This document shows, piece by piece, positions 1 through 64,000 of a stretch of DNA of 64,000 nt. The notes under the pieces were generated by a model. That model saw only the letters and a program-made list of their open reading frames with translations, made no database searches and was not told the DNA's origin. How positions within the stretch are numbered: position 1 is the first letter of the stretch; every line of letters begins with the position of its first letter. Source of the stretch: a virus (taxonomy: Duplodnaviria; Caudoviricetes); IMG/VR virus record IMGVR_UViG_3300037601_000024, positions 1-64,000 of that record. One strand, given 5' to 3'. The position numbers and the translations under genes were made by a program.

Positions 1-173
1 GGCTCGCTCGTGACGCAGAATTCAGTCGCCTCTCAAAACCTGGCCACGCTTCATGCGGTCAGCACCCCAACACAGATCGGGGATCGAGACGATTGGCCGA
101 CCTTGCAATGGCAAGACGAAACTTGGGAATCCTTCACGTGGGGTGAAGGTCTAATCAACTGGGAACCTAACTC

Positions 174-695
174 ATGACAGTAGTTCTAACTGACACTGGC
201 GCCATCGCGATGATGGAGCTTTTGAAGGCTGATGTAGATGCAGCCACCTACGGCTGGTACATCGCAGCCGGCTCTGGAGACTCAGGGTGGGATGCTCTCC
301 CTTCTATCCCTGATCCGGCTGAAACGTTGACCGGTCTGGTCGCTCATTGGGGTCACTTCAAGGTGACCACCGCTCAGTACGTAACGCCGGACGCTGGAGG
401 CGCGATCGCCACCGGTTCAAACGAAAAGTGGTCCGTCTCTGGATCGCCAACCCGCTACATGTATCTCGAAGCTCCGGTCGATTTTGCCGATGCTCCGACA
501 GAGACCATTCGCGAACTGGCGCTGTATATCAAACCAACGCCTGGAACGGGTCACGAAGCGCAGAACTTCCTCCCACCGGCCGATCTCGACGTGCTCGGCA
601 CAATTCTGACGATGGAACGTATCGCGGCCACCCCGCGAAACGGAACTGACGGCGTTCTGAAGCTGGTGTTCCGGATTGGTGACGTTGCCTCGTAA
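174..695 (+). CDS. Tail/baseplate-associated structural protein (tail-fibre base-like)
   Basis: 173 aa ORF directly upstream of fibre-like genes; pattern LTDTG...YIAAGSG...TIRELALY...LTMER resembles N-terminal fibre-attachment proteins of tailed phages. Confidence 0.45.
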   Translation: MTVVLTDTGAIAMMELLKADVDAATYGWYIAAGSGDSGWDALPSIPDPAETLTGLVAHWGHFKVTTAQYVTPDAGGAIATGSNEKWSVSGSPTRYMYLEAPVDFADAPTETIRELALYIKPTPGTGHEAQNFLPPADLDVLGTILTMERIAATPRNGTDGVLKLVFRIGDVAS

Positions 696-710
696 GTAAG
701 GAACTGATCG

Positions 711-1739
711 ATGGGATCTCAAACCACTAATAGAAACTACCCGAAAATCGCCGCAGGTGACAATATGCGCGCGACTTCGGTCCCCGAACTAGCTCAGCTT
801 GCAGAGATGGTAGATGCCGATGTCGAAGGTATCTTGGCCGTTCAAGCCGGACAGGCGGATGCAATCAATGATGCAGGCTCGCTCGCCGCATCCGCACAGT
901 CCGCTGCAACCGAAGCGGCTGCGAAAGCAACCACGAACACGGATGATATCACCGCGCTTAACTCGGAAGTCGCGAAGGTTAGTTCTCTCGGCAAGGTCAA
1001 ACTGGATTTGCTGTCATCGAGCACCACTTTGACCGCTCCCGCCTGGTTGAAACCAGATGGTCTTGCCAGTCACGTCCTCACACTAGGATCGGGGTTTGTA
1101 GATGGTGATGTGATTATCATCTCCGACCCAAAGGGTACGCTCCCCACAACGAACATTAGTCTCGTTAGCGAAACCCCTGGCGTCGAACTGGTTGAGAACT
1201 CAGACTTTTCCGGCGGTGAAGTTACCATCGATCACTCTCCAAACGGGTCGCACACTGTCCCAGCTTCGTGGGACGTTCAAAATCCAGCGAGTGTGAATGC
1301 CGCTGCTTGGTCGACCGCCGCAAATCTGGTGAGCTTCGAAGCAACCGCCAGCGGCGGCGGAATGATCGAAGATGCAATCTATACGCTGAACGTTGGCCAT
1401 CGCGTCGCTGTTAAAGCTCGCAAGGTCTCAGGCGATACAACCGCTCGATTGATATTGTACGTTCAAGGCAATGCTATCGACGTGGACGAAATGGTGATCG
1501 TGCCTGCCGATGACACGAATTGGCACGAGTTCTCCGGCGATATCGAACCCACCGTTTCAACCGATCTCATCATTGAATGCCGAGACGGTGCGGCCGTGTG
1601 GGAAATCGAGTACGTGCGCTGCGCGCAGTTTGCTCGTTTCCGCCTGGATTCAGCAACAGTCGGTGAATCTCTCAACCTCGACGTAGGCGGCATCTCGCTC
1701 GCCTACGACCTCGAAGATAACGAATGGCAAAAGGTGTAA
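711..1739 (+). CDS. Tail fibre / adsorption protein with carbohydrate-binding-module-like insert
   Basis: Ala-rich coiled coil (aa ~40-90), fibre-type segment TLTAP..GDVIIISDPKGTLPTTNISL, then ELVENSDFSGG-initiated Trp-rich beta-sandwich (CBM4/9-like). Confidence 0.55.
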   Translation: MGSQTTNRNYPKIAAGDNMRATSVPELAQLAEMVDADVEGILAVQAGQADAINDAGSLAASAQSAATEAAAKATTNTDDITALNSEVAKVSSLGKVKLDLLSSSTTLTAPAWLKPDGLASHVLTLGSGFVDGDVIIISDPKGTLPTTNISLVSETPGVELVENSDFSGGEVTIDHSPNGSHTVPASWDVQNPASVNAAAWSTAANLVSFEATASGGGMIEDAIYTLNVGHRVAVKARKVSGDTTARLILYVQGNAIDVDEMVIVPADDTNWHEFSGDIEPTVSTDLIIECRDGAAVWEIEYVRCAQFARFRLDSATVGESLNLDVGGISLAYDLEDNEWQKV

Positions 1740-1742
1740 CTT

Positions 1743-3785
1743 ATGGGCGCTGTTATTAATCAATCCGCAGCATCAAGCGGCACTGGCGGAAGCTCTGGTG
1801 GAGGTGGTTCATCTGAATCGGCGCTGGCCAATTTGTTTCTGAACGGTCATGTCGATCAAGCTATTGCCACCGCAGACGCGGACGCCGTGTTTCACAAGCT
1901 GTTCCGTGGAACGACAGGCCAGGCGCTCAGCGCAGAACACGAAACCCTCGCTGCTGCTCTCGGAGTGAAGGCGGATCGGGCGAAAATCCACAATGACCCT
2001 CACTGGGCAACACTTGGATGGAAATCAGAGGCGATCCGTACGGCGCTTCTGGACACTCACCCGAATGAACCTTTCATGTGGGATACTGCTCAACTGACGG
2101 ACGTGAACACCAATGCCGTCTATACGCTGATGATTGGCGACAATGGTCGCTACATCTATTACCGCCTCGGCTCGTCCGGCAGCACAATGTATCGACGTGA
2201 GATGACCACACCCGGTGACTTGTCCACGCTGGGTACTGCTGTTGGTGTCTCCGTCGCTGGGTTCTCTAACATTAGTTCGTCTTACAATTGGAGCCTCAGT
2301 GACGATGGCACTGTGCTTATGAAGGCGAACAACAGTTCGATCCAATATGCTGTTCTCTCTACTCCGTGGGATCTGTCTACTATGGGGTCGGTTCAGACAG
2401 AGACCCCGACTGGTTCGGCGATTTACGCTGCAACCATGTCCCCTGACGGCACAAGAATTTACGTCTGGATGCAGAATAACTCCGGCTCTTCGCCAAGCGG
2501 CAAAGACGGCTGGATGGAAGGCACAATGACGACGCCGTACGATATTTCCACGGTGACGTGGGACTATGATCGTGTGTTTTACATCCAAGACGCGAACGTG
2601 CCGAAAGGGTTTGGCTTCCTGCACGGCGGGAAGATTTTCTTCCATTGCACTTCCAGCGTAACGCACTTCTACCGCCTCGAAAACGCCGGTAATCTGGTTG
2701 ACGGCAAGATCGAACAGATCACCGGCATGACGCAAAGTTTCTCGACGAGCGCCTGGGAAGTTCACTACAACCAACACTCAATCGAAGTGATCAATTGCTC
2801 GCCAGACGGTAACTCGATCTACGCACTGTCCGAAGAGATTTTGATGAAGATCGATACTGACGGTTTCGATTGGGACAACGCAGAGACGGTAACTGGCGCA
2901 GAAGGTTTCGCAATGGATTACCTGGCCGATCAGGTCATGGAAATCGAAGACCCCGACTCTCTACTCAGCGGAAAAAACCTTCAAGCGTTGTCATTCTCGG
3001 AAGATGGCCAATTGATGTGTCTCAGTTGGGAGGCGTCAAACCAAACGACATACATGCAGTTATTCTACCTCCCTATTCCGTGGGATCTGAACTCTGCTAT
3101 TCGAATTGACGAAGTCACTCAGGCAACCAGCGCCGAGAATATGACCATCAGTCCAGACGGCACTGTGATGATCCACGGCTACTGGAATTCGGGCAGCACC
3201 ATGAAGGTGCAGAAATACGACCGCCATCTGAAAACATTCCTCGAAGATACCGTATCGAGCGTGATTGCAACGGCCACAGCACCGGTGCCGAATATTACGT
3301 GGGCCACGAACCATCCGCCGGCGTGGGCGTGGTCACCGAACGGCGACCGTTGTTTCTTCGCTTACCGCGACGCATCGAACTATCTGCAACTTATGTCTGT
3401 TGATTGCGGTCAGCCTTTTATTTGGCCGAATTCGCTCAACGGTGCGAACAATAAGATCGGTCCAACTCGCGCCGACAGTTTGTTGACGGAGTACACCAGC
3501 ACGAACAACGTCAAATCGCTATGGGTAAAACGTGACGGCAGTAAGCTGTTCACGATACCGGAAAGCAAAAACTACCCAATCGTGTTCGACCTGGCCACGG
3601 ACTTTGATGTCAGCACTGCGGCATACCCGAACAAGACCTTCCCGTTTGGAAGCCGCGGTTCTCCGGAATCGCATGTCGCTCACTTCATGTCGCCACATGG
3701 CCGGTTCTTCTATTCCTGCACCACAGGCGGGAAGATCACGAGACGTAACGTTCCGTCACTCGAATACAATTATGGAGGCGTCTAA
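1743..3785 (+). CDS. Beta-propeller receptor-binding / tail protein
   Basis: Gly/Ser linker, repeated blade motifs (S/T)P(D/N)G and xxTPWDLST-type repeats; located in the tail module. Confidence 0.6.
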   Translation: MGAVINQSAASSGTGGSSGGGGSSESALANLFLNGHVDQAIATADADAVFHKLFRGTTGQALSAEHETLAAALGVKADRAKIHNDPHWATLGWKSEAIRTALLDTHPNEPFMWDTAQLTDVNTNAVYTLMIGDNGRYIYYRLGSSGSTMYRREMTTPGDLSTLGTAVGVSVAGFSNISSSYNWSLSDDGTVLMKANNSSIQYAVLSTPWDLSTMGSVQTETPTGSAIYAATMSPDGTRIYVWMQNNSGSSPSGKDGWMEGTMTTPYDISTVTWDYDRVFYIQDANVPKGFGFLHGGKIFFHCTSSVTHFYRLENAGNLVDGKIEQITGMTQSFSTSAWEVHYNQHSIEVINCSPDGNSIYALSEEILMKIDTDGFDWDNAETVTGAEGFAMDYLADQVMEIEDPDSLLSGKNLQALSFSEDGQLMCLSWEASNQTTYMQLFYLPIPWDLNSAIRIDEVTQATSAENMTISPDGTVMIHGYWNSGSTMKVQKYDRHLKTFLEDTVSSVIATATAPVPNITWATNHPPAWAWSPNGDRCFFAYRDASNYLQLMSVDCGQPFIWPNSLNGANNKIGPTRADSLLTEYTSTNNVKSLWVKRDGSKLFTIPESKNYPIVFDLATDFDVSTAAYPNKTFPFGSRGSPESHVAHFMSPHGRFFYSCTTGGKITRRNVPSLEYNYGGV

Positions 3786-4273
3786 TGAGCTATTGGGTCT
3801 ACGTCATTAACGGTGTCCCGATCGACATCTCTGAACCTCTTGGTGATACGCCAGACGGCGCCTGGGAGGTCTATGACGACGCAACACACGGCAAGGTTTA
3901 CCTGCCGAGAAACCACATTTTGTGGGACGTGCCGGTTCAGGTACGTCCTCGGATCATGAGCGATTTCATTGGTCGTGATACCTTCCTCTTTGAACTGTTT
4001 ACAGATGTCGAATACGGCACACTCGACTTCCACGTTTCGGAGATTCCCAATAACGTCAACTTCGGCAACCCAACCCCTACGTTGGAAGAACAGACGTACC
4101 GCGCGCTCTCGATCGCCAGCCGCCAGTTGGAGAACGTGGAGAGTGTTCAGCGTTCGTCCAGCCGCGTGACAATGTTTCTGATGATCTGCCAGGGTCTAAA
4201 ACTCTTCACCGAAGACCCTGCAACTCAACTTCGCCGCATGACAATGATCCAGTATGGCTGCGATCCGAACTAA
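3785..4273 (+). CDS. Hypothetical protein (possible fibre assembly factor)
   Basis: Start overlaps the upstream stop (TAATG); position only. Confidence 0.35.
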   Translation: MSYWVYVINGVPIDISEPLGDTPDGAWEVYDDATHGKVYLPRNHILWDVPVQVRPRIMSDFIGRDTFLFELFTDVEYGTLDFHVSEIPNNVNFGNPTPTLEEQTYRALSIASRQLENVESVQRSSSRVTMFLMICQGLKLFTEDPATQLRRMTMIQYGCDPN

Positions 4274-4592
4274 TCTCGACACCGGTTGGTATGAACGCCT
4301 TCCAGGCACGGACGATTATGACCTCGTTCGTGCAATCGCTTATGAAGGCGAATGGATATTCCCGCCTCACCGGTTCAATCTTTCCGTTCCTAAATGGCTG
4401 AGATGGATACAGTCGGCTCACGATCCACGTATGCTACGCGCAGCGGCGTGGCACGATCACTGGCTCAGACAAGGTATGGATCGAGCCACAGCAGCCGCTA
4501 AAGCTCGCCTCATAATGCGGGAAGATGGTGTTAGCGCTCAACGTGCATGGATGGCATTCTTCGGTATGCTGATCTGGACGGCGTTCGAATAG
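4254..4592 (+). CDS. DUF1353-like phage tail-module protein
   Basis: F..NLSVPKWLRW...RAAAWHDHWLR...A...LIMREDGVS..RAW matches the SVP/AA.HD.L pattern of DUF1353 proteins as recalled; true start may be slightly downstream. Confidence 0.5.
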   Translation: MAAIRTNLDTGWYERLPGTDDYDLVRAIAYEGEWIFPPHRFNLSVPKWLRWIQSAHDPRMLRAAAWHDHWLRQGMDRATAAAKARLIMREDGVSAQRAWMAFFGMLIWTAFE

Positions 4593-4662
4593 GGATTATC
4601 AGTCATCATTGAATGACTTCTCCACCTTTGATATAATAGATGCTCAAACTTAGGAGACTGCC

Positions 4663-4848
4663 GTGTCGGACGATAACGGACTGAACGATATCAAGACCGA
4701 CGTGGCTCTCATTAAGCAGGAGATGCATCACCTGCGCGAGTCCGTAAGGTCGATCCACGCCATCTTCCGTTGGGGTTTGGTCGCCATCGTTACGTCGATC
4801 CTGACCGCGCTGATGAACATCGTAATTGGCGGAGATTTCATCAAATGA
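4663..4848 (+). CDS. Small coiled-coil plus C-terminal TM protein (holin-like)
   Basis: 61 aa, one C-terminal hydrophobic helix, first gene of the lysis cassette, GGAG SD. Confidence 0.45.
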   Translation: MSDDNGLNDIKTDVALIKQEMHHLRESVRSIHAIFRWGLVAIVTSILTALMNIVIGGDFIK

Positions 4849-5099
4849 ACGCAGCCTTTCTAGAAGATACGGCGCCAGAAGAATATCGGCGCAAAGGTAT
4901 CCGACGCACTGTTGATCGCTGGACCCCCAAAAATGGCGGTGGGTGGATCATGATGCTCTTGGCAGCTCTTATGACGCTCCAGCTCGTCGTGCGTGGCGCT
5001 GCACACCTAAACCCGGCAGAGGCACAACCGAGTTATCAATTCGAACAGGTCTCTTACAGCGCTGAACTGACGAGAGACCATCAATGTCCCGCTCGCTAA
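4845..5099 (+). CDS. Single-TM membrane protein in lysis cassette
   Basis: ATGA overlap with previous gene; hydrophobic segment WIMMLLAALMTLQLVV. Confidence 0.4.
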   Translation: MNAAFLEDTAPEEYRRKGIRRTVDRWTPKNGGGWIMMLLAALMTLQLVVRGAAHLNPAEAQPSYQFEQVSYSAELTRDHQCPAR

Positions 5100-5617
5100 C
5101 CGATCTAAACCCAGAATTCTGCCAGCCTCTCGTTCGCTCGATGAAGGCGGCTGAGATCATAGGTGTCCATATGGTCCCCTATGAGACGCAACGAGACGTA
5201 TGGCGTCAGGCAAAGCTCTGGCGCCAATCTCGTACCACCGCAAAAATCCGTGAGATGCTGAACTTCCTACGCGTGCAGGGAGCTGGATACCTTGCGGACG
5301 TGATTGAGAGCGTCGGACCTCAGAAAGGGAAATGGGCGACCAACGCCATTCCTGGCCTTTCTTGGCACCAGTGGGGTCTCGCGGCCGATCTCTACTGGGA
5401 TAAGAACGGACACGAACCAGGCGGCGTCGAATGGATGGACCTCACCGGATATCGCCTTTTTGCAGAGATCGCGAAAATCCACGGCCTGACGTCCGGTTAC
5501 TTCTGGAAGTCGCGTGACGCAGTTCATGTCCAATTGCCGATGGCCAACACTCCTAACATGACGATTGAGAAGATCTCGAAAGCCATGCAGGAACGCTACG
5601 GAGACGAGCACCCATGA
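5084..5617 (+). CDS. Endolysin, peptidase M15 family (L-Ala-D-Glu type)
   Basis: YETQR..RQAKLW, SWHQWGLAADL (SxHxxGxAxD) and DAVHVQL (DxxH) zinc-peptidase motifs. Confidence 0.75.
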   Translation: MSRSLTDLNPEFCQPLVRSMKAAEIIGVHMVPYETQRDVWRQAKLWRQSRTTAKIREMLNFLRVQGAGYLADVIESVGPQKGKWATNAIPGLSWHQWGLAADLYWDKNGHEPGGVEWMDLTGYRLFAEIAKIHGLTSGYFWKSRDAVHVQLPMANTPNMTIEKISKAMQERYGDEHP

Positions 5618-5940
5618 AATTCTTTGATGAGAGAAGTGAGATCAAAACGATCGACGAGGGAGCGGCGCTAGCCATCTCTCAAGGTCTTCTGGAGTCTGAA
5701 GACGTCCGCTGGGCAGCGCGACGTCGCATGGCCGTGTGGTCCTTCCGTGTGCTCGTTCTGCTTACCTTTGCGATACTCGGGTACGCTTTCCTGGCGCCGG
5801 ACGGTGTGGAGACCGCAAACGCGCTCCTGGGGATCATAACGTTCATGTATGGAACGTTCATGTCGATCATCGCGGGTTACTTCGGTGTGGACTGGAGAGC
5901 GAACAAAAAGGCCAATAAAGACAAAGCCGAAACACCGTAG
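5614..5940 (+). CDS. Putative holin (2 TM, basic C-tail)
   Basis: Two hydrophobic helices, Lys-rich C-terminus, ATGA-coupled to the endolysin. Confidence 0.5.
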   Translation: MKFFDERSEIKTIDEGAALAISQGLLESEDVRWAARRRMAVWSFRVLVLLTFAILGYAFLAPDGVETANALLGIITFMYGTFMSIIAGYFGVDWRANKKANKDKAETP

Positions 5941-6036
5941 TGTTCACGACACGTTTGCATTATTTCCACATAAGCAATTGTAAGTCATCTTTGACTATTC
6001 GTTTTTAATCAGAGCAACCCAAAATCAGAGGTAAAT

Positions 6037-7359
6037 ATGGCATCAGACTCCGTGAATATTCTGGAGCTAGCGAGAGCTTATAACGACATCGACACCTATC
6101 CAACACTGGAAACAGTGGCACAGGAATTCGGCATCGCCGTGAAGACGGTCAAAAACCGGATCGGTGTGATGCGCCGCGAAAACCCCGAAATTGAACTGAT
6201 CAAGCGCTCGCTGATCGGTGGCCGCGATGAAGACGTGGCGATCTCAGAGAAGCCGGCGCTCTACATGCCGCACTGGACCTCCGAGCAATGTCTCGCCTGT
6301 CTTCGCGACATCGTCCTGCAAGAGCCGGATCGCGTCATCTCCCGTAACTACTTCAACAAAATCTCTGGCATCTCCGAGTCGACTTGGAACCGCTACTTCG
6401 GAACGTTCGAAGAATACAAGCGACAAGCCAGCATCAAGCTCTCGCGCGGTCCACGCGCGATGGAGCTGCACATCTCGAAGCACGCTTCGCGCGACTTCAT
6501 GGACCCATTCAACGAGGAAAAACGCTCATACGCCGGCAAGTATGTGAAGGATCACCCAGGTCGCTTTAAGACCGTCGTGGTTGGCTCTGATTTCCACGAC
6601 ATCGACTGTGACCCGTTCGTGCGGCGCACATTCCTTGATACTTGTCGGCGTATCCAGCCGGAGTGTGTCTTCCTGAACGGTGACATGCTCGACCTTCCTG
6701 AGTTCGGCCGGTACAACGTCGATCCGCGCACATGGGACGTTCTCGGTCGCATCGAGTGGATGCACAAATTCCTCGGCGAGCTTCGTGAATCCTGTCCGGA
6801 AACCCACATCGTCTATCTGGAAGGCAATCACGAGTTCCGGATCATCCGTCACATGGCAGAGGCTACCCCTGCTCTACGCACGGTGCTTGGAGACCTGCAC
6901 GGCTTCACAGTCGCATCCCTGTTGAAGTTGGACGAATACGAGATCGAGTATGTCGCCAAAGCGGACCTTCGCGCCTGGACGAACCGTGACGTGAAACGGG
7001 AGCTCCACTCGAACTCCTACTTGCTCTGGGGACAATTGCTCGGCGATCACTTCCCTGACGGTATCAAGCAGGGGATTCCCGGTTGGAACGGTCACCATCA
7101 CCAGTTGAAGATCACACCGCTGTATAACCGGCGCTTTGGATCTTCGCAGTGGGTTCAACTTCCTTCCGGCCACGTCGGTAACGCTGAGTATTGCAACGGC
7201 GAGAAATGGAACACCGGTTTCATGGTTGTCCATGCTGACACCCACACCGGTCACTCAGTTTTCGAGCCGATCGAAGTTCGCGACTTCGCCTGTGTAGGCG
7301 GCGAATATTACTACCGACACGAGAATGAAGCTTGGTTCAAAGGTCAGACAACCTTCTGA
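6037..7359 (+). CDS. HTH / helical-repeat protein fused to calcineurin-like metallophosphoesterase
   Basis: N-terminal HTH (TLETVAQEFGIAVKTVKNRI), SDFHD, NGDMLD, GNHE and GHHH metallophosphoesterase motifs. Confidence 0.75.
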   Translation: MASDSVNILELARAYNDIDTYPTLETVAQEFGIAVKTVKNRIGVMRRENPEIELIKRSLIGGRDEDVAISEKPALYMPHWTSEQCLACLRDIVLQEPDRVISRNYFNKISGISESTWNRYFGTFEEYKRQASIKLSRGPRAMELHISKHASRDFMDPFNEEKRSYAGKYVKDHPGRFKTVVVGSDFHDIDCDPFVRRTFLDTCRRIQPECVFLNGDMLDLPEFGRYNVDPRTWDVLGRIEWMHKFLGELRESCPETHIVYLEGNHEFRIIRHMAEATPALRTVLGDLHGFTVASLLKLDEYEIEYVAKADLRAWTNRDVKRELHSNSYLLWGQLLGDHFPDGIKQGIPGWNGHHHQLKITPLYNRRFGSSQWVQLPSGHVGNAEYCNGEKWNTGFMVVHADTHTGHSVFEPIEVRDFACVGGEYYYRHENEAWFKGQTTF

Positions 7360-7443
7360 GGCATAAATAAAATTTCCTTTCAAGTCGCGAATTGTAAGTC
7401 ATAATTGACTATAATAGTTCAACCAGACTATGAAAGGGTGCCA

Positions 7444-8211
7444 ATGTCCAAGAGCGGCAAAAATCGGGGGCGCCGCGAGCGCTCCCAGCCAGCTATTCTC
7501 GACCAACAATTTCATACTAGACCTAAGAAGGGAAAACAGTCCGCGATCAAACCCAAGACACCCGCTCAAAGTGCATATCTGAATGCCATTCGGACATCGA
7601 CTTTGACATTTGGGATTGGTCCAGCAGGTACAGGCAAAACCTTTATCGCTGTATGTGAAGCGGCGGACATGCTCAGAGACGGTGAGATCGATAAGATCAT
7701 CATTACACGGCCAGCGGTTGAAGCAGGCGAAAGCTTAGGATTTCTACCCGGCGAACTAGACGAAAAATTCGATCCTTATTTCGCTCCCGTCAAAGCAATC
7801 TTGGAAGAACGACTCGGCACAGGGCACCTAGAGTATTTCCTGAAGAGTTTGCAGATTGAAGCCAAGCCGCTCGCATTCATGCGAGGCACCACGTTTGAAA
7901 ACGCATTCGTCATTCTCGATGAAGCGCAAAACACTACGCCAAAGCAGATGGAGATGTTCCTGACGCGGATCGGCAACCACACCAAAGTCGTCGTAGACGG
8001 CGATATCCGTCAGAAGGATATCCCAGGCAAGTCCGGTCTCGAAGACGCCATGAACCGATTTGGAGCGCGCCGCTGGTGTCGCTTGATTGAGTTCGACATG
8101 GAAGATGTGGTTCGCTCCGGCATCGCGAAAGAGATCGTCCTGGCGTACAACGGTGTCGAAGATCCCAGCCTGTCCGAAATGCCGGACTTTCTGAAGGATG
8201 AAGAATCTTGA
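7444..8211 (+). CDS. phoH: PhoH-like ATPase
   Basis: GPAGTGKT, TRPAVEAGESLGFLPG, AFMRGTT, DEAQN, FLTRIG, GDIRQKD; start placed at ATG 7444. Confidence 0.92.
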   Translation: MSKSGKNRGRRERSQPAILDQQFHTRPKKGKQSAIKPKTPAQSAYLNAIRTSTLTFGIGPAGTGKTFIAVCEAADMLRDGEIDKIIITRPAVEAGESLGFLPGELDEKFDPYFAPVKAILEERLGTGHLEYFLKSLQIEAKPLAFMRGTTFENAFVILDEAQNTTPKQMEMFLTRIGNHTKVVVDGDIRQKDIPGKSGLEDAMNRFGARRWCRLIEFDMEDVVRSGIAKEIVLAYNGVEDPSLSEMPDFLKDEES

Positions 8212-8914
8212 ATACCTAGGTGGCTTTTACGGTAGCGGTTTCCAGCCACAAACAACCGACGCCTTTTTGGCTCGCAATATCAAACCGCAAGATTGGGAAG
8301 TGATACCGGATTTATACCATACCAAATGGTTCGGGTATCGCTTCCTAACGCCTGGCCAATGTCTGTTTCTCTTCGCCGATCGATACCGTCAGGCGTATGG
8401 CTCAGTTCTCGGCCGGCCACACCTCAAAAAATTTAAAGGCACGGGTTTCCAGCGGCAGGATATGCTGACGCGGGGATCCAAATCGCACGTCGGAAGTCTC
8501 TTCCGCGCCATGTGCTTTTGCGACACGCTCGGAATTCCATACGACTTTTATTGTTCGAAGGTTATGGAGCACACTGAACGGCTTGGATGGACTAATCTTC
8601 CAACGCCGAACCAAATCCAGCACACGAGCTTCATGATCCACGTGCAGCAAGAGTGGAAAGAGCGTCTGAAGCTTGGCACCCTCATTCGGACGCAAGATCC
8701 CTATTACTTTCTGAACAACTATCTCGGCCACGCCTGGCAGGATGAGTACCAGAAGTGGTTGCTCGATCAGGCATTAGAGCGTCCGAACCCTAAGAACGCT
8801 CTTGCAAAAATCATGTTCGAAGAACCCCAGGTCAAACCGTCGTTCGCGGCGAAGTTTGTCGATATCGAGCGCATCAAACAAGCACGAAAGGTTGCAACAA
8901 TTCCCACCGGCTAA
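8198..8914 (+). CDS. Hypothetical protein (replication module)
   Basis: 238 aa, overlaps the phoH end, directly upstream of dnaB. Confidence 0.6.
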   Translation: MKNLEYLGGFYGSGFQPQTTDAFLARNIKPQDWEVIPDLYHTKWFGYRFLTPGQCLFLFADRYRQAYGSVLGRPHLKKFKGTGFQRQDMLTRGSKSHVGSLFRAMCFCDTLGIPYDFYCSKVMEHTERLGWTNLPTPNQIQHTSFMIHVQQEWKERLKLGTLIRTQDPYYFLNNYLGHAWQDEYQKWLLDQALERPNPKNALAKIMFEEPQVKPSFAAKFVDIERIKQARKVATIPTG

Positions 8915-8980
8915 TTGTAATTAATTCTTGATAATCCAGCGCATTTCAATTATCAACATTAGCTGACAATACGGTGAAAT

Positions 8981-10297
8981 ATGACAGCAACCTACGAATT
9001 CGACGCCACGTTCCAACAGAAAGTTGTGGCTATGCTCCTACGCGACGAAGTGTTTGTCGCGCGCACAGAGGGGATCATCTTCCCCGAATATTTTGACTCT
9101 GAAGCTCATTCCTGGCTGGCCGACCTCGTCGATCGCCACTTCCGCAAGTATCGACAAATCCCTTCCGGCGCCGTCGTCACGAATGAAGTCCGCAAAGGTA
9201 AGGCTTCCGGACTTCTGAAGCCGGAGTTCGTGGACGACCTCAAGGAAGTTCTCAAATACGCTTACGCGAAGCCAGACCTCTCTAACCGCGACTATACGGT
9301 TGAAGCGGTGGCCGGTTTCGCTCGTGAGCGCGCCATCGAAGAAGGTCTGTTGCGATCAGCCGACATCATCGAAAAGAAAGGCGACTTCGAAGATATCCGG
9401 AAGATCATGGGCGAAGCGCTCGACGTTGGCTCCAATGATGGAGTGGAAGCGTTTGACGCGTCTGAGAACATTGCAGACCGCGCGGACCTTCGTGCCGCTA
9501 AACTCTCATCCACAAGTCTCGGATCAGGCATCACGACCGGATGGAAAGACCTCGACAACGCCATGTATCATAAAGGGTGGGGTCGAAAGGAACTCGCCTG
9601 CATTATGGGCGGCGCGAAGTCTGGTAAGTCGATCGCCTTGCAATACTTCGCGGTCAAAGCGGCCGAAGCAGGCTACAATGTCCTGTTTGTGTCGTGTGAG
9701 AACTCCGCCGAGATCACACTCGACCGGATGGATGCCAATATCAGTGACACTCGCATGGATGAACTGGCAACCAGTCCTGCGCGGGTGAAAGCTAAGGTCA
9801 CGGACTTCTTTAAGAAATCTGGCATTCTGAAGGTACACGCATTTCCTAACGGTGTTGCGAAATGCTCGGACCTGCGCCGCCTTATCCGCAAGTATCAAAG
9901 CCAATCGGTGCTGTTCGATTTTCTCGTTGTAGACTACGCTGACGAGATGGCGCCGGAATTTCGCGAGAGCGAAGAGCGCTTCAATCTTCGCCAGATTTAC
10001 CAAGGATTACGCCGCATCTGCGTCGAAGAAAACCTCGCCGGCTTAACCGCGACACAAACCAACCGTGCCGGCGGTAAAGCGAACGTGGCTACGAAGCATG
10101 ACGTCGCTGAAGATATCAACAAAACCCGCCTGGTAGACCTGCTTATCTCGATCAACGCTGACGCCGATGAGAAAGCGCGTGGAGAGGTTCGGTTGTGGTT
10201 TGCGGCATCTCGTAACTCAGAAGACGAATGCGGCTTCCAGGCTAAGTGTAATCGCAGCACCATGCGCTTTGTCACAAAGATCATCGACAAGTTCTGA
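8981..10297 (+). CDS. dnaB: Replicative DNA helicase, DnaB/gp41 family
   Basis: Walker A GGAKSGKS, VSCEN, VVDYAD, TATQTNR, KHDVAED..K; N-terminal helical domain. Confidence 0.88.
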   Translation: MTATYEFDATFQQKVVAMLLRDEVFVARTEGIIFPEYFDSEAHSWLADLVDRHFRKYRQIPSGAVVTNEVRKGKASGLLKPEFVDDLKEVLKYAYAKPDLSNRDYTVEAVAGFARERAIEEGLLRSADIIEKKGDFEDIRKIMGEALDVGSNDGVEAFDASENIADRADLRAAKLSSTSLGSGITTGWKDLDNAMYHKGWGRKELACIMGGAKSGKSIALQYFAVKAAEAGYNVLFVSCENSAEITLDRMDANISDTRMDELATSPARVKAKVTDFFKKSGILKVHAFPNGVAKCSDLRRLIRKYQSQSVLFDFLVVDYADEMAPEFRESEERFNLRQIYQGLRRICVEENLAGLTATQTNRAGGKANVATKHDVAEDINKTRLVDLLISINADADEKARGEVRLWFAASRNSEDECGFQAKCNRSTMRFVTKIIDKF

Positions 10298-11370
10298 TGG
10301 CTAAGCTCGACGATATCGAAGTCGCGGACATTCTCGATTATGAGGGGATCGAATATCGCGAGACATCAGGGAGCTCCGGTGAGCAGCTAAACCTTCGCGA
10401 ATGTCCCACATGCGGCAACGCCAAGTACAAAGTCTACCTGAACGCTGAGACAGGCTTCGGAAACTGCTTTGTATGTGACACCAAGTTCAACCGCTGGACA
10501 TTCCTGGCAGATTATCTTGGCACTCGAGATCGAAAAGCTATCCGCGACTTCATTTCCAAAATGTCGCGGGATCTCGGCTATCGTCCTAAGAAGAAGATGA
10601 AAGTTCTGGCCGAGACAGACGATCTCCAAGCCAAGCTTCCGCAAAGCATTCCTCTCCCCGATAGGAAAGGCAGGAACTCGCCTTATCTAGAAGAGCGCGG
10701 AATTACGGGTGAATACGCCAAGCGCTTCAACCTACGGCTCTGCCAGTATGGTGCGCACACCTACATCAAAGATGGCAAAGAGATCGACCAACGATTCGAC
10801 GACCGAATCATCATCCCGGTTTTCGACCTCTATGGCGACCTGGTAACCTTCCAGGGTAGGGATATTAGTGGAAAATCTGATCGCAAATATCTGTTCCCGG
10901 CTCGCCTGCCGGCCACCGCTAGATACCTTTATAATGGTCACGAAGCGCTCGCTCTGCGAGCCACCGAAGTGATTCTATGTGAAGGTGCCTTTGACGTTAT
11001 ACCTGTAGCGAAGGCATGTGATCTCTACCCAGAGATGCACAAAGTTGTTCCGGTCGGTTCATTCGGTAAAGATTTGACCGATACGAAATCCGGTCCTGGC
11101 CAAGTCGATGCGCTACGGACGCTTAAACAGAAGGGCGCGTTGAAAGCAGTCACCATCATGTGGGATGGAGAACAGTCTGCATTACTGGCAGCATTGGATG
11201 CAGCCACGAAAATAAAAGGGATCGGGTTGAATGCAAAGATCGCGCTTCTCCCACAAGGTTGCGATCCAAACGAAGTAACTGTCACTCAAATCAGAGACAG
11301 TTACTTTAAAGCGCACAACTACTCTCGCCTGTTAGGTGTGAGATGGCGGACACACAACCCGTACAAATGA
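10297..11370 (+). CDS. DNA primase (Zn finger plus TOPRIM)
   Basis: CPTC...CFVC zinc finger, RIIIPV..GRDI..KY, CEGAFD and MWDGE TOPRIM motifs; TGATG-coupled to the helicase. Confidence 0.82.
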   Translation: MAKLDDIEVADILDYEGIEYRETSGSSGEQLNLRECPTCGNAKYKVYLNAETGFGNCFVCDTKFNRWTFLADYLGTRDRKAIRDFISKMSRDLGYRPKKKMKVLAETDDLQAKLPQSIPLPDRKGRNSPYLEERGITGEYAKRFNLRLCQYGAHTYIKDGKEIDQRFDDRIIIPVFDLYGDLVTFQGRDISGKSDRKYLFPARLPATARYLYNGHEALALRATEVILCEGAFDVIPVAKACDLYPEMHKVVPVGSFGKDLTDTKSGPGQVDALRTLKQKGALKAVTIMWDGEQSALLAALDAATKIKGIGLNAKIALLPQGCDPNEVTVTQIRDSYFKAHNYSRLLGVRWRTHNPYK

Positions 11371-11424
11371 TCTTGATTGTCACTCATCTTTGAGTATAGT
11401 CGCACTCGCAAGACGGAGTTGACA

Positions 11425-11892
11425 ATGATCCATGTGATTCGCCAAAAGCAAATCATTACACCGAATCGGTTGATGGAATTGATCGTGTTTGAAGACAAAG
11501 ACGAACAATTATTGGCGGCATACATGAAAGTTGGCCTGGCCAGACAACCGGTTAAGCTCCTGATGGGGAAAGACTATCGCGACTTCAAACGAGAGGATCG
11601 CGCCTTAGCTAACTGGAAGAAACGAGCCATATGGTTGCCTGGTAAAAAGATCAAAATCGAATCTACTTTAGCTGCAATTACAGCAGGTTATGATAATGAC
11701 GACGAAAGTCTCGATCAGATGGCTGCTGAGTTTTCTGTCAAAGCGATCAAGGGATTAGCGTTCGTCCGGAAACAGGTTGAGACGCGTCCTCTCGCCGCCG
11801 CGAAAGCGGAAGTAGCGAGAGCCAAATATTTGGAAGTTAAAGAAGAACGAGAGCAATACTATGACGGCGTAGAAGGGTCTGGCCTGTTTTAG
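11425..11892 (+). CDS. Hypothetical protein carrying the shared C-terminal tag
   Basis: ACGGAG SD before ATG 11425; ends EREQYYDGVEGSGLF. Confidence 0.65.
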   Translation: MIHVIRQKQIITPNRLMELIVFEDKDEQLLAAYMKVGLARQPVKLLMGKDYRDFKREDRALANWKKRAIWLPGKKIKIESTLAAITAGYDNDDESLDQMAAEFSVKAIKGLAFVRKQVETRPLAAAKAEVARAKYLEVKEEREQYYDGVEGSGLF

Positions 11893-12036
11893 AATATTCA
11901 CGAAAATCTATGTTATGTGGCAAACTATCGATCGCGGTAATGGTTTATTTACTTTCCGCGACCGATTGTATATCAGTGTTGACATTCAATCCAATTCCGG
12001 ATTGATGTAAACAAGTTAGCACAAGGAGGGCGTCGC

Positions 12037-12468
12037 ATGCCACGTGGTGTCGCAGGAAGACCACAGCAATCTATCAAGACGGGTGAAACATTCGCGCTCG
12101 CGGAGTGGTTCAACAAGAACGTTGATTTTCTTACTGAACTGACGAACGAAGAACTCGCAGAACAGCTCGGCTATACACGGCCGAATATCATCAGCATGTG
12201 GCGCACGGGACGCACCCGCATTCCGCTCGATCGGCTGACGAAGCTCTCAGAACTTTTGAAGGTGGATCTTTCCTTCCTTCTGCCGCTATGGGTGGAACAA
12301 TACGGCGGTGCTGAAGCCTACACAGGTGTCATGAAGATACTCCAATCATCGGTCTCAGAAAGCGAGGCTAAATTGGTTGCAGCGGCACGTGAGCACACAA
12401 AGGGACGCGACTTCAAATTAAAGGCTGGTGCTGCCAAGCAGCTTGCCGACCTAATTACGCTGAGCTAA
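12037..12468 (+). CDS. XRE/Cro-family HTH transcriptional regulator
   Basis: TNEELAEQLGYTRPNIISMWRTGRTRIP HTH; AAGGAGG SD. Confidence 0.8.
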   Translation: MPRGVAGRPQQSIKTGETFALAEWFNKNVDFLTELTNEELAEQLGYTRPNIISMWRTGRTRIPLDRLTKLSELLKVDLSFLLPLWVEQYGGAEAYTGVMKILQSSVSESEAKLVAAAREHTKGRDFKLKAGAAKQLADLITLS

Positions 12469-12541
12469 TTGTAAGTCCCACTTGATAATCTCCGGTTGTC
12501 GTGCTTAATTGTAAGCACACGGTGACAATTCGGAGGCAAGT

Positions 12542-14875
12542 ATGACTAAGAGACAATTCTCAGCCGAACAGGCAACCCTCGCAATCGAGAAAACCGCAAA
12601 GCTGTTGGCGCAAGAGAGTGTCAGTGTAACCACACGTGGCGCTCGCGCTTTCATCGAATGGCACCCATCCGGTGACATCAAGCGGATCAACCTACCAATG
12701 GTGCCTCGCGACGCTGACCAAGAGTTTTTGGACGCGCTGCAAGGCTTTTTGGATCATGAGGTAGGTCACGCTCTCAACACCGAGCCGCTGAAGGGTCGAG
12801 CGCTCGAAGATTCCCACATTAAACGCCTTGGTGTGCATCCCCAGGTTATTCGTTCGATGACGAATATCATCGAAGATGTGCGCATTGAAGACGCTATGGA
12901 AGAGCAATTCCGTGGCTGTAAGCGCAACCTCGAAGCGGTTCGCAAGTTCTTCGTCGAGCGTATGCGGCGGCCGACGCTGGATAGCATCGACCCCTCCCCT
13001 GCCGGCGACGATGAGCGTCGCGCATATATTCTCCCAATCTTCTTCCGAGCACGCGGCGGTCAGACCGCTTGTGAGCACTTCATGGATGACATGGAATTGT
13101 GGAAGTACGTCGAACCCTACGACAAATTATTTCCAGACCTGTCGGAGCGTCTTGCCGCTCTAGCGAGCACCGAAGACGCCGCAAACTTGGCGGCAGAGAT
13201 CGTCGAGCGGACGTGCGAAACCACCCCGCCGAAAGACGATGAAGCTGAGCCTGAAGATCAGCAGCAAGACGGCGAAAGCGGCGATGACCAGACTGGTGAC
13301 GAACAGGGCGAAGAACGTGAGTCCGACCAGTCGGGGGACCAAGAAACAGAGGCAGATAACAATGATGATGAAGGGGGACAGGATGACGATCCCGAGCAGA
13401 ACGAGGATGAAGGCTCATCCGATGGGGACCAGCCTGGCGATGACGACGAGGATGATGAGGGACAGAGCGGTGACGACGGTGACACTGACGACTCCGAAGC
13501 CGAACCTGAACCATCTGACGACGGCGGAGATGACGGAGATAGTGGCGAAGATCAGGGGGATGATGAAGAGCAAGACGACGCCAATTCTGACGCTTCCGAC
13601 GGAGACGATGAAGATGCCAGCGACAACTCTGAATCTGGCGACTCAGACGATGACGCCGGGGAGAATTCCGACAGCGCGAACGATGATAATGAGAGCGAGA
13701 CAGATGGGGAAGACGACGGCTCTGAGGCAGATGATAATGACAGCGAGACGGATGGATCAGAAGACACGTCTGACGGCGCCGAAAACGCTGAGAACCAAGA
13801 CCTAGACGGCGCCGACGATACTGAAGTCGATAGCAGCGAGGATCAGTCTGGCGATATCGAAGAAGTCGAGAAAATGATTATCGGCGTCGACTATGACAAG
13901 ATCGAAGACTTCGACAACTGCGCCGCAGATGAGTTTGAGCGCCTGGTTGGCGATATGGACACCAGCGACCCGTATCACATCTTCTCTCGGGACCATGACT
14001 TAATCGAGCCTGCACAAGCTTACGAGGACGCTCCCGTAAAGTATTGCGAAGACCGTGTTGAGAAAACGACTGGCGTTCTTCGAAAGGAATTACAGCGCCT
14101 AATTGCTGCACGGTCCCTCTCTCATATGGTGCCAGGCAAGCGATCGGGCCGCATTCATCCTGCGTCCCTGCACCGCCTTCGTGTCGGGGACGACCGTGTC
14201 TTTGCCAGGAAACATGAGGTTGTGACCAAAGACACGGCCGTGTCGCTCGTGGTCGATTGCTCCGGTTCGATGCACGGCGCCAAAATCCAAGTCGCGATGG
14301 AGTCCGCATGGGCGTTCTCGGACACGCTCAGCCGATTGAACGTCGATAACGAAGTTCTCGGCTTCACGACTAACCACCCGTATTATGGAAACAGTAGAGC
14401 TAAATCTTACGACCCCGTTGAGATCGAGCGCTATTGCCGGACGCTTGGAGTTTCATCGCATCGCGTCCGACAGGTTCCGCTCTACGTTCCCATCTTCAAA
14501 GCATTCGACGAGAACTTCGGGATCGAGCAGAAGCGCCGCATGGCCTCCTATCCTGAAAAAGGTCTGCAAGGCGCGAACGTGGACGGCGAGTCCGTTCGGA
14601 TTGCTGCGCACCGTTTGATGCAGCGCCGTGCGCAACGTCGCGTGATGATCGTCTTCTCTGACGGTATGCCAGCCAGCGATGTCGCCGGCGAATTGCTCGA
14701 TGCCGATCTCAGAAAGACGGTCAAAGAGCTGGAAGCCGCGAAGATCGAAACGATCGGCATCGGTATCCAGACCAAATCGGTGAAGCAATACTACCCGAAG
14801 AGCTTTGTGATCAAGAACTCCGAAGAGCTTGCGGGGACCACTCTTCGCGAGCTGAAGGCAATTCTCACAAACTAA
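12542..14875 (+). CDS. CobT-like VWA protein with N-terminal HExxH domain and long acidic linker
   Basis: HEVGH and IIEDVRIE at the N-terminus, about 215 aa D/E-rich linker, MIDAS DCSGSM and SDG in the C-terminal VWA. Confidence 0.8.
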   Translation: MTKRQFSAEQATLAIEKTAKLLAQESVSVTTRGARAFIEWHPSGDIKRINLPMVPRDADQEFLDALQGFLDHEVGHALNTEPLKGRALEDSHIKRLGVHPQVIRSMTNIIEDVRIEDAMEEQFRGCKRNLEAVRKFFVERMRRPTLDSIDPSPAGDDERRAYILPIFFRARGGQTACEHFMDDMELWKYVEPYDKLFPDLSERLAALASTEDAANLAAEIVERTCETTPPKDDEAEPEDQQQDGESGDDQTGDEQGEERESDQSGDQETEADNNDDEGGQDDDPEQNEDEGSSDGDQPGDDDEDDEGQSGDDGDTDDSEAEPEPSDDGGDDGDSGEDQGDDEEQDDANSDASDGDDEDASDNSESGDSDDDAGENSDSANDDNESETDGEDDGSEADDNDSETDGSEDTSDGAENAENQDLDGADDTEVDSSEDQSGDIEEVEKMIIGVDYDKIEDFDNCAADEFERLVGDMDTSDPYHIFSRDHDLIEPAQAYEDAPVKYCEDRVEKTTGVLRKELQRLIAARSLSHMVPGKRSGRIHPASLHRLRVGDDRVFARKHEVVTKDTAVSLVVDCSGSMHGAKIQVAMESAWAFSDTLSRLNVDNEVLGFTTNHPYYGNSRAKSYDPVEIERYCRTLGVSSHRVRQVPLYVPIFKAFDENFGIEQKRRMASYPEKGLQGANVDGESVRIAAHRLMQRRAQRRVMIVFSDGMPASDVAGELLDADLRKTVKELEAAKIETIGIGIQTKSVKQYYPKSFVIKNSEELAGTTLRELKAILTN

Positions 14876-14970
14876 TTGGCAATCATCTTTGACTATTTAC
14901 AAGTCATCCGCATATGGTATGAATTGTCAGTCAGCAATGACAATACACGGAACAAACGGAGGCATAAGCA

Positions 14971-16143
14971 ATGAGTTCTAACATCACAACACCGGATCAA
15001 GGCGTGCTGGTTCACGGTTTCGACGTCTACGTCCATTCTGTGCCGCGATATCTCGAAGACACCGACGTCACATTGGCGGAATATCAGGAAGCATACGGTT
15101 CCGACACGCCTTTGTTTTCGGAGCGCTTCAAAGCGGCGAAGGCCAAGCGCGAGGATGATCTGAAATCAGATATGACGGCAAAGGTTCACACCATGCCAGG
15201 CGCAGCTTCCAAGCAACCATTCGCCAAGCTGTTTGATCTTGGAAATGCCAAAGCAGCGAAGAACGCTCGCGGCAAAGACATCATGTGTTCAGTCGTCGCA
15301 CCGCCGACCAATTACGAAGGGTGGGTTCCAGATGTGGATCCCAATTACGTCTATCATATCGACAACCTGAAAGCGGTTATGATGGCCGCTGAGCTTGGTA
15401 TGACCATGCTGCTCTGGGGAATGCACGGTACGGGTAAAACAACGCTCGTCGAGCAATTCTGCGCACGCACAGGGCGTCCGTGGATTCGGGTGCAGCACAC
15501 CGTCTCCACAGAAGAGTCGCACATTCTGGGACAGTACGTGGTCAAAGACGGCGCAACGGTCTTTGAGCTTGGTCCCCTTGCGATCGCGATGCGTGATGGT
15601 CTGGTCTACATGGCCGACGAATATGACTTTGCGCTACCGTCTGTGACATCGGTCTATCAGCCGGTTCTCGAAGGTAAGCCGCTGGTGATCAAAGAAGCTC
15701 CGCCAGAGCTGCGGATCATCAAACCACACCCGAACTTCCGGTTCTTCGCAACCGGTAACACGAACGGCGCCGGAGATGAGACTGGTCTTTATTCCGGTAC
15801 TCAGATCATGAACGCCGCGAACTATTCGCGCTTCGGTATCACCATCGAAGTGACGTACATGCCGGCCGCTCAAGAGGTCGCAGTGGTCGCGGGTCAGGCG
15901 AAGATCCACAAGGATGACGCCGACCGCCTGGTGAAAGTCGCTAATGAAGTCCGTCGAGGCTTTGAGCGCGGTGACATGTCCGCGACGATCTCGCCTCGTG
16001 AACTCATCAATGCAGGGATGCTTGCACGTGTCATGGGCGTCGAACCTGACCTCACTAAGGGTTTGGAGCTTGCGTACTGCAACCGCCTGGACTCGACCGA
16101 CAAGAAGGCGGTGCTCGACTTCGCGCAACGCCACTTCGGTTAA
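14971..16143 (+). CDS. CobS/MoxR-type AAA+ ATPase
   Basis: GMHGTGKT, YMADEYD, HPNFRFFATGNTNG, SRF, SPRELI; adjacent to the VWA partner. Confidence 0.85.
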   Translation: MSSNITTPDQGVLVHGFDVYVHSVPRYLEDTDVTLAEYQEAYGSDTPLFSERFKAAKAKREDDLKSDMTAKVHTMPGAASKQPFAKLFDLGNAKAAKNARGKDIMCSVVAPPTNYEGWVPDVDPNYVYHIDNLKAVMMAAELGMTMLLWGMHGTGKTTLVEQFCARTGRPWIRVQHTVSTEESHILGQYVVKDGATVFELGPLAIAMRDGLVYMADEYDFALPSVTSVYQPVLEGKPLVIKEAPPELRIIKPHPNFRFFATGNTNGAGDETGLYSGTQIMNAANYSRFGITIEVTYMPAAQEVAVVAGQAKIHKDDADRLVKVANEVRRGFERGDMSATISPRELINAGMLARVMGVEPDLTKGLELAYCNRLDSTDKKAVLDFAQRHFG

Positions 16144-16243
16144 TCGAACACCCGCTTTGAGCTTATGCGCGGTGAAAAGCTCAAAGCGGGTGACCTCCTC
16201 CGTGTAGCGGTGTCCGCGCCACCGCTTCAGAAGGGATTAGAAC

Positions 16244-16828
16244 ATGATCAAGATGGGGTGCTTTGGTTCAGTGGTCGCGTTCTCGCCAAAAACGAAGACC
16301 TGCCAGGATTGTCCGGTGAACAAGCAATGCGCAGCCGAAGTGTTCAGTAAAGAGGAAACCACCTTGCAGGCTATCGAACGAAAAGAGACTGAGCGCGACA
16401 CAGAAGACGCGACCCTTTTCAGCAAGAAACACCACAAGATCGAAGACCTTCCGAATGCCGCTTACCACAAGGTGAAGCGATTTTTCGCCACCAGGCGCCG
16501 GTACTTCACCGCGAAAGCGACAGGTAAGCCGATTGGACGCGCTGCTAAAGATTACGAGGCGATGATGAAGAACGGAATCGACTTCACGATGATGCGGATG
16601 CGCCTCAACCCGTTCAAGGAAGGCGGACACTATCCGCACATGCGCAAGATCGTCGGCATCATTTTCGATCTCGAATATTTCAAAACCAAAGACGTCGCCG
16701 AAGAGCTGAAGAAGCAAGGCTACAATTCACACAAATCGACAAGCTCAACGCTGGCCAGCCGAGGTATCAAAGTCTTGGAAATGGCCGGCGTAATTAAGAA
16801 CGATGGAGGCACATATTGTCTGTCATAA
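16244..16828 (+). CDS. Hypothetical protein, Cys4 N-terminus and winged-helix-like C-terminus
   Basis: CFG...CQDCPVNKQC; C-terminal STLASRGIKVLEMAGVI. Confidence 0.55.
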   Translation: MIKMGCFGSVVAFSPKTKTCQDCPVNKQCAAEVFSKEETTLQAIERKETERDTEDATLFSKKHHKIEDLPNAAYHKVKRFFATRRRYFTAKATGKPIGRAAKDYEAMMKNGIDFTMMRMRLNPFKEGGHYPHMRKIVGIIFDLEYFKTKDVAEELKKQGYNSHKSTSSTLASRGIKVLEMAGVIKNDGGTYCLS

Positions 16829-19800
16829 TGACCATGCTGGGAGTTCGATCTCACTTTTCACTCGGTGAGAGCACTCTCAAACCCGAAGACATCAAGCGTA
16901 TCGCCAAAGAGGCAGAGCAATCGAAGGTTGTCATCTGTGACACGATGACGATCAACGCCTTGATTGAGACCTCGAAGCTCGCCGACGACACGTTTGATCC
17001 GCGCTTTGGGGTCGCCTTGCGTGTGGTCGATGATATCACCATACGCGATAAGAAGACGCGCCAGAGCATCTATTTCCCCAAAGTGTACCCTCGCAACTGG
17101 GAAGCCGTTCAAGCGCTCTTCCGCGCTGTCTCTGAGGCGCACAGAGGTGATAACTTCTACATGGTGCCGCGCATGTCCTGGGAGATGTTCTTCCGGATGC
17201 TCGAACAGGGTGACTTCACTGTCACGTCCGGTGACTTCTATGGCGTTCTGGAGCGCAAAGATGCGGTCGCAAAGTGTGAAGCCATTCGGAGTAGCGCTCG
17301 CGACTTCTACGTGGAGCTGACGCCGGTTCCGACTGGATATCACGACCGCGTCAATCAGATCGCCGCGTTTCTGGTGAAGCACGGTGACTTTAAGCCGCTC
17401 CTGTCATGGCCAACCATGTACGACAAAGATGGCCACCAATCGTTCGTGATCAATCGCGGCATCCAGAAGCGTTCGAGCTACGCCAAAGAGGTTTTCCTAA
17501 ACCAGCCGGTACACGAAGCGTACCACGCACCCTCCCCTTCTGAGCTGGTCGCTTACGTCAAAAGCGCCGCTGAACGGTTGGAGAAGATCGAGCCAGGACA
17601 CAAAGCCGTATGGAAGCAAGCAATCCTGAACCAACACGAGTTCTTCGACGCCTTGGACTATAAGTGGGAGAAGCAACCAATCGCGCTTCCAAACCTCGCT
17701 GAAGATCCCGACGAGCGCGTCAAAGAGCTTTGCGTGGCAGGTCTGAAGGAACGCATGAAGGCGCACGTGTTCGGTGAGCACATCTCTGCGGCCGATTACA
17801 AGTCAAAGTACCTTCCGCGCCTGAAGTACGAACTTGGCATCCTGAAAGACATGGGTTTTGCCGAATACTTCCTGCTCGTGGATAACCTCGTGCGCTGGTG
17901 TAAGTCGAACGGCATTCTGGTTGGACCGGGTCGTGGATCGGTCGGCGGTTCGCTGGTCGCTTATCTGATGGGGATCACAGACGTTGACCCTATCCGTTTT
18001 GGATTGATCTTTGAGCGCTTCATCAACCCTTCCCGTAATGACCTTCCTGATATCGACTTGGACTTCATGTCCACGCGGCGCCAGGAAGTGATCGACTATC
18101 TCGTCGAAGAGTTCGGCGAAGAAAAGGTTGCCGGTATCTCTAACTACGGTGTGCTTGGCTCTGCGTCTGCGATCAAGGATGTTGGCCGTGTGTATGCGCT
18201 TGATGCCGCCAAGCTGACAGTGTCGAAGTACATCCCGAAGGTTCACGGACAGCCAGTCGATCTCGCGACGGCGGAGAAGGAAGTCGCTGAAATCTCCACG
18301 CTCGCCGATGACCACCCTCAAATGTGGAAACACGCGGTCGGTCTCCAAGGCACAATGCGAAGCTACGGAAAACACGCCGCCGGCACGATCGTGGCAGGCT
18401 GCAACATCTCAGACCTGGCAATTGTCGAAAACCGATCCGGTGAGCGCACCATCAATTGGGACATGCGCGTTGCTGAAAGTATGGGACTGGTGAAGCTGGA
18501 TATCCTTGGCCTCTCCACGCTCGATACGATCGCCAGAGCGGTCGACAACATCAAGAAACGGCACTCGAAGGACGTAGACATTCTGTCTATCCCGCTCGAT
18601 GACGAAAAGACGCTGAAGGCATTCTCAGAAGGTAGAACGATCGGCGTGTTCCAGTTCGAGGGTGGTGCTGCTCGCCGCATCCTCAAAGACATGTCTAAGG
18701 TCAACACCGTTGTCTTCAATGATATTGTCGCAGCGAACGCGCTCAACCGTCCCGGTCCTATCGACGCCGGTCTGGTTGAAAAGTACGTGGACGCCAAGAA
18801 CGAGGAAGTCGAGAACGAGCTGCCTCACCCGAACATGGCTGACGCGTTGGACGAAACATACAACGTCATCGTCTATCAGGAACAGGTAATGCAGGTGGCT
18901 GTGGACTTGTGCGGCTTCTCACTCTCCGAAGCTGACACGCTCCGGAAAGCTATGGGTAAGAAAGACAAGAAACTCATGGCGAAGCTGAAGGACCAGTTCA
19001 TCGACGGGGCGGAAAGCCACTCCGGAATGGATCGTGACCTCGCCGAAGACTTGTTCGATCAGATCGAAGTGTTCGCCGGATACGCGTTCAACAAATCTCA
19101 CGCCGCAGAATACTCGCTGATCTCCTACCAGTGCATGTGGCTGAAGGTCCACTATCCGGTCGAGTTCTACGCCGCAGCGCTGTCCACGGTGAAGGAAGAC
19201 AAGCTGAAGCCGATCTTGAAGGATGCGCTTGAAGCGGGGATCGAAGTTCTGCCGCCGGATATCAATCTCTCAGAGCGCGATTTTGTGATCGCGAACGATA
19301 AGACACTCATAACACCGCTTTCACGCGTCAAGCGCGCTGCTGGACGCGCTCCAGAGGTAATCATGAGCATTCGCGCAGAAGGAAAGATTCTGAGCACTGA
19401 CGACCTCAAGAAACGTCTTACAGAGAAGAAGCTGGGACGTTGGTGTAACAAGTCGGTCATCGCGAACCTAGACGCCGTTGGTGCGTTCGCACACGTCGAG
19501 CCGGGTCAGAAACCGCCGCTCGATGACAGCCGGATCAAAGACCAACTCACTCTGATGCCTGGTCTGGTCACCCGCGTCCTGCGCGTCGATGAAAAGATCC
19601 CGCAGGACAAGCACACGAAGGCGCGCATCATCGGTTTGGTGAAGAATTACTCAGAAGCCGACGAACATGCCGTCCACTGCTCACCAGGTATCGGCAAAAG
19701 AGCTGCATTTATGGCAGTCGCCGATTGTCCCAATCATTCTGAAGAGAATGAGAAGATGTTCGCCAAAGGTCGATCATTCGATTACTGCCGAGAAGCTTTG

Positions 19801-20154
19801 GCCGGCGCCGGTCTGTCGGTTCACGATGGCTACTGGACCGGACTGCTGAAGCGGATCAAAGACGACCGCATCATTTCGCCGGATGAAATCAAGACTTACT
19901 CTCCCTTCCTTGATCAGGAAGTCGAGCTGCTGAAGCCGCAATTGATCATCACACTTGGCTCAAATGCGATGCGCCATTTCATTCCGGAGTTGAAGGGTGG
20001 GATAATGGATCACGTTGGGTCCACCCACTTCCTTCCGAAGCTGGATGCCACCGTTCTGATCGGTTTCAATCCTGGCATGATCTACCATGACCGGGACAAA
20101 ATGAACGACCTTGAAGAGGTCTTCAAGAAAGCCGCAGAAATTATCGGTGCTTAA
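16828..20154 (+). CDS. dnaE: DNA polymerase III alpha (family C) with C-terminal UDG-like domain
   Basis: PHP-like N-terminus, GPGRGSVGGSLVAYLMGITDVDP, FERFINPSR..LPDIDLDF, KLDILGL, VYQEQVMQ, YAFNKSHA; ORF track opens at 16816. Confidence 0.93.
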   Translation: MTMLGVRSHFSLGESTLKPEDIKRIAKEAEQSKVVICDTMTINALIETSKLADDTFDPRFGVALRVVDDITIRDKKTRQSIYFPKVYPRNWEAVQALFRAVSEAHRGDNFYMVPRMSWEMFFRMLEQGDFTVTSGDFYGVLERKDAVAKCEAIRSSARDFYVELTPVPTGYHDRVNQIAAFLVKHGDFKPLLSWPTMYDKDGHQSFVINRGIQKRSSYAKEVFLNQPVHEAYHAPSPSELVAYVKSAAERLEKIEPGHKAVWKQAILNQHEFFDALDYKWEKQPIALPNLAEDPDERVKELCVAGLKERMKAHVFGEHISAADYKSKYLPRLKYELGILKDMGFAEYFLLVDNLVRWCKSNGILVGPGRGSVGGSLVAYLMGITDVDPIRFGLIFERFINPSRNDLPDIDLDFMSTRRQEVIDYLVEEFGEEKVAGISNYGVLGSASAIKDVGRVYALDAAKLTVSKYIPKVHGQPVDLATAEKEVAEISTLADDHPQMWKHAVGLQGTMRSYGKHAAGTIVAGCNISDLAIVENRSGERTINWDMRVAESMGLVKLDILGLSTLDTIARAVDNIKKRHSKDVDILSIPLDDEKTLKAFSEGRTIGVFQFEGGAARRILKDMSKVNTVVFNDIVAANALNRPGPIDAGLVEKYVDAKNEEVENELPHPNMADALDETYNVIVYQEQVMQVAVDLCGFSLSEADTLRKAMGKKDKKLMAKLKDQFIDGAESHSGMDRDLAEDLFDQIEVFAGYAFNKSHAAEYSLISYQCMWLKVHYPVEFYAAALSTVKEDKLKPILKDALEAGIEVLPPDINLSERDFVIANDKTLITPLSRVKRAAGRAPEVIMSIRAEGKILSTDDLKKRLTEKKLGRWCNKSVIANLDAVGAFAHVEPGQKPPLDDSRIKDQLTLMPGLVTRVLRVDEKIPQDKHTKARIIGLVKNYSEADEHAVHCSPGIGKRAAFMAVADCPNHSEENEKMFAKGRSFDYCREALAGAGLSVHDGYWTGLLKRIKDDRIISPDEIKTYSPFLDQEVELLKPQLIITLGSNAMRHFIPELKGGIMDHVGSTHFLPKLDATVLIGFNPGMIYHDRDKMNDLEEVFKKAAEIIGA

Positions 20155-20238
20155 TTGTAAGTCATTATTGACAATATTTCTTGCGCTGGTATTGTGCAAC
20201 CTCATTCAAAACGAGTGAACAAAACAGAGGCTAAAACC

Positions 20239-20808
20239 ATGCAACAAACCACCATCCTTGGCTTTCTTGGAACAGAGGAATTCGACGCCATTCCCGGCTC
20301 GAACACGTTCCGAATTGGCCATCGCTATGATCAGATTTTGCGGAAAGGCGACGAAGTCGTAATTCGCGATGATGATCTGCACCAGCTTCGCGGCACAGCG
20401 GTCGTCTCAGACGTCTGGACCGGGAGCTTGCGTAACATGCTGCAAGAGCACGGCGATGAAAATCACCACCTGACGCGCGAACACTCTGAAGTTCGCCGCG
20501 CGGACCTGAAGTGCTTCCTCGAAGACGTCTACCGCGAGCTTGGCTACGACGTGGACGACACGACGCCATTCACCGTCATCTACTTCGAAGAAGCCGAGGA
20601 AGACTCTTCTGGCGCCGAAGGTGAGATCGAAACCGAAGAAGAGCCTGCGACATCAGAAGATGACGGCGCCGGCAAGGTGGAAGCGACTCCAACCCCCGCT
20701 GCGTCTGAGACTGAGCCGACCACTCAGGAGCCGCAGCCTGGCACCGTGTTCTCTGGCGCTCAGACCAGCGAGACTTCTACCGAAGCAGAGACAGAGGCTG
20801 CGGCCTAA
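20239..20808 (+). CDS. ASCH/PUA-like domain protein with acidic tail
   Basis: NTFRIG..GDEVVI...GTAVV resembles ASCH TxR..GD pattern; E/T/P-rich disordered tail; start at ATG 20239 after GAGG. Confidence 0.4.
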   Translation: MQQTTILGFLGTEEFDAIPGSNTFRIGHRYDQILRKGDEVVIRDDDLHQLRGTAVVSDVWTGSLRNMLQEHGDENHHLTREHSEVRRADLKCFLEDVYRELGYDVDDTTPFTVIYFEEAEEDSSGAEGEIETEEEPATSEDDGAGKVEATPTPAASETEPTTQEPQPGTVFSGAQTSETSTEAETEAAA

Positions 20809-21320
20809 TGTCAGACACCATCTTAAAGGTTGGACCCTACAAGGTGGATCAATTCGTGTCGGCCGAGCAACTTGCGGCCGACACAAACCTCAACGGCGCA
20901 GATTTGAATGACAGCTTCCTGAACCAATCCGGTTTGATGGCGTTCTATTCAACTCTGCTCGCGAAAGCAGGCTACCAGACCGGCGAGTTCAAATTGAAGC
21001 GCGATGTCCAAATGGCCATCGTCTCCAAAGAGTTTCGGGAAAATCCACCTTCCGACAAGAAACTCACCGAATCGGCACTGTCTGAATTGGTTTTGACGGA
21101 TAAGCGCGTTCAAGCGGTGAAAGCCGCCTACCTGCGCGCCGAAGAAGTTGAGGCTGTTATCAAGGGTGCTGTCGAAGCACTCCGCCATCGCAAGGATATG
21201 GTCGTCCAACTCGGCGCCGCATCTCGCGAGGAAGCTAAAGGCGCTGTCCGCATGAAAATGACGTCGGACACTTCTGATCGGAGCTCGGCTCTGAAAGCGA
21301 AGCTCGCAAAGGCGAAATAG
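20808..21320 (+). CDS. UvsY-like recombination mediator
   Basis: Helical coiled coil KLTESAL..LVLTD...A.L...KGAVEALRHRKDM; upstream of SSB and RecA. Confidence 0.55.
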   Translation: MSDTILKVGPYKVDQFVSAEQLAADTNLNGADLNDSFLNQSGLMAFYSTLLAKAGYQTGEFKLKRDVQMAIVSKEFRENPPSDKKLTESALSELVLTDKRVQAVKAAYLRAEEVEAVIKGAVEALRHRKDMVVQLGAASREEAKGAVRMKMTSDTSDRSSALKAKLAKAK

Positions 21321-21462
21321 GTTTCCCACGAGACCTGAAAAGTTTCGCACAGTAATGTGCGGATAACGGAACTCCGGTTCCACAACCCCGTCACAAAGTC
21401 AGTCATTCATGACTGATAAGTGGCGAGACTGAAAGCAATGCAAGCAGAAAAGGAAAGTAAGC

Positions 21463-22350
21463 ATGGCAGGATTGAGAGACCGCATCGCGGCAAAACGTCA
21501 GGCAATCGCTGACAAGAGCGCTGGCTTCGAACGTTCGTTCAAATGGTCAGTTGGGAAAACGTATTTCCGCCTCCTCCCAGGTAAGGCCGAAGCGGAAGAA
21601 TTCTTCGAAGAAATCGGGGTCCACTGGATCAAGTCCAAAGGCAAAGTTGTCACCTCTGTTGGTGACCGCGAAATTTGCTTCGGCGAACCGTGTCCGATCC
21701 GCGAGGGTATCGAAAGCGTCATGGCTCACGCACGTGACATCGGCGACGACGATATGCTCAAGGAAGCAAAAGACATGCTCGCCAAACCGCGCTTCTTCGC
21801 GAACGGTATCATCATCAAGGCTCCCGGCGAGTTTGAAAAAGACAAGCCGGAACTGCTCGAATTCTCCGAGCGGACTTGGGACCAAATCCTTTCGCAAATG
21901 GAAGACATGATCGAAGAACTGGACGAAGGCGCGGACCTCACCAAAGAAGGTCCATTCGCTCTTGACGGCGGCGTTGTCTTCGTTCTGGAAAAATCGGGTT
22001 CGGGTCTGGAGACGCGTTACAACGTCTATACCCACTCGAAGAAAGCGAAAGCTCCCGCAGGTGTGCTCGAAGCAGCAGTCGATCTCGCTGGCTATAAACG
22101 CTCGCAGTTCGATGAACGGGGCCGCAAGGCACTCGCTGCTCTTGGTGCCATGATCGGTGAAGACCTGTCAGACTCCGTCGCCGACGCTCTGACAGCACCG
22201 GCTCAGACCAAGCAACTCGCCGCGCCAGAATCCACCGACGATGACTTTGTCGACGAAGACGACGTGATTGAAGGCGAAGTCGCCGAAGAGACTCCCGCAG
22301 AGGAAGAACTCTCCGACGATGACATTCTGGCGGACCTCGACGACCTGTAA
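21463..22350 (+). CDS. Single-stranded DNA-binding protein (gp32-like)
   Basis: FRLLPG, HW, C...CPI, RFFAN, EKSGSGLETRY; strongly acidic C-tail DDDILADLDDL. Confidence 0.7.
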   Translation: MAGLRDRIAAKRQAIADKSAGFERSFKWSVGKTYFRLLPGKAEAEEFFEEIGVHWIKSKGKVVTSVGDREICFGEPCPIREGIESVMAHARDIGDDDMLKEAKDMLAKPRFFANGIIIKAPGEFEKDKPELLEFSERTWDQILSQMEDMIEELDEGADLTKEGPFALDGGVVFVLEKSGSGLETRYNVYTHSKKAKAPAGVLEAAVDLAGYKRSQFDERGRKALAALGAMIGEDLSDSVADALTAPAQTKQLAAPESTDDDFVDEDDVIEGEVAEETPAEEELSDDDILADLDDL

Positions 22351-22372
22351 GGGTACGTCAACCGTCCAAACC

Positions 22373-22408
22373 GAGGCCGCGTCGTTCGCATCCGGCGCGG
22401 CCTCATTT
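22373..22408 (+). terminator. Hairpin after SSB (terminator-like)
   Basis: GAGGCCGCG...CGCGGCCTC followed by ATTT (weak U-tract). Confidence 0.45.
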
Positions 22409-22419
22409 GCGAGGTTACT

Positions 22420-23358
22420 ATGGAACAGACCAAAAAGACAATCTTGGATGGCAACTCGATCGGTTTCCTGGCGCAACAATGCGGAGCGAAGCTGAAAGCC
22501 GGCGAAATCGAAACAACTGCGGTGTTTGGCTTCGTTCAAATCGTCCGCGATATCGTCAGCAAATCACGAGGCTCCGGAATTCTCGTCCTCTGGGATGGCT
22601 ATTCTTGGCGCAAACAGGAGTCGACTGAGTACAAAGCCAACCGTGGCGTCACGAAAGAAAATCAGGCAATGCGTAAAGCGTACAAGTCGCAAGGCAAGTA
22701 CATCCGCAAATGTCTGACCGCTCTCGGCATCACACAAGCTGTGGCCGGAAATCTGGAAGCGGATGACATGGCCGCGATCCTGAGTGAACGATACGTCAAA
22801 AACGGTTGCACCGTTCAGCTCTACACCCGAGACCGCGACTGGTTGCAGATGGTTCAACCCGGCGTCGTGTGGAAGGATCACCAAGATCACAACCGCATCT
22901 CTCATAAGAAGTTCATGGAAGAAACTGGGTATCCCGATCGCTTCCAGTTCGCAGAAGCGAAAGCTCTGACCGGAGATGCCTCTGACAACATCAAGGGTGT
23001 CGGCCAGATCGGTGAAGTGAAGGCAAAACTCATCCTCGAAATCTGGGGCAGCGTTCCAAAATTCCTCGAAGACGACAATCCTGCCGAGACTTGGAAGCAG
23101 ACCCAATCCGGCAAGTTTCCGAAAGCCATGAACGACTTTCACTCAATGTCAGAACGCATTGAGAAGTGGGAAGAAAACCTGCGAATGATGCAACTGGTCT
23201 GGCCGGAACAACTTCCGACGCCGGAGAACCTTCGCGTCGTCAAAGGTGACTTCAACCGTCAAGCTTTCGAAGCAATCTGCAAAGAGCTGGCGTTCCATTC
23301 TTTCCTTAAAGACATGGACCGCTTCATCCACCCATTCACCCCTATCACTGGAGACTAA
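22420..23358 (+). CDS. 5'-3' exonuclease / RNase H (PolI N-domain, T4 rnh-like)
   Basis: LDGNS, WDG.SWRK..Y.YKANR, EADD, TRDRDWLQ, LTGDASDNIKGVGQIG (H3TH). Confidence 0.88.
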   Translation: MEQTKKTILDGNSIGFLAQQCGAKLKAGEIETTAVFGFVQIVRDIVSKSRGSGILVLWDGYSWRKQESTEYKANRGVTKENQAMRKAYKSQGKYIRKCLTALGITQAVAGNLEADDMAAILSERYVKNGCTVQLYTRDRDWLQMVQPGVVWKDHQDHNRISHKKFMEETGYPDRFQFAEAKALTGDASDNIKGVGQIGEVKAKLILEIWGSVPKFLEDDNPAETWKQTQSGKFPKAMNDFHSMSERIEKWEENLRMMQLVWPEQLPTPENLRVVKGDFNRQAFEAICKELAFHSFLKDMDRFIHPFTPITGD

Positions 23359-23359
23359 T

Positions 23360-24349
23360 ATGGCATCTCTTGCAGACGCTCTCGCGAAGAAGAGTATCAC
23401 AAACGCCGAAAACCTGGCGCCTTCAATTTGGCTCGACACCGGCTACCCTGTCCTGAACAAGCGCGTGTCAGGCGACTATCAGAAAGGGTTCCCGCTCGGC
23501 CGCATTGTCGAGATTTTCGGACCTCCATCGGCTGGTAAGACCGCGATCGCCACCAAAGCGATGATCTCCGCACAAGCTGCCGGCGGACTGGCGATCTTCA
23601 TGGATCACGAACGAAGCTTCGACAGTCGCCTTGCTGAAAAGCTCGGCCTCGATCTCGATCCAAACCGGTTTGTCTATCTGGCGCCGGAGACGTTCGAGCA
23701 AAGCATGGATCAAGTTGTCGAGATTGGCGAAACTGTTCGCTCCGGTGACTTTGGTATCGATGCGGACGCGCCGATCTGCGTCGTCTTCGACTCGCTCGCC
23801 TCAATGGTCCCGAAGTCGAAGTGGGACAAAGCTGCTGCCGAATACAATATGAACGACAACACAGCGCTCGCTCGTGCGACGTCAGCCGCCTTCCCTGCTT
23901 TCGCGCAACGTTGCGAGAAATGGAACATGTTGGCGATTTTCCTGAACCAAGCGCGCACCAAGATCGGTGTCATGTTCGGGGATCCAACCACGACGCCAGG
24001 CGGAAGCTCGCCTGAGTTCTATTCGTCGATCCGCTTGAAACTTGGCGGCGGTAAGTTGAAAGAGAATGGCGGCAAGACGGTCGGTTGCGAAACGGTGAAA
24101 AACAAGGTTCACCGACCGTTCCTGAAATGCTCTTGGGACTTCGTGTTCCAAGATGATGGGTCAGGCAAGTTCGACGTTGTTGGCGGCGTCATCGAAGAGC
24201 TGAAAGAACTCGGCGCACTCGAGACTGCTGGCGCGTACATCATCTGGACCGATGGTAAGAAGTACCACAAAGCGCCGCTGGTGAAGAAGATCGAAGACGA
24301 AGGACTTCAAGCGGAACTGTTCGCCTTGCTGCCTGGCTGGGAGGACTAA
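23360..24349 (+). CDS. recA: RecA/UvsX recombinase
   Basis: GRIVEIFGPPSAGKT, DHERSFD, VFDSLA, FLNQ.R.KIGVMFGDP..TPGG. Confidence 0.92.
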   Translation: MASLADALAKKSITNAENLAPSIWLDTGYPVLNKRVSGDYQKGFPLGRIVEIFGPPSAGKTAIATKAMISAQAAGGLAIFMDHERSFDSRLAEKLGLDLDPNRFVYLAPETFEQSMDQVVEIGETVRSGDFGIDADAPICVVFDSLASMVPKSKWDKAAAEYNMNDNTALARATSAAFPAFAQRCEKWNMLAIFLNQARTKIGVMFGDPTTTPGGSSPEFYSSIRLKLGGGKLKENGGKTVGCETVKNKVHRPFLKCSWDFVFQDDGSGKFDVVGGVIEELKELGALETAGAYIIWTDGKKYHKAPLVKKIEDEGLQAELFALLPGWED

Positions 24350-24640
24350 GTGTCCGTCGGATTTATCGAAGAAGCTGTGAAGGAAGAGATGGTCCCCGTG
24401 ACTATCTCTTTTCACTCTGGCACCAAAGAGATTGCGAAGTTTGGCTATCGCAACGCGGTCGCGTTGTTCGCCAACCAAGAACTGTACGAAGCAGGCATAG
24501 TAAGTTTGCCAAGATACTATCCATCCGGAACGCGTCTATTTCAGCTCCAACATTCAACGATTGAACGGCTCGAAGTCGCAACGAACGACCTCAAAAAATT
24601 CATAGATGCAGTGAAGGATAAAATCGCCAATGAAGACTGA
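24350..24640 (+). CDS. Hypothetical protein
   Basis: GTG start immediately after recA stop; 96 aa. Confidence 0.5.
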   Translation: MSVGFIEEAVKEEMVPVTISFHSGTKEIAKFGYRNAVALFANQELYEAGIVSLPRYYPSGTRLFQLQHSTIERLEVATNDLKKFIDAVKDKIANED

Positions 24641-25204
24641 TGTTCGCTATATCAAAGGCGTCTCGTATGGAGTTTCGGTGCCGAAATCTTGGGACGAGAA
24701 AGGAATCTCACTTTGTGAGTATTGTGCGGCTCAGAACTTCTGCGGCACAGCCTTATCATCACCGAACGATCCGATATCTGGATGTGATGCCACGATCTTG
24801 CCACTGACGTTCCAAGACAAGACCGGTCTACACCGGCAGTATTTTTCAACGATCCGCCTTGGTAAAGCATGGGGTGAACGCCTCTCCGCAATTTCTGGCA
24901 TTGTAGCACTGGTTCACAAGACGAAGACGAAGGAAACCGTACTGGGATTTGCCGACGCCATACATCACGTGACCGTCCCAAAAGATGAGGCGATAAAAAG
25001 TTTTCGGACTTGAACCATCTCATAGTCGATCGTCCTGGCACTAAGGAACAGAAGTTAGATTTTTTGAGTAAGACGATCCGCCGCTACTATGGCGGCTTCG
25101 ATCAAGACGGAACCAAGCCATATACCGTAATCACATTGAAGAGGCTAACAGATGACGAAAGTGCGCGGATCGAAGCGACTTGGCCAGTGGATCACCGATT
25201 CTAA
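24630..25204 (+). CDS. ASCH-like protein split into two ORFs (24630-25013 and 25010-25204) by an apparent -1 frameshift
   Basis: Joined translation aligns with 20239-20808; the shift window 24989-25010 contains AAAAAGTTTT. Confidence 0.5.
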
Positions 25205-25604
25205 TTCTGAAGTGATCGAGCGCTTCCACAAGCGCCGCTTCAAAGACGTCATGCTGGTCATCAAACGAAAGACCACCGGCGCCACCCTGGTCATCGTAAC
25301 GCGCAAGCATCGCGATAGCTTCCGCAATGGTGAGAAGAGTATCAGCGCAGCGCGCAAGTCCGACCAAGAAACGTGGCCAATTGACGCTCATCTTTTACGT
25401 AAAACTAAACGCTACAAGCCGGATCGCGTTGTGGTCTATCTGGTGGACACAGATGATTTTTGGCTAAGCAACTTTGACGACTGGTTTGACCCGCATGTCC
25501 GCATCACACGGCGATCTAAGTATGGCGGTGAAGAAATATATCACATGCCGTCGAGTAAAATGACGCATGTCCCGAGCTTTAGCCACTTGCGTTCTGTGTC
25601 GTAA
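25152..25604 (+). CDS. Hypothetical basic protein
   Basis: 150 aa ORF in the + strand operon; start uncertain because it overlaps the previous ORF. Confidence 0.5.
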   Translation: MTKVRGSKRLGQWITDSNSEVIERFHKRRFKDVMLVIKRKTTGATLVIVTRKHRDSFRNGEKSISAARKSDQETWPIDAHLLRKTKRYKPDRVVVYLVDTDDFWLSNFDDWFDPHVRITRRSKYGGEEIYHMPSSKMTHVPSFSHLRSVS

Positions 25605-25641
25605 CTGATTATCACTTATTCATGACAATACGGAGGATCAA

Positions 25642-26694
25642 TTGACAGACATACCCTACGCTCTTTGCTCAGACGTGCACTGCCACGGATGGTCAGCTTT
25701 CGCGACCACAAACAAAGACGGTGTAAACTCCCGCCTCCAGATCATTCTCGACGAGCTGTTGGCATGTGCAACCGAACTCCGGTCGCGAGGTGGTGAAGTC
25801 ATGGTAATCGCCGGTGACCTCTTTCATGTTCGAGGCTCTGTGAAACCTTCGGTGATGAACCCCGTAATGGAGACATTTCAGAAGATCGGAAAGATGGGTG
25901 TCTTTGTTGTCGCGATTGCTGGAAATCATGACCTTGAGGGGAAGGATGCGGACACAATTGGAAACGCTATGCAGGCTCTTGGAGCGCTCACATCGTTCGA
26001 TCCAGTTACTGCACCGACAGATCTCTTTGAACCTAAAATAGCTTTGCTCCCTTGGTACTCCGACATCAACGAGTTGCGAGCGAAAATTAAAACTGCTGCA
26101 GACAATGCCGATCCCGGCGTGACAGATCTGGTGATCCACGCACCTCTAAATGGTGTCATTAAGGGAATACCTGACGCTGGATTGGATCCAGCTGAATTGT
26201 CTGATCTCGGATTCAACCGCGTGTTCGTGGGTCACTTCCATAACCACAAGTCATTCGAAAACGGTAAAGTTTACTCGGTCGGGGCGACTACGCATCAAAC
26301 CTGGAACGATCCTGGCAGTCGCGCTGGTTTCTGTATGGTGTACCCTGACCGAGTAGAGTTCATCCCGTCATCGGCTCCATCTTTCGTCGATATTAAAAAG
26401 CCGGAAGAGGTGGAAGAGGAGGTGGTCAGCGGAAACTATGTCCGCTTGAAGCTCGTTGATGTGACTGAAGCTGAGATCAAAACGTTCCGCACCGAATTGG
26501 AGAATCTCGGCGCTAAAGGTGTCAACATCATTGCGACCAAGAAAACTGAATCGACTCGCGCAGCTTCTATCAGTTCCGGCGCCTCACTCGAAGTTTCTGT
26601 CGCTGAGTATATTGAGAAAGACTCAGGCTTTTCCGATCAGAAGAAACTCCAAGAGCTTGCGTCTAGTATCCTTACGGAGGCTCGCTCGCGATGA
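25642..26694 (+). CDS. sbcD: SbcD/Mre11 (gp47-like) nuclease
   Basis: SDVH, AGDLFH, GNHD, GHFH metallophosphoesterase motifs; upstream of the SMC ATPase. Confidence 0.88.
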   Translation: MTDIPYALCSDVHCHGWSAFATTNKDGVNSRLQIILDELLACATELRSRGGEVMVIAGDLFHVRGSVKPSVMNPVMETFQKIGKMGVFVVAIAGNHDLEGKDADTIGNAMQALGALTSFDPVTAPTDLFEPKIALLPWYSDINELRAKIKTAADNADPGVTDLVIHAPLNGVIKGIPDAGLDPAELSDLGFNRVFVGHFHNHKSFENGKVYSVGATTHQTWNDPGSRAGFCMVYPDRVEFIPSSAPSFVDIKKPEEVEEEVVSGNYVRLKLVDVTEAEIKTFRTELENLGAKGVNIIATKKTESTRAASISSGASLEVSVAEYIEKDSGFSDQKKLQELASSILTEARSR

Positions 26695-26903
26695 ACTCAA
26701 CAGATAGAGAAGAATATTTCTATGTGCTGGTTGCCAGAGCGGCACGAGCGCTACTGACCGAGAAGAATACCAACGGTATGGCGTTTCAGCTCGGCGGTGT
26801 TCGAATAAACATTCAGGACGCTGACACTCAAATTGCTGTCGGCAAAGATAGTCCGTCGATTCAGCACCTATCAGAACGAGCGAGACGACTTTATGAGATA
26901 TAG
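26691..26903 (+). CDS. Hypothetical protein
   Basis: ATGA overlap with sbcD; 70 aa. Confidence 0.5.
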   Translation: MNSTDREEYFYVLVARAARALLTEKNTNGMAFQLGGVRINIQDADTQIAVGKDSPSIQHLSERARRLYEI

Positions 26904-27405
26904 AGAAACTTGGAAACCTGTCGCGGGTTATGAGGGTTATTACGAAGTTTCAGACGCTGGTAGAGTTCGCAGTATTCGAACCAACTTCGGCAATCCTCGT
27001 ATCCGAGGTCTCCGACAGTCAACCACTCATGATGGTTATCGTCGCGTTTGCCTTTCTAAAGACAATAAGAAGCGTCACGCTCATGTCGCCCACCTAGTGT
27101 TAGAGGCGTTCGTTGGACCACGGCCAGCCGGGATGCAAGCGTGCCACGGACCTGCCGGCAAGACTCAAAACAGTTTGTCCAACCTGCGGTGGGATACCCC
27201 TGAAGCTAACTATCAAGATCGCGCCAGAGACGGAAATGTAAAGGCTGGCGACAGTCATCCGATGGCTAAGATTACCACTGCTGTTGCTCGTAAAGTTAAA
27301 CAATCACCCAGCTCGCTTACAGCGAGGCAAGTCGCTGAGAAGTTGGGAGTATCAATCCACACGGTTCGTATGATCCGACAGGGAAGAATTTGGAGAAAAG
27401 CGTGA
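26893..27405 (+). CDS. Free-standing NUMOD4-HNH homing endonuclease
   Basis: ETWKPVAGYEGYYEVSDAGRVRS (NUMOD4), VAHLVLEAFVG..P.GMQACH...NSLSNLRW..PEAN (HNH), C-terminal HTH. Confidence 0.88.
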   Translation: MRYRETWKPVAGYEGYYEVSDAGRVRSIRTNFGNPRIRGLRQSTTHDGYRRVCLSKDNKKRHAHVAHLVLEAFVGPRPAGMQACHGPAGKTQNSLSNLRWDTPEANYQDRARDGNVKAGDSHPMAKITTAVARKVKQSPSSLTARQVAEKLGVSIHTVRMIRQGRIWRKA

Positions 27406-29420
27406 AAATAACAAACGTAACAATCGAAAACTTCCTGGGGATTGGTACAGCAAAAATCAGTCTGCAAGATAAGGGACTGGTATTAGTCCAGGGACAAAAC
27501 TTAGACGATCCGTCGGCGGACTCCAACGGCTCCGGCAAGTCGTCTATGATCGATGCTGTGTTCTGGGGTCTCTACGGTAAGACCGCGCGTGGCCTTGGTG
27601 GTGACGATGTGATCAACCGAGTGATCGGCAAGCAGTGCGTCGTAACGATTGAGCTGGAAGACGGTACACAGACAGCGAAGATTACTCGCTGGAGAAAAGC
27701 CAAAGGTTTCCATAAGCGATCCGGCGTTGTTATCGAGATCAACGGTTCCGATTGCTCAGGCGGCACAGACGCACTTACACAAGCCGAGATCGACAAGGTT
27801 GTAGGTTGCAGCGAGCAAGTCTTCGCCGCCGCTGTCTACGCAGGACAGGAAGCGATGCCAGACATCCCTTCCCTCACCGATCGCCAGTTGAAGTCACTGA
27901 TCGAGGAAGCTGCCGGCATTGACCTGATCGAGGAAGCTTACGTCGTTGCGCGGGAGGTTGTTCGCGATGCACAGGAAGCGCAAGATAAGTTCTCCGACGC
28001 CTTAGACTTAGTTCGTTCATCGGTTGAACGCGTCGAGGGTCAGATAGCTACCGTCGAAGATGACATCGAAGGGTGGGAAAAGACACGCGAGTCTCGTGTG
28101 AAACAAGCTACGGATGAAGCTGCGGAACTGAAAACACGCGCCACCGACGTAAAGAAAGAAATCGCGGACTTCGACGAAAAGGGAATCAACGATCAAATCA
28201 AAAAGATCGACGACGAGATATCGGCTTTGGATGAGCAAATGCAGGAGATCGATAAAGAGATCGCCGGCGTTTCCGAAGAGAACGAGAAGGCTCGCAAACT
28301 TGGTGAAGACGTTTTAAACGCACGTCACTTATTCGACGACGCGACCAAAACCGCAAAACGGATCGCCGAGACATTCAAGAAACAGAAGAGCAAGTTTGAA
28401 AACGTCGAGTCTCAAGTCGGCGAACCTTGTGGTGAATGCGGCAAGCTCACGACTGAAGAAGACTTGGCTGATGTGAAAGCGAATCTGAAAGAGACTTTGC
28501 GCGAGCTAAAGGAAACGTATGAAGGCGCTCGCGATGACGCCGCTGATCTAAAAGCTAAATTGGAAGAGTGTGAGACCGCGCGCGATGAATTCGAAGCGCA
28601 ACGCACCGACATTAGCGCACAGCAAGCGCAGCAGCGCGAGTTAACTTCTAAACAGCGCGATCTTACCTCTGACAAAAACAAGCTCTCAGCGACGCTCTCT
28701 GAGCTTCCCAGACTGAAGGATCGATATTCCAATTTGAAGGAGCGTTTCGATGCGAAGCGTCAGGACATCAAGAAGCTCAAGGAAGAGAAAAACCCGCACG
28801 GAAAATCCCTCGATCGTTACAAGACGGAACTGGTCGAAGCTCAAAAGGCGGTCGAAGAGAAAGAAGTTGAATACGCCAATGCGGCGGAACATCTGGTGGT
28901 CGCCAAAGCGGCAGCGCAGGTCTTTGGACCTAAAGGCGTCCGAGCGCACATTCTTGATACCGTCACACCTTTCCTCAACGATCGCACGGCTCACTACCTA
29001 AGCACGTTGTCAGACGGCTCTCTCGAAGCGATCTGGTCAACGCTGACCGAAGGACGCGACGGCGAGCTGAAAGAAAAGTTCACAATCGGCGTGGAGAAGT
29101 ATGGAACAGGTACGTTCGCATCACTTTCCGGCGGTGAGAAGCGGAAGGTTAGACTAGCGACTACCCTCGCCTTGCAGGACTTGGTTGCGTCACGTGCGAC
29201 CAAGCCAATCAATCTATGGATCGGTGACGAAATCGATACCGCGTTGGATCCCGCAGGACTGGAGCGTCTTATGACGCTACTGGAAATGAAAGCGCGTGAA
29301 AAAGGTACGGTTCTAATCGTGTCTCACCACGACCTGAAGGATTGGGTGCGCGACACGGTTGTCGTCACGATGGAAGACAAAGCAGCAAGAGTGGAGGGAG
29401 TTCTATGTCCAGTCCCCTAA
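27402..29420 (+). CDS. sbcC: SbcC/Rad50 (gp46-like) SMC ATPase
   Basis: NGSGKSS Walker A, coiled coils, CGEC zinc hook, LSGGE signature, IGDEID, VSH; GTG start overlapping the HNH stop. Confidence 0.9.
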   Translation: MKITNVTIENFLGIGTAKISLQDKGLVLVQGQNLDDPSADSNGSGKSSMIDAVFWGLYGKTARGLGGDDVINRVIGKQCVVTIELEDGTQTAKITRWRKAKGFHKRSGVVIEINGSDCSGGTDALTQAEIDKVVGCSEQVFAAAVYAGQEAMPDIPSLTDRQLKSLIEEAAGIDLIEEAYVVAREVVRDAQEAQDKFSDALDLVRSSVERVEGQIATVEDDIEGWEKTRESRVKQATDEAAELKTRATDVKKEIADFDEKGINDQIKKIDDEISALDEQMQEIDKEIAGVSEENEKARKLGEDVLNARHLFDDATKTAKRIAETFKKQKSKFENVESQVGEPCGECGKLTTEEDLADVKANLKETLRELKETYEGARDDAADLKAKLEECETARDEFEAQRTDISAQQAQQRELTSKQRDLTSDKNKLSATLSELPRLKDRYSNLKERFDAKRQDIKKLKEEKNPHGKSLDRYKTELVEAQKAVEEKEVEYANAAEHLVVAKAAAQVFGPKGVRAHILDTVTPFLNDRTAHYLSTLSDGSLEAIWSTLTEGRDGELKEKFTIGVEKYGTGTFASLSGGEKRKVRLATTLALQDLVASRATKPINLWIGDEIDTALDPAGLERLMTLLEMKAREKGTVLIVSHHDLKDWVRDTVVVTMEDKAARVEGVLCPVP

Positions 29421-29746
29421 AAGGAAAATACATCTGCTTCACTGGTAAGCTGGATGACTTCACACGAGCCGATCTCGAGGAAATGGCTGAAGAGTACGGC
29501 TTCACGTTCATGAATAGCGTGACCAAGTCGACCGACATTTTGGTGAAGGGTGAAAAGCCAGGAAAGACCAAGGTCGATAAAGCGTTTAATCAGGGTGTGC
29601 GTATCATCAGCGCCGAGGATTTTCTTCATCTACTGATGGCCAACGATGATCTAGGTCTTCCAGAGCCGAAGGTGAAGGAAACCAAGACACAAAAGAAAGA
29701 GCGCCTTGGTTACTACGAGCAACACGAGCAAGCCGGAATCTTTTAA
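29405..29746 (+). CDS. Stand-alone BRCT-domain protein with shared C-terminal tag
   Basis: LKGKYICFTGKL..TRADL...G.TF.NSVTKSTDILV.GEKPG.TKVDKA...GVRII is a LigA-type BRCT pattern. Confidence 0.8.
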   Translation: MSSPLKGKYICFTGKLDDFTRADLEEMAEEYGFTFMNSVTKSTDILVKGEKPGKTKVDKAFNQGVRIISAEDFLHLLMANDDLGLPEPKVKETKTQKKERLGYYEQHEQAGIF

Positions 29747-29752
29747 CAGTCA

Positions 29753-30457
29753 TTGTTGACTATGAAGACAATCGAATGGAACGCCGGAGTGAAGATACTG
29801 AGTCCGGTCAACGCGCACCACTTATCAGGGATAGACGAAATGGAAGGATATCACGGCAGCACTGGTCGATCTACGGATTTAGGTATCTTTGACGAGGTAG
29901 CTGAAGCGCACGCGACCGGCTTCAAAGACGAGACTGCCGAAGAGCCGCACGCGTTCTCCTACCAGGCCGACCTTGTCGAACTGGACAAGCTGTTTGGCGA
30001 ATTGCCTGGTGAACATGCCGATGTGTTCGTTTCCGCGATCCTCTGGGACGAAGAGCAAGACGCACGAACCGGCGAGTCTATTCGGATCGCTCCCGGTGAG
30101 TTGCTGGTCCCCTATCGCCTGCGCCTGGGTAATAAGGGTCAGCTTCAGTTCCTTGTGTGGTGGAGCCGCGAAGAAGGACATCGTGCACCGTTGGTCGTGA
30201 ACCGATCAACTTTGGAAGACCTTCTGCCAGCGACCTATGCCAAGCTGGAAGAGAAATTCCTGCAACACAATAGCCGACTGATCTACCTGCTCGAACGAGA
30301 GAATAAGGCGGTGATCGGATCACGAAATCGCGTGATCGAAAGTCTCAATACGGCGATCAAGACGCGCTCCGAAGTGGACCTGCTCAAAGAGATGCAGCGC
30401 CGCGAAGAAGAGCGCACTCAGTCTTACGCAGACGATGACCGCGCGGGGATGTTCTGA
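29753..30457 (+). CDS. Hypothetical protein with shared C-terminal tag
   Basis: Ends EERTQSYADDDRAGMF; start may be ATG 29762. Confidence 0.65.
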   Translation: MLTMKTIEWNAGVKILSPVNAHHLSGIDEMEGYHGSTGRSTDLGIFDEVAEAHATGFKDETAEEPHAFSYQADLVELDKLFGELPGEHADVFVSAILWDEEQDARTGESIRIAPGELLVPYRLRLGNKGQLQFLVWWSREEGHRAPLVVNRSTLEDLLPATYAKLEEKFLQHNSRLIYLLERENKAVIGSRNRVIESLNTAIKTRSEVDLLKEMQRREEERTQSYADDDRAGMF

Positions 30458-30708
30458 TGGACCCCGATTACGCTGAAATGTTCTATCCCGAATACATCGA
30501 CCTGGGGCAAGGCAGAAGACTTCCTGCCGGCGCCATGACGTTCGACGCCAGGAAGAAAATGCTGCTCGATTTAATAAACGGCGGCGGACTGTCTAAAGAC
30601 GCACTAGAGGCTCTGCTCGAACAGACGAAGAATATCGAGATCGTCGAAGATGAGAAAGACGTTCGCCAGCGACACATCGACAACGATGAGATGGCGGGGA
30701 TGTTCTGA
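30457..30708 (+). CDS. Hypothetical protein with shared C-terminal tag
   Basis: TGATG coupling; ends VRQRHIDNDEMAGMF. Confidence 0.65.
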   Translation: MDPDYAEMFYPEYIDLGQGRRLPAGAMTFDARKKMLLDLINGGGLSKDALEALLEQTKNIEIVEDEKDVRQRHIDNDEMAGMF

Positions 30709-31049
30709 TGGCCGCACTCTCAAAAGGCCAATTGGACGTACTTCTTAGTAATCCAGGCAATCGCGATTTTTACGACAAGCTCTTCGAAGACATGAAAGAG
30801 GCTTCGACTCTTTCTGATCTTCTGACGAAGCCGATCAAGCACGAACCCGCCGTGTTTTGGGTCGATGAAGCGCACGAATTTGAGAACGAGCGTGAGTACA
30901 CCTGGCCATCCTTTCAAGATCGCTGGCATATCGACACGTTTCGCAGAGAAGAAATAAAGCGCTCATACGCAGCCGAGCTTGAAGAAAGCCGCAAGGTCAA
31001 AGAACGCACAGATTTTTACGAAAACCAAGAAGACGCAGGAGCATTCTAA
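30708..31049 (+). CDS. Hypothetical protein with shared C-terminal tag
   Basis: TGATG coupling; ends ERTDFYENQEDAGAF. Confidence 0.65.
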   Translation: MAALSKGQLDVLLSNPGNRDFYDKLFEDMKEASTLSDLLTKPIKHEPAVFWVDEAHEFENEREYTWPSFQDRWHIDTFRREEIKRSYAAELEESRKVKERTDFYENQEDAGAF

Positions 31050-31050
31050 A

Positions 31051-31635
31051 ATGAAAATAACAATAGCCGGGATTGATCCAGCGTTGGCCAATTTCGGTCT
31101 GGCCAAAGTGGAGTATGACCTTGAGACAGATACCTTCTCGCCAATCGCCATCAAACTTGTCCAAACTGAAAAGCGAACTGGGAAGACGGTTCGACAAAAC
31201 TCCGATGATATCCGGCGTGCTTCAGAGCTGTGCAGCGGTATGCACGACTGGATCAAAGACTGCCATGTCGTCTTCGCGGAAATTCCAACCGGATCGCAGA
31301 GCGCTCGGGGAGCCTTCTCCAATGGAACCTGCCTCGGGATACTGGCAAGTATTGGAAAGAGCACTGGTTATAGTGGACGACTCATCCAAGTTCTCCCACA
31401 CGAAGTTAAACTGGCCGCCGTTGGTTCCAAGCACGCCTCTAAAAGCGAGATGATCGAGTGGGGTTATGAACTCTATCCCGAACTTGATTGGTTCATGCAC
31501 CGAGGAAAGCCGCAGAATAAGAACGAGCACATGGCCGATGCTCTCGCGTCAATCCACGCCGGATTGATGACCGACGAATTCGCCAATCTCGCACAGTCGC
31601 TGAATTTGATCGTCAAAACTCAAAATCAAGACTAA
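31051..31635 (+). CDS. ruvC: RuvC-like Holliday junction resolvase
   Basis: IAGIDPALANFG, FAE, P.EVKLAAVG...ASKSEM, HMADALA. Confidence 0.82.
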   Translation: MKITIAGIDPALANFGLAKVEYDLETDTFSPIAIKLVQTEKRTGKTVRQNSDDIRRASELCSGMHDWIKDCHVVFAEIPTGSQSARGAFSNGTCLGILASIGKSTGYSGRLIQVLPHEVKLAAVGSKHASKSEMIEWGYELYPELDWFMHRGKPQNKNEHMADALASIHAGLMTDEFANLAQSLNLIVKTQNQD

Positions 31636-31705
31636 AATTGTAAGTCATTTTTGACTATCATATTAGGTTCGCTCTAATACTCGAACTCACAAAATAAGGT
31701 ATCCA

Positions 31706-33550
31706 ATGTCGGAACTCGAAACCTTCCGTGGCAGAACGCGCTGCGGGAAAGAAAGAACAATTGTCCTCAATAACGCACGTGACGCCAACCTGACCGAATT
31801 CGGTAAAGTCACACTCCAAGATCGCTACCTTCTGCCAGGCGAGTCGTATCAGCGCCTTTTCGGCCGCGTTGCAGCCGCCTACTCCAAGAGCCAGGAACAC
31901 GCTCAACGCCTCTACGATTACATGTCCAAGCTGTGGTTCATGCCGGCCACTCCAGTTCTGTCGAACGGTGGCACCGATCGCGGTATGCCAATCTCGTGCT
32001 TCCTGAACAGCGTCGAAGACTCGCTGGAAGGCATCTCGGAAACTTGGAATGAAAACGTCTGGCTCGCGGCGCGTGGTGGCGGTATTGGAACCTACTGGGG
32101 CAACGTCCGCTCAATCGGTGAGAAGATCGGTGAAGTTGGCGAGACCTCCGGCGTTATCCCGTTCATTAAAGTGCAGGACTCGCTCACCCTCGGCATCTCG
32201 CAAGGTTCACTCCGGCGCGGCTCCGCAGCGGTCTACCTCGACGTTGACCATCCAGAGATTGAAGAGTTCATCGAAATCCGCCTTCCGACTGGCGATCCAA
32301 ACCGACGCTCTCTGAACATCCATCACGGCGTGAACATCTCCGACGCGTTCATGGAAGCGGTGAAAGCCGGTGACATGTGGGATTTGAAATCTCCGCGCAC
32401 TGGTGAAGTGGTCAAGTCCGTTCCGGCACGGAATATCTGGACCAAGATGCTCCAGACCAGGCTGAAGTCAGGCGAGCCGTACATGCTCTTCGTCGATACG
32501 GTGAACCGCGCCATTCCGGAGCATCAAAAGCAGCTCGGACTGAAGGTGACACAGTCAAACCTTTGTTCAGAGATCACGCTGCCGACCGGCATTGATCACC
32601 TTGGCAACGATCGCACGGCTGTGTGCTGCCTGTCTTCGCTGAACGCGGAGAAGTTCTTTGAGTGGGAAGGCGACTCTCAGTTCCTTTCCGACGTGCTCCT
32701 GTTCGCCGACGAGGTGTTGCAAGACTTCATCGACCGCACCGATGGCGTCACTGGATTTGAGAAGGCGCGTTACTCTGCGATGCGTGAGCGGTCCATCGGC
32801 ATTGGATTGATGGGTTTCCATTCGCTGCTTCAGTCGATGAATGTGCCGATGGAAGGTCCGATCGCCAAGTCGATGAACCGTAAGATTTGGCGCTGGATGA
32901 AAGAGACCGGTGATCAGGTTAACCTCGTGGCCGGCCACAAGTACGGTCCATGTCCGGATGCTGAAGACGCCGGACTGTCGAAGCGATGGTCAAACATGTT
33001 CTCGATCGCGCCAACCGCATCGATCTCCATTATCTGCGGCACGACTTCGCCTTGTATAGAGCCGTTCTCCACGAACATCTTTACCCAGAAGACGCTCTCT
33101 GGCTCGTTCACGGTGAAGAACAAATATCTCGACGCCTTGCTGCGCGAAAGAGCCGAAGAGGTCGGCCACGATGACGCGTGGGTCGAAGGTTCATGGCAGA
33201 TCATCCTCGCAGATGAAGGGTCGGTACGAAAGATCGCCGAACTGAGCGATCTTGAGAAGGACGTGTTCAAGACGGCGTTTGAGATCGATCAACGTTGGCT
33301 GCTGGAACATGCGGCCGACCGCGCTCCGTTTATCTGCCAGGCGGCGTCCAACAACCTGTTCCTCCCCGGCGACGTGAACGCTCGGGATCTTCACTACCTG
33401 CACTTCGGAGCATGGGAGAAGGGAATCAAATCTCTCTACTATTGCCGCTCTAAGTCTATCCAGCGCGCCACAAGTGTCGGTCATGTTGCTGGCGAAATGC
33501 CAGAGCCGGAACAGCAAACCCAATATGATGTGTGCCTCGCATGTCAGTAG
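31706..33550 (+). CDS. nrdA: Ribonucleotide reductase class Ia alpha
   Basis: PATPVLSN, PISCFL, GGGIG, QGSLRRGSA, SNLCSEI, IAPTASIS, KSLYYCRS, C-terminal CxxC. Confidence 0.95.
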   Translation: MSELETFRGRTRCGKERTIVLNNARDANLTEFGKVTLQDRYLLPGESYQRLFGRVAAAYSKSQEHAQRLYDYMSKLWFMPATPVLSNGGTDRGMPISCFLNSVEDSLEGISETWNENVWLAARGGGIGTYWGNVRSIGEKIGEVGETSGVIPFIKVQDSLTLGISQGSLRRGSAAVYLDVDHPEIEEFIEIRLPTGDPNRRSLNIHHGVNISDAFMEAVKAGDMWDLKSPRTGEVVKSVPARNIWTKMLQTRLKSGEPYMLFVDTVNRAIPEHQKQLGLKVTQSNLCSEITLPTGIDHLGNDRTAVCCLSSLNAEKFFEWEGDSQFLSDVLLFADEVLQDFIDRTDGVTGFEKARYSAMRERSIGIGLMGFHSLLQSMNVPMEGPIAKSMNRKIWRWMKETGDQVNLVAGHKYGPCPDAEDAGLSKRWSNMFSIAPTASISIICGTTSPCIEPFSTNIFTQKTLSGSFTVKNKYLDALLRERAEEVGHDDAWVEGSWQIILADEGSVRKIAELSDLEKDVFKTAFEIDQRWLLEHAADRAPFICQAASNNLFLPGDVNARDLHYLHFGAWEKGIKSLYYCRSKSIQRATSVGHVAGEMPEPEQQTQYDVCLACQ

Positions 33551-33649
33551 GGACAACATAAGCGAAAATGACGTTCCCAACGATATTTAGGTTGTAATTT
33601 CAACCTCAATATGTTCTCTCTTTGTTCCATTTTTCATAAGGATAATTGT

Positions 33650-34633
33650 ATGTCAGGACTGACAACTCCCCAAGACGGTTACAAACCGTTCCGTTACCCG
33701 CAAGCTTACGAGTTCTGGAAACGCCAGCAGCAAACGCACTGGCTCCCAGAAGAAGTTCCAATGGCGGATGATGTGAAGGACTTCCACCAGAAGTTAACGC
33801 CGGCAGAGGTGAACCTGCTCACCCAGATTTTCCGGTTCTTCACTCAAGGCGACGTGGAGGTGAACGACTGTTATCATCGCCACTATCTCAGCACGTTCAA
33901 ACCGACTGAGATCGTGATGATGCTGACGGCATTTGCTAACATGGAAACCATCCACGTCGCCGCCTATTCTCACCTGCTCGATACGGTCGGAATGCCAGAA
34001 AGCGAATACGCCGCATTCCTCGACTACGAAGAGATGAAGGCCAAGCACGACTATCTTCAGCAGTTCAACGCCGACGATCCGTATGAGCTTGCTAAGACGA
34101 TGGCCGTGTTCGGTGCATTTACAGAAGGATTACAACTGTTTGCCAGCTTCGCGATCCTTCTGAACTTTCCACGCTGGAACCGGATGAAGGGTATGGGACA
34201 GATCGTGACATGGTCCGTTCGCGATGAGTCTCTGCACTGCGAAGGTGTCATGTGGCTGTTCCATAAATGGCTGGAAGAACACCCCGAAATCGACCGCACT
34301 CTTTTGGGTGTGGAGCTGCGCATGGCTTGCCAGGAAATCGTGAAGATCGAAGACGCCTTTATCGACCTTGCATTCGAGATGGGTCCGGTGCGCGGTCTGG
34401 AGGCGTCGGAAGTCAAAGAGTACATCCGATACATCGCCGACATGCGTATGGGTGGCCTCGGATACAAGCCTATCTACGGCATTGAAAAGAACCCCCTCCC
34501 CTGGTTGGCGGAAATCCTGAACGGCGTGGAGCACGCGAACTTCTTTGAGGCTCGTGCGACCGAATACTCCAAAAGCGGAATGACCGGTGATTTTGCCGAT
34601 GTGTTCCGGGAAATGGACGGGAATAATACGTAA
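33650..34633 (+). CDS. nrdB: Ribonucleotide reductase class Ia beta
   Basis: HWLPEEVPM..D, FFTQGD, ETIHVAAYS, FTEGLQLFASF, VRDESLH, NFFE..ATEY. Confidence 0.95.
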   Translation: MSGLTTPQDGYKPFRYPQAYEFWKRQQQTHWLPEEVPMADDVKDFHQKLTPAEVNLLTQIFRFFTQGDVEVNDCYHRHYLSTFKPTEIVMMLTAFANMETIHVAAYSHLLDTVGMPESEYAAFLDYEEMKAKHDYLQQFNADDPYELAKTMAVFGAFTEGLQLFASFAILLNFPRWNRMKGMGQIVTWSVRDESLHCEGVMWLFHKWLEEHPEIDRTLLGVELRMACQEIVKIEDAFIDLAFEMGPVRGLEASEVKEYIRYIADMRMGGLGYKPIYGIEKNPLPWLAEILNGVEHANFFEARATEYSKSGMTGDFADVFREMDGNNT

Positions 34634-34742
34634 TTGTTGACAATTATTCGGACGCGGTGTCTAACTGTCTCACGAACTATAACACCGCGTCAGACGGTGC
34701 TCCCAAAAACTAAACTCGAAACAAAATAGAGGTACAATTTAC

Positions 34743-35630
34743 ATGACAATTAGCAGCCGACTCATCACCGCTCCCACGGTGGTGCCAATCGCCTGGTCTA
34801 AGATCGACTATTCCGCGCTCTTGGCGTGGTCCGCGTCTCAGGAACTCGTTGACGTGGCATTGGATGAACAAACCCCACTTGGAAAGATTGCATCAAGCGT
34901 CGCCGTAGAACGCAGCACTCATCAAACCGGTGCGAAGCCAGAATTCTCCAGCATCGACTTGCTGCCAGAACTCGCAGGGCGCTTCTGCTACGGTTCCTGG
35001 CGTAAAGGTCGATCCACACCAGCGTACTACGAAAACATCCGCGAAGAAGGCCACGGTTCGATCCTCGAACATGCGAACATCACGCTCGCAATCTCCGGCG
35101 TCTCTCGTTCGCTGACGCATGAGCTGGTCCGTCACCGCGCAGGTTTCGCAATCAGCCAAGAGTCTCAGCGCTACGTGAACGCGAACGACATTAAGTTCGT
35201 TGTCCCTCCCCTGCTGCTGCACATCGCTCGTAGCAACCTGTCCGGCTCAGAGCTGGAAGATTGGTTCCAAAATCAGAATGCCGCGCTGGAAGCGTATGAA
35301 TCTGATCAGGCGCTCTATCAGGAAATCTTGGAAGCGGACGGCTTCGCCGGTCACACTCGCAAGAAGCGTGCGAACGAAGCGGCGCGTGCGCAGCTTCCCA
35401 ATGCTGTTGAGACCAAGCTGATCTGGACTGGCAACATTCGTTCGCTACGCCACTTCCTCGCGACACGCGGCGGTGCAGGTGCGGACTTGGAAATCCGTCG
35501 TCTGGCGATCGAGGTTCTTCGCGCTTGCGAAATGCTGGCTCCAGAGAACTTCATGGATATCGAGACTGTGGACGCCACTGACGGCGACTTCGGTGTCGGA
35601 ACCATCGTCGCAACCAACCCAAAGGTGTAG
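34743..35630 (+). CDS. thyX: FAD-dependent thymidylate synthase
   Basis: GRFCY, GHGSILEH, THELVRHRAGFAISQESQRYV (RHRx7SxR), EAARAQLP. Confidence 0.93.
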   Translation: MTISSRLITAPTVVPIAWSKIDYSALLAWSASQELVDVALDEQTPLGKIASSVAVERSTHQTGAKPEFSSIDLLPELAGRFCYGSWRKGRSTPAYYENIREEGHGSILEHANITLAISGVSRSLTHELVRHRAGFAISQESQRYVNANDIKFVVPPLLLHIARSNLSGSELEDWFQNQNAALEAYESDQALYQEILEADGFAGHTRKKRANEAARAQLPNAVETKLIWTGNIRSLRHFLATRGGAGADLEIRRLAIEVLRACEMLAPENFMDIETVDATDGDFGVGTIVATNPKV

Positions 35631-35633
35631 CGT

Positions 35634-36107
35634 ATGTTCCGATTTATCGTGGAAGACCCACGTGTGATCGACTCACACACCGGCCGAGTTAAGCAGTTCT
35701 TGCGAGGCTCAAACAGTGCGGCAGGTTTTGACCTCGTCGCGTGGCCGAAAGAACCCGTCGTGCTGCAAGCTGGTGCGCCAGCGCGGCTCATCCCTCTCGG
35801 CGTGAAGCTCTTCATTGAAGACCCTTCCTACTTCGGCGCGATCTATCCGCGCTCCGGTAAGGGTCACAAGGAAGGTCTGGTGATGGGCAACAGCACCGGC
35901 ATCATCGACGCGGATTACCAAGGCGATCTGTTCGTGTCTGCTCTGAACCGAAACCAGAACGGCTACGCACCGATCCGGATTAATCCCGGCGATCGCATCG
36001 CGCAGATCGTGTTCCAGCGCTACCTGGCGCCAGAACTGATGCGCGTTGACAACTTTGAAACTGAAACATCGCGCGGAGCCGGCGGCTTCGGCTCAACTGG
36101 GGTATAA
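35634..36107 (+). CDS. dut: Trimeric dUTPase
   Basis: AAGFDL, PRSG, GIIDADYQG, GDRIAQ, RGAGGFGSTG. Confidence 0.95.
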   Translation: MFRFIVEDPRVIDSHTGRVKQFLRGSNSAAGFDLVAWPKEPVVLQAGAPARLIPLGVKLFIEDPSYFGAIYPRSGKGHKEGLVMGNSTGIIDADYQGDLFVSALNRNQNGYAPIRINPGDRIAQIVFQRYLAPELMRVDNFETETSRGAGGFGSTGV

Positions 36108-36111
36108 GGGA

Positions 36112-36795
36112 ATGGAAGAACTTCTCGAAGACGGCATGTATGAAGATGTCGATTATGTTCCGAGTCCGCCAATCAGTGCGCTCGGAATGGGTCTCACCGG
36201 ATCGCACCGAACCGGAAAGACCACGCTCGTTAAAACGCTCTCAGAGATCAACGAGGCGCCTATTGCGCTATCGTCCGCGTCTGCGGTCGCTGAAGAGATG
36301 GGTATCGATCTAACGAAGCCTCTCTCATTTGAGCTCCGCTTGGCTTTTCAGGAACGGCTGCTGACCGCCTATGAGCAACTTTACGCCAGCTATGACTGTC
36401 TGTTCTTTGCAGATCGGACGCCGCTCGATCTTGCCGCCTATCTGATTGCAGATGTGCCGAATGATCTCACCGACGAGAGTGTCATCCAGCGGGTTGGCGA
36501 GTACGTCGAGCGCTGTATGGCGGTGACAGAGATCTTTTTCTGTCAGGTGACGATGGTTCAGCCGGGTATCGAGTATGTGCCGGAGCCAGGTAAGCCGCTT
36601 CCGAACTCGGCCTATCAGGAAGCCATCAACACGATCATCCTCGGACTTCTCTACGATGACCGCCTTGAGGTGAACTTCGACGTTCTGCCGCGACAGTTGA
36701 CTGACCACAATGAGAGAATCCGGTGGATCTCGACCCAAGGTCAGCGAACAATGGCAGAATTCATCGCGAAAGTGCGTGAATTGCCAAGCTGCTAG
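36112..36795 (+). CDS. P-loop NMP-kinase-like protein (AAA_28-like)
   Basis: GLTGSHRTGKTT and DRTPLD motifs; follows thyX and dut. Confidence 0.65.
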   Translation: MEELLEDGMYEDVDYVPSPPISALGMGLTGSHRTGKTTLVKTLSEINEAPIALSSASAVAEEMGIDLTKPLSFELRLAFQERLLTAYEQLYASYDCLFFADRTPLDLAAYLIADVPNDLTDESVIQRVGEYVERCMAVTEIFFCQVTMVQPGIEYVPEPGKPLPNSAYQEAINTIILGLLYDDRLEVNFDVLPRQLTDHNERIRWISTQGQRTMAEFIAKVRELPSC

Positions 36796-36861
36796 CATTT
36801 TCCCAGTTGCGTTATTGTCAGTCATATGTGACTAATAATAACGCAACGGAGGATATACCGA

Positions 36862-37116
36862 GTGATTCAATCGCCTTCCAACCAGATATTGCCTGACGAG
36901 CAATACGAGTTAACGGCAGAACTAGAGCGGAAATATTTAGAGGCTCTGGCCAATGTTTTGGCGAAGTATGAAGCAGGCGATATCACACTAGATGCAATGA
37001 TGACGGCATTCGAGGCAGTCTACATCACTGTATCTGGACTAGTTAACTGGGACGATCTAAACGAAATCATGCAAGAATTCAATCAATATACTAGGCAGGG
37101 AGCCAAAGCAGCATGA
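36862..37116 (+). CDS. Hypothetical protein
   Basis: GTG start after ACGGAGG, downstream of a 22-bp motif. Confidence 0.5.
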   Translation: MIQSPSNQILPDEQYELTAELERKYLEALANVLAKYEAGDITLDAMMTAFEAVYITVSGLVNWDDLNEIMQEFNQYTRQGAKAA

Positions 37117-37682
37117 TTAAGACTATTGGCGGACTCGACTTTGAAACCACAGGTCTGCTCACGCCAGAACACCGGATCATTGAAGCATGTCTGATCACAT
37201 ATCGGTTCGACACGTCTCAGCCGGAGCTGAACAAGATCAAGCAAGAATTCACGCAGCGGATCGATCCCCAACGGAGCATCACTCCGAAGAGCCAGGAGGT
37301 TCATGGGATCACCGCTGCGGACCTGAAGGGTGAGCCGACCTTTGACGTGGTTGGTCCGGTGCTCTCCGATCTTTGTAACGAGTGCGACATTGTCGTGGCT
37401 CACAATGGAATGGACTTCGACTTCCCATTCCTGATCCAAGAACTGGATCGGATCGGCCATGAGCTACCGGAGTTCGAGCCTTTCGACACGATGACGGAAG
37501 GACGGTGGGCGACACCATTCGGTGAAGTCCCCTCCCTCCAAAAACTCTGCTTCACATGCGGGGTCGATTACGATCCGGCCGAAGCACACGCCGCGCGCTA
37601 TGACGTGGTGAAGATGATGGACTGTTTCTTCTGGGGTGTGCAGCACGGCCACTTCCGGATCGGGAGCGAAGAAAAGGTTTGA
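37113..37682 (+). CDS. DEDDh 3'-5' exonuclease (DnaQ/epsilon-like)
   Basis: LDFETTG, AHNGMDFD, DTM, AHAARYD. Confidence 0.88.
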   Translation: MIKTIGGLDFETTGLLTPEHRIIEACLITYRFDTSQPELNKIKQEFTQRIDPQRSITPKSQEVHGITAADLKGEPTFDVVGPVLSDLCNECDIVVAHNGMDFDFPFLIQELDRIGHELPEFEPFDTMTEGRWATPFGEVPSLQKLCFTCGVDYDPAEAHAARYDVVKMMDCFFWGVQHGHFRIGSEEKV

Positions 37683-37766
37683 CGCGCGTTGGACCAAGGC
37701 AGGTTGAGTGTGGTACAATAACGGTGCCTCTGTTTTGCTACGCAAGTACCAAAATGGGAACTCAAC

Positions 37767-37800
37767 CTCCCTTGGTCCTCGGATCAAGGGAGTTCTTTTA
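37767..37800 (+). terminator. Intrinsic terminator
   Basis: CTCCCTTGGTC-CTCG-GATCAAGGGAG followed by TTCTTTT. Confidence 0.6.
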
Positions 37801-38456
37801 TGTCGCCTATTAACGTCGAAGCCATGCAAGATGACTGGCTTAAACAACGTATCGACAAGCTCGAACGGATAATGAAGGGGTATGTTGAGCAGGCTTTGGA
37901 CAACGCCACTGTAGTGGCGCTAATCAATCAACAGGCGACCCCAACAGCAGATGAAATTGAAAACAGTCATGATCTGGCGCTCGACCTATGGAGTCAAGAC
38001 GAACGGATATCTATAGATGTTCAGCTTGAGATTGATGAAAAAGAACAAAAACACGAATGGGAAGTTATGCTATTTCTTCCCTCGCTGCTCGAGGGCGACA
38101 GTGTCGTCGCGATGTATCATTCCTCTAACTATATCGCACCAGGCGAAATCCCCATCGACGAAATTCCTTTCATTCAAGAATGGCTTCTTCGAGAGTGTGA
38201 GCGCGTTGCATGGCATATCGAGCGGAATGAGGAAGAGAACAGAGCGAACTATCGCCACGATCGAGACAAGAAGTGGGATGAGCGCCAAGCGAGAGAAGAG
38301 CGCGAGCGTATGGAGCTGGAACGTCAACTGGCCGCTGAAGCAGCTCGCCTAGAAGAGGAACGTCTTCAGAAAGAAGCCGCTGAGCGCCGCGCGGCCGAAG
38401 ATGCCTGGATCGATCAGGAAGTCCGCCTGGCTGATCCATTGGTGGGTGCTTTTTAA
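37800..38456 (+). CDS. Hypothetical coiled-coil protein with tag-like C-terminus
   Basis: E/R/A-rich coiled coil; ends VRLADPLVGAF. Confidence 0.6.
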   Translation: MSPINVEAMQDDWLKQRIDKLERIMKGYVEQALDNATVVALINQQATPTADEIENSHDLALDLWSQDERISIDVQLEIDEKEQKHEWEVMLFLPSLLEGDSVVAMYHSSNYIAPGEIPIDEIPFIQEWLLRECERVAWHIERNEEENRANYRHDRDKKWDERQAREERERMELERQLAAEAARLEEERLQKEAAERRAAEDAWIDQEVRLADPLVGAF

Positions 38457-38498
38457 TGTGCTACAATATAAGTAATTAATGACTGACTGGAGTATGAC

Positions 38499-38837
38499 AT
38501 GCCAATTGGAATTGTAACCTCGCAGGCCGAAATCGATTTGGTTCAGGACATCTGGCCAGAACCAACTGACGGCATGCCAAGTGTCCGGAGCGGTATCATT
38601 GAATTCGCGCCGGCCAAGTCGCGCCAGATCGTGGACGAAATTCAGAACCATAATGCCGCTGATGACGCCGCCGCTACGCGCCTCATTAACCGGATCGTAG
38701 ATATCGCCGGTGCATCTTTCATTCCTGGCGATGATAACCCGATTGAAATCGACGACGAAACCGACGATATAGATCAGGAAGACAGCGCGGACGGTGAAGA
38801 CTTTATCCGTGACTGGACAGAAGAAGAATTCGAATAG
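38499..38837 (+). CDS. Hypothetical acidic protein
   Basis: GGAG SD, followed by a hairpin terminator. Confidence 0.55.
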   Translation: MPIGIVTSQAEIDLVQDIWPEPTDGMPSVRSGIIEFAPAKSRQIVDEIQNHNAADDAAATRLINRIVDIAGASFIPGDDNPIEIDDETDDIDQEDSADGEDFIRDWTEEEFE

Positions 38838-38875
38838 GAGCGCGCCTCCGTACTTGCTGAACTGAAATGCGCTCC

Positions 38876-38910
38876 AAGAAGCCGGACCACCCTCGTGGGT
38901 CCGGCTTCTT
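38876..38910 (+). terminator. Intrinsic terminator
   Basis: AAGAAGCCGGACC...GGTCCGGCTTCTT. Confidence 0.6.
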
Positions 38911-39021
38911 CATGTCTGGCATACAGCCTTTCCCATGCGAATAGCCTTGATGGCATTAATAGTCAATGTTACATGATTATTGAGCAAGAAAGCTCACAGC
39001 AAACACGAAACGGAGGCAACC

Positions 39022-39732
39022 ATGTCGAAGACTGCTACGAAAGCAAAAACCACCACGAAGCCGAAGGCTAACTCAGTTACGCGAACCAAAGGCAAAGCGA
39101 AGCCACGCTCGCTGAAGGACATCAAGGCGCAGAGCGAAGATGATGACATTCTCGCGGCTTTGGATGACGAAGCGACCAATACCGCCGATGACATTCTCGC
39201 GGATATCGCCAGTGCCGAGACGATCGACAAATCGGACATCTACGAAAGCCAGGAAAGCAAACTCTCTGTCGATGACACGGCGACGAAATCTTCGCCGCCG
39301 AAGAAGACTAAGCGTAAGCGCAAAGCCGCCGACGGAACCGAAAAGGAAATCCGAGCACGCCGCGAGATCGACATGACGAAGCTCGCCGAGATCTATCAGG
39401 ATGCACCGAAGATGGTCGAATCAATCACCGGTCTGCCGAAGAAGGTTCAGGACAAGGCGAAGAACGCGATGCTGGCAATGACGACCGGCGCCAGATTGTC
39501 GCAGTACACCGGATACGCCGTCGAAGCGCTGAAGATCGCGGAAGGCGGAACGATCGAGGTGGGAACTCTGCGCAGCATCCTCGAAAATCGTGGATACAAG
39601 CAAGGGACAGCAAATGCGCAAGCGCAACAGCAGATGGCACTGCTTCCGTTTCTGGGGGTAGCAGAACGGAACGGTCGCCTGCTGACACTGAAGGAAGGGG
39701 ACGCCTTCACAGCGCTCGCTGCGCTCGTCTAA
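39022..39732 (+). CDS. Hypothetical protein, Lys/acidic low-complexity N-terminus and winged-helix-like C-terminus
   Basis: ACGGAGG SD before ATG 39022; YKQGTANAQAQQQMALLPFLGV. Confidence 0.6.
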   Translation: MSKTATKAKTTTKPKANSVTRTKGKAKPRSLKDIKAQSEDDDILAALDDEATNTADDILADIASAETIDKSDIYESQESKLSVDDTATKSSPPKKTKRKRKAADGTEKEIRARREIDMTKLAEIYQDAPKMVESITGLPKKVQDKAKNAMLAMTTGARLSQYTGYAVEALKIAEGGTIEVGTLRSILENRGYKQGTANAQAQQQMALLPFLGVAERNGRLLTLKEGDAFTALAALV

Positions 39733-39753
39733 TCTGGGAGGATGGACGAAAGG

Positions 39754-39784
39754 AAGAGCGGTGCTTATACGGCACCGCTCTTTG
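39754..39784 (+). terminator. Intrinsic terminator
   Basis: AAGAGCGGTGC-TTATACG-GCACCGCTCTTT. Confidence 0.65.
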
Positions 39785-39960
39785 CGCGTCTCGTAAGCGC
39801 ACAGAAGCGCGAGCACTATAACCGGACACATCACACCTAATTCACAAAACGCGCGCTGAGCACCGCTTAAAATCGCTCCAGCGAAGCCAACGAAACCCGA
39901 TGGATTGTAATTCAATCTAAGGTTACAAAGAGATCATAGCAGTTGAGGAATAGATTATTT

Positions 39961-40230
39961 ATGCGAGAACTGAATATTAGAGGCTACAAGACCACGACGG
40001 AACCGATCGAAGAGGGAGATGTCGCGGTTGTTATCCGGCGAGATGGTGAAGTTGAAGTCGCGATTAAGTCGGCGGACGAAAACGGCCATAACCCTTCTGC
40101 CAATACAGAAGACCTCCTGTCGGCGTATGCGCTCGTGACCTTGCTCGCCAACCCTGAGTTGATGGACGCCGCGCGTGCGGACGCCTTCAGCAAAGTTCAG
40201 GACGCGATGAAGTTGAGGGTTGTGAACTGA
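39961..40230 (+). CDS. Hypothetical protein
   Basis: 89 aa from ATG 39961. Confidence 0.5.
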   Translation: MRELNIRGYKTTTEPIEEGDVAVVIRRDGEVEVAIKSADENGHNPSANTEDLLSAYALVTLLANPELMDAARADAFSKVQDAMKLRVVN

Positions 40231-40292
40231 GCCGCTTGCGTCTCAGTTCTATGTGTGTAATTGTAAGTCATTGCTGATTATGCGGAGGCGAC

Positions 40293-41180
40293 ATGACTGG
40301 TTTCCCGGTTTATAGCGAGATCGATCCCAGCCAGTGCCTCTACCAAGGCATCCCGGCAATCGCCTTAGATGGTCAAAAGTCTACCGACTGTTGGGATCCC
40401 TGGTTGAGCGACACAGCGCGAGCGTATGACAGTTACGCCGTTCAAACTGATCGCGCGCATAGACTGACCGATTGGTTGAATATCATCGGTGACGACAAGT
40501 GGCATGACCCCGACTTTCTTTCTCCGGAACAAATATTCCACTTGAACGCCATTCAATCTCAAATTGATTGGAATGAAAACCAATTGAAGATGCGGCGATC
40601 AGGTGAAGGGCGCAGCTATAAATCGCAGATCGCAACATTGGCCACTTCCGAAGATGACACAGTCATCACGGCAATCGATTGTCCGAAAGATTACCAACGA
40701 GACATTACCGACCAGGGAGGCTTGGTCGCCGAGAACACCGCCACCGCGAAAGTTATTTACATCGGCGGTTTCGAATACATTTGTCGCACACAGATGAACT
40801 TTGGCAGGGATTCCGGTACAAAGACGGTCTGGTGGGACAACGTAGGAGTGTGTGAGCCGGACGGCACCAGTCAGATGATGGAGGACATCGGCCAATACAA
40901 CGTAATGTCGTCGCGCCTGAAGCGTGAGGTGACCCCTCCAGACGGCACCGGAAGTTGGGTCGACTTCGCTCGCGACCACCTACTCCCAATCCACATGGAA
41001 AAGTACGGTTTCATGCAGCCTATCGATCACCACATGGATTGGGTCGAAGAGCATATGATTGCATCGCCGCCTCTCAATTCGAAGTGGATTACCTGCGCAG
41101 CTACGCGCCTCAAGAACGCAGAGGCCAATGCTGAGCGCCTGGCATTCTATCAAGATGACGCTATGACCGCGATGTTTTAG
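40293..41180 (+). CDS. Hypothetical protein with shared C-terminal tag
   Basis: GGAGG SD behind a 22-bp motif; ends ERLAFYQDDAMTAMF. Confidence 0.65.
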   Translation: MTGFPVYSEIDPSQCLYQGIPAIALDGQKSTDCWDPWLSDTARAYDSYAVQTDRAHRLTDWLNIIGDDKWHDPDFLSPEQIFHLNAIQSQIDWNENQLKMRRSGEGRSYKSQIATLATSEDDTVITAIDCPKDYQRDITDQGGLVAENTATAKVIYIGGFEYICRTQMNFGRDSGTKTVWWDNVGVCEPDGTSQMMEDIGQYNVMSSRLKREVTPPDGTGSWVDFARDHLLPIHMEKYGFMQPIDHHMDWVEEHMIASPPLNSKWITCAATRLKNAEANAERLAFYQDDAMTAMF

Positions 41181-41240
41181 CGTTGACACGGTAATGAATT
41201 GTCATTAATCAATGACTATAAACCATGCAGGAGATTAAAC

Positions 41241-41654
41241 ATGGCAGACACAGAGTCCCGTTGGACCACATTCGCAGACAACATGATCGAGTTTTCGGTC
41301 ACCCCACTTGAGATTCTTCCTCGCTGGTATTGGGGCGCCGCAGCGCTCGCAAGCTATGCGACCTGGCTGGCTCACTACAACACCCTTCTGGTGGCGCCTT
41401 GGTACTTGTCATTGGCGCCTTTGTACGGACCGCTGCTGCCGGTTCTTGCTATGGTGGCCGTCGTGATCGCCATCGTGATCGTGTTGTGCGTGATCATCGG
41501 CGTTCTGTTCATCGTCAAGGCGATCGCAATCGCGATCCAAATGATCCTTCGATACATCTACAACTCGATCAAGCGCGGCTTCACCGCTGTCGGTAATCGC
41601 GTCAAAGCCGCCTGGAACGGAACCATCGGAGCGCTCTACTCCCGCATCGCTTAG
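41241..41654 (+). CDS. Membrane protein
   Basis: Long hydrophobic segment PVLAMVAVVIAIVIVLCVIIGVLFIV. Confidence 0.55.
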   Translation: MADTESRWTTFADNMIEFSVTPLEILPRWYWGAAALASYATWLAHYNTLLVAPWYLSLAPLYGPLLPVLAMVAVVIAIVIVLCVIIGVLFIVKAIAIAIQMILRYIYNSIKRGFTAVGNRVKAAWNGTIGALYSRIA

Positions 41655-41721
41655 TTCGATGCCGATTGTAAGTCATCTTTGAGTATTCTAAAACAGTGCA
41701 TCAGCAACGGAGATAAGAGCA

Positions 41722-43228
41722 ATGACGTATGATGAAGCGGAACAATTCCCGGACAAACACTCGCTGCGCCACGCGCTGGTTGAGGGTTCGAAGAACACCG
41801 ACCTAGATGAGGCGGTTCTCGGAATCCAAGCGATCCTGGGAATTCGGAGCGGTGACGCCGCTGCCTGCTTCTTCTCCGGACTGGATGACGATGAGTGGCC
41901 ACAAATGGACGAGTTCTTTCGGTTCGAAAAACTCTACGCCTACGCTCTCATGGAACTCCAATGCGATCTGGTCGGCGCCTTTCATCAAGCACAAGAGGAG
42001 GCAGAAGATGACAAACCTAACGCTTGCGGTGGGAACTGCGGTTCCTGCGCTAAAAAGATTTGGAACTTCGACCAAGAACCGAACGCCATTTCTGACGACG
42101 ATAATGACGATGGGCGATGCTATGTTCGCGGCACAGATTAATTACGTGACCGCCTCATACTCGAACATGATGCGCTGGTTCGCCATTCGCCAGATTTCCA
42201 TCAAGGAAATGCTTGGCGGTCTGCGACAATACCGGATGCAGCTCGTGAAGAAGGCAGTCTTCAAGCGTTGGCTGGAAGACAGCATCGAGCGACACGGCCA
42301 CTACAACACGTGGTCTCTGTTCGGCGAACCGGTCATCGCGCGCTTTCTGCGTCACCAGGGGTTCAAGCGTATCGAGCTGGCGGATGACCACGCATCGTTC
42401 ACCGCAGGTGTCGCGCTCGGATGGCTCCCCCTCCCAGTGAAGCGTCGTCAGTTCTTCCTTCCACGGTGGGCGATCATCTACTCAGAGGTCGAAGTCCTGG
42501 CGAAGAAGAAGTCTGGCAACATTTCACACGGTGAAGCGCTGAGCCTCTTCGACACGATGGAAGTCTACGACCACCACGCAGGAGCCACATCATGAACGAT
42601 ATTATCTACGCATTTGCATTTGGCATTATCGGAGCAGCAATCGGCATTGGATATGTCCAGGCTGACGCACGTCCCGGTCCCGAACAGAAGCTTCTGGCAG
42701 AAACGGCCGGCGTGCTCTGCTCCAATCACGAACACTCATCAGACGAAATGCCTCACGAGGTGTGCCGCGAGTGGTGTGAAACTCTTTTCACCAATGGTGA
42801 TCAGAAGAACCACTGCATCGTTGGGTACAACCTGCGCACGTCTGAGCTGATGGCTGTCGACACAGCGATGGAGGACATTAGTGCTCAGTAAGTACATCAT
42901 CGCACTTGGCGCCGCGATTGGCATCGCTGCTGCCGTCGTGGACATCTCCAACATCAAGCCGATGAGCGCGAATGAGATGGCTCTGATCGCAGAGGTAGAC
43001 TTTCATTGCGAGCGGTTGAGCATCAATGACGCGCGCTGTGGAGCGTGCGAGCGCATGGGTCGCAAGGATCGAGAGATTTGCACCCACTACAAAGAGCTCG
43101 CCGCGTCAGACTACGAACAATTTTACAGACATCCGGCTCTCATGGTTTTGGATAGCGAAGTCCAATTGGCAGAGGAAAGAGACGAGCGCCGGAAACAGAT
43201 CAGCGCAAGCACCATGGCGCTACCGTAG
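41722..43228 (+). other. Cluster of four hypothetical CDS (41722-42141, ~42104-42595, 42592-42891, 42881-43228); the last two have signal-peptide-like N-termini and 4 Cys each
   Basis: Overlapping stops/starts; hydrophobic N-termini; ORF track. Confidence 0.5.
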
Positions 43229-43473
43229 CTGTGGAATAGTTGGTGTGGGTCGGAGATCGGCTGGCTGGAATGCAATTCCTTCTGGCTTGGCAAGTAAGGT
43301 GTGAACCCGAGAAGTAGCACCCCTTGTCTATCCATAACGTGGAAGTTTGTGGCGCAAACTGAGTGTTGCGCGATATCAGGCGGAGACACCCGTGATCACA
43401 TGGCTACCTTACTTCCCGATAGTAAGTCATCGGTGAGTGAGTAAAATGAAAGAAACAAAACGGAGGCATAAGA

Positions 43474-44598
43474 ATGAAATCTCTACCGACCATCTTTAAA
43501 ATGGACAGCACAGGCAGAGTGCGAGAGTGGACAGCACAGGTTGAAGGATCGCGCTGGCGCACTGTCGCAGGTCTCACTACCGGCGCCAAGGTTACGTCCG
43601 GATGGACCGACTGCGTCGCAAAGAGTCAGGACACCGACGAAGAGCAGGCATTGTTCGAAGCGAACGCTGCACGCGACCATAAGCTGGCGCGTGAGTATTA
43701 CGACAACGTCTCGGAAGCCGCATCCGGTGTGCCGGCTATGTTCAAACCGATGCTGGCGAAAGACTTCGCGAAGATCAAGCCGGAGAAGATCACGTTCCCC
43801 TGCCTCGTTCAGCCGAAGCTCGATGGCATCCGGTGTATTGTGAAAGCTGAAGGCGCATTCACGCGTCAAAACAAACCGATCCACTCGATCCCGCACATTC
43901 TCGCCGAATTGAAGGAATTCTTCGAGCTTAACCCAGACGCGGTCTTGGATGGCGAACTCTATAACCACGACCTGCGCGAGGACTTCCAGGCGATCACCTC
44001 AATTGTGCGACGAGAGAAGTTCAAAGACGGCGATCTCGAGCGCTCTGCCGAGCTGATCCAGTATCACGTCTATGACGCTGCCGGCGACCGTGCTGGATGG
44101 AGCGATTGCGAACTCCGGCTTGATGAGTTCTTTACCTACACCGACGAGTGTGGGTGGGACTGGGACGCTGGTGGCGTTCGGCTTGTCGAGACCAACGTCG
44201 CCAAATCTATGCAGGACATTGATACCCTGCACGGCCAAGCGACAGCGGATGGCTATGAAGGATCGATGATCCGCCTCTCCGGTCCCTATGAGAACAAACG
44301 CAGCGGCAATCTGCTAAAACGCAAAGACTTCGACACTGCCGAATTTACTATTGAGCGTGTCGAAGAGGGTAACGGTAACTGGAAGGGATACGCCAAGCGT
44401 ATCGTCTACAAGACCGCTGCCGGCCAAGAGTTTGGTTCTGGTGTTCGAGGATCCCAGGCGCAGATGAAGGAAGTGCTGGATAACGCCAGCGACTATGAAG
44501 GGTCGATCGCCACGGTGCGATACTTCGGTCTCACCGATGACGGCATCCCTCGCTTCCCTGTCACCATCGATTTCCACGGAGAGAGCCGTGTTGATTGA
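43474..44598 (+). CDS. ATP-dependent DNA ligase
   Basis: KPMLA, QPKLDGIRC (KxDG), LDGELY, YHVYD, EGSMIR, YENKRSGNLLK, OB domain with RFP. Confidence 0.92.
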   Translation: MKSLPTIFKMDSTGRVREWTAQVEGSRWRTVAGLTTGAKVTSGWTDCVAKSQDTDEEQALFEANAARDHKLAREYYDNVSEAASGVPAMFKPMLAKDFAKIKPEKITFPCLVQPKLDGIRCIVKAEGAFTRQNKPIHSIPHILAELKEFFELNPDAVLDGELYNHDLREDFQAITSIVRREKFKDGDLERSAELIQYHVYDAAGDRAGWSDCELRLDEFFTYTDECGWDWDAGGVRLVETNVAKSMQDIDTLHGQATADGYEGSMIRLSGPYENKRSGNLLKRKDFDTAEFTIERVEEGNGNWKGYAKRIVYKTAAGQEFGSGVRGSQAQMKEVLDNASDYEGSIATVRYFGLTDDGIPRFPVTIDFHGESRVD

Positions 44599-46311
44599 GG
44601 CTGAGATCGATATCGAATACCTGTACCGGCGGTGGGTGAACTACCTCCGCCGGAACGCGAAGAACCTGACGAGAGGCGAGCGTGTTCGACGTGCGCGCCT
44701 CTACGCCGGCCAAGGACGGAGCGTGCCAATTGTCTAAGCATCCTATCTGTCCAGATTGTGGCTCGACCGATAGCCTGGTTTTGGAAACCACTGGTTATTG
44801 GGACTCTGCAACAGGAGACTGGTGCATGTCAGACGGCAATGACGATCCGGTTTGGTGTAACGGCGGTGACGACGGTGTTTGCTCTTGGGAGGGACACTTG
44901 ATGAATTTGAAGTGGGAGGGTGGTGATGGGAAAACTGTCTAAGTTGCAAAAGCTCACTGCGCAGCTCTACGGCGGTGGCGACTATGCGCACCACGAAACC
45001 ACCGAAGAAACGCAAGATGTCGGCGACGGTCTCTACACCTTTCTCCAGCGGGAGCTCGATCCGGCCGAAGGCTGTAAAAGCGCGGCTGTAGCGATCCACC
45101 GCATTAACAGCGCCATTTATGATCTGAATTTGATCAAAGCAGCGATCATTCAACGAGAGACCAAGAGATGACCCGCAAAGAAAAAGAGGCGGTGGTCGAC
45201 CTGCTCAAAGCAGCCAAGGATATGAGCGGTAACTCTATGCCGATCATAGTCCACCTCCCCTCCCAGGACGCAATCGATTTCGCGAACACCGCCATCAAAG
45301 GTCGTCGCGGCTTCAAACACATATCTTTCAAACTCAAGGAGGCAGAAAATGTCTAGAAAGTACAACGTCCGCGTCGGCGACAAAGCTCGCTGTAAGGTCT
45401 CTGGCATGACTGGAATTGTCACCGCTCGAAAAGAGCAACTGTTTGGCAATCTCCAGTTCATTATCGAGACGCATAACGACGCAGGTGATCAACCAAGCGA
45501 GTCATGGTCGATCGATTGGCAGCAACTCGAACTGATCGAGAAGGACGTCATGGACGCCGTGAAGGCCAATCGACCAAATCACTTGGAACTTGGCGACAAA
45601 GTGGAAGACCGCATTTCCGGATACGCAGGAATCGCCACAACCATGTGGTTCTGGTTGAACGGTTGCGTTCATGTTGGCGTTGAAGGACCGGATGTGGAAG
45701 ACAAACCGTCTTTCCGCCGCGACGAAGTCCACCGTTGGACCCGAAAGAAGAAAGCCGTGATCAAACCTGAAGAGGTTCCGCAGGCAAAGGAAGCCGTTGA
45801 GAAGAAGACCGGCGGTCCTTCTATGCGCATCTCCCGCGACTCTATTCGGTAACCCTATTGTAAGTCATCTCTGACTATTGTATAAAAGCTTAAAGCAAGA
45901 CAAACGGAGGTGACTTACATGACACTGACACGCGAACGAACTCAGATGATCAACCGTGAAGCGCAGACAGCTCTGGAAGCTGTAGCGCGCAAGCACGGTC
46001 TCGCGGTCCAACCACAAGGTGGCTCATGTGACGCAGAAGGTCTCAGTGCCACGTTGAAGTTTATGTTCACGGACGTGACGACTGACGGCCAACCAATGAC
46101 GCCAGAATTCGTCGCGCTCCGCTACAAGTATCCGGAGATCGCCGGGTACACTTTCTACGTTCCTGGCAAAGGCTATGTGAAACCGATCGGCTTCAACAGT
46201 CGTGCCAAGAAGTACCCATACATCTACAAAATGTGCAGCACCGGCGAGGTCTACAAGACCAGCAAGTGGATCATTGACGCCTGCACTCCAGAACGCCGAG
46301 AGGAGGCATAA
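44588..46311 (+). other. Cluster of small hypothetical CDS (including 44920-45171, 45168-45356, 45349-45852, 45910-46311)
   Basis: Coupled starts/stops and SD motifs; 45349-45852 holds two tandem GDK...SG..GI.T repeats. Confidence 0.5.
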
Positions 46312-46776
46312 TTGAAAGTTGTTTTTGATCTGGATGGGACGCTCGCCAACGCTGAGAAGCGGGTAAAGCAATTCCTGACCTGTCCGAAGATGGGGCATCC
46401 CCACAAGCGCACAGACAAGATCGATTGGGACGCATTCTTCCAAGCTTGCGACCAAGATGAGCCGATTAAGCCAAACCTGACGGTTCTTCACTCGCTCTAC
46501 GAAGCCGGACACCGCGTAGAAATCTGGACGGGTCGATCTGACCTCGTTCGGGAGAAGACAGAGCAATGGCTCCTGATGCACGGTGTACCGCAAGCGGTCG
46601 TGGCGTCGATGAAGATGCGGCCATACACGGATCACCAGCCAGACGACACGCTCAAGGCGTACTGGATGGATATCAGCGGCAAGCCGGACCTCGTCTTTGA
46701 AGATCGCGACCGCGTGGTGGCCATGTACCGCTCTCACGGCGTTGACTGTCACCAAGTCAACGAAGGTGCCTTCTGA
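46312..46776 (+). CDS. HAD-family phosphatase (PNKP phosphatase-like)
   Basis: VFDLDGTLA, WTGRS, MRP..D...D..LK, FEDRDRVV.MYR. Confidence 0.85.
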   Translation: MKVVFDLDGTLANAEKRVKQFLTCPKMGHPHKRTDKIDWDAFFQACDQDEPIKPNLTVLHSLYEAGHRVEIWTGRSDLVREKTEQWLLMHGVPQAVVASMKMRPYTDHQPDDTLKAYWMDISGKPDLVFEDRDRVVAMYRSHGVDCHQVNEGAF

Positions 46777-47732
46777 TGCCGCGCCATTCCGACCACAACA
46801 TGACCCCTGTCTACGACAGAAACGGCGAGGTTTACGGTTGGATGTGCTCCCGCTGTGGCTCCGGAGCTCTACTGCCAGAGGACGCAGAAGAGATGCACGG
46901 ATCGCCATGCTTCCAAGCTCAACCCGCACCCTGGACCAGTGTCGCGCTTGTCGCACTGGCCGTTGCGGTTCTCATCTTCGCCGCAGTCCACGGCGTCACC
47001 ATGTATTACAATTAGGAGACACACATGACCCCAATTTTCGCACACGTTCAGAAGTCTGACGGCACCGTCAAGCAGTTGAACCTCTCGGCCATCATCGAAA
47101 TGGTGCCAGACCACAACGCTGGAACCACAACGCTCTACTTCGCCAACAATTGTCTCAGCAATGGACAAGCGTTCAACGTGGCGCCGTCCGAGATCACCAG
47201 TGCGATTGACTCGCCTGAAAAGGACGATGACGGCTTCGTGGATCTGTTGCCGCCAGAGCCGGAACCGGTCGAAGAGGAAGAGGCTGAAGAGGCCGAGACC
47301 GAGGAAGCCGATGACTAAGTTCTCGGTTCTCGTCGATGGCGATCTCATGCAGGTGACCGCGAACACGGTCGCGATTGTGCCAGATATCGTGGTGCTCCAC
47401 CTTCGCCACAAGCACAGCTTGGAGCAGGATAAAGGGGTGCCGTTCGTAGGACCGCGAGACATCAGAATTGTGGGAGTAGGATAATGGCCATTACACTTGA
47501 GATCGATTGCTTTGGCATGAAGAAGGTCGCTGACGACCACTTCACCCTGGCGCAGAACCGCGAAGAAGTTGAATTCTGGGATGTTACCCTAGTCCGACGA
47601 AACGACGAGACTGGCGAGATCGAAGAGTTGGAAGACCACTCCGGTTTGTCTGGCGAAGAATCAATGGACAAAGTGGAAGATATCGAGCGGCGCTACCCTG
47701 ACGCAGAGGTGAACGATCCCTGGCCGAGCTGA
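46776..47732 (+). other. Small hypothetical CDS cluster (46776-47015, 47025-47318, 47484-47732 and a short ORF between)
   Basis: ORF track and GGAG SD motifs. Confidence 0.45.
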
Positions 47733-47817
47733 GCGGCACTTGAATAACCCTATTGTCATTCATTCCTGACTATTTTAAAGTCTTCGTATCGACAGCAAAG
47801 ATACGGAGACTTTTTTA

Positions 47818-49248
47818 ATGGCAGATGGAATGAACCTACCAGACCTCGCGTTCCCAATCGATCGCATTGTTGAACAGCGAGAGACGGCAATCGCCAAGTT
47901 TGGAGAAGCAATTTCGCTTCTTACTCAGGCACACAGCACCGCCGAAGCAGCTATGGAGCTGGTTAGAGACGCTTCATACGCCAACACGCACTACGACGAC
48001 CGAACCAACTATCGCAACGCCGTAGACAATGTCCGATCACCGAACGGCTTTGATCGCGAACTGTCCGCAACCGCGTTCCGGCATTACGCGGACGCATCGA
48101 TCTGGAACGGAATCTTTAATCGCACCGGCATCCTCGACATGATGGATCACCGAGAAAAGAAGAAGTGGCGCGAACAACTATCAACAGAGATCGCCGAGAT
48201 CACCGCTGAGAACATTGAAGCGACCATGACCGGCGTCATCTCAGAAGCTCCATTGATGTTCATGAGAGGACTGGCGAACGCTTTCTCGTCGTTGGATAAG
48301 CGGTTTAAATCGCATGACGCTTTCAAAGTCGGTGACCGCATTATCATCACGCGGCTGTTCGATGAGTGGGGATATATGAACCACGGAAGCTGGGCGGAGA
48401 ACACTCTGACCGATATCGAACGATGCTTCGCCAAGCTGGACGGTGTCGCTCCCTCGCCAGGTGATCTTCGACAGGCAATCAATGACAGCCGCACTCCTGG
48501 CGCCGGACGACAGCAAAGCGAGGTTCAGACGCGGTTCTTTAAGGTTCGCGGCTTCAAGAACGGTAACGCTCATTTGTGGTTCACGCGCGACGATCTGGTG
48601 AAGCGGGTCAATCTGACACTCGCCGACTATTACGGTGAAGTTCTGCCAGACGCAGCGACAAAAGGCGACGGGTCGCCTTGTACGAGTACAGAGGTAGCCA
48701 AAGACCTCCAATTCTATCGAACGCCAGACGCATTGGCACAGAGGATTATCGATGATTATCCCGTCCACACTGACGCTCACATTCTGGAGCCAAGCGCCGG
48801 TGATGGATCGTTTGTCATCCCACTTTTGAAGCGCGGCAACACTGTCGAGGCTGTGGAGTATGACCATGATCGCGGCAACAAGATCATTGACCGTGCGCGG
48901 GTCGAAGGATTGTCCGGCTACACAGTGCGCAATGCCAACTTCCTCGAGATGGAGCCGCGAGAAGACTTCGACGCGGTGTATATGAACCCGCCATTCTATG
49001 GAACGCATTGGGTCGACCATGTCGTCCACGCGATGAAGTTCGTACAGCCAGGAGGACGATTGTTCGCGATCCTGCCGGCGACAGCCGAGATCGGTCAGAC
49101 CGCGCGCCACAAAAGCTTCCGCCAGTGGATGAAGTCATACGAGGGATGGTATCGCGATCCCTTCATGTCACTGCCGGCCGAAAGCTTCGCAGAGTCGGGA
49201 ACCCGTGTCGCTACGGTCCTGCTCCGCCTTGAGAAACCACGAGCATAG
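47818..49248 (+). CDS. DUF4942-like domain plus SAM-dependent N6-adenine/N4-cytosine DNA methyltransferase
   Basis: FYRTP, ILEPSAGDG (motif I), MNPPFY (motif IV), LPAESF.ESGT; N-terminal FANAF...FKSH..FKVGDRII...FK(N)GNAH. Confidence 0.75.
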   Translation: MADGMNLPDLAFPIDRIVEQRETAIAKFGEAISLLTQAHSTAEAAMELVRDASYANTHYDDRTNYRNAVDNVRSPNGFDRELSATAFRHYADASIWNGIFNRTGILDMMDHREKKKWREQLSTEIAEITAENIEATMTGVISEAPLMFMRGLANAFSSLDKRFKSHDAFKVGDRIIITRLFDEWGYMNHGSWAENTLTDIERCFAKLDGVAPSPGDLRQAINDSRTPGAGRQQSEVQTRFFKVRGFKNGNAHLWFTRDDLVKRVNLTLADYYGEVLPDAATKGDGSPCTSTEVAKDLQFYRTPDALAQRIIDDYPVHTDAHILEPSAGDGSFVIPLLKRGNTVEAVEYDHDRGNKIIDRARVEGLSGYTVRNANFLEMEPREDFDAVYMNPPFYGTHWVDHVVHAMKFVQPGGRLFAILPATAEIGQTARHKSFRQWMKSYEGWYRDPFMSLPAESFAESGTRVATVLLRLEKPRA

Positions 49249-49257
49249 GAGGCTCCA

Positions 49258-50499
49258 ATGAGTAAGAAGACATTTGCCGTAGATGTACCGGTTTGGGCGA
49301 CGATCCGAGTGGAAGCTCGGTCCCACAAGGAAGCAATCCGCAAGGTCGTCGCTGAAGCCAAGTGTTCAGAGCTTCACGTAGAAACCCATGAGTTGACCGG
49401 AATGGACCTCTCTCCCGTAGCAACCATCGCCTGTGATCCTGAAGACTGGATCGGCGTGGCACCAAGATTGGATGACGAAGAATGAACGGATTTGTCGAAA
49501 ACGCCGAAGAGAAGGAGGTCATCTCAGTCTCACCACCAGAGCCGAAGCAGCGCTACTTCTTCGCCTTGATCACAGTGATCGAATACAACGATCCCGACGT
49601 AGACACCTTCTGGACGAAGGAAGAGGCAGAAGCCGAAGCCATCAAGTTCTGGAACAAGGTCTATGATCTTGAGATGGAAACCGCCGACGAACTCATGGAA
49701 ATGGAGATGCGATCCGGCGACTTTGTGTGGATTAAGACAATACTTTTGCCTGACACACCCACTTGACCATCTAACCTCACACTTTTAATTGTCAGTCATT
49801 GATTACAATACGGAGAGCTAAGCACCCATGAAATATTTCGCAATCATCGCAGTCGCAGCCGCTGGTATCACCATCTTTGGGACGGTTTCCAGTTTTGAAG
49901 CCAAGAAAGACGATGCGGTTCGCATTCTGGAAGACACCCACAACGTGAAGGTCACGTCGATCGGCTACGCAATGTACGGGTGCGGCGAGGAAGACAACTT
50001 CAGCTTCAAATGGAAGGGAGTGAACGAAGACGGCAAAGAAGTTCAAGGCAATGCGTGCTCTGGATTTCTCAAAGGCACAACCATCCGGTTCAAATAGGAG
50101 GCTTCAATGTCCAAACCTCACCTCAACAAAGAATCCGCACTGCCGATCATCCGGAAGGCGTATCTCGAAAAGAAACTCCAGGCGCAGAACGTCGAAAATG
50201 GCATGCCTAATGTTTCTTGCCAGTACCGAGACGGCGAAGGTAACGCGTGTGCGATCGGCCAGCTAATTGATGATGAAACCGCTGCGCGATGGGACAAACC
50301 AGACGGTGGCGAATTTAGCAGCCTAAATATTACTATGGTGATCGAGCGCAACCTCGCCACCGTGGAAGCAGGCGATAAGGATTGGTTTGCAGAAGTGCAG
50401 GATGCGCATGACGAATGGGTTCAATCTGCACCTGGCGCGACGCCCTGTGGCTCCGACAAAACCTACGAAGAAAAATTCCGGTCATTGATCGGCCTATAA
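49258..50499 (+). other. Small hypothetical CDS (49258-49485, 49482-49766, 49828-50097 membrane-anchored, 50107-50499)
   Basis: ORF track, GGAG SD motifs. Confidence 0.5.
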
Positions 50500-50529
50500 T
50501 TGTAAGTCACGTTTGACTAAAGGAATAAA

Positions 50530-51882
50530 ATGACCACTACCCCCTCCCCCATTGGACCGCAAAACAGCTACGTCCACCCGTCCCTCAATTACATGATCAC
50601 AGATGTCGACGTAGAAGGCATTCGGTATCGCGGCGCCGCTCCACTGATGGACAAGTTCATTGAAGCGATCAAGCAAGGCAAATATCTCGTCGGTATGACC
50701 TTCTATCGGGACTTGGAAATCGACGTGAGATTGCCAATCCGGTTCATTCGAACACTTTGTCTCATCACACAGGATGCCTCACAAGCTTGGGAGTATCGCT
50801 ACGATACACAGCTTGGCACTGTCATTGAGTCTATCGCCGATCCGTCCGTGGTCACGCGTGAAACCCAATCCATGCACGTCTCCAACCCCTACGATGAGGT
50901 CGCAGTCCTTCGCCAGGACACGCAAGCGATGCAGCGCCGCACAGACATGATCCTTGAGCTGTCGGAGATCCCCGAAGCGGATACTGCCAAGGTCATTGAA
51001 CACTGTGAACAGATTTGGCCAGGTCGATCGATCACCCTCGTTGAGAACCAAGTCATGGTCGGCAAGAAACCGTACAAGGAAGCTGCCAAGCAAGAGCTGT
51101 CCGATATCGCCAGCATCTCAAAGGACATGAACGTGCCGGTCAAAGCACGGCCAACCGGTCCATTCCTTGAAGGCGTAGCGATCTTCGCCGACATGCTCGA
51201 ACAGCTCAACAAGATTGCCTACGACGAGAACATGTCTCCGCTGGACAAAGCCAACCTCTGTATGGAGTGGATGGCACGCTCGCGAGTGATCATTGATGAT
51301 CCACGCTGTCCGGCGTCCGAAGAGGAAAAGGACGCTCTGAAGGCTGAGTCCGCCGCTATCATGCGTGAGGTACAGGAAAGCCTCAACCAGATGATCCAAG
51401 CAGAGATGGCCGAACCACCGCTCTATGTCGGCTATCCAACTGTCAGCTCTGACATCGAGCCATACTTCTCCATTCCGGCCGGCGGCACTGACCACTATTT
51501 CGGACTTGGTACCGATCTCAGCATTAATACTGGCTCTATGTTCTCAAGCGTCCGAGATGTTACCGCCGATTGGTTTCTCGATCTCGACCCTGACAACACA
51601 GCCGTGCTTGAATTCATGGACGCACACGTCACCGGCGAGTTCTACTTTACCAAAGAGATCGACTTTCTTGGCCGTAAACACCGCAAGACTGAAGCGATCA
51701 TCCCAGTCTACTGCACTGATCCAATCCAGCTCGCTCGTGGGGAGTTTCCTGACGACTCAGAGGTGACCGAGGACTTCGTGCCAGGAAGACCGCTGGACTT
51801 CGAACCATACGCAGTTTCGGACGCTCCAGTGACACCTATAGACGATGGACCGCTCTCTTGGCTTACGCGTCTGTTCCGCTAA
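50530..51882 (+). CDS. Hypothetical protein (450 aa)
   Basis: Long ORF bounded by 22-bp motifs; no recognisable catalytic motif. Confidence 0.7.
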   Translation: MTTTPSPIGPQNSYVHPSLNYMITDVDVEGIRYRGAAPLMDKFIEAIKQGKYLVGMTFYRDLEIDVRLPIRFIRTLCLITQDASQAWEYRYDTQLGTVIESIADPSVVTRETQSMHVSNPYDEVAVLRQDTQAMQRRTDMILELSEIPEADTAKVIEHCEQIWPGRSITLVENQVMVGKKPYKEAAKQELSDIASISKDMNVPVKARPTGPFLEGVAIFADMLEQLNKIAYDENMSPLDKANLCMEWMARSRVIIDDPRCPASEEEKDALKAESAAIMREVQESLNQMIQAEMAEPPLYVGYPTVSSDIEPYFSIPAGGTDHYFGLGTDLSINTGSMFSSVRDVTADWFLDLDPDNTAVLEFMDAHVTGEFYFTKEIDFLGRKHRKTEAIIPVYCTDPIQLARGEFPDDSEVTEDFVPGRPLDFEPYAVSDAPVTPIDDGPLSWLTRLFR

Positions 51883-52086
51883 TTTAGATTGTAAGTCATT
51901 GTTGACTATTGTATAAGACAGCAACGAAGAAACCCCGGAGAAATCAATGCCTAAATGGCTCCATAACACGATCTGGTTTGTACCAGTCATCACCATTCGA
52001 GCGCCGATCGTAACTCTCGCAATCATCTGTGAGGCGACGGCCGACTTCATCGAAGACTATATCTATCCGCACCTCCCAGGTTTGAA

Positions 52087-52404
52087 ATGAAAGACTTCCT
52101 AGAGCGACTGTATATGACGGCATCACCGGTTCTGATCAGGATTCCATATGTCCCGATCGAACGACGCGTGAAAGAGAAATGGTGGCGCCCAGCTACCAAG
52201 GTTGTCGATTACAAACACCCATTTGATCTCTCAGTCGCCGACATGAAGTTCCGGCTAGGTTTGAACAATGACATGTCAGACCTCCGGATGGCTCTCAACA
52301 ATATGCTCGTGGCCATTCACAGGCATATCCCCGGAAACGACGGTCAAAGTGAAACCTTAGAGCTTAAACTGACCGATCGTGGCCTAACGTACATAGGACG
52401 CTAG
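52087..52404 (+). CDS. Hypothetical protein
   Basis: ORF track; preceded by a short membrane ORF near 51947-52090. Confidence 0.5.
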   Translation: MKDFLERLYMTASPVLIRIPYVPIERRVKEKWWRPATKVVDYKHPFDLSVADMKFRLGLNNDMSDLRMALNNMLVAIHRHIPGNDGQSETLELKLTDRGLTYIGR

Positions 52405-52454
52405 GCCAATTGTAAGTCATTATTGACTATCTTACCCCAACCAAGGAAAATGAA

Positions 52455-53087
52455 ATGAAACTCCCAACCCTTGCTCTCGCTGCGCTGGCATGTGCCGCCG
52501 TGGCAAACGCCGATATCTATGCAGGCGGATCACTCGGCACCTGCACCGTGGACCGAAACAACATCGAAGTCGATGGCTGCAAACAATTCGAAGGCATCCT
52601 CGGATACGAATACAGCGACAAGATCGATATCGAGGCGCGCTACAACATCCTCGACGGCGACATCACCGGTCTGAACGGCGCATCGAACAGCAAAGGCACC
52701 TATGGTCGCAAAGAGCTGAAACTCGGCGCAACCTACACCTTCAATCCAGAAGACAAATCTAGCTTCTACGCCGGCGCCTTCATTGGTCGTGGCAAGATCG
52801 AGTCTGAGTTCGTTGGCACCGCAGACAAGCACCCCACGATCACCATCTCCGCCGACAGTGAGACGTCTGAATTCCTTTACGGCTTCACCGCTGGTTATGG
52901 CTGGTCGGTCAAGCCAAACGTGTCGGTCTTCGCAGAGACGGCGTACACGTCTTATCTCGATAACGGCATCGACACTCGCTACCACGTTGCAGGCAACGGC
53001 GCGACCGGTGAGCTTCACCCTGGCGGCGTGATGGGAGAAGACCGCTCCTACGACCTGAAAGTGGGTTTCCGCTACCGCTTCGACTAA
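52455..53087 (+). CDS. Outer-membrane beta-barrel protein (OmpA-TM/Ail/Lom-like)
   Basis: Signal peptide ending ANA, alternating aromatic strands (GYEYS, GATYTF, GYGW), C-terminal YDLKVGFRYRFD BAM-type signal. Confidence 0.8.
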   Translation: MKLPTLALAALACAAVANADIYAGGSLGTCTVDRNNIEVDGCKQFEGILGYEYSDKIDIEARYNILDGDITGLNGASNSKGTYGRKELKLGATYTFNPEDKSSFYAGAFIGRGKIESEFVGTADKHPTITISADSETSEFLYGFTAGYGWSVKPNVSVFAETAYTSYLDNGIDTRYHVAGNGATGELHPGGVMGEDRSYDLKVGFRYRFD

Positions 53088-53139
53088 CCCTATTGTAAGT
53101 CATCTCTGACTATGCTTTATTGAATTCAGCAAGACGGAG

Positions 53140-55839
53140 ATGACTTACATGAAGTCGTACATCGACACTTTTCGAACCCACACTGGAGAGATCGTGCAAG
53201 GCGCGAAGCTTCGGAAAGCTCTTCGAGCAACCGCCAAGTTCTATCGAGACAACGCGCAGGCAATCTACGACGAAGACTGCTACGCCAGTCACGTCACGCA
53301 AGAGACGAAAGACAACGCGTTAGCCAAAGGTCTCGCAGCGGCCGAAGAGATCAAGAAAGGCAGAGTAGACAGCTTGGCGGTCGCACAGCGCCTCAACATG
53401 GAACTAACCGGCGAGTGTATCGCTCTACTGGGAGGCGCGTGATGACCAAAGTGATTTTCAAGATCATCGAAGGCTCTGACGTCCAGGCATTCTTTCCGGA
53501 ACTGGCTGGAGACAACAACCCATACACAATGCTCTGCTACGCTCACATTGGACAGCACAGCGCCGCACACGAAGGTTACGTGGTGCAAGGTCGCAACGCT
53601 ACCCCAAGCGAGTACAACGCGCTCCTGAACGAACTGGAGAGCGTTGGCTACGACGACCTGAATGTCGTCTACCGCTTCACACGTGACGACTGGCGCAAGC
53701 GATACGCTCAATGCTTCGAAAAGGTGCCAGCATGAGACTTATCACACTCCCAATCGTCGCGCTCGGAACGTACGTCATCCGCTTTTTTGCTCTGATGCCA
53801 TTCTTCATCATCGAATACAAAATCCGCCTCAGATACAAAAGCGGCCATCGGATAACGGCTTGGTACAACAAATTCGAAATCAAAATGGACAACGGCACGA
53901 TTAACTACCTTTCGTGGAACCAAGCGGCAGGAGTCCGAACGCAACTCCAATTTAACACCAGCCAGATCGAAAGCGTCGAGCAGATCGGCATGAGATTAGC
54001 GTGGAATGTGAAATGAGCGGCGAGACCAAGCTTCATATCGTTTGTGCCGCTTGCAGAGTCGGAGACATCATCTTCGCCGGCGCCAGGCATTACGACACTG
54101 TGATGCAGACTCAAATGAAAGCTGTGTACGGCGACCCAGAGACAAACGAATACCCCAAGATGGAACAAGGCTTCATCGACAACACGGGGAAATTCAGAAG
54201 TCGCGCCGTCGCACTGCTGATCTGCCACGATTACGGTCAACCTCTGCTCAATGACAAGCAAACCGGCCACCTTTTCAGTGAGGATTTATACTGATGGAAT
54301 GCAAAGTCCCAGGCATGAGCTGTGACAACATGGAATGCTCGTTCGGCTGCGCCTATGAAGACATCTTTGGTCCGCTGCCAGGATCAGAACAGGAAAGCAC
54401 CCTATTCGCAGATATCCACGGTCGAGAGATTATGGTTGGTGATCGCGTCCGGCTTTCCACCGAAATCAACGTCGAAGTTCATGGCAAGTGGGTCGACTAT
54501 ACGGTAATCAAAAGACCTGGCGGCTATGCACTGTCCTACCTGATCTCTGAGAAGGGACAAATCCTCCCTGTCGGATACTCAGGCAACTATATGCCGGACA
54601 TCGCACTAGGTGGCGGAAACACAGACTTGAAGCATCTTCTGCATGTCTGTCACCTGCCAGAGGTGTGCGAACTTTTCGAGGTGATAAACGAATGAGTTGG
54701 CACTACGTCCGCATGAAGCATCTGTTTAGAACTGGTGAGTACATCCCAATGATGTCAGATCGAGGGACGTTCTAGTGCACGAAATCATCCCGCACATCAC
54801 GACAACAAACCAAGCGATCGCGGCAATCGTGATCACGGTCCTATTCCTAGGACTGGCGTACATGGCAATTGATGGATGGTACGATTAATGACCCAAAAAC
54901 AATGGTATGACTCGACAGGCTACGCTCAAGGTCAAAGAGGAACGATCGAGCCAACGTGCTGGAGCTTGGAAATCTCTCGCAACGCCACACTGACGGTGAC
55001 AAAGGGACATATCTACTTTCCGGACGAGTGGATCACCCATTTCCATCCGTTCTATGAGAAGCGCCGCCTGAACATGCCGGCGAAAGACTTCACGAAGGAA
55101 GAGGCGCAGAAAGCAGCGCTCGACCTGGCAGAGAAATACGCCTCGCAGGTCTACATCACGATCAGAGAGGCGGCTAAGACATAACCGATGTTTGAAGGCT
55201 TAAAGATCGTCACCGATGAAGAACTTCGCCAAACGAACTACGTTTGGTTTCACTTCCAATACCGGGAAGGCGACCTTATAGAAGCTGAAGGCATCACACT
55301 CACCGGCGAGCTTCACATACTGGACTATCAGGAATGACAGACGAAACCTACCCAACCGATCTCCAGAAGGCAGTCACCAAACACTTCAGACAGCCTCCCA
55401 CAGCCGAAGACTTCCGGAAGTGTGGCTTCACCACAGAAGCAATCAACTACCCACTCACAGAGCGCGGTGTCGCCGCTCTAGCGTACATCAATGGCCTCTC
55501 CTACGAACAGTATGTGAAGATCAGTCCGGCAGTCTTCTTCGCGCCAAACAAGTACATGCAGGAACTCACTGAGAAACGTGGCGAGGCACACGCAGAAGGG
55601 CGCCTGATCAAAGACTCATCTGGACGATGGGTGATCGAGGAAGAGGACTAGAGGCTATGGACATCAAAGTAAGCATCGAAGAGTTGGCTGTGATCGTAGC
55701 AGCACGACGAAACCCAGACCTGTTTGATCCCGATCGAAACGTCAGAGTTGAAGCTGCCGGTGATGAAGAGATTGGCTACGTACAGAAGCGTCTAATCAAT
55801 GAGGCTAGAGAGTTCATCCTGTCTCCGGCAGAGATATAG
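53140..55839 (+). other. Cluster of small hypothetical CDS (53140-53442, 53442-53735, 53732-54016, 54013-54294, 54294-54695, 54890-55184, 55334-55651, 55657-55839)
   Basis: Translationally coupled ORFs typical of phage accessory regions. Confidence 0.55.
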
Positions 55840-56680
55840 ACACTCCCTCTTTTCTTATCGTTTATCGATAATAGAACACCCACTATGTAACACACCCTAA
55901 GTGTTCTATAAGTAGTATGCAATTCCCACGATAAAATAGTACCGGTCTTTCGCCGCGCGGCACATACGTCATACACACGTATATAGGTCGATCCCAAATC
56001 AGTAACGATTGAAGCTCCTGGCGATACATAAGGAATTACCAGAAGAACCAGCTATTTTGCCTGTGAATCAATTAGAGTCACAACGAATCTAGAGACAGAT
56101 ATGGCTATAAAGGATCACTAGTGCTGACCGGTTTTGTAGACGTATCACAAAGCAGCTCAGATTGACTCAGGAGAGACGTGGGAGAGCTTAGTGGTAGGTA
56201 GGTGACCTATAGAGGTAAAACGCGCTGTATGAGCTTCTAAGAGGTTAGCTGTTTTGGGTGGATATGAGGTATGTAAGATAAAGGAAGCAGGAAAGCCGGA
56301 AATAAAAAATTCCGCGCCAAGCCAAACAATTCGTCAAGCGGCTAATTTCCTTCCCTTCGCACCTGCTCCCTCACACTAATCTGCCTTCACCTGGTGACTG
56401 AGCTCACGGCTCCAGGATACCAGCAAACACCGGCTATCCAGCGGTCCCATGGGATCGGCTATACAAGAGAATGGCTCCCCTCCCCTATATAATAATCGGC
56501 TAGCTTTAGCCTTGCCGCTGGAAAGCCGAAGCCACGGGTTCGGATCGCCTTGGCTGACCTCCTGAGTATCCCACGGCAATTTTGTGCCAATATACAGAGC
56601 CATGGCGCAATTTTATTCTTGCCATACCGTGGCATCGTTAGTGGCTTCTTCCGTTCCCGAGTGATTTCACGCAAAAATTT

Positions 56681-56736
56681 GCTACATTGTATGTGTCGCG
56701 ACAGCAAGCGCGACGTTGTTTGACAATCTACGGAGG
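56681..56736 (+). promoter_or_regulatory. Early promoter -10 (GCTACATT) plus hairpin/boxA-like leader, copy 1
   Basis: GTCGCG-ACAGCAAG-CGCGAC then GTTGTTTGACAAT and CGGAGG. Confidence 0.6.
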
Positions 56737-56741
56737 TGCCT

Positions 56742-57137
56742 ATGGCACATGTATTCTATCGTGAGAACGGTGAGCCGTTCACTCTTTCGCCGATCGAAGT
56801 GGTCGCCGAGCCAATCGCAGAAGATTTCTACGAGCTGCTCGAAGACTTCGGCGCCAAGTGCGACGAAATTCTTGAAGAGGGAGATGAGTAATGGCTAGAG
56901 CTGTTTTGATCGATGTGGACGCGGACGGGAACGAGCAAGAGCTGGTCACCGTCGAGGTTCCGAAGGGACTTGAGACATTCGAAGAGTTTCACGAATGGCT
57001 CGATAAGACACTCTTCAGCGAGGAACCTGCCGATGCTTGAAGCCGTCATTGAATTCGCCGGTTACGCTGCAATGGTCGCAGCCTATCTCGCTAAATGGTT
57101 CTTGATCGCTCTCCTGGCGATCGCGTTCACCAAGTAA
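56742..57137 (+). other. Three short early-type CDS (MAHVFYREN..., MARAVLIDV..., short membrane peptide) missed or mis-framed by the ORF track
   Basis: CGGAGG SD before ATG 56742, TAATG coupling at 56891, terminator at 57149. Confidence 0.5.
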
Positions 57138-57148
57138 CTCCACCGAGG

Positions 57149-57177
57149 AAGCCAGGTTTCACGGCCTGGCTTTTCTC
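57149..57177 (+). terminator. Intrinsic terminator
   Basis: AAGCCAGG-N8-CCTGGCTTTT. Confidence 0.65.
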
Positions 57178-57279
57178 ATGCCTCGCTGCCGTCCCATGGC
57201 ATCTTCATTTCCCAGCAACCCCGACTTAATGGCAAGCGAAGATGCCAGGTTAATCGATATTGTAGGCGTGTTTACGTGT

Positions 57280-57352
57280 GCTAGATTCAGTGTGTCAGCC
57301 GGTGTGTGACAGCAAGCGCACCTCTGACGGCTGTTTGAAAATCTAGCGGAGG
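57280..57352 (+). promoter_or_regulatory. Early promoter -10 (GCTAGATT) plus hairpin/boxA-like leader, copy 2
   Basis: GTCAG..GGTGTG-TGACAGCAAG-CGCACC.CTGAC then GGCTGTTTGAAAAT. Confidence 0.6.
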
Positions 57353-57361
57353 TTTATCCCC

Positions 57362-58234
57362 ATGAGCAAGTCTATCAAGACTGAGATCGAAGCCGTGAAA
57401 TCCAATAACGCGGCTGAATGTGCTCTCTGGAGCATTGTCGTGGTTATGGGTCTATTCGGAGCCTATGGAATGTACGTTCTCTTGTGGGACGTTTCCAAGG
57501 TTGCCTACTTCTTCACTGCCGCAATCTTCTTTGCAGTGAGCATCGCTACCCCAATGATGGTGATGCGCGCTGAGAAAGGCACAGGCAAATGGCAAGCGTC
57601 TGCGTTTGTCATCGCCGGATTGCTCGCGCTCGTTGATTGGGGTGCCGGTTACAATTCCGGTATCCAAGTCGAGGCGCAGGTGATGAAGGATAAGTGGGTC
57701 ATTGGTGAGCAGGCTTATAATCAGCGCGTCATCGACGCCACGACCGATCTGAAAACTGCCAAAACAAATCTCCAAGAGGCTACTGAGAAACGTATGGCAA
57801 TTGTGTTCCCTGATCTGTCCGATGCCGGACCTCAGACCACGAAAGCCAAGACTGAAGCTTACAAGGCGGAAGTCAAAGCGGCCGACACAGCGGTGAAGCT
57901 CACCACTAAAGCCAGGGATGAAGCGCAAGCGACATTCGACGCACTGCCGGCCACGTATCAAAAGCCACGCCTGATCGATCATACCTTTTTGGGTTTCGTG
58001 ATGGCAGGCTTGCAGTTCATCACGCTTTTCGGCTTCGTTACTGTTCAGCGCATCACACGCCAGCGTGTCGAGGCTATTCAGTCAACGGCTGAAGCGATTG
58101 AAGCCGAGGTGAACCGGAAGGTATCGGCTCGCACACGTTCCCGTCCTGCTCGTAAGAAAGGCGCGAACAAGAAAGGTGAACAGCCAAAGACGAAGACCCT
58201 GCCAGATGGTCAGGTGATCTATCTCACAGCCTAG
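57362..58234 (+). CDS. Multi-TM plus coiled-coil membrane protein
   Basis: Three N-terminal TM helices, Ala/Lys coiled coil, late TM helix, basic tail; own promoter/leader and terminator. Confidence 0.7.
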   Translation: MSKSIKTEIEAVKSNNAAECALWSIVVVMGLFGAYGMYVLLWDVSKVAYFFTAAIFFAVSIATPMMVMRAEKGTGKWQASAFVIAGLLALVDWGAGYNSGIQVEAQVMKDKWVIGEQAYNQRVIDATTDLKTAKTNLQEATEKRMAIVFPDLSDAGPQTTKAKTEAYKAEVKAADTAVKLTTKARDEAQATFDALPATYQKPRLIDHTFLGFVMAGLQFITLFGFVTVQRITRQRVEAIQSTAEAIEAEVNRKVSARTRSRPARKKGANKKGEQPKTKTLPDGQVIYLTA

Positions 58235-58248
58235 TGGAGTACGAGATT

Positions 58249-58277
58249 AGGGAGCTCTCCGGAGTTCCCTTTTCTTT
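58249..58277 (+). terminator. Intrinsic terminator
   Basis: AGGGAGCTC-TCCG-GAGTTCCCT-TTTCTTT. Confidence 0.7.
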
Positions 58278-58761
58278 GTGCTCACCTAGCAAGCCATGGC
58301 GCCTTTAGTACCGGTCTTTGGTCGCGCGGCTATACGTGTATAGGACTGCCATAAACGAGTGTTGCAGTTTGCAATAAGCCATCACGAAACAGGGTTTTGC
58401 CATTAGTAACACAATGTTTGTGTGCTATCTTATGAGTGTCAGCAAGACAAGACACTTAATGAGGCACACAAATGAAGAAACGCAGCAAAGAATGCTTGAT
58501 CACCAGCCACTTTGGTTCGGTCTATCTGGGAAAGCAAGCGCGCCGACAAAAGCGTGATCGCAAGCTCAGTGACAAGCGTCGCCGCAGAGCACGATAATGA
58601 CACCTGACATTATCCACCCGCTCGCTGAGATCGCCTTTTACAAGATCTTCCCGATCGCCGGCACTCTCATCGCAATTGGCTGCCTTTTGGTTTGCACCAC
58701 TGCCAAAGAGTGGTAGAATTCGAGTCTGACCTGGCTTGTTACCTTTCGCCGGTCAAACCCT

Positions 58762-58807
58762 GAAAGCGCCTCCGGAACTAAACCACCCGGTAAGGCGCTT
58801 TCTTTTT
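58762..58807 (+). terminator. Intrinsic terminator
   Basis: GAAAGCGCC...GGCGCTTTC-TTTTT. Confidence 0.6.
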
Positions 58808-59029
58808 GGGTTGATGCCGAGCCATGGCAATTTTCAATTATAGAAAGGCTCGTCCGGCGCCACTTATTATAGAACGGCTCCCATTAGCCATTTCCCCAAA
58901 AGAAAGGCGCCATGGCGCCTTGTGTAGACCGGTATAGATCGCCATGGCTCCAGGCGGCAATTGTCAGTCAAACATTACAAATTTGTAATGTAGAAATTGT
59001 GTTCTGACCCTTGTGTTACACCCTCTGTG

Positions 59030-59117
59030 TGCTATCTATTGTGTGTCGGAAGCGAACAGCAAGCGCGACCGACAGTTGTTTGAAAACTGCTCAATAGTGA
59101 GCATTCATTTACGGAGG
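59030..59117 (+). promoter_or_regulatory. Early promoter -10 (GCTATCTA) plus hairpin/boxA-like leader, copy 3
   Basis: GTCGG-AA-GCG-AACAGCAAG-CGC-GA-CCGAC then AGTTGTTTGAAAAC. Confidence 0.6.
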
Positions 59118-59126
59118 ACATTACAC

Positions 59127-59870
59127 ATGTCAAATCGCACTTCAGTTACCACTGCAAACTCTGAGCTTCTGGATCAACCAATGATCGAAGCTATGTGGAG
59201 CGCTTCACCGCAACAGGTTGGAGGTATGCGCAAGCGTATCAGTGACCTGATCGACGACCGGAAAGCTCGCGACAGCGAGAAACTTCCGGAGGGAGGTGAA
59301 CTTTCAAAGGACTTTCGTCACTTGGAAGACTGGAAAGAATCGGACGCACTGCACCGGTTTTTCCTCGCGATGCAGATTGATCCGAAAGGATACATTCTCA
59401 ATCCATACTTGGACGACGCAGAACTGAAAAAGCGCGGTTTTGATCCTTCCGCTCGGACACGCAACCTCAAAGCTTACAAGAAAGTCCGCGAGGTCGCTGA
59501 ATATGTCGTCACCGGACAAGCGAAGCTTGAAGCGGTGTTTAAGACGTTCGTCGCGTGCTCTATCGTCGCGTCTCGCACGGTGAGCTTTATTGACAGCAAC
59601 GTCTGCGAGCGGTTCCTCTCAAGCATTCCTCTGACCGATGTCAGCGCGGACCTTGCGGAAGCTATCGACGCTTTCCAAGCGAAGCACATGACAACCGGAG
59701 CTGCGACACAAGCGTCTCAAATGCGCTTGACGCTCGCTAATCTTGGAGCGGTCACGATGCAGAAGGAAGACGGTCGCAAAGGTTTCGTTCTGAAACCGGA
59801 AAGCGGTCTGATCCAGGCGCTCGCTGAGCGCTTCGGGATGCAGGATCAGTTGCAGCAAATCGCTGCCTAA
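59127..59870 (+). CDS. Hypothetical protein with winged-helix-like C-terminus
   Basis: ACGGAGG SD before ATG 59127; TQASQMRLTLANLGAV; strong terminator after. Confidence 0.65.
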   Translation: MSNRTSVTTANSELLDQPMIEAMWSASPQQVGGMRKRISDLIDDRKARDSEKLPEGGELSKDFRHLEDWKESDALHRFFLAMQIDPKGYILNPYLDDAELKKRGFDPSARTRNLKAYKKVREVAEYVVTGQAKLEAVFKTFVACSIVASRTVSFIDSNVCERFLSSIPLTDVSADLAEAIDAFQAKHMTTGAATQASQMRLTLANLGAVTMQKEDGRKGFVLKPESGLIQALAERFGMQDQLQQIAA

Positions 59871-59890
59871 ACCGACGTAAAACAACACGG

Positions 59891-59920
59891 AAAGGGACGC
59901 TCAATCGAGCGTCCCTTTTT
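59891..59920 (+). terminator. Intrinsic terminator
   Basis: AAAGGGACGCTC-AATC-GAGCGTCCCTTTTT. Confidence 0.75.
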
Positions 59921-60729
59921 GCGTTTGTATATGGGAAGAAACCGCCTCCCTATGGGTGGAACTCGCCTTGCCTAGAGAGGGAGCCGCCTTGGGACGATCT
60001 GAATTGTCACTCAAACATTACAAATATTTAATCTAAAACCCATGCCACACACCTTGCGTAACACACGAAATGTGTTACATTAGAGATAGTTCAGGTGGTT
60101 CTGAACTAACTCGAAAGGTAAAACAATGATTGATCAAAAAGACCAACGCGACATGGACCGGATTAAGCGACACAGAGACCGGATCAGGAAAGCGAAAAAA
60201 GCAAGAGAGGAGCGGTCCCGAAAGGACCGTTCCGACCTCCTCGAAGCGATCGGACTCTCATTTTCCAGCTTCATGTGGATGTCATAAAAATGAAAGGTTT
60301 TAAACAGTTCGTCAAAGACACCGCATTCAATCTTCTGCTTTTGTTCTGGGTTGCACTCGCATTCTTCTGGGTCATGGAGCAGGTCAACATTAACTTTTAG
60401 TCATAATCGAGACACCCTGGGGACCGCGTTACACCTGTAGCGCGGTCTCTTTGTGCGCTCCCTCCAAACATTACAAATAATTAATGTGCATTAAACATTT
60501 GTAATGTTTCTTGACGTCGCGGAAGTCTTAGGATTTCCCGACTTTGCTGTGGGGGTTCCCTCGGGATTTTTCGGCGAAATTAACACCTATCCCTTATATC
60601 CCAGGCTCCCCGGCTGTCGAGCTTCCCTTATACCCATACGAAAACGCGCATAAAACAGGTTTATCCGGCTTCGCGTATATCGTTTCGATATCAGCCGGCG
60701 GTTTTGATGTCTTTTGAGATATCAGGCGA

Positions 60730-61065
60730 TCAGAACGTATCTTCGATCTCTTCGGCTTCCGTCTTCTCATCTTGCGATGCCTGGTTCCAGATAGACACGT
60801 AGACCATGACCGCGATGAATGTGCCTGTCGCATAGTTGCGAAGAAGAGCTGTGTCCACTTCGACGCCGGGAGCGAACAAGTCCGCGAACATCCAGATCGT
60901 CAGTGCGCCTTCTATGAGAACCCAGATGATCACACCTGTCTTTACGCGTGGCTCCCATTTGCTCTTCCAGAAGAGTTTGAGGATCCAGGCGGTCAGAAAC
61001 ACTAAGCCTAGTCGAACCAGCGCAGCGATGACCGCCACGACGACAAACATTAGAATTCCAATCAT
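60730..61065 (-). CDS. Membrane protein (3 TM)
   Basis: Hydrophobic helices; minus-strand block. Confidence 0.6.
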   Translation of the reverse strand: MIGILMFVVVAVIAALVRLGLVFLTAWILKLFWKSKWEPRVKTGVIIWVLIEGALTIWMFADLFAPGVEVDTALLRNYATGTFIAVMVYVSIWNQASQDEKTEAEEIEDTF

Positions 61066-61085
61066 GCCTGGACCCCCGATTTAGC

Positions 61086-61472
61086 TTATTCGGTCGTTTC
61101 GCCAGAAGCTTCGACCGCCTTTTGAGCCGCCTCTGCTTCTGCCTTGCAGTTTGTGTCCACTGCACGCTCTAGTGCTCTTACCTGTCCCTTAGCAAGAGCG
61201 AGTTCGCCTTCAACATCGGCGCCGAACACCGATCCCGCAGGAACGAGAAGAAGGAAGACGCCGACCGTATCGGCCGTTGCTGCGTTGTTTTGTTTCTTAC
61301 GAAGCGTTTCTTCTTCCGCGCGCTTCAGGTCCAGCTCCGCCCGAGACTCTTCGCAGGTCAGATCATAATACTCTGACGCCGACACTGAGACTGGAGCGAC
61401 ACCAGACGCTCTTGTGGCGCAAGCAGACAATAATCCTGCTGCTACCAGTGAAATAAATAAGGCATTTTTCAT
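61086..61472 (-). CDS. Lipoprotein
   Basis: Lipobox LLSAC, later hydrophobic hairpin VGVFLLLVPAGSVFG. Confidence 0.7.
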   Translation of the reverse strand: MKNALFISLVAAGLLSACATRASGVAPVSVSASEYYDLTCEESRAELDLKRAEEETLRKKQNNAATADTVGVFLLLVPAGSVFGADVEGELALAKGQVRALERAVDTNCKAEAEAAQKAVEASGETTE

Positions 61473-61630
61473 TACGCACCCCGTTGGTTAATAGGAGCGC
61501 TTAGTAAATCGAATCCGAGTCCTTCCGCAACCGAAAAGTTAAGGCAATTCAAGATTGTATCTTTGTTTACACTCGACTTAAATCGAAGGCGGTGGGTACG
61601 ATCTTGAGTTTCCACAACCCACCGCCTTCT

Positions 61631-61705
61631 AAATCCCTATGCTCTGCCTGACTGAGCTACCCAGCGCGTAGCCGGGGTGAGATTCGAACTCACGACCTAG
61701 GGTTT
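61631..61705 (-). ncRNA. Circularly permuted tRNA-like RNA (YrlA/Y-RNA-like topology)
   Basis: Minus strand 5'-AAA CCCUA GGUC GUGAG-UUCGAAU-CUCAC CCCGGC-UACGC-GCUGGG UA GCUC-AGUCAGGCA-GAGC A UAGGG AUUU-3': T arm, loop-closed acceptor, D arm, closed by an anticodon-type stem. Confidence 0.75.
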
Positions 61706-63912
61706 CCTCTTTGATGGAGATGCCGTTAGCACCTCCCACCAACTGTCTGCATCTTCGAAATCGTCGCGCTCCACCGCCTCGATGTAAAACGTCGCCAAGT
61801 CTACCCGCGCTTTATGTACCTCACGCGGGTCTTCTGGGTAAGACTGCATCGCCATGATTTGTTCTTTGGTGTAGCCGCCGTCAGTCATCGCGCTCCCCTG
61901 TCGGGTAGAGGCATCCAGTGGGTGCGGCTTTCAGGGCGGCTTGCATGGATCGGATCATCCGGTCTTTGTGGTCATTCGGCAGCTCATCCCACGAGCGCTC
62001 AAGGTCTTCCACGCCGGACATGTATTCCTGATAGTGAGCTTTCGCCATTGCTTCCATCAAAACCTCACGCAATGCCGCATCGTTATCCTGTGCGGAGTAG
62101 TTGACAACATCAAAAGCTGACCCCTCCAACCAATCGCGCACCATAGAAACAACGCTCTCAACGGTCTCTTCAGTCGACAGATCGTTTTCGGTACACCGTT
62201 GCGCCCGCTTGATGATCAAGTCCGGCAGCTTTCTTGCGGCTCGATCATTGCTCTTCGACAACCTTGTTAAAACCGCCTGGCGATCCTCGTCAGATAGCTT
62301 CATCGGATCATTTCGCATTACCCCACTCCATACACAACTGCTTCAGCGATGCGCTCCCAGTGTCTTTTGATATTCTCAGTATGCTTATCCCAGAGCGCAC
62401 GAGCTGATTCTTCAGATAAAGCTGGCTGCGCCGCCCTGAACGCTCGAAACCCTGCACCGAATGTCCCCAGAATTTTCAGAGACTGAAGCTCATAATTGTA
62501 ATCCGACAGCTCGTCATACGCTTCCAATAGGCGTTGAAGTTCGTCGACCTGAATTTTGACGCTTTGCTCGCCGGCCTTCTTCAGGTCTTCAACAAGCTGG
62601 CGTGTGGAGTGAACGATATCGGTCATACCGGAAGTCCTCTCCAGCCGTCTTCCCACCAATAGCCGACATAATCGCGCTGATATTTGATGTGGTCGAACCA
62701 CTCATTGATCTCGCCGATCGTATCCTCCTCGATTGTGAATGGGATTACCCATTGGACGTAGAGAATGTGCTGCTTCATGCGCTTGTCTCCCGCTTCAAAA
62801 GCATCAATCGGTTCCTGAGAGCGTGGATCGCTTGCAATCTGGTCGCGTGACTATTGATCTGGTCATCGAGAACACCACTCAGAGCGACGTTTAGCTCGTC
62901 TTGCTCCTGCTGATACCTGTCGACCTGTTCTTCGCGCTCACGGAGCTCCTGTGTCGTTTTCTCAGCGCGTTGTTTCCACGTGCGCTTGTCTTCCATCGCC
63001 CCGTTGTAAGCATCTGCATCCGGAACTGCGACAGTATCGGACCTGACCCACGATTGAATGCGCGGACCATCTAGGTGAGCTTTCGTTTGAAAGCGCGCGA
63101 TGTGATACGACCGGCGCCATATCCGGTATCCGTCGATCATCTTGGTTGGGATCCAGGCGAACTTCTTCCGCCACGGTCCAACACGTTCCATGAACATCAT
63201 CATTCCTGAAGTCCCTCGTTCTCGATTTCGGTAATGAACTCTTCGACGCGTAGGTGAAGTTCGACCCACTTCTTTCCGAAGCCGTCTTTGGTCTCGCAAG
63301 TGGGATCAACCATACGCCGGTGTCCTTCGAGATCAGTCAGTGCTCTCAGGTTTCCTTTCGCCTGGTTCCAGACGATCGCCTTGTTCATGGATAGCGTTTC
63401 GTAGCTCAAAAGCTGCTCCCTAGCGCTTGGACGAATTTGTAGAGAAAGAACGGAATGCCGATCACAACGATGGCCAGACCGATCAGAAGGTTCCAGCATA
63501 CTCTAGGCATCGGCGTGCTTCCCGAGCAGGTAGACCGTGTTTCGGGTGTGAGCGAGCTTCATGTCACCCACGTCCTCGATCTTTGTGACCGTACTGGTGA
63601 AGACCGGCTCTGAGTCTTTGAAACGACCCTTCCGGTCAAAAAAGATCCAGCCTTGCAGACGATCGCCGATTTGCTCCCAGTTGTGGAGCATGGCGTGTGC
63701 GATCATGATATCGTTCGGGACGTTGTTCATTCCGCCACCTTCTCGAACCACTCCTGGCGCGACGCCAAAGACAGCTCTCCCCAAGATGGGAAACGGTTGC
63801 AGTGAATACCGGAGCTATCGACATGTTTGATGTACGCCGCTTTGGCTTTCTGCTCGCGCTCGGAGACCTCTCGAAGCGGTGTCAGCTCCCGCTGTGCTTC
63901 GTCACGAACCAT
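61697..63912 (-). other. Minus-strand cluster of small hypothetical CDS (61697-61888, 61881-62318, 62318-62626, 62775-63202, ~63200-63389, ~63503-63730, 63727-63912)
   Basis: ATGA-type coupling on the minus strand; ORF track. Confidence 0.55.
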
Positions 63913-64000
63913 CGCCGCCCATCCGCGAGCCTCATCAGGATCGCATGGACGCTCACTGGTCCGGCTGTTTGGACATTCGCCGTCGTGGTCTGCGCAATCC

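Follow-up and report, generated by a model that had tools for sequence, protein, structure and literature searches.

The question raised by this locus is why several phage proteins whose bodies look unrelated should finish in the same short peptide. The DNA analysed (the window) is a stretch of 64,000 nucleotides from IMG/VR virus record IMGVR_UViG_3300037601_000024; its source is a temperate phage of roughly 105 kb, and seven tagged proteins are encoded in the DNA replication/repair module. We consider it probable that this shared peptide acts as a short linear docking motif, borne on a charged helical stalk, which tethers accessory proteins to one co-evolving receptor.

The tail and the genes that carry it

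Six genes of the window end in R-x3-[Y/I]-x6-[G/A]-x-F immediately before the stop codon, where 0.02 such endings would be expected, and a seventh has a variant end. All seven are on the + strand. The orphan t171 (11377–11892) lies directly 3′ of the gene for a DnaG-type primase; its tag, EREQYYDGVEGSGLF, occupies 11845–11889 and is followed by TAG, and no Pfam or PHROG family was found for the protein. Four of the seven genes are tandem neighbours (29405–31049). The series begins, directly 3′ of the SbcC gene, with a protein of about 113 aa (29405–29746; tag ERLGYYEQHEQAGIF at 29699–29743, TAA) in which Pfam recognizes a BRCT domain (E = 5.8e-16), and continues with t234, which represents an orphan family (29753–30457; ERTQSYADDDRAGMF at 30410–30454, TGA), the small orphan t83 (30457–30708; VRQRHIDNDEMAGMF at 30661–30705, TGA) and the small orphan t113, directly 5′ of the RuvC gene (30708–31049; ERTDFYENQEDAGAF at 31002–31046, TAA). 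The variant, VRLADPLVGAF (38421–38453, TAA), is found with a long charged helix in the orphan t218 (37800–38456), directly 3′ of a DnaQ-type exonuclease, and the last of the set is the orphan t295 (40293–41180; ERLAFYQDDAMTAMF at 41133–41177, TAG). The tagged genes are thus spread over 30 kb; none of the tail, lysis and late genes of the phage was found to be tagged.

Chance is a poor account of these endings. Amongst 645 ORFs of at least 40 aa, taken from all six frames of the 72-kb record, the pattern R.{3}[YI].{6}[GA].F$ matches only the six genes, against 0.023 expected from residue shuffling and a maximum of one in 300 shuffles. The looser pattern [AGSTV][GA][MILA]F$ is matched by seven of the seven tagged genes against 0.37 expected, and the matches to both patterns are all real genes on the + strand. 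The seven C-termini quoted in the initial annotation were found exactly as given, and its column counts are right (arginine at −14 in 6/6, glutamate at −15 in 5/6, tyrosine at −10 in 5/6, glycine at −3 in 5/6 and a terminal phenylalanine in all). Its statements that the bodies are unrelated and that conservation acts on protein rather than DNA also hold: alignments in an all-against-all BLASTP comparison are limited to the last 15–24 residues, and the tag DNA varies in codon choice, with TAA, TAG and TGA all serving as stops. The window tags have two to five acidic residues at −9 to −5, ahead of the terminal phenylalanine.

The un-anchored core pattern occurs in only one further real gene, that for NrdB, where RATEYSKSGMTGDF (34553–34594, + strand) stops 12 residues short of the C-terminus. 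Chance alone would place about 0.8 such matches in the proteome, and this look-alike probably stands outside the tag system.

Retention of the tail in orthologues

Orthologues, to which the initial annotation had looked for a check on the tag, retain it, including cases in which body identity is down to 18–30%, and the hallmark residues persist over a range of 18–60% body identity. The BRCT proteins of three related loci (L003, L004 and L018) end in AEVGIF, SEAGMF and AETGIF, respectively, with body identity down to 27%, and the t234 orthologues (P0005–P0008, L018 and L019) share the ending Y-x5-6-[AGF]G[ML]F. The comparison is sharpest for t83 and t113 with their L003/L004 orthologues: in each case 12 of the 15 tag residues are identical, compared with 29–32% of the body for t83 and 20–21% for t113, so that for the two together a tag identity of 80% is set against a body identity of 20–32%. 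The t218 orthologues end in LVGSF (L002) and LVGVF (L003), and the copy in L001 is 8 residues longer owing to a 1-nt change within a T/A run. Two orthologues of t295, at 59% (P0002) and 54% (P0003) identity, end in ERLAFYEKDSMAAMF and ERREFYKANQTALF, respectively. Searches of IMG/VR with t234 and t295 revealed no close relatives, and the phage collection likewise yielded none for t234 by tblastn. On the evidence of these alignments, the tail is under purifying selection as protein sequence.

Lineage-specific versions in distant relatives

The R-x3-Y-x6-G-x-F tail family extends beyond the set first recognized, into distant relatives. Phages that share the DnaE-UDG/CobST/gp32 module have their own tail variants (FG[MR]F, FGGWA, G-x-W, WATW and NPxWGTW) at equivalent gene positions, namely 3′ of the primase gene, in the interval from SbcC to RuvC, and beside DnaQ. 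What these have in common is a core of an aromatic or small residue followed by G-x-[F/W], at or beside the C-terminus, often with a tyrosine 8–10 residues upstream. Cultured carriers include RHEph10 (ends KTYAGNPRFGMF, ENFGRF and KAYETNPNFGRF), nickie (ERAKQYENSKTDFGGWA, DIGGWA and DAGGWS), SSU5 (TGWATW and PTWATW) and BUCTxx99, in which four proteins have a G-x-W end. The gene that follows the primase is tagged in RHEph10 (where it encodes a WGR protein), nickie, SSU5 and L018, the last having five tagged genes, and 34 RuvC-anchored metagenomic loci yielded about two dozen more distinct tails. Per-genome tag counts were taken from annotated or called gene ends, because a greedy ORF caller overlooked genes that are annotated where phages are GC-rich. 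DnaE-UDG lineages number more than 100; no further example came from 400 other genomes sampled from the class of a Magnetospirillum genome (G001).

It should be noted that the sampled lineages are mutually related, so that the number of independent tag replacements is small. The terminal residue tends to be phenylalanine in phages of Alphaproteobacteria and tryptophan in those of Gammaproteobacteria, which may be a simple reflection of phage phylogeny. The C-terminal segment of the host DNA polymerase III epsilon subunit was considered as a cause of the split and rejected: it has tryptophan in an alphaproteobacterium and a gammaproteobacterium alike, which leaves the split unexplained. A free terminal carboxylate cannot be needed universally, since −2 tolerates almost any residue and the aromatic has one or two further residues after it in some lineages (GGWA in nickie, FGEFAH in L058 and the read-through in L001).

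Tails that are shared by unrelated bodies, and that have their own versions in relatives, behave as address labels with one reader, and the replacement of a whole set by a lineage variant is what would be expected of a tag with one co-evolving partner.

Cargo and anatomy

The window cargo consists of the one BRCT protein and six orphans. Relatives add WGR proteins, ExoX-like_C proteins (in four lineages) and RuvC, which is itself tagged in L057/L058. All the cargo that can be recognized thus belongs to DNA-repair adaptors or enzymes. In the AF2 model of t234 the N-terminus is disordered, the core (residues 62–190) is alpha/beta and confident, and a long helix (192–231) runs into the tag; the tag tips an exposed helix of 40 residues, with confidence dropping toward it. 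No match to the t234 fold was found in the PDB, and ESM Atlas look-alikes of t295 and t234 gave nothing usable. A profile of the tag matched only designed repeat proteins amongst PDB sequences, and no epsilon chain. A description of the consensus was sought in Pfam, PHROGs, the PDB and the literature and none was found, in agreement with the earlier remark that no such system was known.

Comparison with known terminal peptides

The closest parallel in organization is the SSB tip, DDD[IL]PF-COOH, an acidic, flexible C-terminal tail with an aromatic end that serves as a docking hub for replication, recombination and repair. There, one protein carries the tail and many clients have the pocket, whereas in the phage system many proteins carry the tail; with the tail on the clients, the pocket must be on one reader. 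The phage tails also differ in detail, having no Pro-Phe and an invariant glycine at −3, and their carriers are not SSBs: an acidic tract with [I/L]-P-F-COOH on an OB-fold SSB is not what the tags present. The phage's own gp32-type SSB ends in DDDILADLDDL, and the window has no true IPF tip, one of which is found on a 113-aa protein of L003/L004.

A second parallel comes from T7, in which gp2.5 and gp4 have acidic C-terminal tails with an essential terminal phenylalanine that dock on T7 DNA polymerase (PMC12339929 and references therein). As described there, these are unrelated phage replication proteins with a common acidic, Phe-ended tail that docks on one partner. The T7 case involves two proteins of known function and a known reader; here there are five to seven proteins per genome, mostly orphans, with a longer, sequence-specific motif (ER-x3-Y...G-x-F). 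An acidic tail with a terminal aromatic is present in the window but is not a feature of every lineage (RHEph10).

The segment with which Pol III epsilon docks on the PHP domain of alpha, a helix and a short tail with a conserved aromatic, is loosely similar to the tags (E. coli epsilon ends in HEARLDLVQKKGGSCLWRA and that of Magnetospirillum in AFVGKLKNAIWGRNSAEE). The phage DnaQ (189 aa) stops right after the exonuclease domain and has no epsilon-like segment, and the adjoining t218 is tagged, ending in EVRLADPLVGAF. The tags, however, are on non-exonuclease proteins rather than on a DnaQ that binds PHP, and the likeness was missed by the profile search.

What might read the tail

The docking motif that we favour would have as its core [aromatic or small]-Gly-x-[Phe/Trp], at the C-terminus or no more than two residues from it, preceded in the window lineage by Glu-Arg-x3-Tyr and an acidic spacer. 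Placed at the tip of a solvent-exposed, charged helical stalk, it would allow one receptor in the phage replication machinery to hold a changing set of small replication, recombination and repair accessory proteins, which in relatives would extend to WGR and ExoX-like_C adaptors and to the resolvase RuvC. Action by binding is inferred from the pattern of conservation, and the existence of one common reader is likewise an inference. Instead of docking, a small helical module able to move between proteins might have been retained for another benefit, such as stability or turnover. A phage-encoded addressing system had been proposed from the start; a portable tail, selection at the protein level, unrelated bodies and replacement as a set all speak for it, but no partner was found. 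Amongst the partners then suggested, the replisome or recombination machinery fits best, all the tagged genes being in that module and the cargo including BRCT, WGR, ExoX-like_C and RuvC proteins; a host protease or chaperone, also suggested then, might still be the partner.

The candidate readers, in order, are the gp32-type SSB, the DnaE-UDG polymerase, the host beta clamp, SbcCD, the DnaB helicase or a conserved 238-aa helical protein encoded upstream of it, and CobS/CobT, with the alpha subunit of class Ia ribonucleotide reductase (RNR) a less likely receptor. A complex prediction for a 36-aa tag with DnaE residues 1–560 and the UDG-like domain (930–1112) scored 0.01, which counts neither way. 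It has some appeal, as a tentative and more specific proposal, that one pocket on the gp32-type SSB or DnaE-UDG might read the aromatic-G-x-aromatic tails of SSU5/RHEph10/nickie-type phages and phage-plasmids, and so gather at replication sites an interchangeable set of repair and recombination adaptors that evolve fast; such an arrangement would amount to an SSB-tip hub of reversed polarity, co-evolving by lineage.

Other readings have to be weighed against docking on such a receptor. It is unlikely, although not far-fetched, that the tails are clamp-binding motifs (CBMs) that load repair and recombination accessories on the host beta clamp, which the phage DnaE would also use. The clamp motif QL[S/D]LF, the PIP box and the gp45-binding tails of T4 are likewise short terminal peptides by which many DNA enzymes, resolvases and nick-sensor proteins amongst them, reach one ring, and the cargo (resolvase, BRCT, WGR, exonuclease adaptor) resembles a clamp interactome. 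The phage replisome is DnaE-based and is without a tau, clamp loader or clamp of its own; searches for a phage clamp were negative, and DnaE has a nearly invariant CBM-like motif, KDQxELMPGL, placed as is the internal clamp motif of E. coli alpha. QLGLF is a Pol II-type clamp motif and QADMF that of alpha, and x-[A/F/W]-G-[L/M/I]-F-COOH resembles both. In another phage type, found with the same RuvC query and with a RuvC about 46–49% identical to that of the window, both RuvC-flanking genes end in a canonical-looking KSLF(x). The −4/−1 aromatic spacing of the tags is reminiscent of a PIP-type turn, but it is unlike that of a CBM, in which the anchors are at positions 4 and 5 (Q-L-[S/D]-L-F or Q-L-x-L-x-L), a pattern that the tags do not follow. 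The glutamine of position 1 is absent, and −2, where a CBM has its key Leu/Met anchor, is free: it is M, I, L or A in the window and Q, R, S, G, D, E or T in relatives. The tags also vary by lineage (F...F, W...W, WATW), whereas the beta pocket and the DnaE motif, itself different from the tags, are constant. A hidden clamp was sought in the 238-aa protein encoded upstream of DnaB (phrog_2500), the all-helical model of which (pLDDT 95) shows that it is not one; compared with the PDB, this model had no convincing match, Foldseek giving only E > 1 and VIA a best Z of 5.4 across 78 residues, and phmmer searches of PDB chain sequences with unknown proteins of 250 and 170 aa found nothing. Hydrophobic or aromatic C-terminal ends can serve as degrons, and the tails might mark early or middle proteins for removal at a set time by a protease of the host or under phage control. 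Small size and a lack of enzymatic function in the tagged proteins fit this, as does the tendency of the tag type to track host class (F alpha, W gamma); however, phylogeny alone may explain that split, the ends are unlike the LAA of ssrA, an ER-x3-Y helix with an invariant glycine exceeds what degrons usually need, and RuvC is tagged in one lineage, all of which makes this reading decidedly improbable.

It is highly improbable that the tails are substrate tags for CobS/CobT, with the VWA MIDAS capturing the acidic tail and the MoxR AAA+ ATPase remodelling or loading the protein. VWA domains bind peptides in extended form at the MIDAS, and remodelling of the captured protein falls to the MoxR partner (PMC7159879); CobT and CobS are kept beside DnaE in all tagged lineages, and the MIDAS (DxSxS) is intact, with DCSGS...SDG at about residues 570–720 of CobT. 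The initial annotation described the pair as AAA+/VWA-peptidase, but Pfam gives CobT, CobT_C/VWA and MoxR-type AAA+ and no peptidase domain. Within the supergroup, tags are always found alongside the vWA-MoxR pair; Roseobacter phage CRP-810 and Gordonia phage SteveFrench have CobS/CobT-like pairs with other replisomes and no common G-x-[F/W] tails (0/57 and 0/66 genes). Acidic residues are absent from several lineage variants (NPRFGMF in RHEph10), no CobST-specific signal was found, and the partnership is not favoured, intact MIDAS notwithstanding. The NrdB look-alike suggests another receptor: tails that mimic the end of the RNR small subunit might bind NrdA and couple dNTP synthesis to replication and repair proteins. 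NrdB is the only other real gene with R-x3-Y-x6-G-x-F at its tail; nickie, L050 and L060 have W ends on NrdB and tags alike, with similar Tyr-to-aromatic spacing, and in L058 and L059 NrdB DFSGF/DFSAF can be set beside the tags DFGAF/GFGLF. Attractive initially, this reading was weakened by L044/L045, which have a class II (B12-type) RNR (PF21995) and no NrdB and are still tagged (RRFGSW, SSWGSW), so that a class Ia large subunit is not a required reader. SSU5-type lineages combine W tags with E. coli-type NrdB tails (LSQFADL), in RHEph10 NrdB and glutaredoxin end in DDEF/DDDF against FG[MR]F in the tags, and a NrdA-binding mimic would compete with NrdB; we regard mimicry as very doubtful indeed. 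Least probable of all is that there is no common reader, the tail being a small helical module at the C-terminus that neighbouring genes acquired through duplication or recombination, or a capsid-loading signal. The tandem arrangement of four of the seven genes is in keeping with spread among neighbours, but codons vary, bodies are unrelated, tagged genes are dispersed across 30 kb, and the tag outlasts deep divergence of orthologues and is swapped set-wise between lineages. Phages do address proteins to capsids by short peptides, such as the T4 capsid targeting sequence. That sequence is N-terminal and cleaved and the encapsulin peptide is C-terminal and GSL-type, both on late, packaged proteins, whereas the tags are C-terminal, have another consensus and are confined to replication-module genes; with structural, tail and late genes untagged, the capsid-loading route raised in the initial annotation is unlikely.

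Implications

If one receptor reads the tails, several orphans per genome would gain a common role as clients of one hub. This would hold across a large group, widely distributed, of temperate phages and phage-plasmids of roughly 100 kb, amongst them the SSU5-type elements found in Salmonella, E. coli and Klebsiella, and the existence of cultured members (SSU5, nickie and RHEph10, which are genetically tractable, and BUCTxx99) makes the question directly testable. The motif would provide a handle on the organizing centre of a DnaE-based phage replisome that lacks its own clamp, clamp loader and tau, and might yield a portable peptide with which to recruit proteins to the replication centre or to block them there.

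A shared C-terminal peptide on unrelated proteins

Seven plus-strand proteins of the window phage end in the peptide R-x3-[Y/I]-x6-[G/A]-x-F-stop, or a variant of it, in exact register from the stop codon, just as the initial annotation had quoted them: t171 (11377–11892), a BRCT protein (29405–29746), t234 (29753–30457), t83 (30457–30708), t113 (30708–31049), t218 (37800–38456, with the variant ...VRLADPLVGAF) and t295 (40293–41180). Its other observations are also borne out, in that codon choice within the tag differs among carriers, TAG, TAA and TGA all serve as stops, a charged helical stretch precedes each tag, and the bodies are unrelated, BLASTP among the seven aligning only the last 15–24 residues. 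The core pattern occurs in six of the 645 ORFs of the record, all six being real plus-strand genes, against 0.023 expected from residue shuffles; a looser four-residue pattern matches all seven carriers, against 0.37 expected. A Pfam domain (BRCT) is present in one carrier only, the other six matching no Pfam or PHROG family, and none of the phage's tail, lysis or late genes was found to carry a tag.

Orthologues of six carriers, all but t171, were recovered from public assemblies (loci L001–L004, L018 and L019), one of them on a 139-kb contig binned as Hyphomonas. Loss of the tag from orthologues had been named as one case that would count against its significance; it is kept in all of them except the L001 copy of t218, whose reading frame is extended by eight residues owing to a 1-nt change within a T/A run. 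In the t83 and t113 families, identity is 80% over the last 15 residues against 20–32% over the bodies, and the BRCT and t234 families keep ER-x3-[F/W/S]Y...G[I/M/L]F at 18–27% body identity. The residues that persist within the tag are R at −14, Y at −10, G at −3 and F at −1; position −2 and the spacer residues vary. In an AF2 model of t234 (mean pLDDT 73, from a seven-sequence alignment), the N-terminus is disordered, residues 62–190 form a confident core, and a single long helix of falling confidence (192–231) follows, with the last three residues non-helical. By virtue of this helix, the model places the tag on an exposed stalk, as would be expected of a docking peptide. It may be added that the intergenic spacer 3′ of t218 (38457–38498, TGTGCTACAATATAAGTAATTAATGACTGACTGGAG), with an extended −10 and an operator-like element within it, is near-identical in L001–L003 despite different flanking genes.

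The phage and its replication module

The window (64 kb) covers the greater part of a virus record of 72 kb, and metagenome contigs of 102–112 kb carry the same phage. Its DnaE has further been recorded on a contig of 3.27 Mb, and the phage is therefore probably temperate, seen there as a prophage. Siphovirus-type tail genes (tape measure, GpJ-like tip) lie upstream of the window, which runs through baseplate and tail-fibre genes, an endolysin-type peptidase and PhoH to a conserved 238-aa protein (phrog_2500), DnaB helicase and DnaG primase; CobT (VWA) and CobS (MoxR AAA+); a 1112-aa DnaE-type polymerase with a UDG-like domain at its C-terminus; a gp32-type SSB, 5′–3′ exonuclease and RecA; SbcD, an HNH endonuclease, SbcC and RuvC; and class Ia RNR, ThyX, dUTPase, a DnaQ-type exonuclease and an ATP-dependent ligase. 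Neither a clamp nor a clamp loader was detected among the genes of the window phage. The closest cultured relatives by DnaE (35–42% identity, full length), all with the same module order, are RHEph10 (Rhizobium), BUCTxx99 (Stenotrophomonas), nickie (Pseudomonas) and the SSU5 group of phage-plasmids.

The phrog_2500 protein (8198–8914) is conserved upstream of DnaB in all phages of the supergroup that has this module, with 530 representative clusters in a metagenome library. AF2 gives it an all-helical fold (pLDDT 95), for which no convincing match was found in the PDB; the weak best matches, with Z at chance level, are helical domains that interact with helicases (Pol alpha p68 N-terminus, SPP1 G39P).

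Lineage-specific tails

Distant relatives have their own version of the tail at the same gene positions. RHEph10 has ...KTYAGNPRFGMF on a WGR-domain protein after the primase, ...ENFGRF, and ...KAYETNPNFGRF on the gene before RuvC; nickie has ...EVYGSGWGAFG, ...ERAKQYENSKTDFGGWA, ...AKYDIGGWA, ...GMGAFA and ...DAGGWS; SSU5 has ...MTGWATW and ...CPTWATW; and four proteins of BUCTxx99 end in G-x-W. Locus L018 has five tagged genes, the post-primase and BRCT genes among them. A metagenome scan anchored on RuvC yielded 34 supergroup loci with about two dozen further distinct tails, for example NPNWGLF, NPLWGMF, NPIWGTW, HPQWGTW, DFGAW, WGAW, RFGSW, YGSW, DFGAFA and GFGLFA. Across these lineages the core comes out as [aromatic or small]-G-x-[F/W], which either ends the protein or has one or two small residues after it; a Tyr is often found 8–10 residues upstream, and in many lineages N-P immediately precedes the core. 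RuvC itself is tailed in one lineage (...GGFGEFAH), and in four lineages an ExoX-like_C domain is combined with a tail in a small protein encoded between RecA and SbcD. CRP-810 and Gordonia SteveFrench, which have CobS/CobT with other replisomes, carry such tails on 0 of 57 and 0 of 66 genes.

Other features were seen in these genomes. At least 13 of the 66 proteins of RHEph10 and nine of 24 in a Magnetospirillum element end in -AA (often -EAA); ATGA start/stop overlaps do not explain these ends, which may be a second, different C-terminal signal. Between SbcD and SbcC, two relatives encode a 112–113-aa protein (L003, 7297–7638; L004, 7300–7638) ending ...EDEIPF, much as the bacterial SSB tip does, where the window instead has the HNH endonuclease (26833–27405) and a 70-aa ORF. 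One supergroup lineage (L044/L045, 10642–13755) has a class II RNR with an intein in place of nrdAB, adjoined by an HNH gene.

Candidate readers of the tail

Selection on the tail at the protein level, bodies that are unrelated and evolve fast, confinement to the replication/recombination module and set-wise replacement between lineages together suggest a short linear motif that would be read by one co-evolving receptor. The host beta clamp is a candidate. E. coli alpha has an internal clamp-binding motif, and at the corresponding site the phage DnaE (16816–20154) has KDQLTLMPGL (19537–19566), just after the HhH domain; the form KDQxELMPGL is nearly invariant, as are its D, Q, L and P among 102 DnaE–UDG homologues, so that the phage polymerase may use the host clamp. 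In another phage type matched by the RuvC query (L035, L039 and L055), both RuvC-flanking genes end ...KSLF plus 0–6 residues, which looks like a canonical-type beta-clamp-binding motif. However, the tags are unlike a clamp motif, having no Q, a free position −2 and anchors at −4 and −1, and they differ by lineage whereas the DnaE motif is constant. In the UDG-like domain of the same polymerase, ADCPN and FNPG replace the family-4 motifs GEAPG and HP[SA].

CobS/CobT, with an intact MIDAS site, is present in every tagged lineage, but also in two phages without tags. RNR alpha is suggested as the reader by the tail of NrdB, the one real gene besides the carriers to match the core pattern, and by the aromatic type and spacing common to NrdB and the tags in some lineages; against this, the tags are kept in a lineage whose RNR is class II and lacks a small subunit, and the SSU5-type lineages are at odds with the idea. 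In nickie, two small paralogous genes that lie between nrdA and nrdB (36500–37264) have ends, ...LIPEW and ...LDVKW, that resemble the NrdB end ...KGLEW. The gp32-type SSB (21463–22350) is a possible reader, being abundant and multivalent, with a conserved and different tail of its own (DDDILADLDDL, 22315–22347; DDVLADLDSI in RHEph10, DDLLAELDAL in SSU5). This end resembles the acidic end of T4 gp32 and would serve as a further docking tail, separate from the tags. DnaE itself is a further candidate: the tags loosely resemble the C-terminal segment of Pol III epsilon, which the phage DnaQ lacks, and there is a precedent in T7, where the acidic tails of gp2.5 and gp4 dock on the polymerase (PMC12339929). 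SbcCD, or DnaB with the phrog_2500 protein, are also possible readers.

Proposed function

The nameable cargo (BRCT, WGR, ExoX-like_C and RuvC) comprises sensors of DNA ends or nicks, an adaptor module and a resolvase, proteins of the types that cells gather at replication and repair sites through SSB or sliding clamps. For this reason we somewhat favour a role for the tail as a tether, by which accessory factors would be drawn to a hub within the phage machinery for replication and recombination. The initial proposal of an addressing tag is thus partly supported: the protein-level, portable tail is confirmed and considerably extended, to other lineages, but the proposed partner is not. Such a tether would act like the SSB C-terminal tip, clamp-binding motifs and the T7 gp2.5/gp4 tails, although it has the defining features of none of these and its polarity is opposite to that of the SSB hub. 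No description of the consensus was found in Pfam, PHROGs, the PDB or the papers searched, in agreement with the earlier statement that no described system has it. The tail would be a terminal docking peptide, a known type of device, with a new consensus and a predicted reader. Its family reaches cultured, tractable phages, and some of its cargo domains can be named.

What the first reader, a model, noticed from the sequence alone, without database searches (positions are those of the whole stretch)
61585..61705. Circularly permuted tRNA mimic with sealed acceptor stem (YrlA-like Y RNA or permuted tRNA)
Seen on the minus strand, 5' to 3': AAA-CCCUA, variable GGUC, T arm GUGAG/UUCGAAU/CUCAC, acceptor CCCGGC-UACGC-GCUGGG closed by a 5-nt loop (no free CCA), U8-A9, D arm GCUC/AGUCAGGCA/GAGC with G18G19, A26, then UAGGG pairing back with CCCUA. 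Every canonical tRNA tertiary residue is present, but the halves are swapped and the break falls in the anticodon loop, so tRNA scanners would likely miss it. A perfect 13-bp hairpin (61585-61597/61617-61629) follows at once, and the 5' end overlaps the stop codon of ORF 61697-61888. Established: bacterial YrlA Y RNAs have this T-acceptor-D permuted topology, usually beside Ro60/Rsr and RNA-repair genes, and are reported in some phages. Permuted tRNA genes are known in some algae and archaea. No Rsr/TROVE gene or clear Ro-binding helix is visible in this window. Inference: an un-chargeable tRNA-elbow decoy, for example against anticodon nucleases or tRNA-sensing defence, or a tether for tRNA-binding enzymes.
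Basis: partly seen in the sequence, partly recalled or inferred. Interest (0 to 1): 0.85.

Follow-up and report, generated by a model that had tools for sequence, protein, structure and literature searches.

The report
Ro60-less inside-out tRNA mimic in prophage
A prophage, probably of the marine bacterium Hyphomonas, encodes a small RNA shaped like a tRNA turned inside out that cannot be charged. Evolution has kept its fold, it resembles the known YrlA Y RNAs, but it lacks their Ro60 partner and binding motif, so it probably works through some other tRNA-binding protein.

Summary
On the minus strand, 61635-61702 is a 68-nt tRNA body in permuted order. It runs: anticodon-stem strand, GGUC, T arm, a 6-bp acceptor stem closed by UACGC, U8-A9, D arm, A26, then the other anticodon-stem strand. 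A 13-bp hairpin follows.

ARAGORN and Rfam at gathering thresholds find nothing. Rfam YrlA matches below threshold (40.8 against 69 bits).

I found four relatives: three Hyphomonas-type prophage contigs and one high-GC contig just behind a tRNA array. They keep the fold: 98% of cells paired, 8 pairs with compensatory changes, and an invariant A-C-G in the closing loop. It is therefore a selected structured RNA, not a decayed tandem tRNA.

It has the architecture of the YrlA tRNA-like domain but fails the tests for a Ro60 Y RNA. There is no GNCGAA motif, and no TROVE or DUF2828 gene in the 72-kb record or in the relatives' loci. It has no conserved anticodon loop, so it is not a permuted tRNA gene.

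In three relatives it shares the early leftward operon with an Rnl2-like RNA ligase, and in two with a phosphoesterase. This phage has neither.

Best reading (function inferred): a Ro60-independent tRNA-body decoy or tether. This scan has reported many permuted tRNA mimics on other DNA; this subtype is a new variant.

The parts
61635..61702 (-). Core of the permuted tRNA-like RNA (68 nt): anticodon-stem strand CCCUA, variable GGUC, T arm, closed acceptor, U8-A9, D arm, A26, anticodon-stem strand UAGGG
   Evidence: Sequence. Fold. Rfam YrlA 40.8 bits. Covariation in 5 members. The re-permuted form is called a tRNA by ARAGORN.
61677..61693 (-). T arm: 5-bp stem GUGAG/CUCAC with loop UUCGAAU
   Evidence: Three of the five stem pairs are changed on both sides in L148, and all stay paired.
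61660..61676 (-). Closed acceptor: 6 bp CCCGGC/GCUGGG with 5-nt loop UACGC. In tRNA numbering this reads Y72, A73, C, G, Y1.
   Evidence: Four of the six pairs have compensatory changes. The loop is YACGY in all 5 members, although three of them were found with searches that did not specify it.
61641..61657 (-). D arm: GCUC/GAGC with loop AGUCAGGCA (A14, G15, G18G19, A21)
   Evidence: Invariant stem; part of it was fixed by the search pattern for L147 and L148.
61585..61629 (-). 13-bp hairpin with a 19-nt loop, starting 5 nt after the core. No U tract follows it. Probably a 3' clamp or terminator-like end of the RNA.
   Evidence: -26.3 kcal/mol, z -5.0. Homologous hairpins with compensatory changes occur in L147 and L161. 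In L124 it is replaced by two hairpins, the second of which is an intrinsic terminator.
61697..61888 (-). ORF of 63 aa. Its stop codon lies inside the first bases of the element. It is the last ORF before the RNA.
   Evidence: A 92% identical homologue lies just before the element in L124. The upstream ORFs in L161 and L163 are unrelated.
61086..61472 (-). Downstream lipoprotein-like gene on the same strand. It is not part of the conserved module and is absent from L124.
   Evidence: Its only relative, L123, has no element upstream.

Best explanation
The stretch encodes a non-chargeable mimic of the tRNA body (elbow plus acceptor-T minihelix). It has the same inside-out architecture as the tRNA-like domain of YrlA Y RNAs.

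It is transcribed as the tail of an early leftward prophage operon and ends in a very stable hairpin that should protect its 3' end. It has no anticodon loop and no free CCA, so it cannot decode or be charged. What it offers is the tRNA shape.

I think it acts in trans and without Ro60. It would occupy or recruit a protein that recognises tRNA by its elbow and acceptor end, probably in the conflict over tRNA damage and repair. The conserved A-C-G loop over a Y.Y 1-72 mismatch would be part of the recognition surface.

Shown: the fold, its conservation by compensatory change, the lack of a Ro60 gene and motif, and the lack of an anticodon loop.

Inferred: transcription as an operon tail, action in trans, the kind of partner, and any link to RNA repair.
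For: Structure and selection:
- Cloverleaf in the minimum-free-energy fold.
- Across 5 members, 98% of cells are paired, 8 pairs have changes on both sides, and 0 of 500 shuffles reach this.
- Window against L148: 7 changed pairs, of which 6 are compensated, 1 is G-U type and 0 are broken. Only 4 of 29 unpaired positions differ, so the tertiary-contact bases are more conserved than the stems.
- Window against its close relative L124: 2 compensated pairs and one G.U to G-C change.
- Re-permuted halves are called tRNA by ARAGORN.

YrlA-like:
- YrlA is the only Rfam match, at 31-44 bits in all five members.
- The architecture equals that of the solved YrlA domain.

Ro60-independent:
- No TROVE, DUF2828, RtcB or RNA_ligase in the 72-kb record.
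- No TROVE among the called genes of the relatives' loci L124, L161 and L163.
- The GNCGAAN0-1G motif defined by Chen et al. 2014 (PMC4201824) is absent from the aligned 5' region.

Operon tail:
- No sigma-70-like promoter on the minus strand nearby.
- The stop codon of the upstream ORF lies inside the element in the window, L161 and L163.
- A strong hairpin follows in all four phage members.

tRNA and RNA-repair context:
- An Rnl2-like RNA ligase (phrog_548 E 1e-41; PF09414 29.8 bits) lies on the same strand in L124, L161 and L163.
- A metallophosphoesterase (phrog_547 E 6e-49) lies next to the element in L161 and L163.
- L148 sits 130 nt behind a tRNA array.
Against: - There is no transcript, binding or modification datum.
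- This phage itself has no RNA ligase or phosphoesterase in the record. More distant relatives carry RtcB or the ligase without the element. The repair link may therefore be shared ancestry of one phage group rather than function.
- Four of the five members are one phage lineage, so only L148 is independent. L147 and L148 were found with a pattern that fixed CCCNA, GAGCANNGGG and parts of the T and D loops.
- The record is only 66% complete and the host genome was not searchable, so a Ro60 elsewhere in the phage or in the host is not excluded.
- Halves that derive from one tRNA pair automatically, so pairing alone does not prove selection. The within-lineage compensatory changes and the conserved linker are what argue for it.
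Confidence: 0.5

Rival explanations
1. It is a cis-acting end-piece of the operon mRNA. The tRNA-shaped fold plus hairpin stops 3'-5' exonucleases. Alternatively it is cut by tRNA-processing enzymes (RNase P or RNase Z type) to define and stabilise the 3' end of the upstream message, as the mascRNA fold does for MALAT1. On this reading the released piece has no job of its own.
For: - It always sits directly behind an ORF, with the stop codon inside or 10 nt before it.
- No promoter of its own was found.
- A strong hairpin follows directly.
- In L148 it closes a tRNA array whose transcript is processed by the same enzymes.
- M. smegmatis YrlA is cut by RNase P in its acceptor loop (PMC4201824).
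Against: - A plain hairpin would do for stability, yet all tertiary-contact bases of tRNA are conserved more strongly than the stems.
- The acceptor has 6 pairs plus a mismatch, with G at -1. The 6-bp S. Typhimurium YrlA is not cut by RNase P.
- Genes on the same strand continue downstream in the window, L161 and L163, so it is not the true operon end.
Confidence: 0.2
2. It is a true Y RNA that uses the host's Ro60 (Rsr), or a Ro60 gene in the missing third of the phage genome, through a divergent binding site. It would tether that protein to an exoribonuclease such as PNPase.
For: - Best and only Rfam match is YrlA.
- In L124 the 5' and 3' flanks form a long bulged basal stem like a Y RNA stem.
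- Phage Y-like RNAs that work with host PNPase are known (PMC12135203).
- UUCGAAG lies 45 nt upstream in the window and L124, and CGAG-containing stretches lie upstream in L147 and L148.
- An Rv2179c-like 3'-5' exoribonuclease gene lies in the same operon.
- The record is 66% complete.
Against: - The GNCGAAN0-1G motif is missing at the expected place.
- The long basal stem is not conserved. The window, L147 and L161 have an independent hairpin instead.
- No TROVE within 10 kb, whereas published YrlAs lie within 4 kb on the same strand.
- In IMG/VR, the closed-acceptor mimics that do sit with TROVE have a different build, with an extra anticodon-like arm and variable tetraloops.
Confidence: 0.15
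3. It is a scar with no function: the inner halves of two tandem copies of one tRNA gene, or an attachment-site remnant left after deletions or recombination.
For: - Halves of the same tRNA pair by construction.
- Both edges of the element coincide with mosaic junctions between relatives.
- Dimeric tRNAs are the known false positive of the YrlA model. Below its cut-off the model matches in 6 of 14 control genomes. Of 129 pattern hits in IMG/VR, 93 were tandem tRNAs.
Against: - Compensatory substitutions within the close lineage.
- The linker is identical in length and is YACGY in all members, with a non-tRNA-like Y.Y 1-72 mismatch.
- The element is kept at 87-94% identity while both flanks are swapped for unrelated genes.
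- L148, in a high-GC, unrelated context, has different stems, all of them paired.
Confidence: 0.05
4. It is a permuted tRNA gene. The transcript would be circularised at the anticodon stem, for example by the phage RNA ligase, and opened at the acceptor loop to give a chargeable tRNA.
For: - The topology equals that of the permuted pre-tRNAs of red algae (discussed).
- The loop reads A73-C-G, so cleavage before position 1 would leave a near-CCA end.
- Three relatives carry an RNA ligase in the same operon.
Against: - The flanks next to the anticodon stem differ among members and hold no U33/R37-type 7-nt loop.
- No bulge-helix-bulge endonuclease is known in bacteria.
- This phage has no RNA ligase in the record.
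- The 1-72 mismatch and the 6-bp stem are poor for RNase P.
Confidence: 0.03

Closest known systems
YrlA (Y RNA-like A), Rfam RF02553; Chen et al. 2014 (PMC4201824); structure in bioRxiv 10.1101/312249
   Same: Same order of parts (variable region, T arm, closed acceptor stem-loop, D arm). Anticodon stem formed by the 5' and 3' strands. 6-bp acceptor, as in S. Typhimurium YrlA. All tRNA tertiary-contact bases present. No CCA and no anticodon loop. Known to occur in phages.
   Different: Scores 40.8 bits against a gathering score of 69. No GNCGAAN0-1G Ro60 motif. No rsr/TROVE gene within 10 kb or anywhere in the 72-kb record. No conserved long basal stem. The closing loop is a conserved YACGY, not a variable loop. 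It sits as the tail of an ORF, with a separate 3' hairpin.
Phage closed-acceptor tRNA mimics next to Ro60 (TROVE) or DUF2828 genes, seen here in IMG/VR and reported earlier by this scan
   Same: A closed acceptor between a T arm and a D arm, carried by phages, sometimes behind tRNA arrays.
   Different: The TROVE-linked ones have an extra anticodon-like arm (GUUACUUCG...) and variable tetraloops. The DUF2828-linked ones carry an ACAGCAA 'handle' inside an outer stem. This element has neither, and its record has neither gene.
Circularly permuted tRNA genes of Cyanidioschyzon merolae and other algae (Soma et al. 2007, as cited in 10.1101/312249)
   Same: The 3' half lies before the 5' half, the acceptor is closed in the primary transcript, and the anticodon stem is made from the transcript ends.
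   Different: No conserved anticodon loop or bulge-helix-bulge splice motif, a bacterial and phage setting, and no sign of maturation to a chargeable tRNA.
tRNA-like 3'-end modules of long transcripts (mascRNA of MALAT1) and viral tRNA-like structures or tmRNA (own knowledge; mentioned)
   Same: A tRNA-shaped fold at the 3' side of a longer transcript that is read by tRNA enzymes.
   Different: Those have open acceptor ends that are cut by RNase P or are CCA-tailed and charged. Here the acceptor is sealed.
Phage tRNA repair (T4 Pnkp plus RNA ligase against the PrrC anticodon nuclease) and the Salmonella rsr-yrlBA-rtcBA RNA-repair operon (PMC7790460; own knowledge for T4)
   Same: In relatives, a tRNA-related RNA element lies in one operon with an RNA ligase and an end-healing phosphoesterase.
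   Different: The ligase and phosphoesterase are absent from this phage's record, no Ro60 is present, and no functional link has been shown.

Membership tests
YrlA / bacterial Y RNA (RF02553) | tRNA-like domain: variable region, T arm, closed acceptor stem-loop and D arm in this order, with the anticodon stem formed by the flanks | tested here: met
   compared with the solved YrlA domain.
YrlA / bacterial Y RNA (RF02553) | Reaches the Rfam gathering score (69 bits) | tested here: not met
   40.8 bits in the window and 31-44 bits in the four relatives. The score comes from the tRNA-like part only.
YrlA / bacterial Y RNA (RF02553) | GNCGAAN0-1G motif near the 5' end (presumed Ro60 contact; Chen et al. 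2014) | tested here: not met
   The aligned region reads CAUCAAAG. The nearest look-alike, UUCGAAG, lies 45 nt upstream inside the ORF. Motif definition.
YrlA / bacterial Y RNA (RF02553) | Encoded within about 4 kb of an rsr/TROVE gene, on the same strand | tested here: not met
   No PF05731 match in the 72,411-bp record. None among the called genes of L124, L161 and L163. The record is only 66% complete and the host was not searchable.
YrlA / bacterial Y RNA (RF02553) | Bound by Ro60, and modified by TruB and DusA | not testable with these tools
   Needs immunoprecipitation and modification mapping.
Permuted tRNA gene | Transcript ends rebuild a canonical 7-nt anticodon loop (U33, R37) and a splice motif | tested here: not met
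   The flanks next to the stem differ in all five members and show no such loop.
Permuted tRNA gene | The two halves make a standard cloverleaf when re-permuted | tested here: met
   ARAGORN calls all five re-permuted constructs tRNA and none of the native ones. The 'Met' label comes from my arbitrary loop.
DUF2828-linked 'handle' RNAs with a tRNA mimic | ACAGCAA handle inside an outer stem, with a neighbouring PF11443 gene | tested here: not met
   No ACAGCAA next to the element. No PF11443 in the record. Both features are present in L024, L042, L063 and phage J2-1.
Tandem (dimeric) tRNA genes | A complete tRNA on each side of the T-arm/D-arm junction | tested here: not met
   ARAGORN finds no tRNA in the window. 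No anticodon arm lies on either side. By contrast, 93 of 129 pattern hits elsewhere were true tandems.

The most novel reading that the evidence does not exclude
This would be a Ro60-independent class of phage tRNA-body mimics. Its sealed acceptor end (A-C-G loop over a Y.Y mismatch) and elbow would be read by a specific partner. That partner would be either a host tRNA-directed nuclease or sensor, which the RNA blocks, or the phage's own Rnl2-type ligase and phosphoesterase repair pair, which it guides or regulates. A virus would then be using the bare tRNA shape as a weapon or tool in the tRNA damage-repair conflict.
Probability: 0.3. Interest if true: 0.75.

Novelty: new variant of a known kind. 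Interest (0 to 1): 0.5.

Why it matters
YrlA-type tRNA mimics have been defined by their Ro60 partner, and what the tRNA-like half does is still unknown. Here is a version stripped to that half. It is kept by selection in prophages that have no Ro60 gene nearby. In some relatives it sits next to RNA-repair enzymes, and in one case it follows a tRNA array.

If it acts alone, it would show that the tRNA shape itself is the functional unit. It would also give a small, tractable RNA of about 70 nt, with a conserved 3-nt loop to mutate, for finding the long-sought protein that reads the tRNA-like module.

If it turns out to be only an mRNA end-piece, it is a minor curiosity.

Tried and rejected
- Megablast of 3 kb around the element against GenBank phages: no match.
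- Relatives of the 145-aa upstream ORF in IMG/VR: none.
- The only relative of the downstream lipoprotein gene has no element upstream.
- A close-relative DNA pattern found 0 matches in genome contigs and metagenome contigs. The relaxed pattern found 0 in genome contigs and 2 in metagenomes.
- The YACGY-loop pattern found 0 matches in IMG/VR. A looser ACG pattern gave only other subtypes.
- blastn of the element against GenBank phages gave only ordinary tRNAs, some of them unannotated, plus one DUF2828-type mimic.
- A covariance-model search of five distant DnaE-type phages (RHEph10, X66, B1VFA, ANB28, hairong) gave only tandem tRNAs.
- More distant phage relatives and short contigs had no element.
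- Idea that it derives from initiator tRNA (three G-C pairs in the anticodon stem, 1-72 mismatch, A73): overall similarity to E. coli tRNA-fMet is lower than to ordinary elongator tRNAs, and the GGG/CCC was partly fixed by my search pattern, so I dropped it.
- A pseudoknot between the acceptor loop and the 3' hairpin loop is not conserved in L147 (read).
- Host identification and a search for host Ro60 were not possible.
- Three reviews or papers (Sim & Wolin 2018; Sim et al. 2020; Burroughs & Aravind 2016) are not held.
- The weak Rfam hits mir-337, TMV_UPD-PK3 and Mu-gpT-DE (15-17 bits) are chance.

Full report
**What is there.** The window is the first 64 kb of a 72,411-bp IMG/VR virus record rated 66% complete. 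It belongs to a large temperate phage with DnaB, CobT, DNA polymerase III alpha, ribonucleotide reductase and DNA ligase genes. An integrase gene lies at 70918-72156. Its distant cultured relatives are Rhizobium phage RHEph10-type phages, with 41% identity in DnaE.

On the minus strand, 61702-61635 reads CCCUA, GGUC, a T arm, a 6-bp acceptor stem closed by UACGC, UA, a D arm, A, UAGGG. The stop codon of a 63-aa ORF lies inside the first bases. A perfect 13-bp hairpin follows 5 nt later.

**Scanners.** ARAGORN finds no tRNA in the window, and Rfam at gathering thresholds finds nothing. With permissive thresholds the only real match is YrlA (RF02553) over 61615-61718 at 40.8 bits, against a gathering score of 69. 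That model also gives matches below its cut-off in 6 of 14 control genomes. Its authors warn that tandem tRNAs are its false positives. The score alone therefore proves little.

**Is it more than chance or a scar?** A generic T-loop/D-arm pattern in IMG/VR returned 129 sites. Of these, 93 were ordinary tandem tRNAs and about 20 were closed-acceptor mimics, so the class exists in phages.

For this element in particular I found relatives in three ways:
- The 63-aa ORF has one homologue (92% identity) on a 21-kb Logan contig, L124. The element follows it there.
- A pattern that left the T stem, acceptor stem and linker free found two metagenome contigs, L147 and L148.
- Homologues of the convergent 246-aa gene led to a Hyphomonas sp. 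MAG prophage, L161. They also led to L163, the longer version of L147.

In a structural alignment of the five members, 98% of stem cells pair and 8 of 20 pairs carry changes on both sides. No shuffle out of 500 reaches this, and slid registers give 27-50% pairing.

Window against L148 has 7 changed pairs: 6 compensated, 1 G-U type, none broken. Only 4 of 29 unpaired positions differ. Within the close lineage, window against L124 shows G-C to C-G and U-A to C-G swaps and a G.U to G-C change.

The linker between the halves is YACGY in all five. In tRNA numbering, positions 1 and 72 are always a pyrimidine-pyrimidine mismatch followed by A73. Real tandem tRNAs do not look like this.

The element is kept at 87-94% identity while the genes on both sides are exchanged. 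The homology block between L124 and the window ends exactly at the end of the core, and the upstream ORFs of the window, L161 and L163 are unrelated.

When the halves are swapped back and given an arbitrary loop and CCA, ARAGORN calls a tRNA in all five cases.

I conclude that this is a structured RNA under selection. One caveat: four members are one phage lineage, and the search pattern fixed part of helices 1 and 4 for L147 and L148.

**What kind of RNA?** The architecture equals the crystallised tRNA-like domain of S. Typhimurium YrlA: a 6-bp closed acceptor, T and D stem-loops, an anticodon stem made from 5' and 3' strands, and no anticodon loop. The features that define a Ro60 Y RNA are missing:
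- The GNCGAAN0-1G motif is not at the aligned 5' position.
- No TROVE gene is in the record or among the called genes of L124, L161 and L163.
- The long basal stem seen in L124 is not conserved. The window, L147 and L161 instead carry an independent hairpin.

For comparison, 9 of 16 IMG/VR records with closed-acceptor mimics do carry TROVE. Those RNAs have an extra anticodon-like arm and variable tetraloops. Another group carries an ACAGCAA handle and sits with DUF2828 genes. This record has no DUF2828 gene. The element here belongs to neither group.

It is not a permuted tRNA gene in the functional sense either. The sequences that would form the anticodon loop are not conserved.

**Setting.** No sigma-70-like promoter lies upstream on the minus strand. 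The phage's repeated operator occurs 22 times, but only up to position 53.1 kb. The element directly follows an ORF in every phage member, and a hairpin of about -26 kcal/mol follows it. In L124 the second hairpin is an intrinsic terminator. The simplest reading is that the RNA is the tail of the early leftward operon, possibly released by processing.

In L124, L161 and L163 the same operon holds an RNA ligase. It matches phrog_548 at E 1e-41 and PF09414 at 29.8 bits, and T4 Rnl2 is the nearest solved structure, though weakly. In L161 and L163 a metallophosphoesterase (phrog_547) lies next to the element.

More distant relatives carry RtcB in this operon but no element. The window's phage has no ligase or phosphoesterase in the record, although it has an Rv2179c-like 3'-5' exoribonuclease gene in the operon. 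L148 lies 130 nt behind a tRNA array that contains an HNH gene.

The surroundings therefore point to tRNA and RNA-repair biology, but the link is loose and may be inherited synteny.

**Mechanism.** I commit to a Ro60-independent tRNA-body mimic that acts in trans, as a decoy or tether for a protein that reads the tRNA elbow and acceptor end (0.5). The conserved A-C-G loop would be part of the recognition surface.

| Rival | Probability |
|---|---|
| Cis-acting mRNA end-piece | 0.2 |
| Y RNA using a host or unseen Ro60 | 0.15 |
| Functionless scar | 0.05 |
| Permuted tRNA gene | 0.03 |

The fold and its selection I hold at about 0.9. All function is inferred.

**Novelty.** Phage and bacterial YrlA RNAs are published (PMC4201824; PMC12135203). 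This scan has already logged many permuted tRNA mimics with Ro60-like, DUF2828 or other partners on other DNA. What is new here is a small subtype with no Ro60 motif or gene, no extra arm, a conserved YACGY closing loop and a clamp hairpin. It sits in Hyphomonas-type prophages and in one unrelated high-GC contig. I rate it a new variant of a known kind, of moderate interest.

Noticed in passing
L024, L042, L063, L117, L136 (IMG/VR) and L149:1460-1600 (Pseudoalteromonas phage J2-1, MF988720): A second kind of closed-acceptor tRNA mimic carries an ACAGCAA motif just inside an outer stem. Four of these records hold a DUF2828 (PF11443) gene. In J2-1 that gene lies about 200 nt downstream and the RNA has its own promoter. 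Earlier notes of this scan describe the same pairing.
   Followed up: partly
L100:11340-11480; L135 and L139 (IMG/VR): Odd multi-elbow RNAs. L100 has D arm, T arm, closed stem, D arm, T arm inside one outer acceptor-like stem, then a terminator. L135 and L139 chain two closed-acceptor modules head to tail.
   Followed up: no
L168:10404-11636 and 14126-15226; L169:10123-11364: More distant relatives of this phage group carry RtcB, and in L168 also an Rnl2-like RNA ligase, in the early leftward operon next to the integrase. RNA-repair genes are therefore a recurrent cargo of this operon even without the tRNA mimic.
   Followed up: partly
G000 68644-69333 (-), beyond the window end (L122:8644-9333): Rv2179c-like 3'-5' exoribonuclease gene (PF16473, 101 bits) in the same leftward operon as the element.
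   Followed up: no
L148:1380-2864 (-): A high-GC contig with a tRNA array (Arg, Arg, an HNH endonuclease ORF, Pro, Ser, Ser, Glu), then the mimic, then an SPFH/Band 7 gene. It is the only member of the family outside the Hyphomonas-type phages.
   Followed up: partly
L173:2353-2588 (-): An IMG/VR phage with an 11-gene tRNA array followed by two closed-acceptor mimics of another subtype. A mimic at the end of a tRNA array therefore recurs.
   Followed up: no
window 4601-53111 (+): The operator-like palindrome AGTCA-N4-TGACT occurs 22 times with at most 1 mismatch (1.9 expected). All copies are on the + strand and none lies beyond 53.1 kb, so the region holding the mimic is outside that regulon.
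   Followed up: partly
L150:1440-1760 (Pseudomonas phage vB_PpS_SYP, OQ183418) and L151:1465-1545 (Vibrio phage vB_VpaP-MS02, OR102882): Ordinary tRNA genes that are not annotated in the GenBank records.
   Followed up: no
P0003 / L161 (GCA_024743155.1, Hyphomonas sp. MAG): The closest named relative of the convergent 246-aa gene (89% identity to the L124 copy) lies in a Hyphomonas MAG contig. The host of this phage group is therefore probably Hyphomonas.
   Followed up: partly
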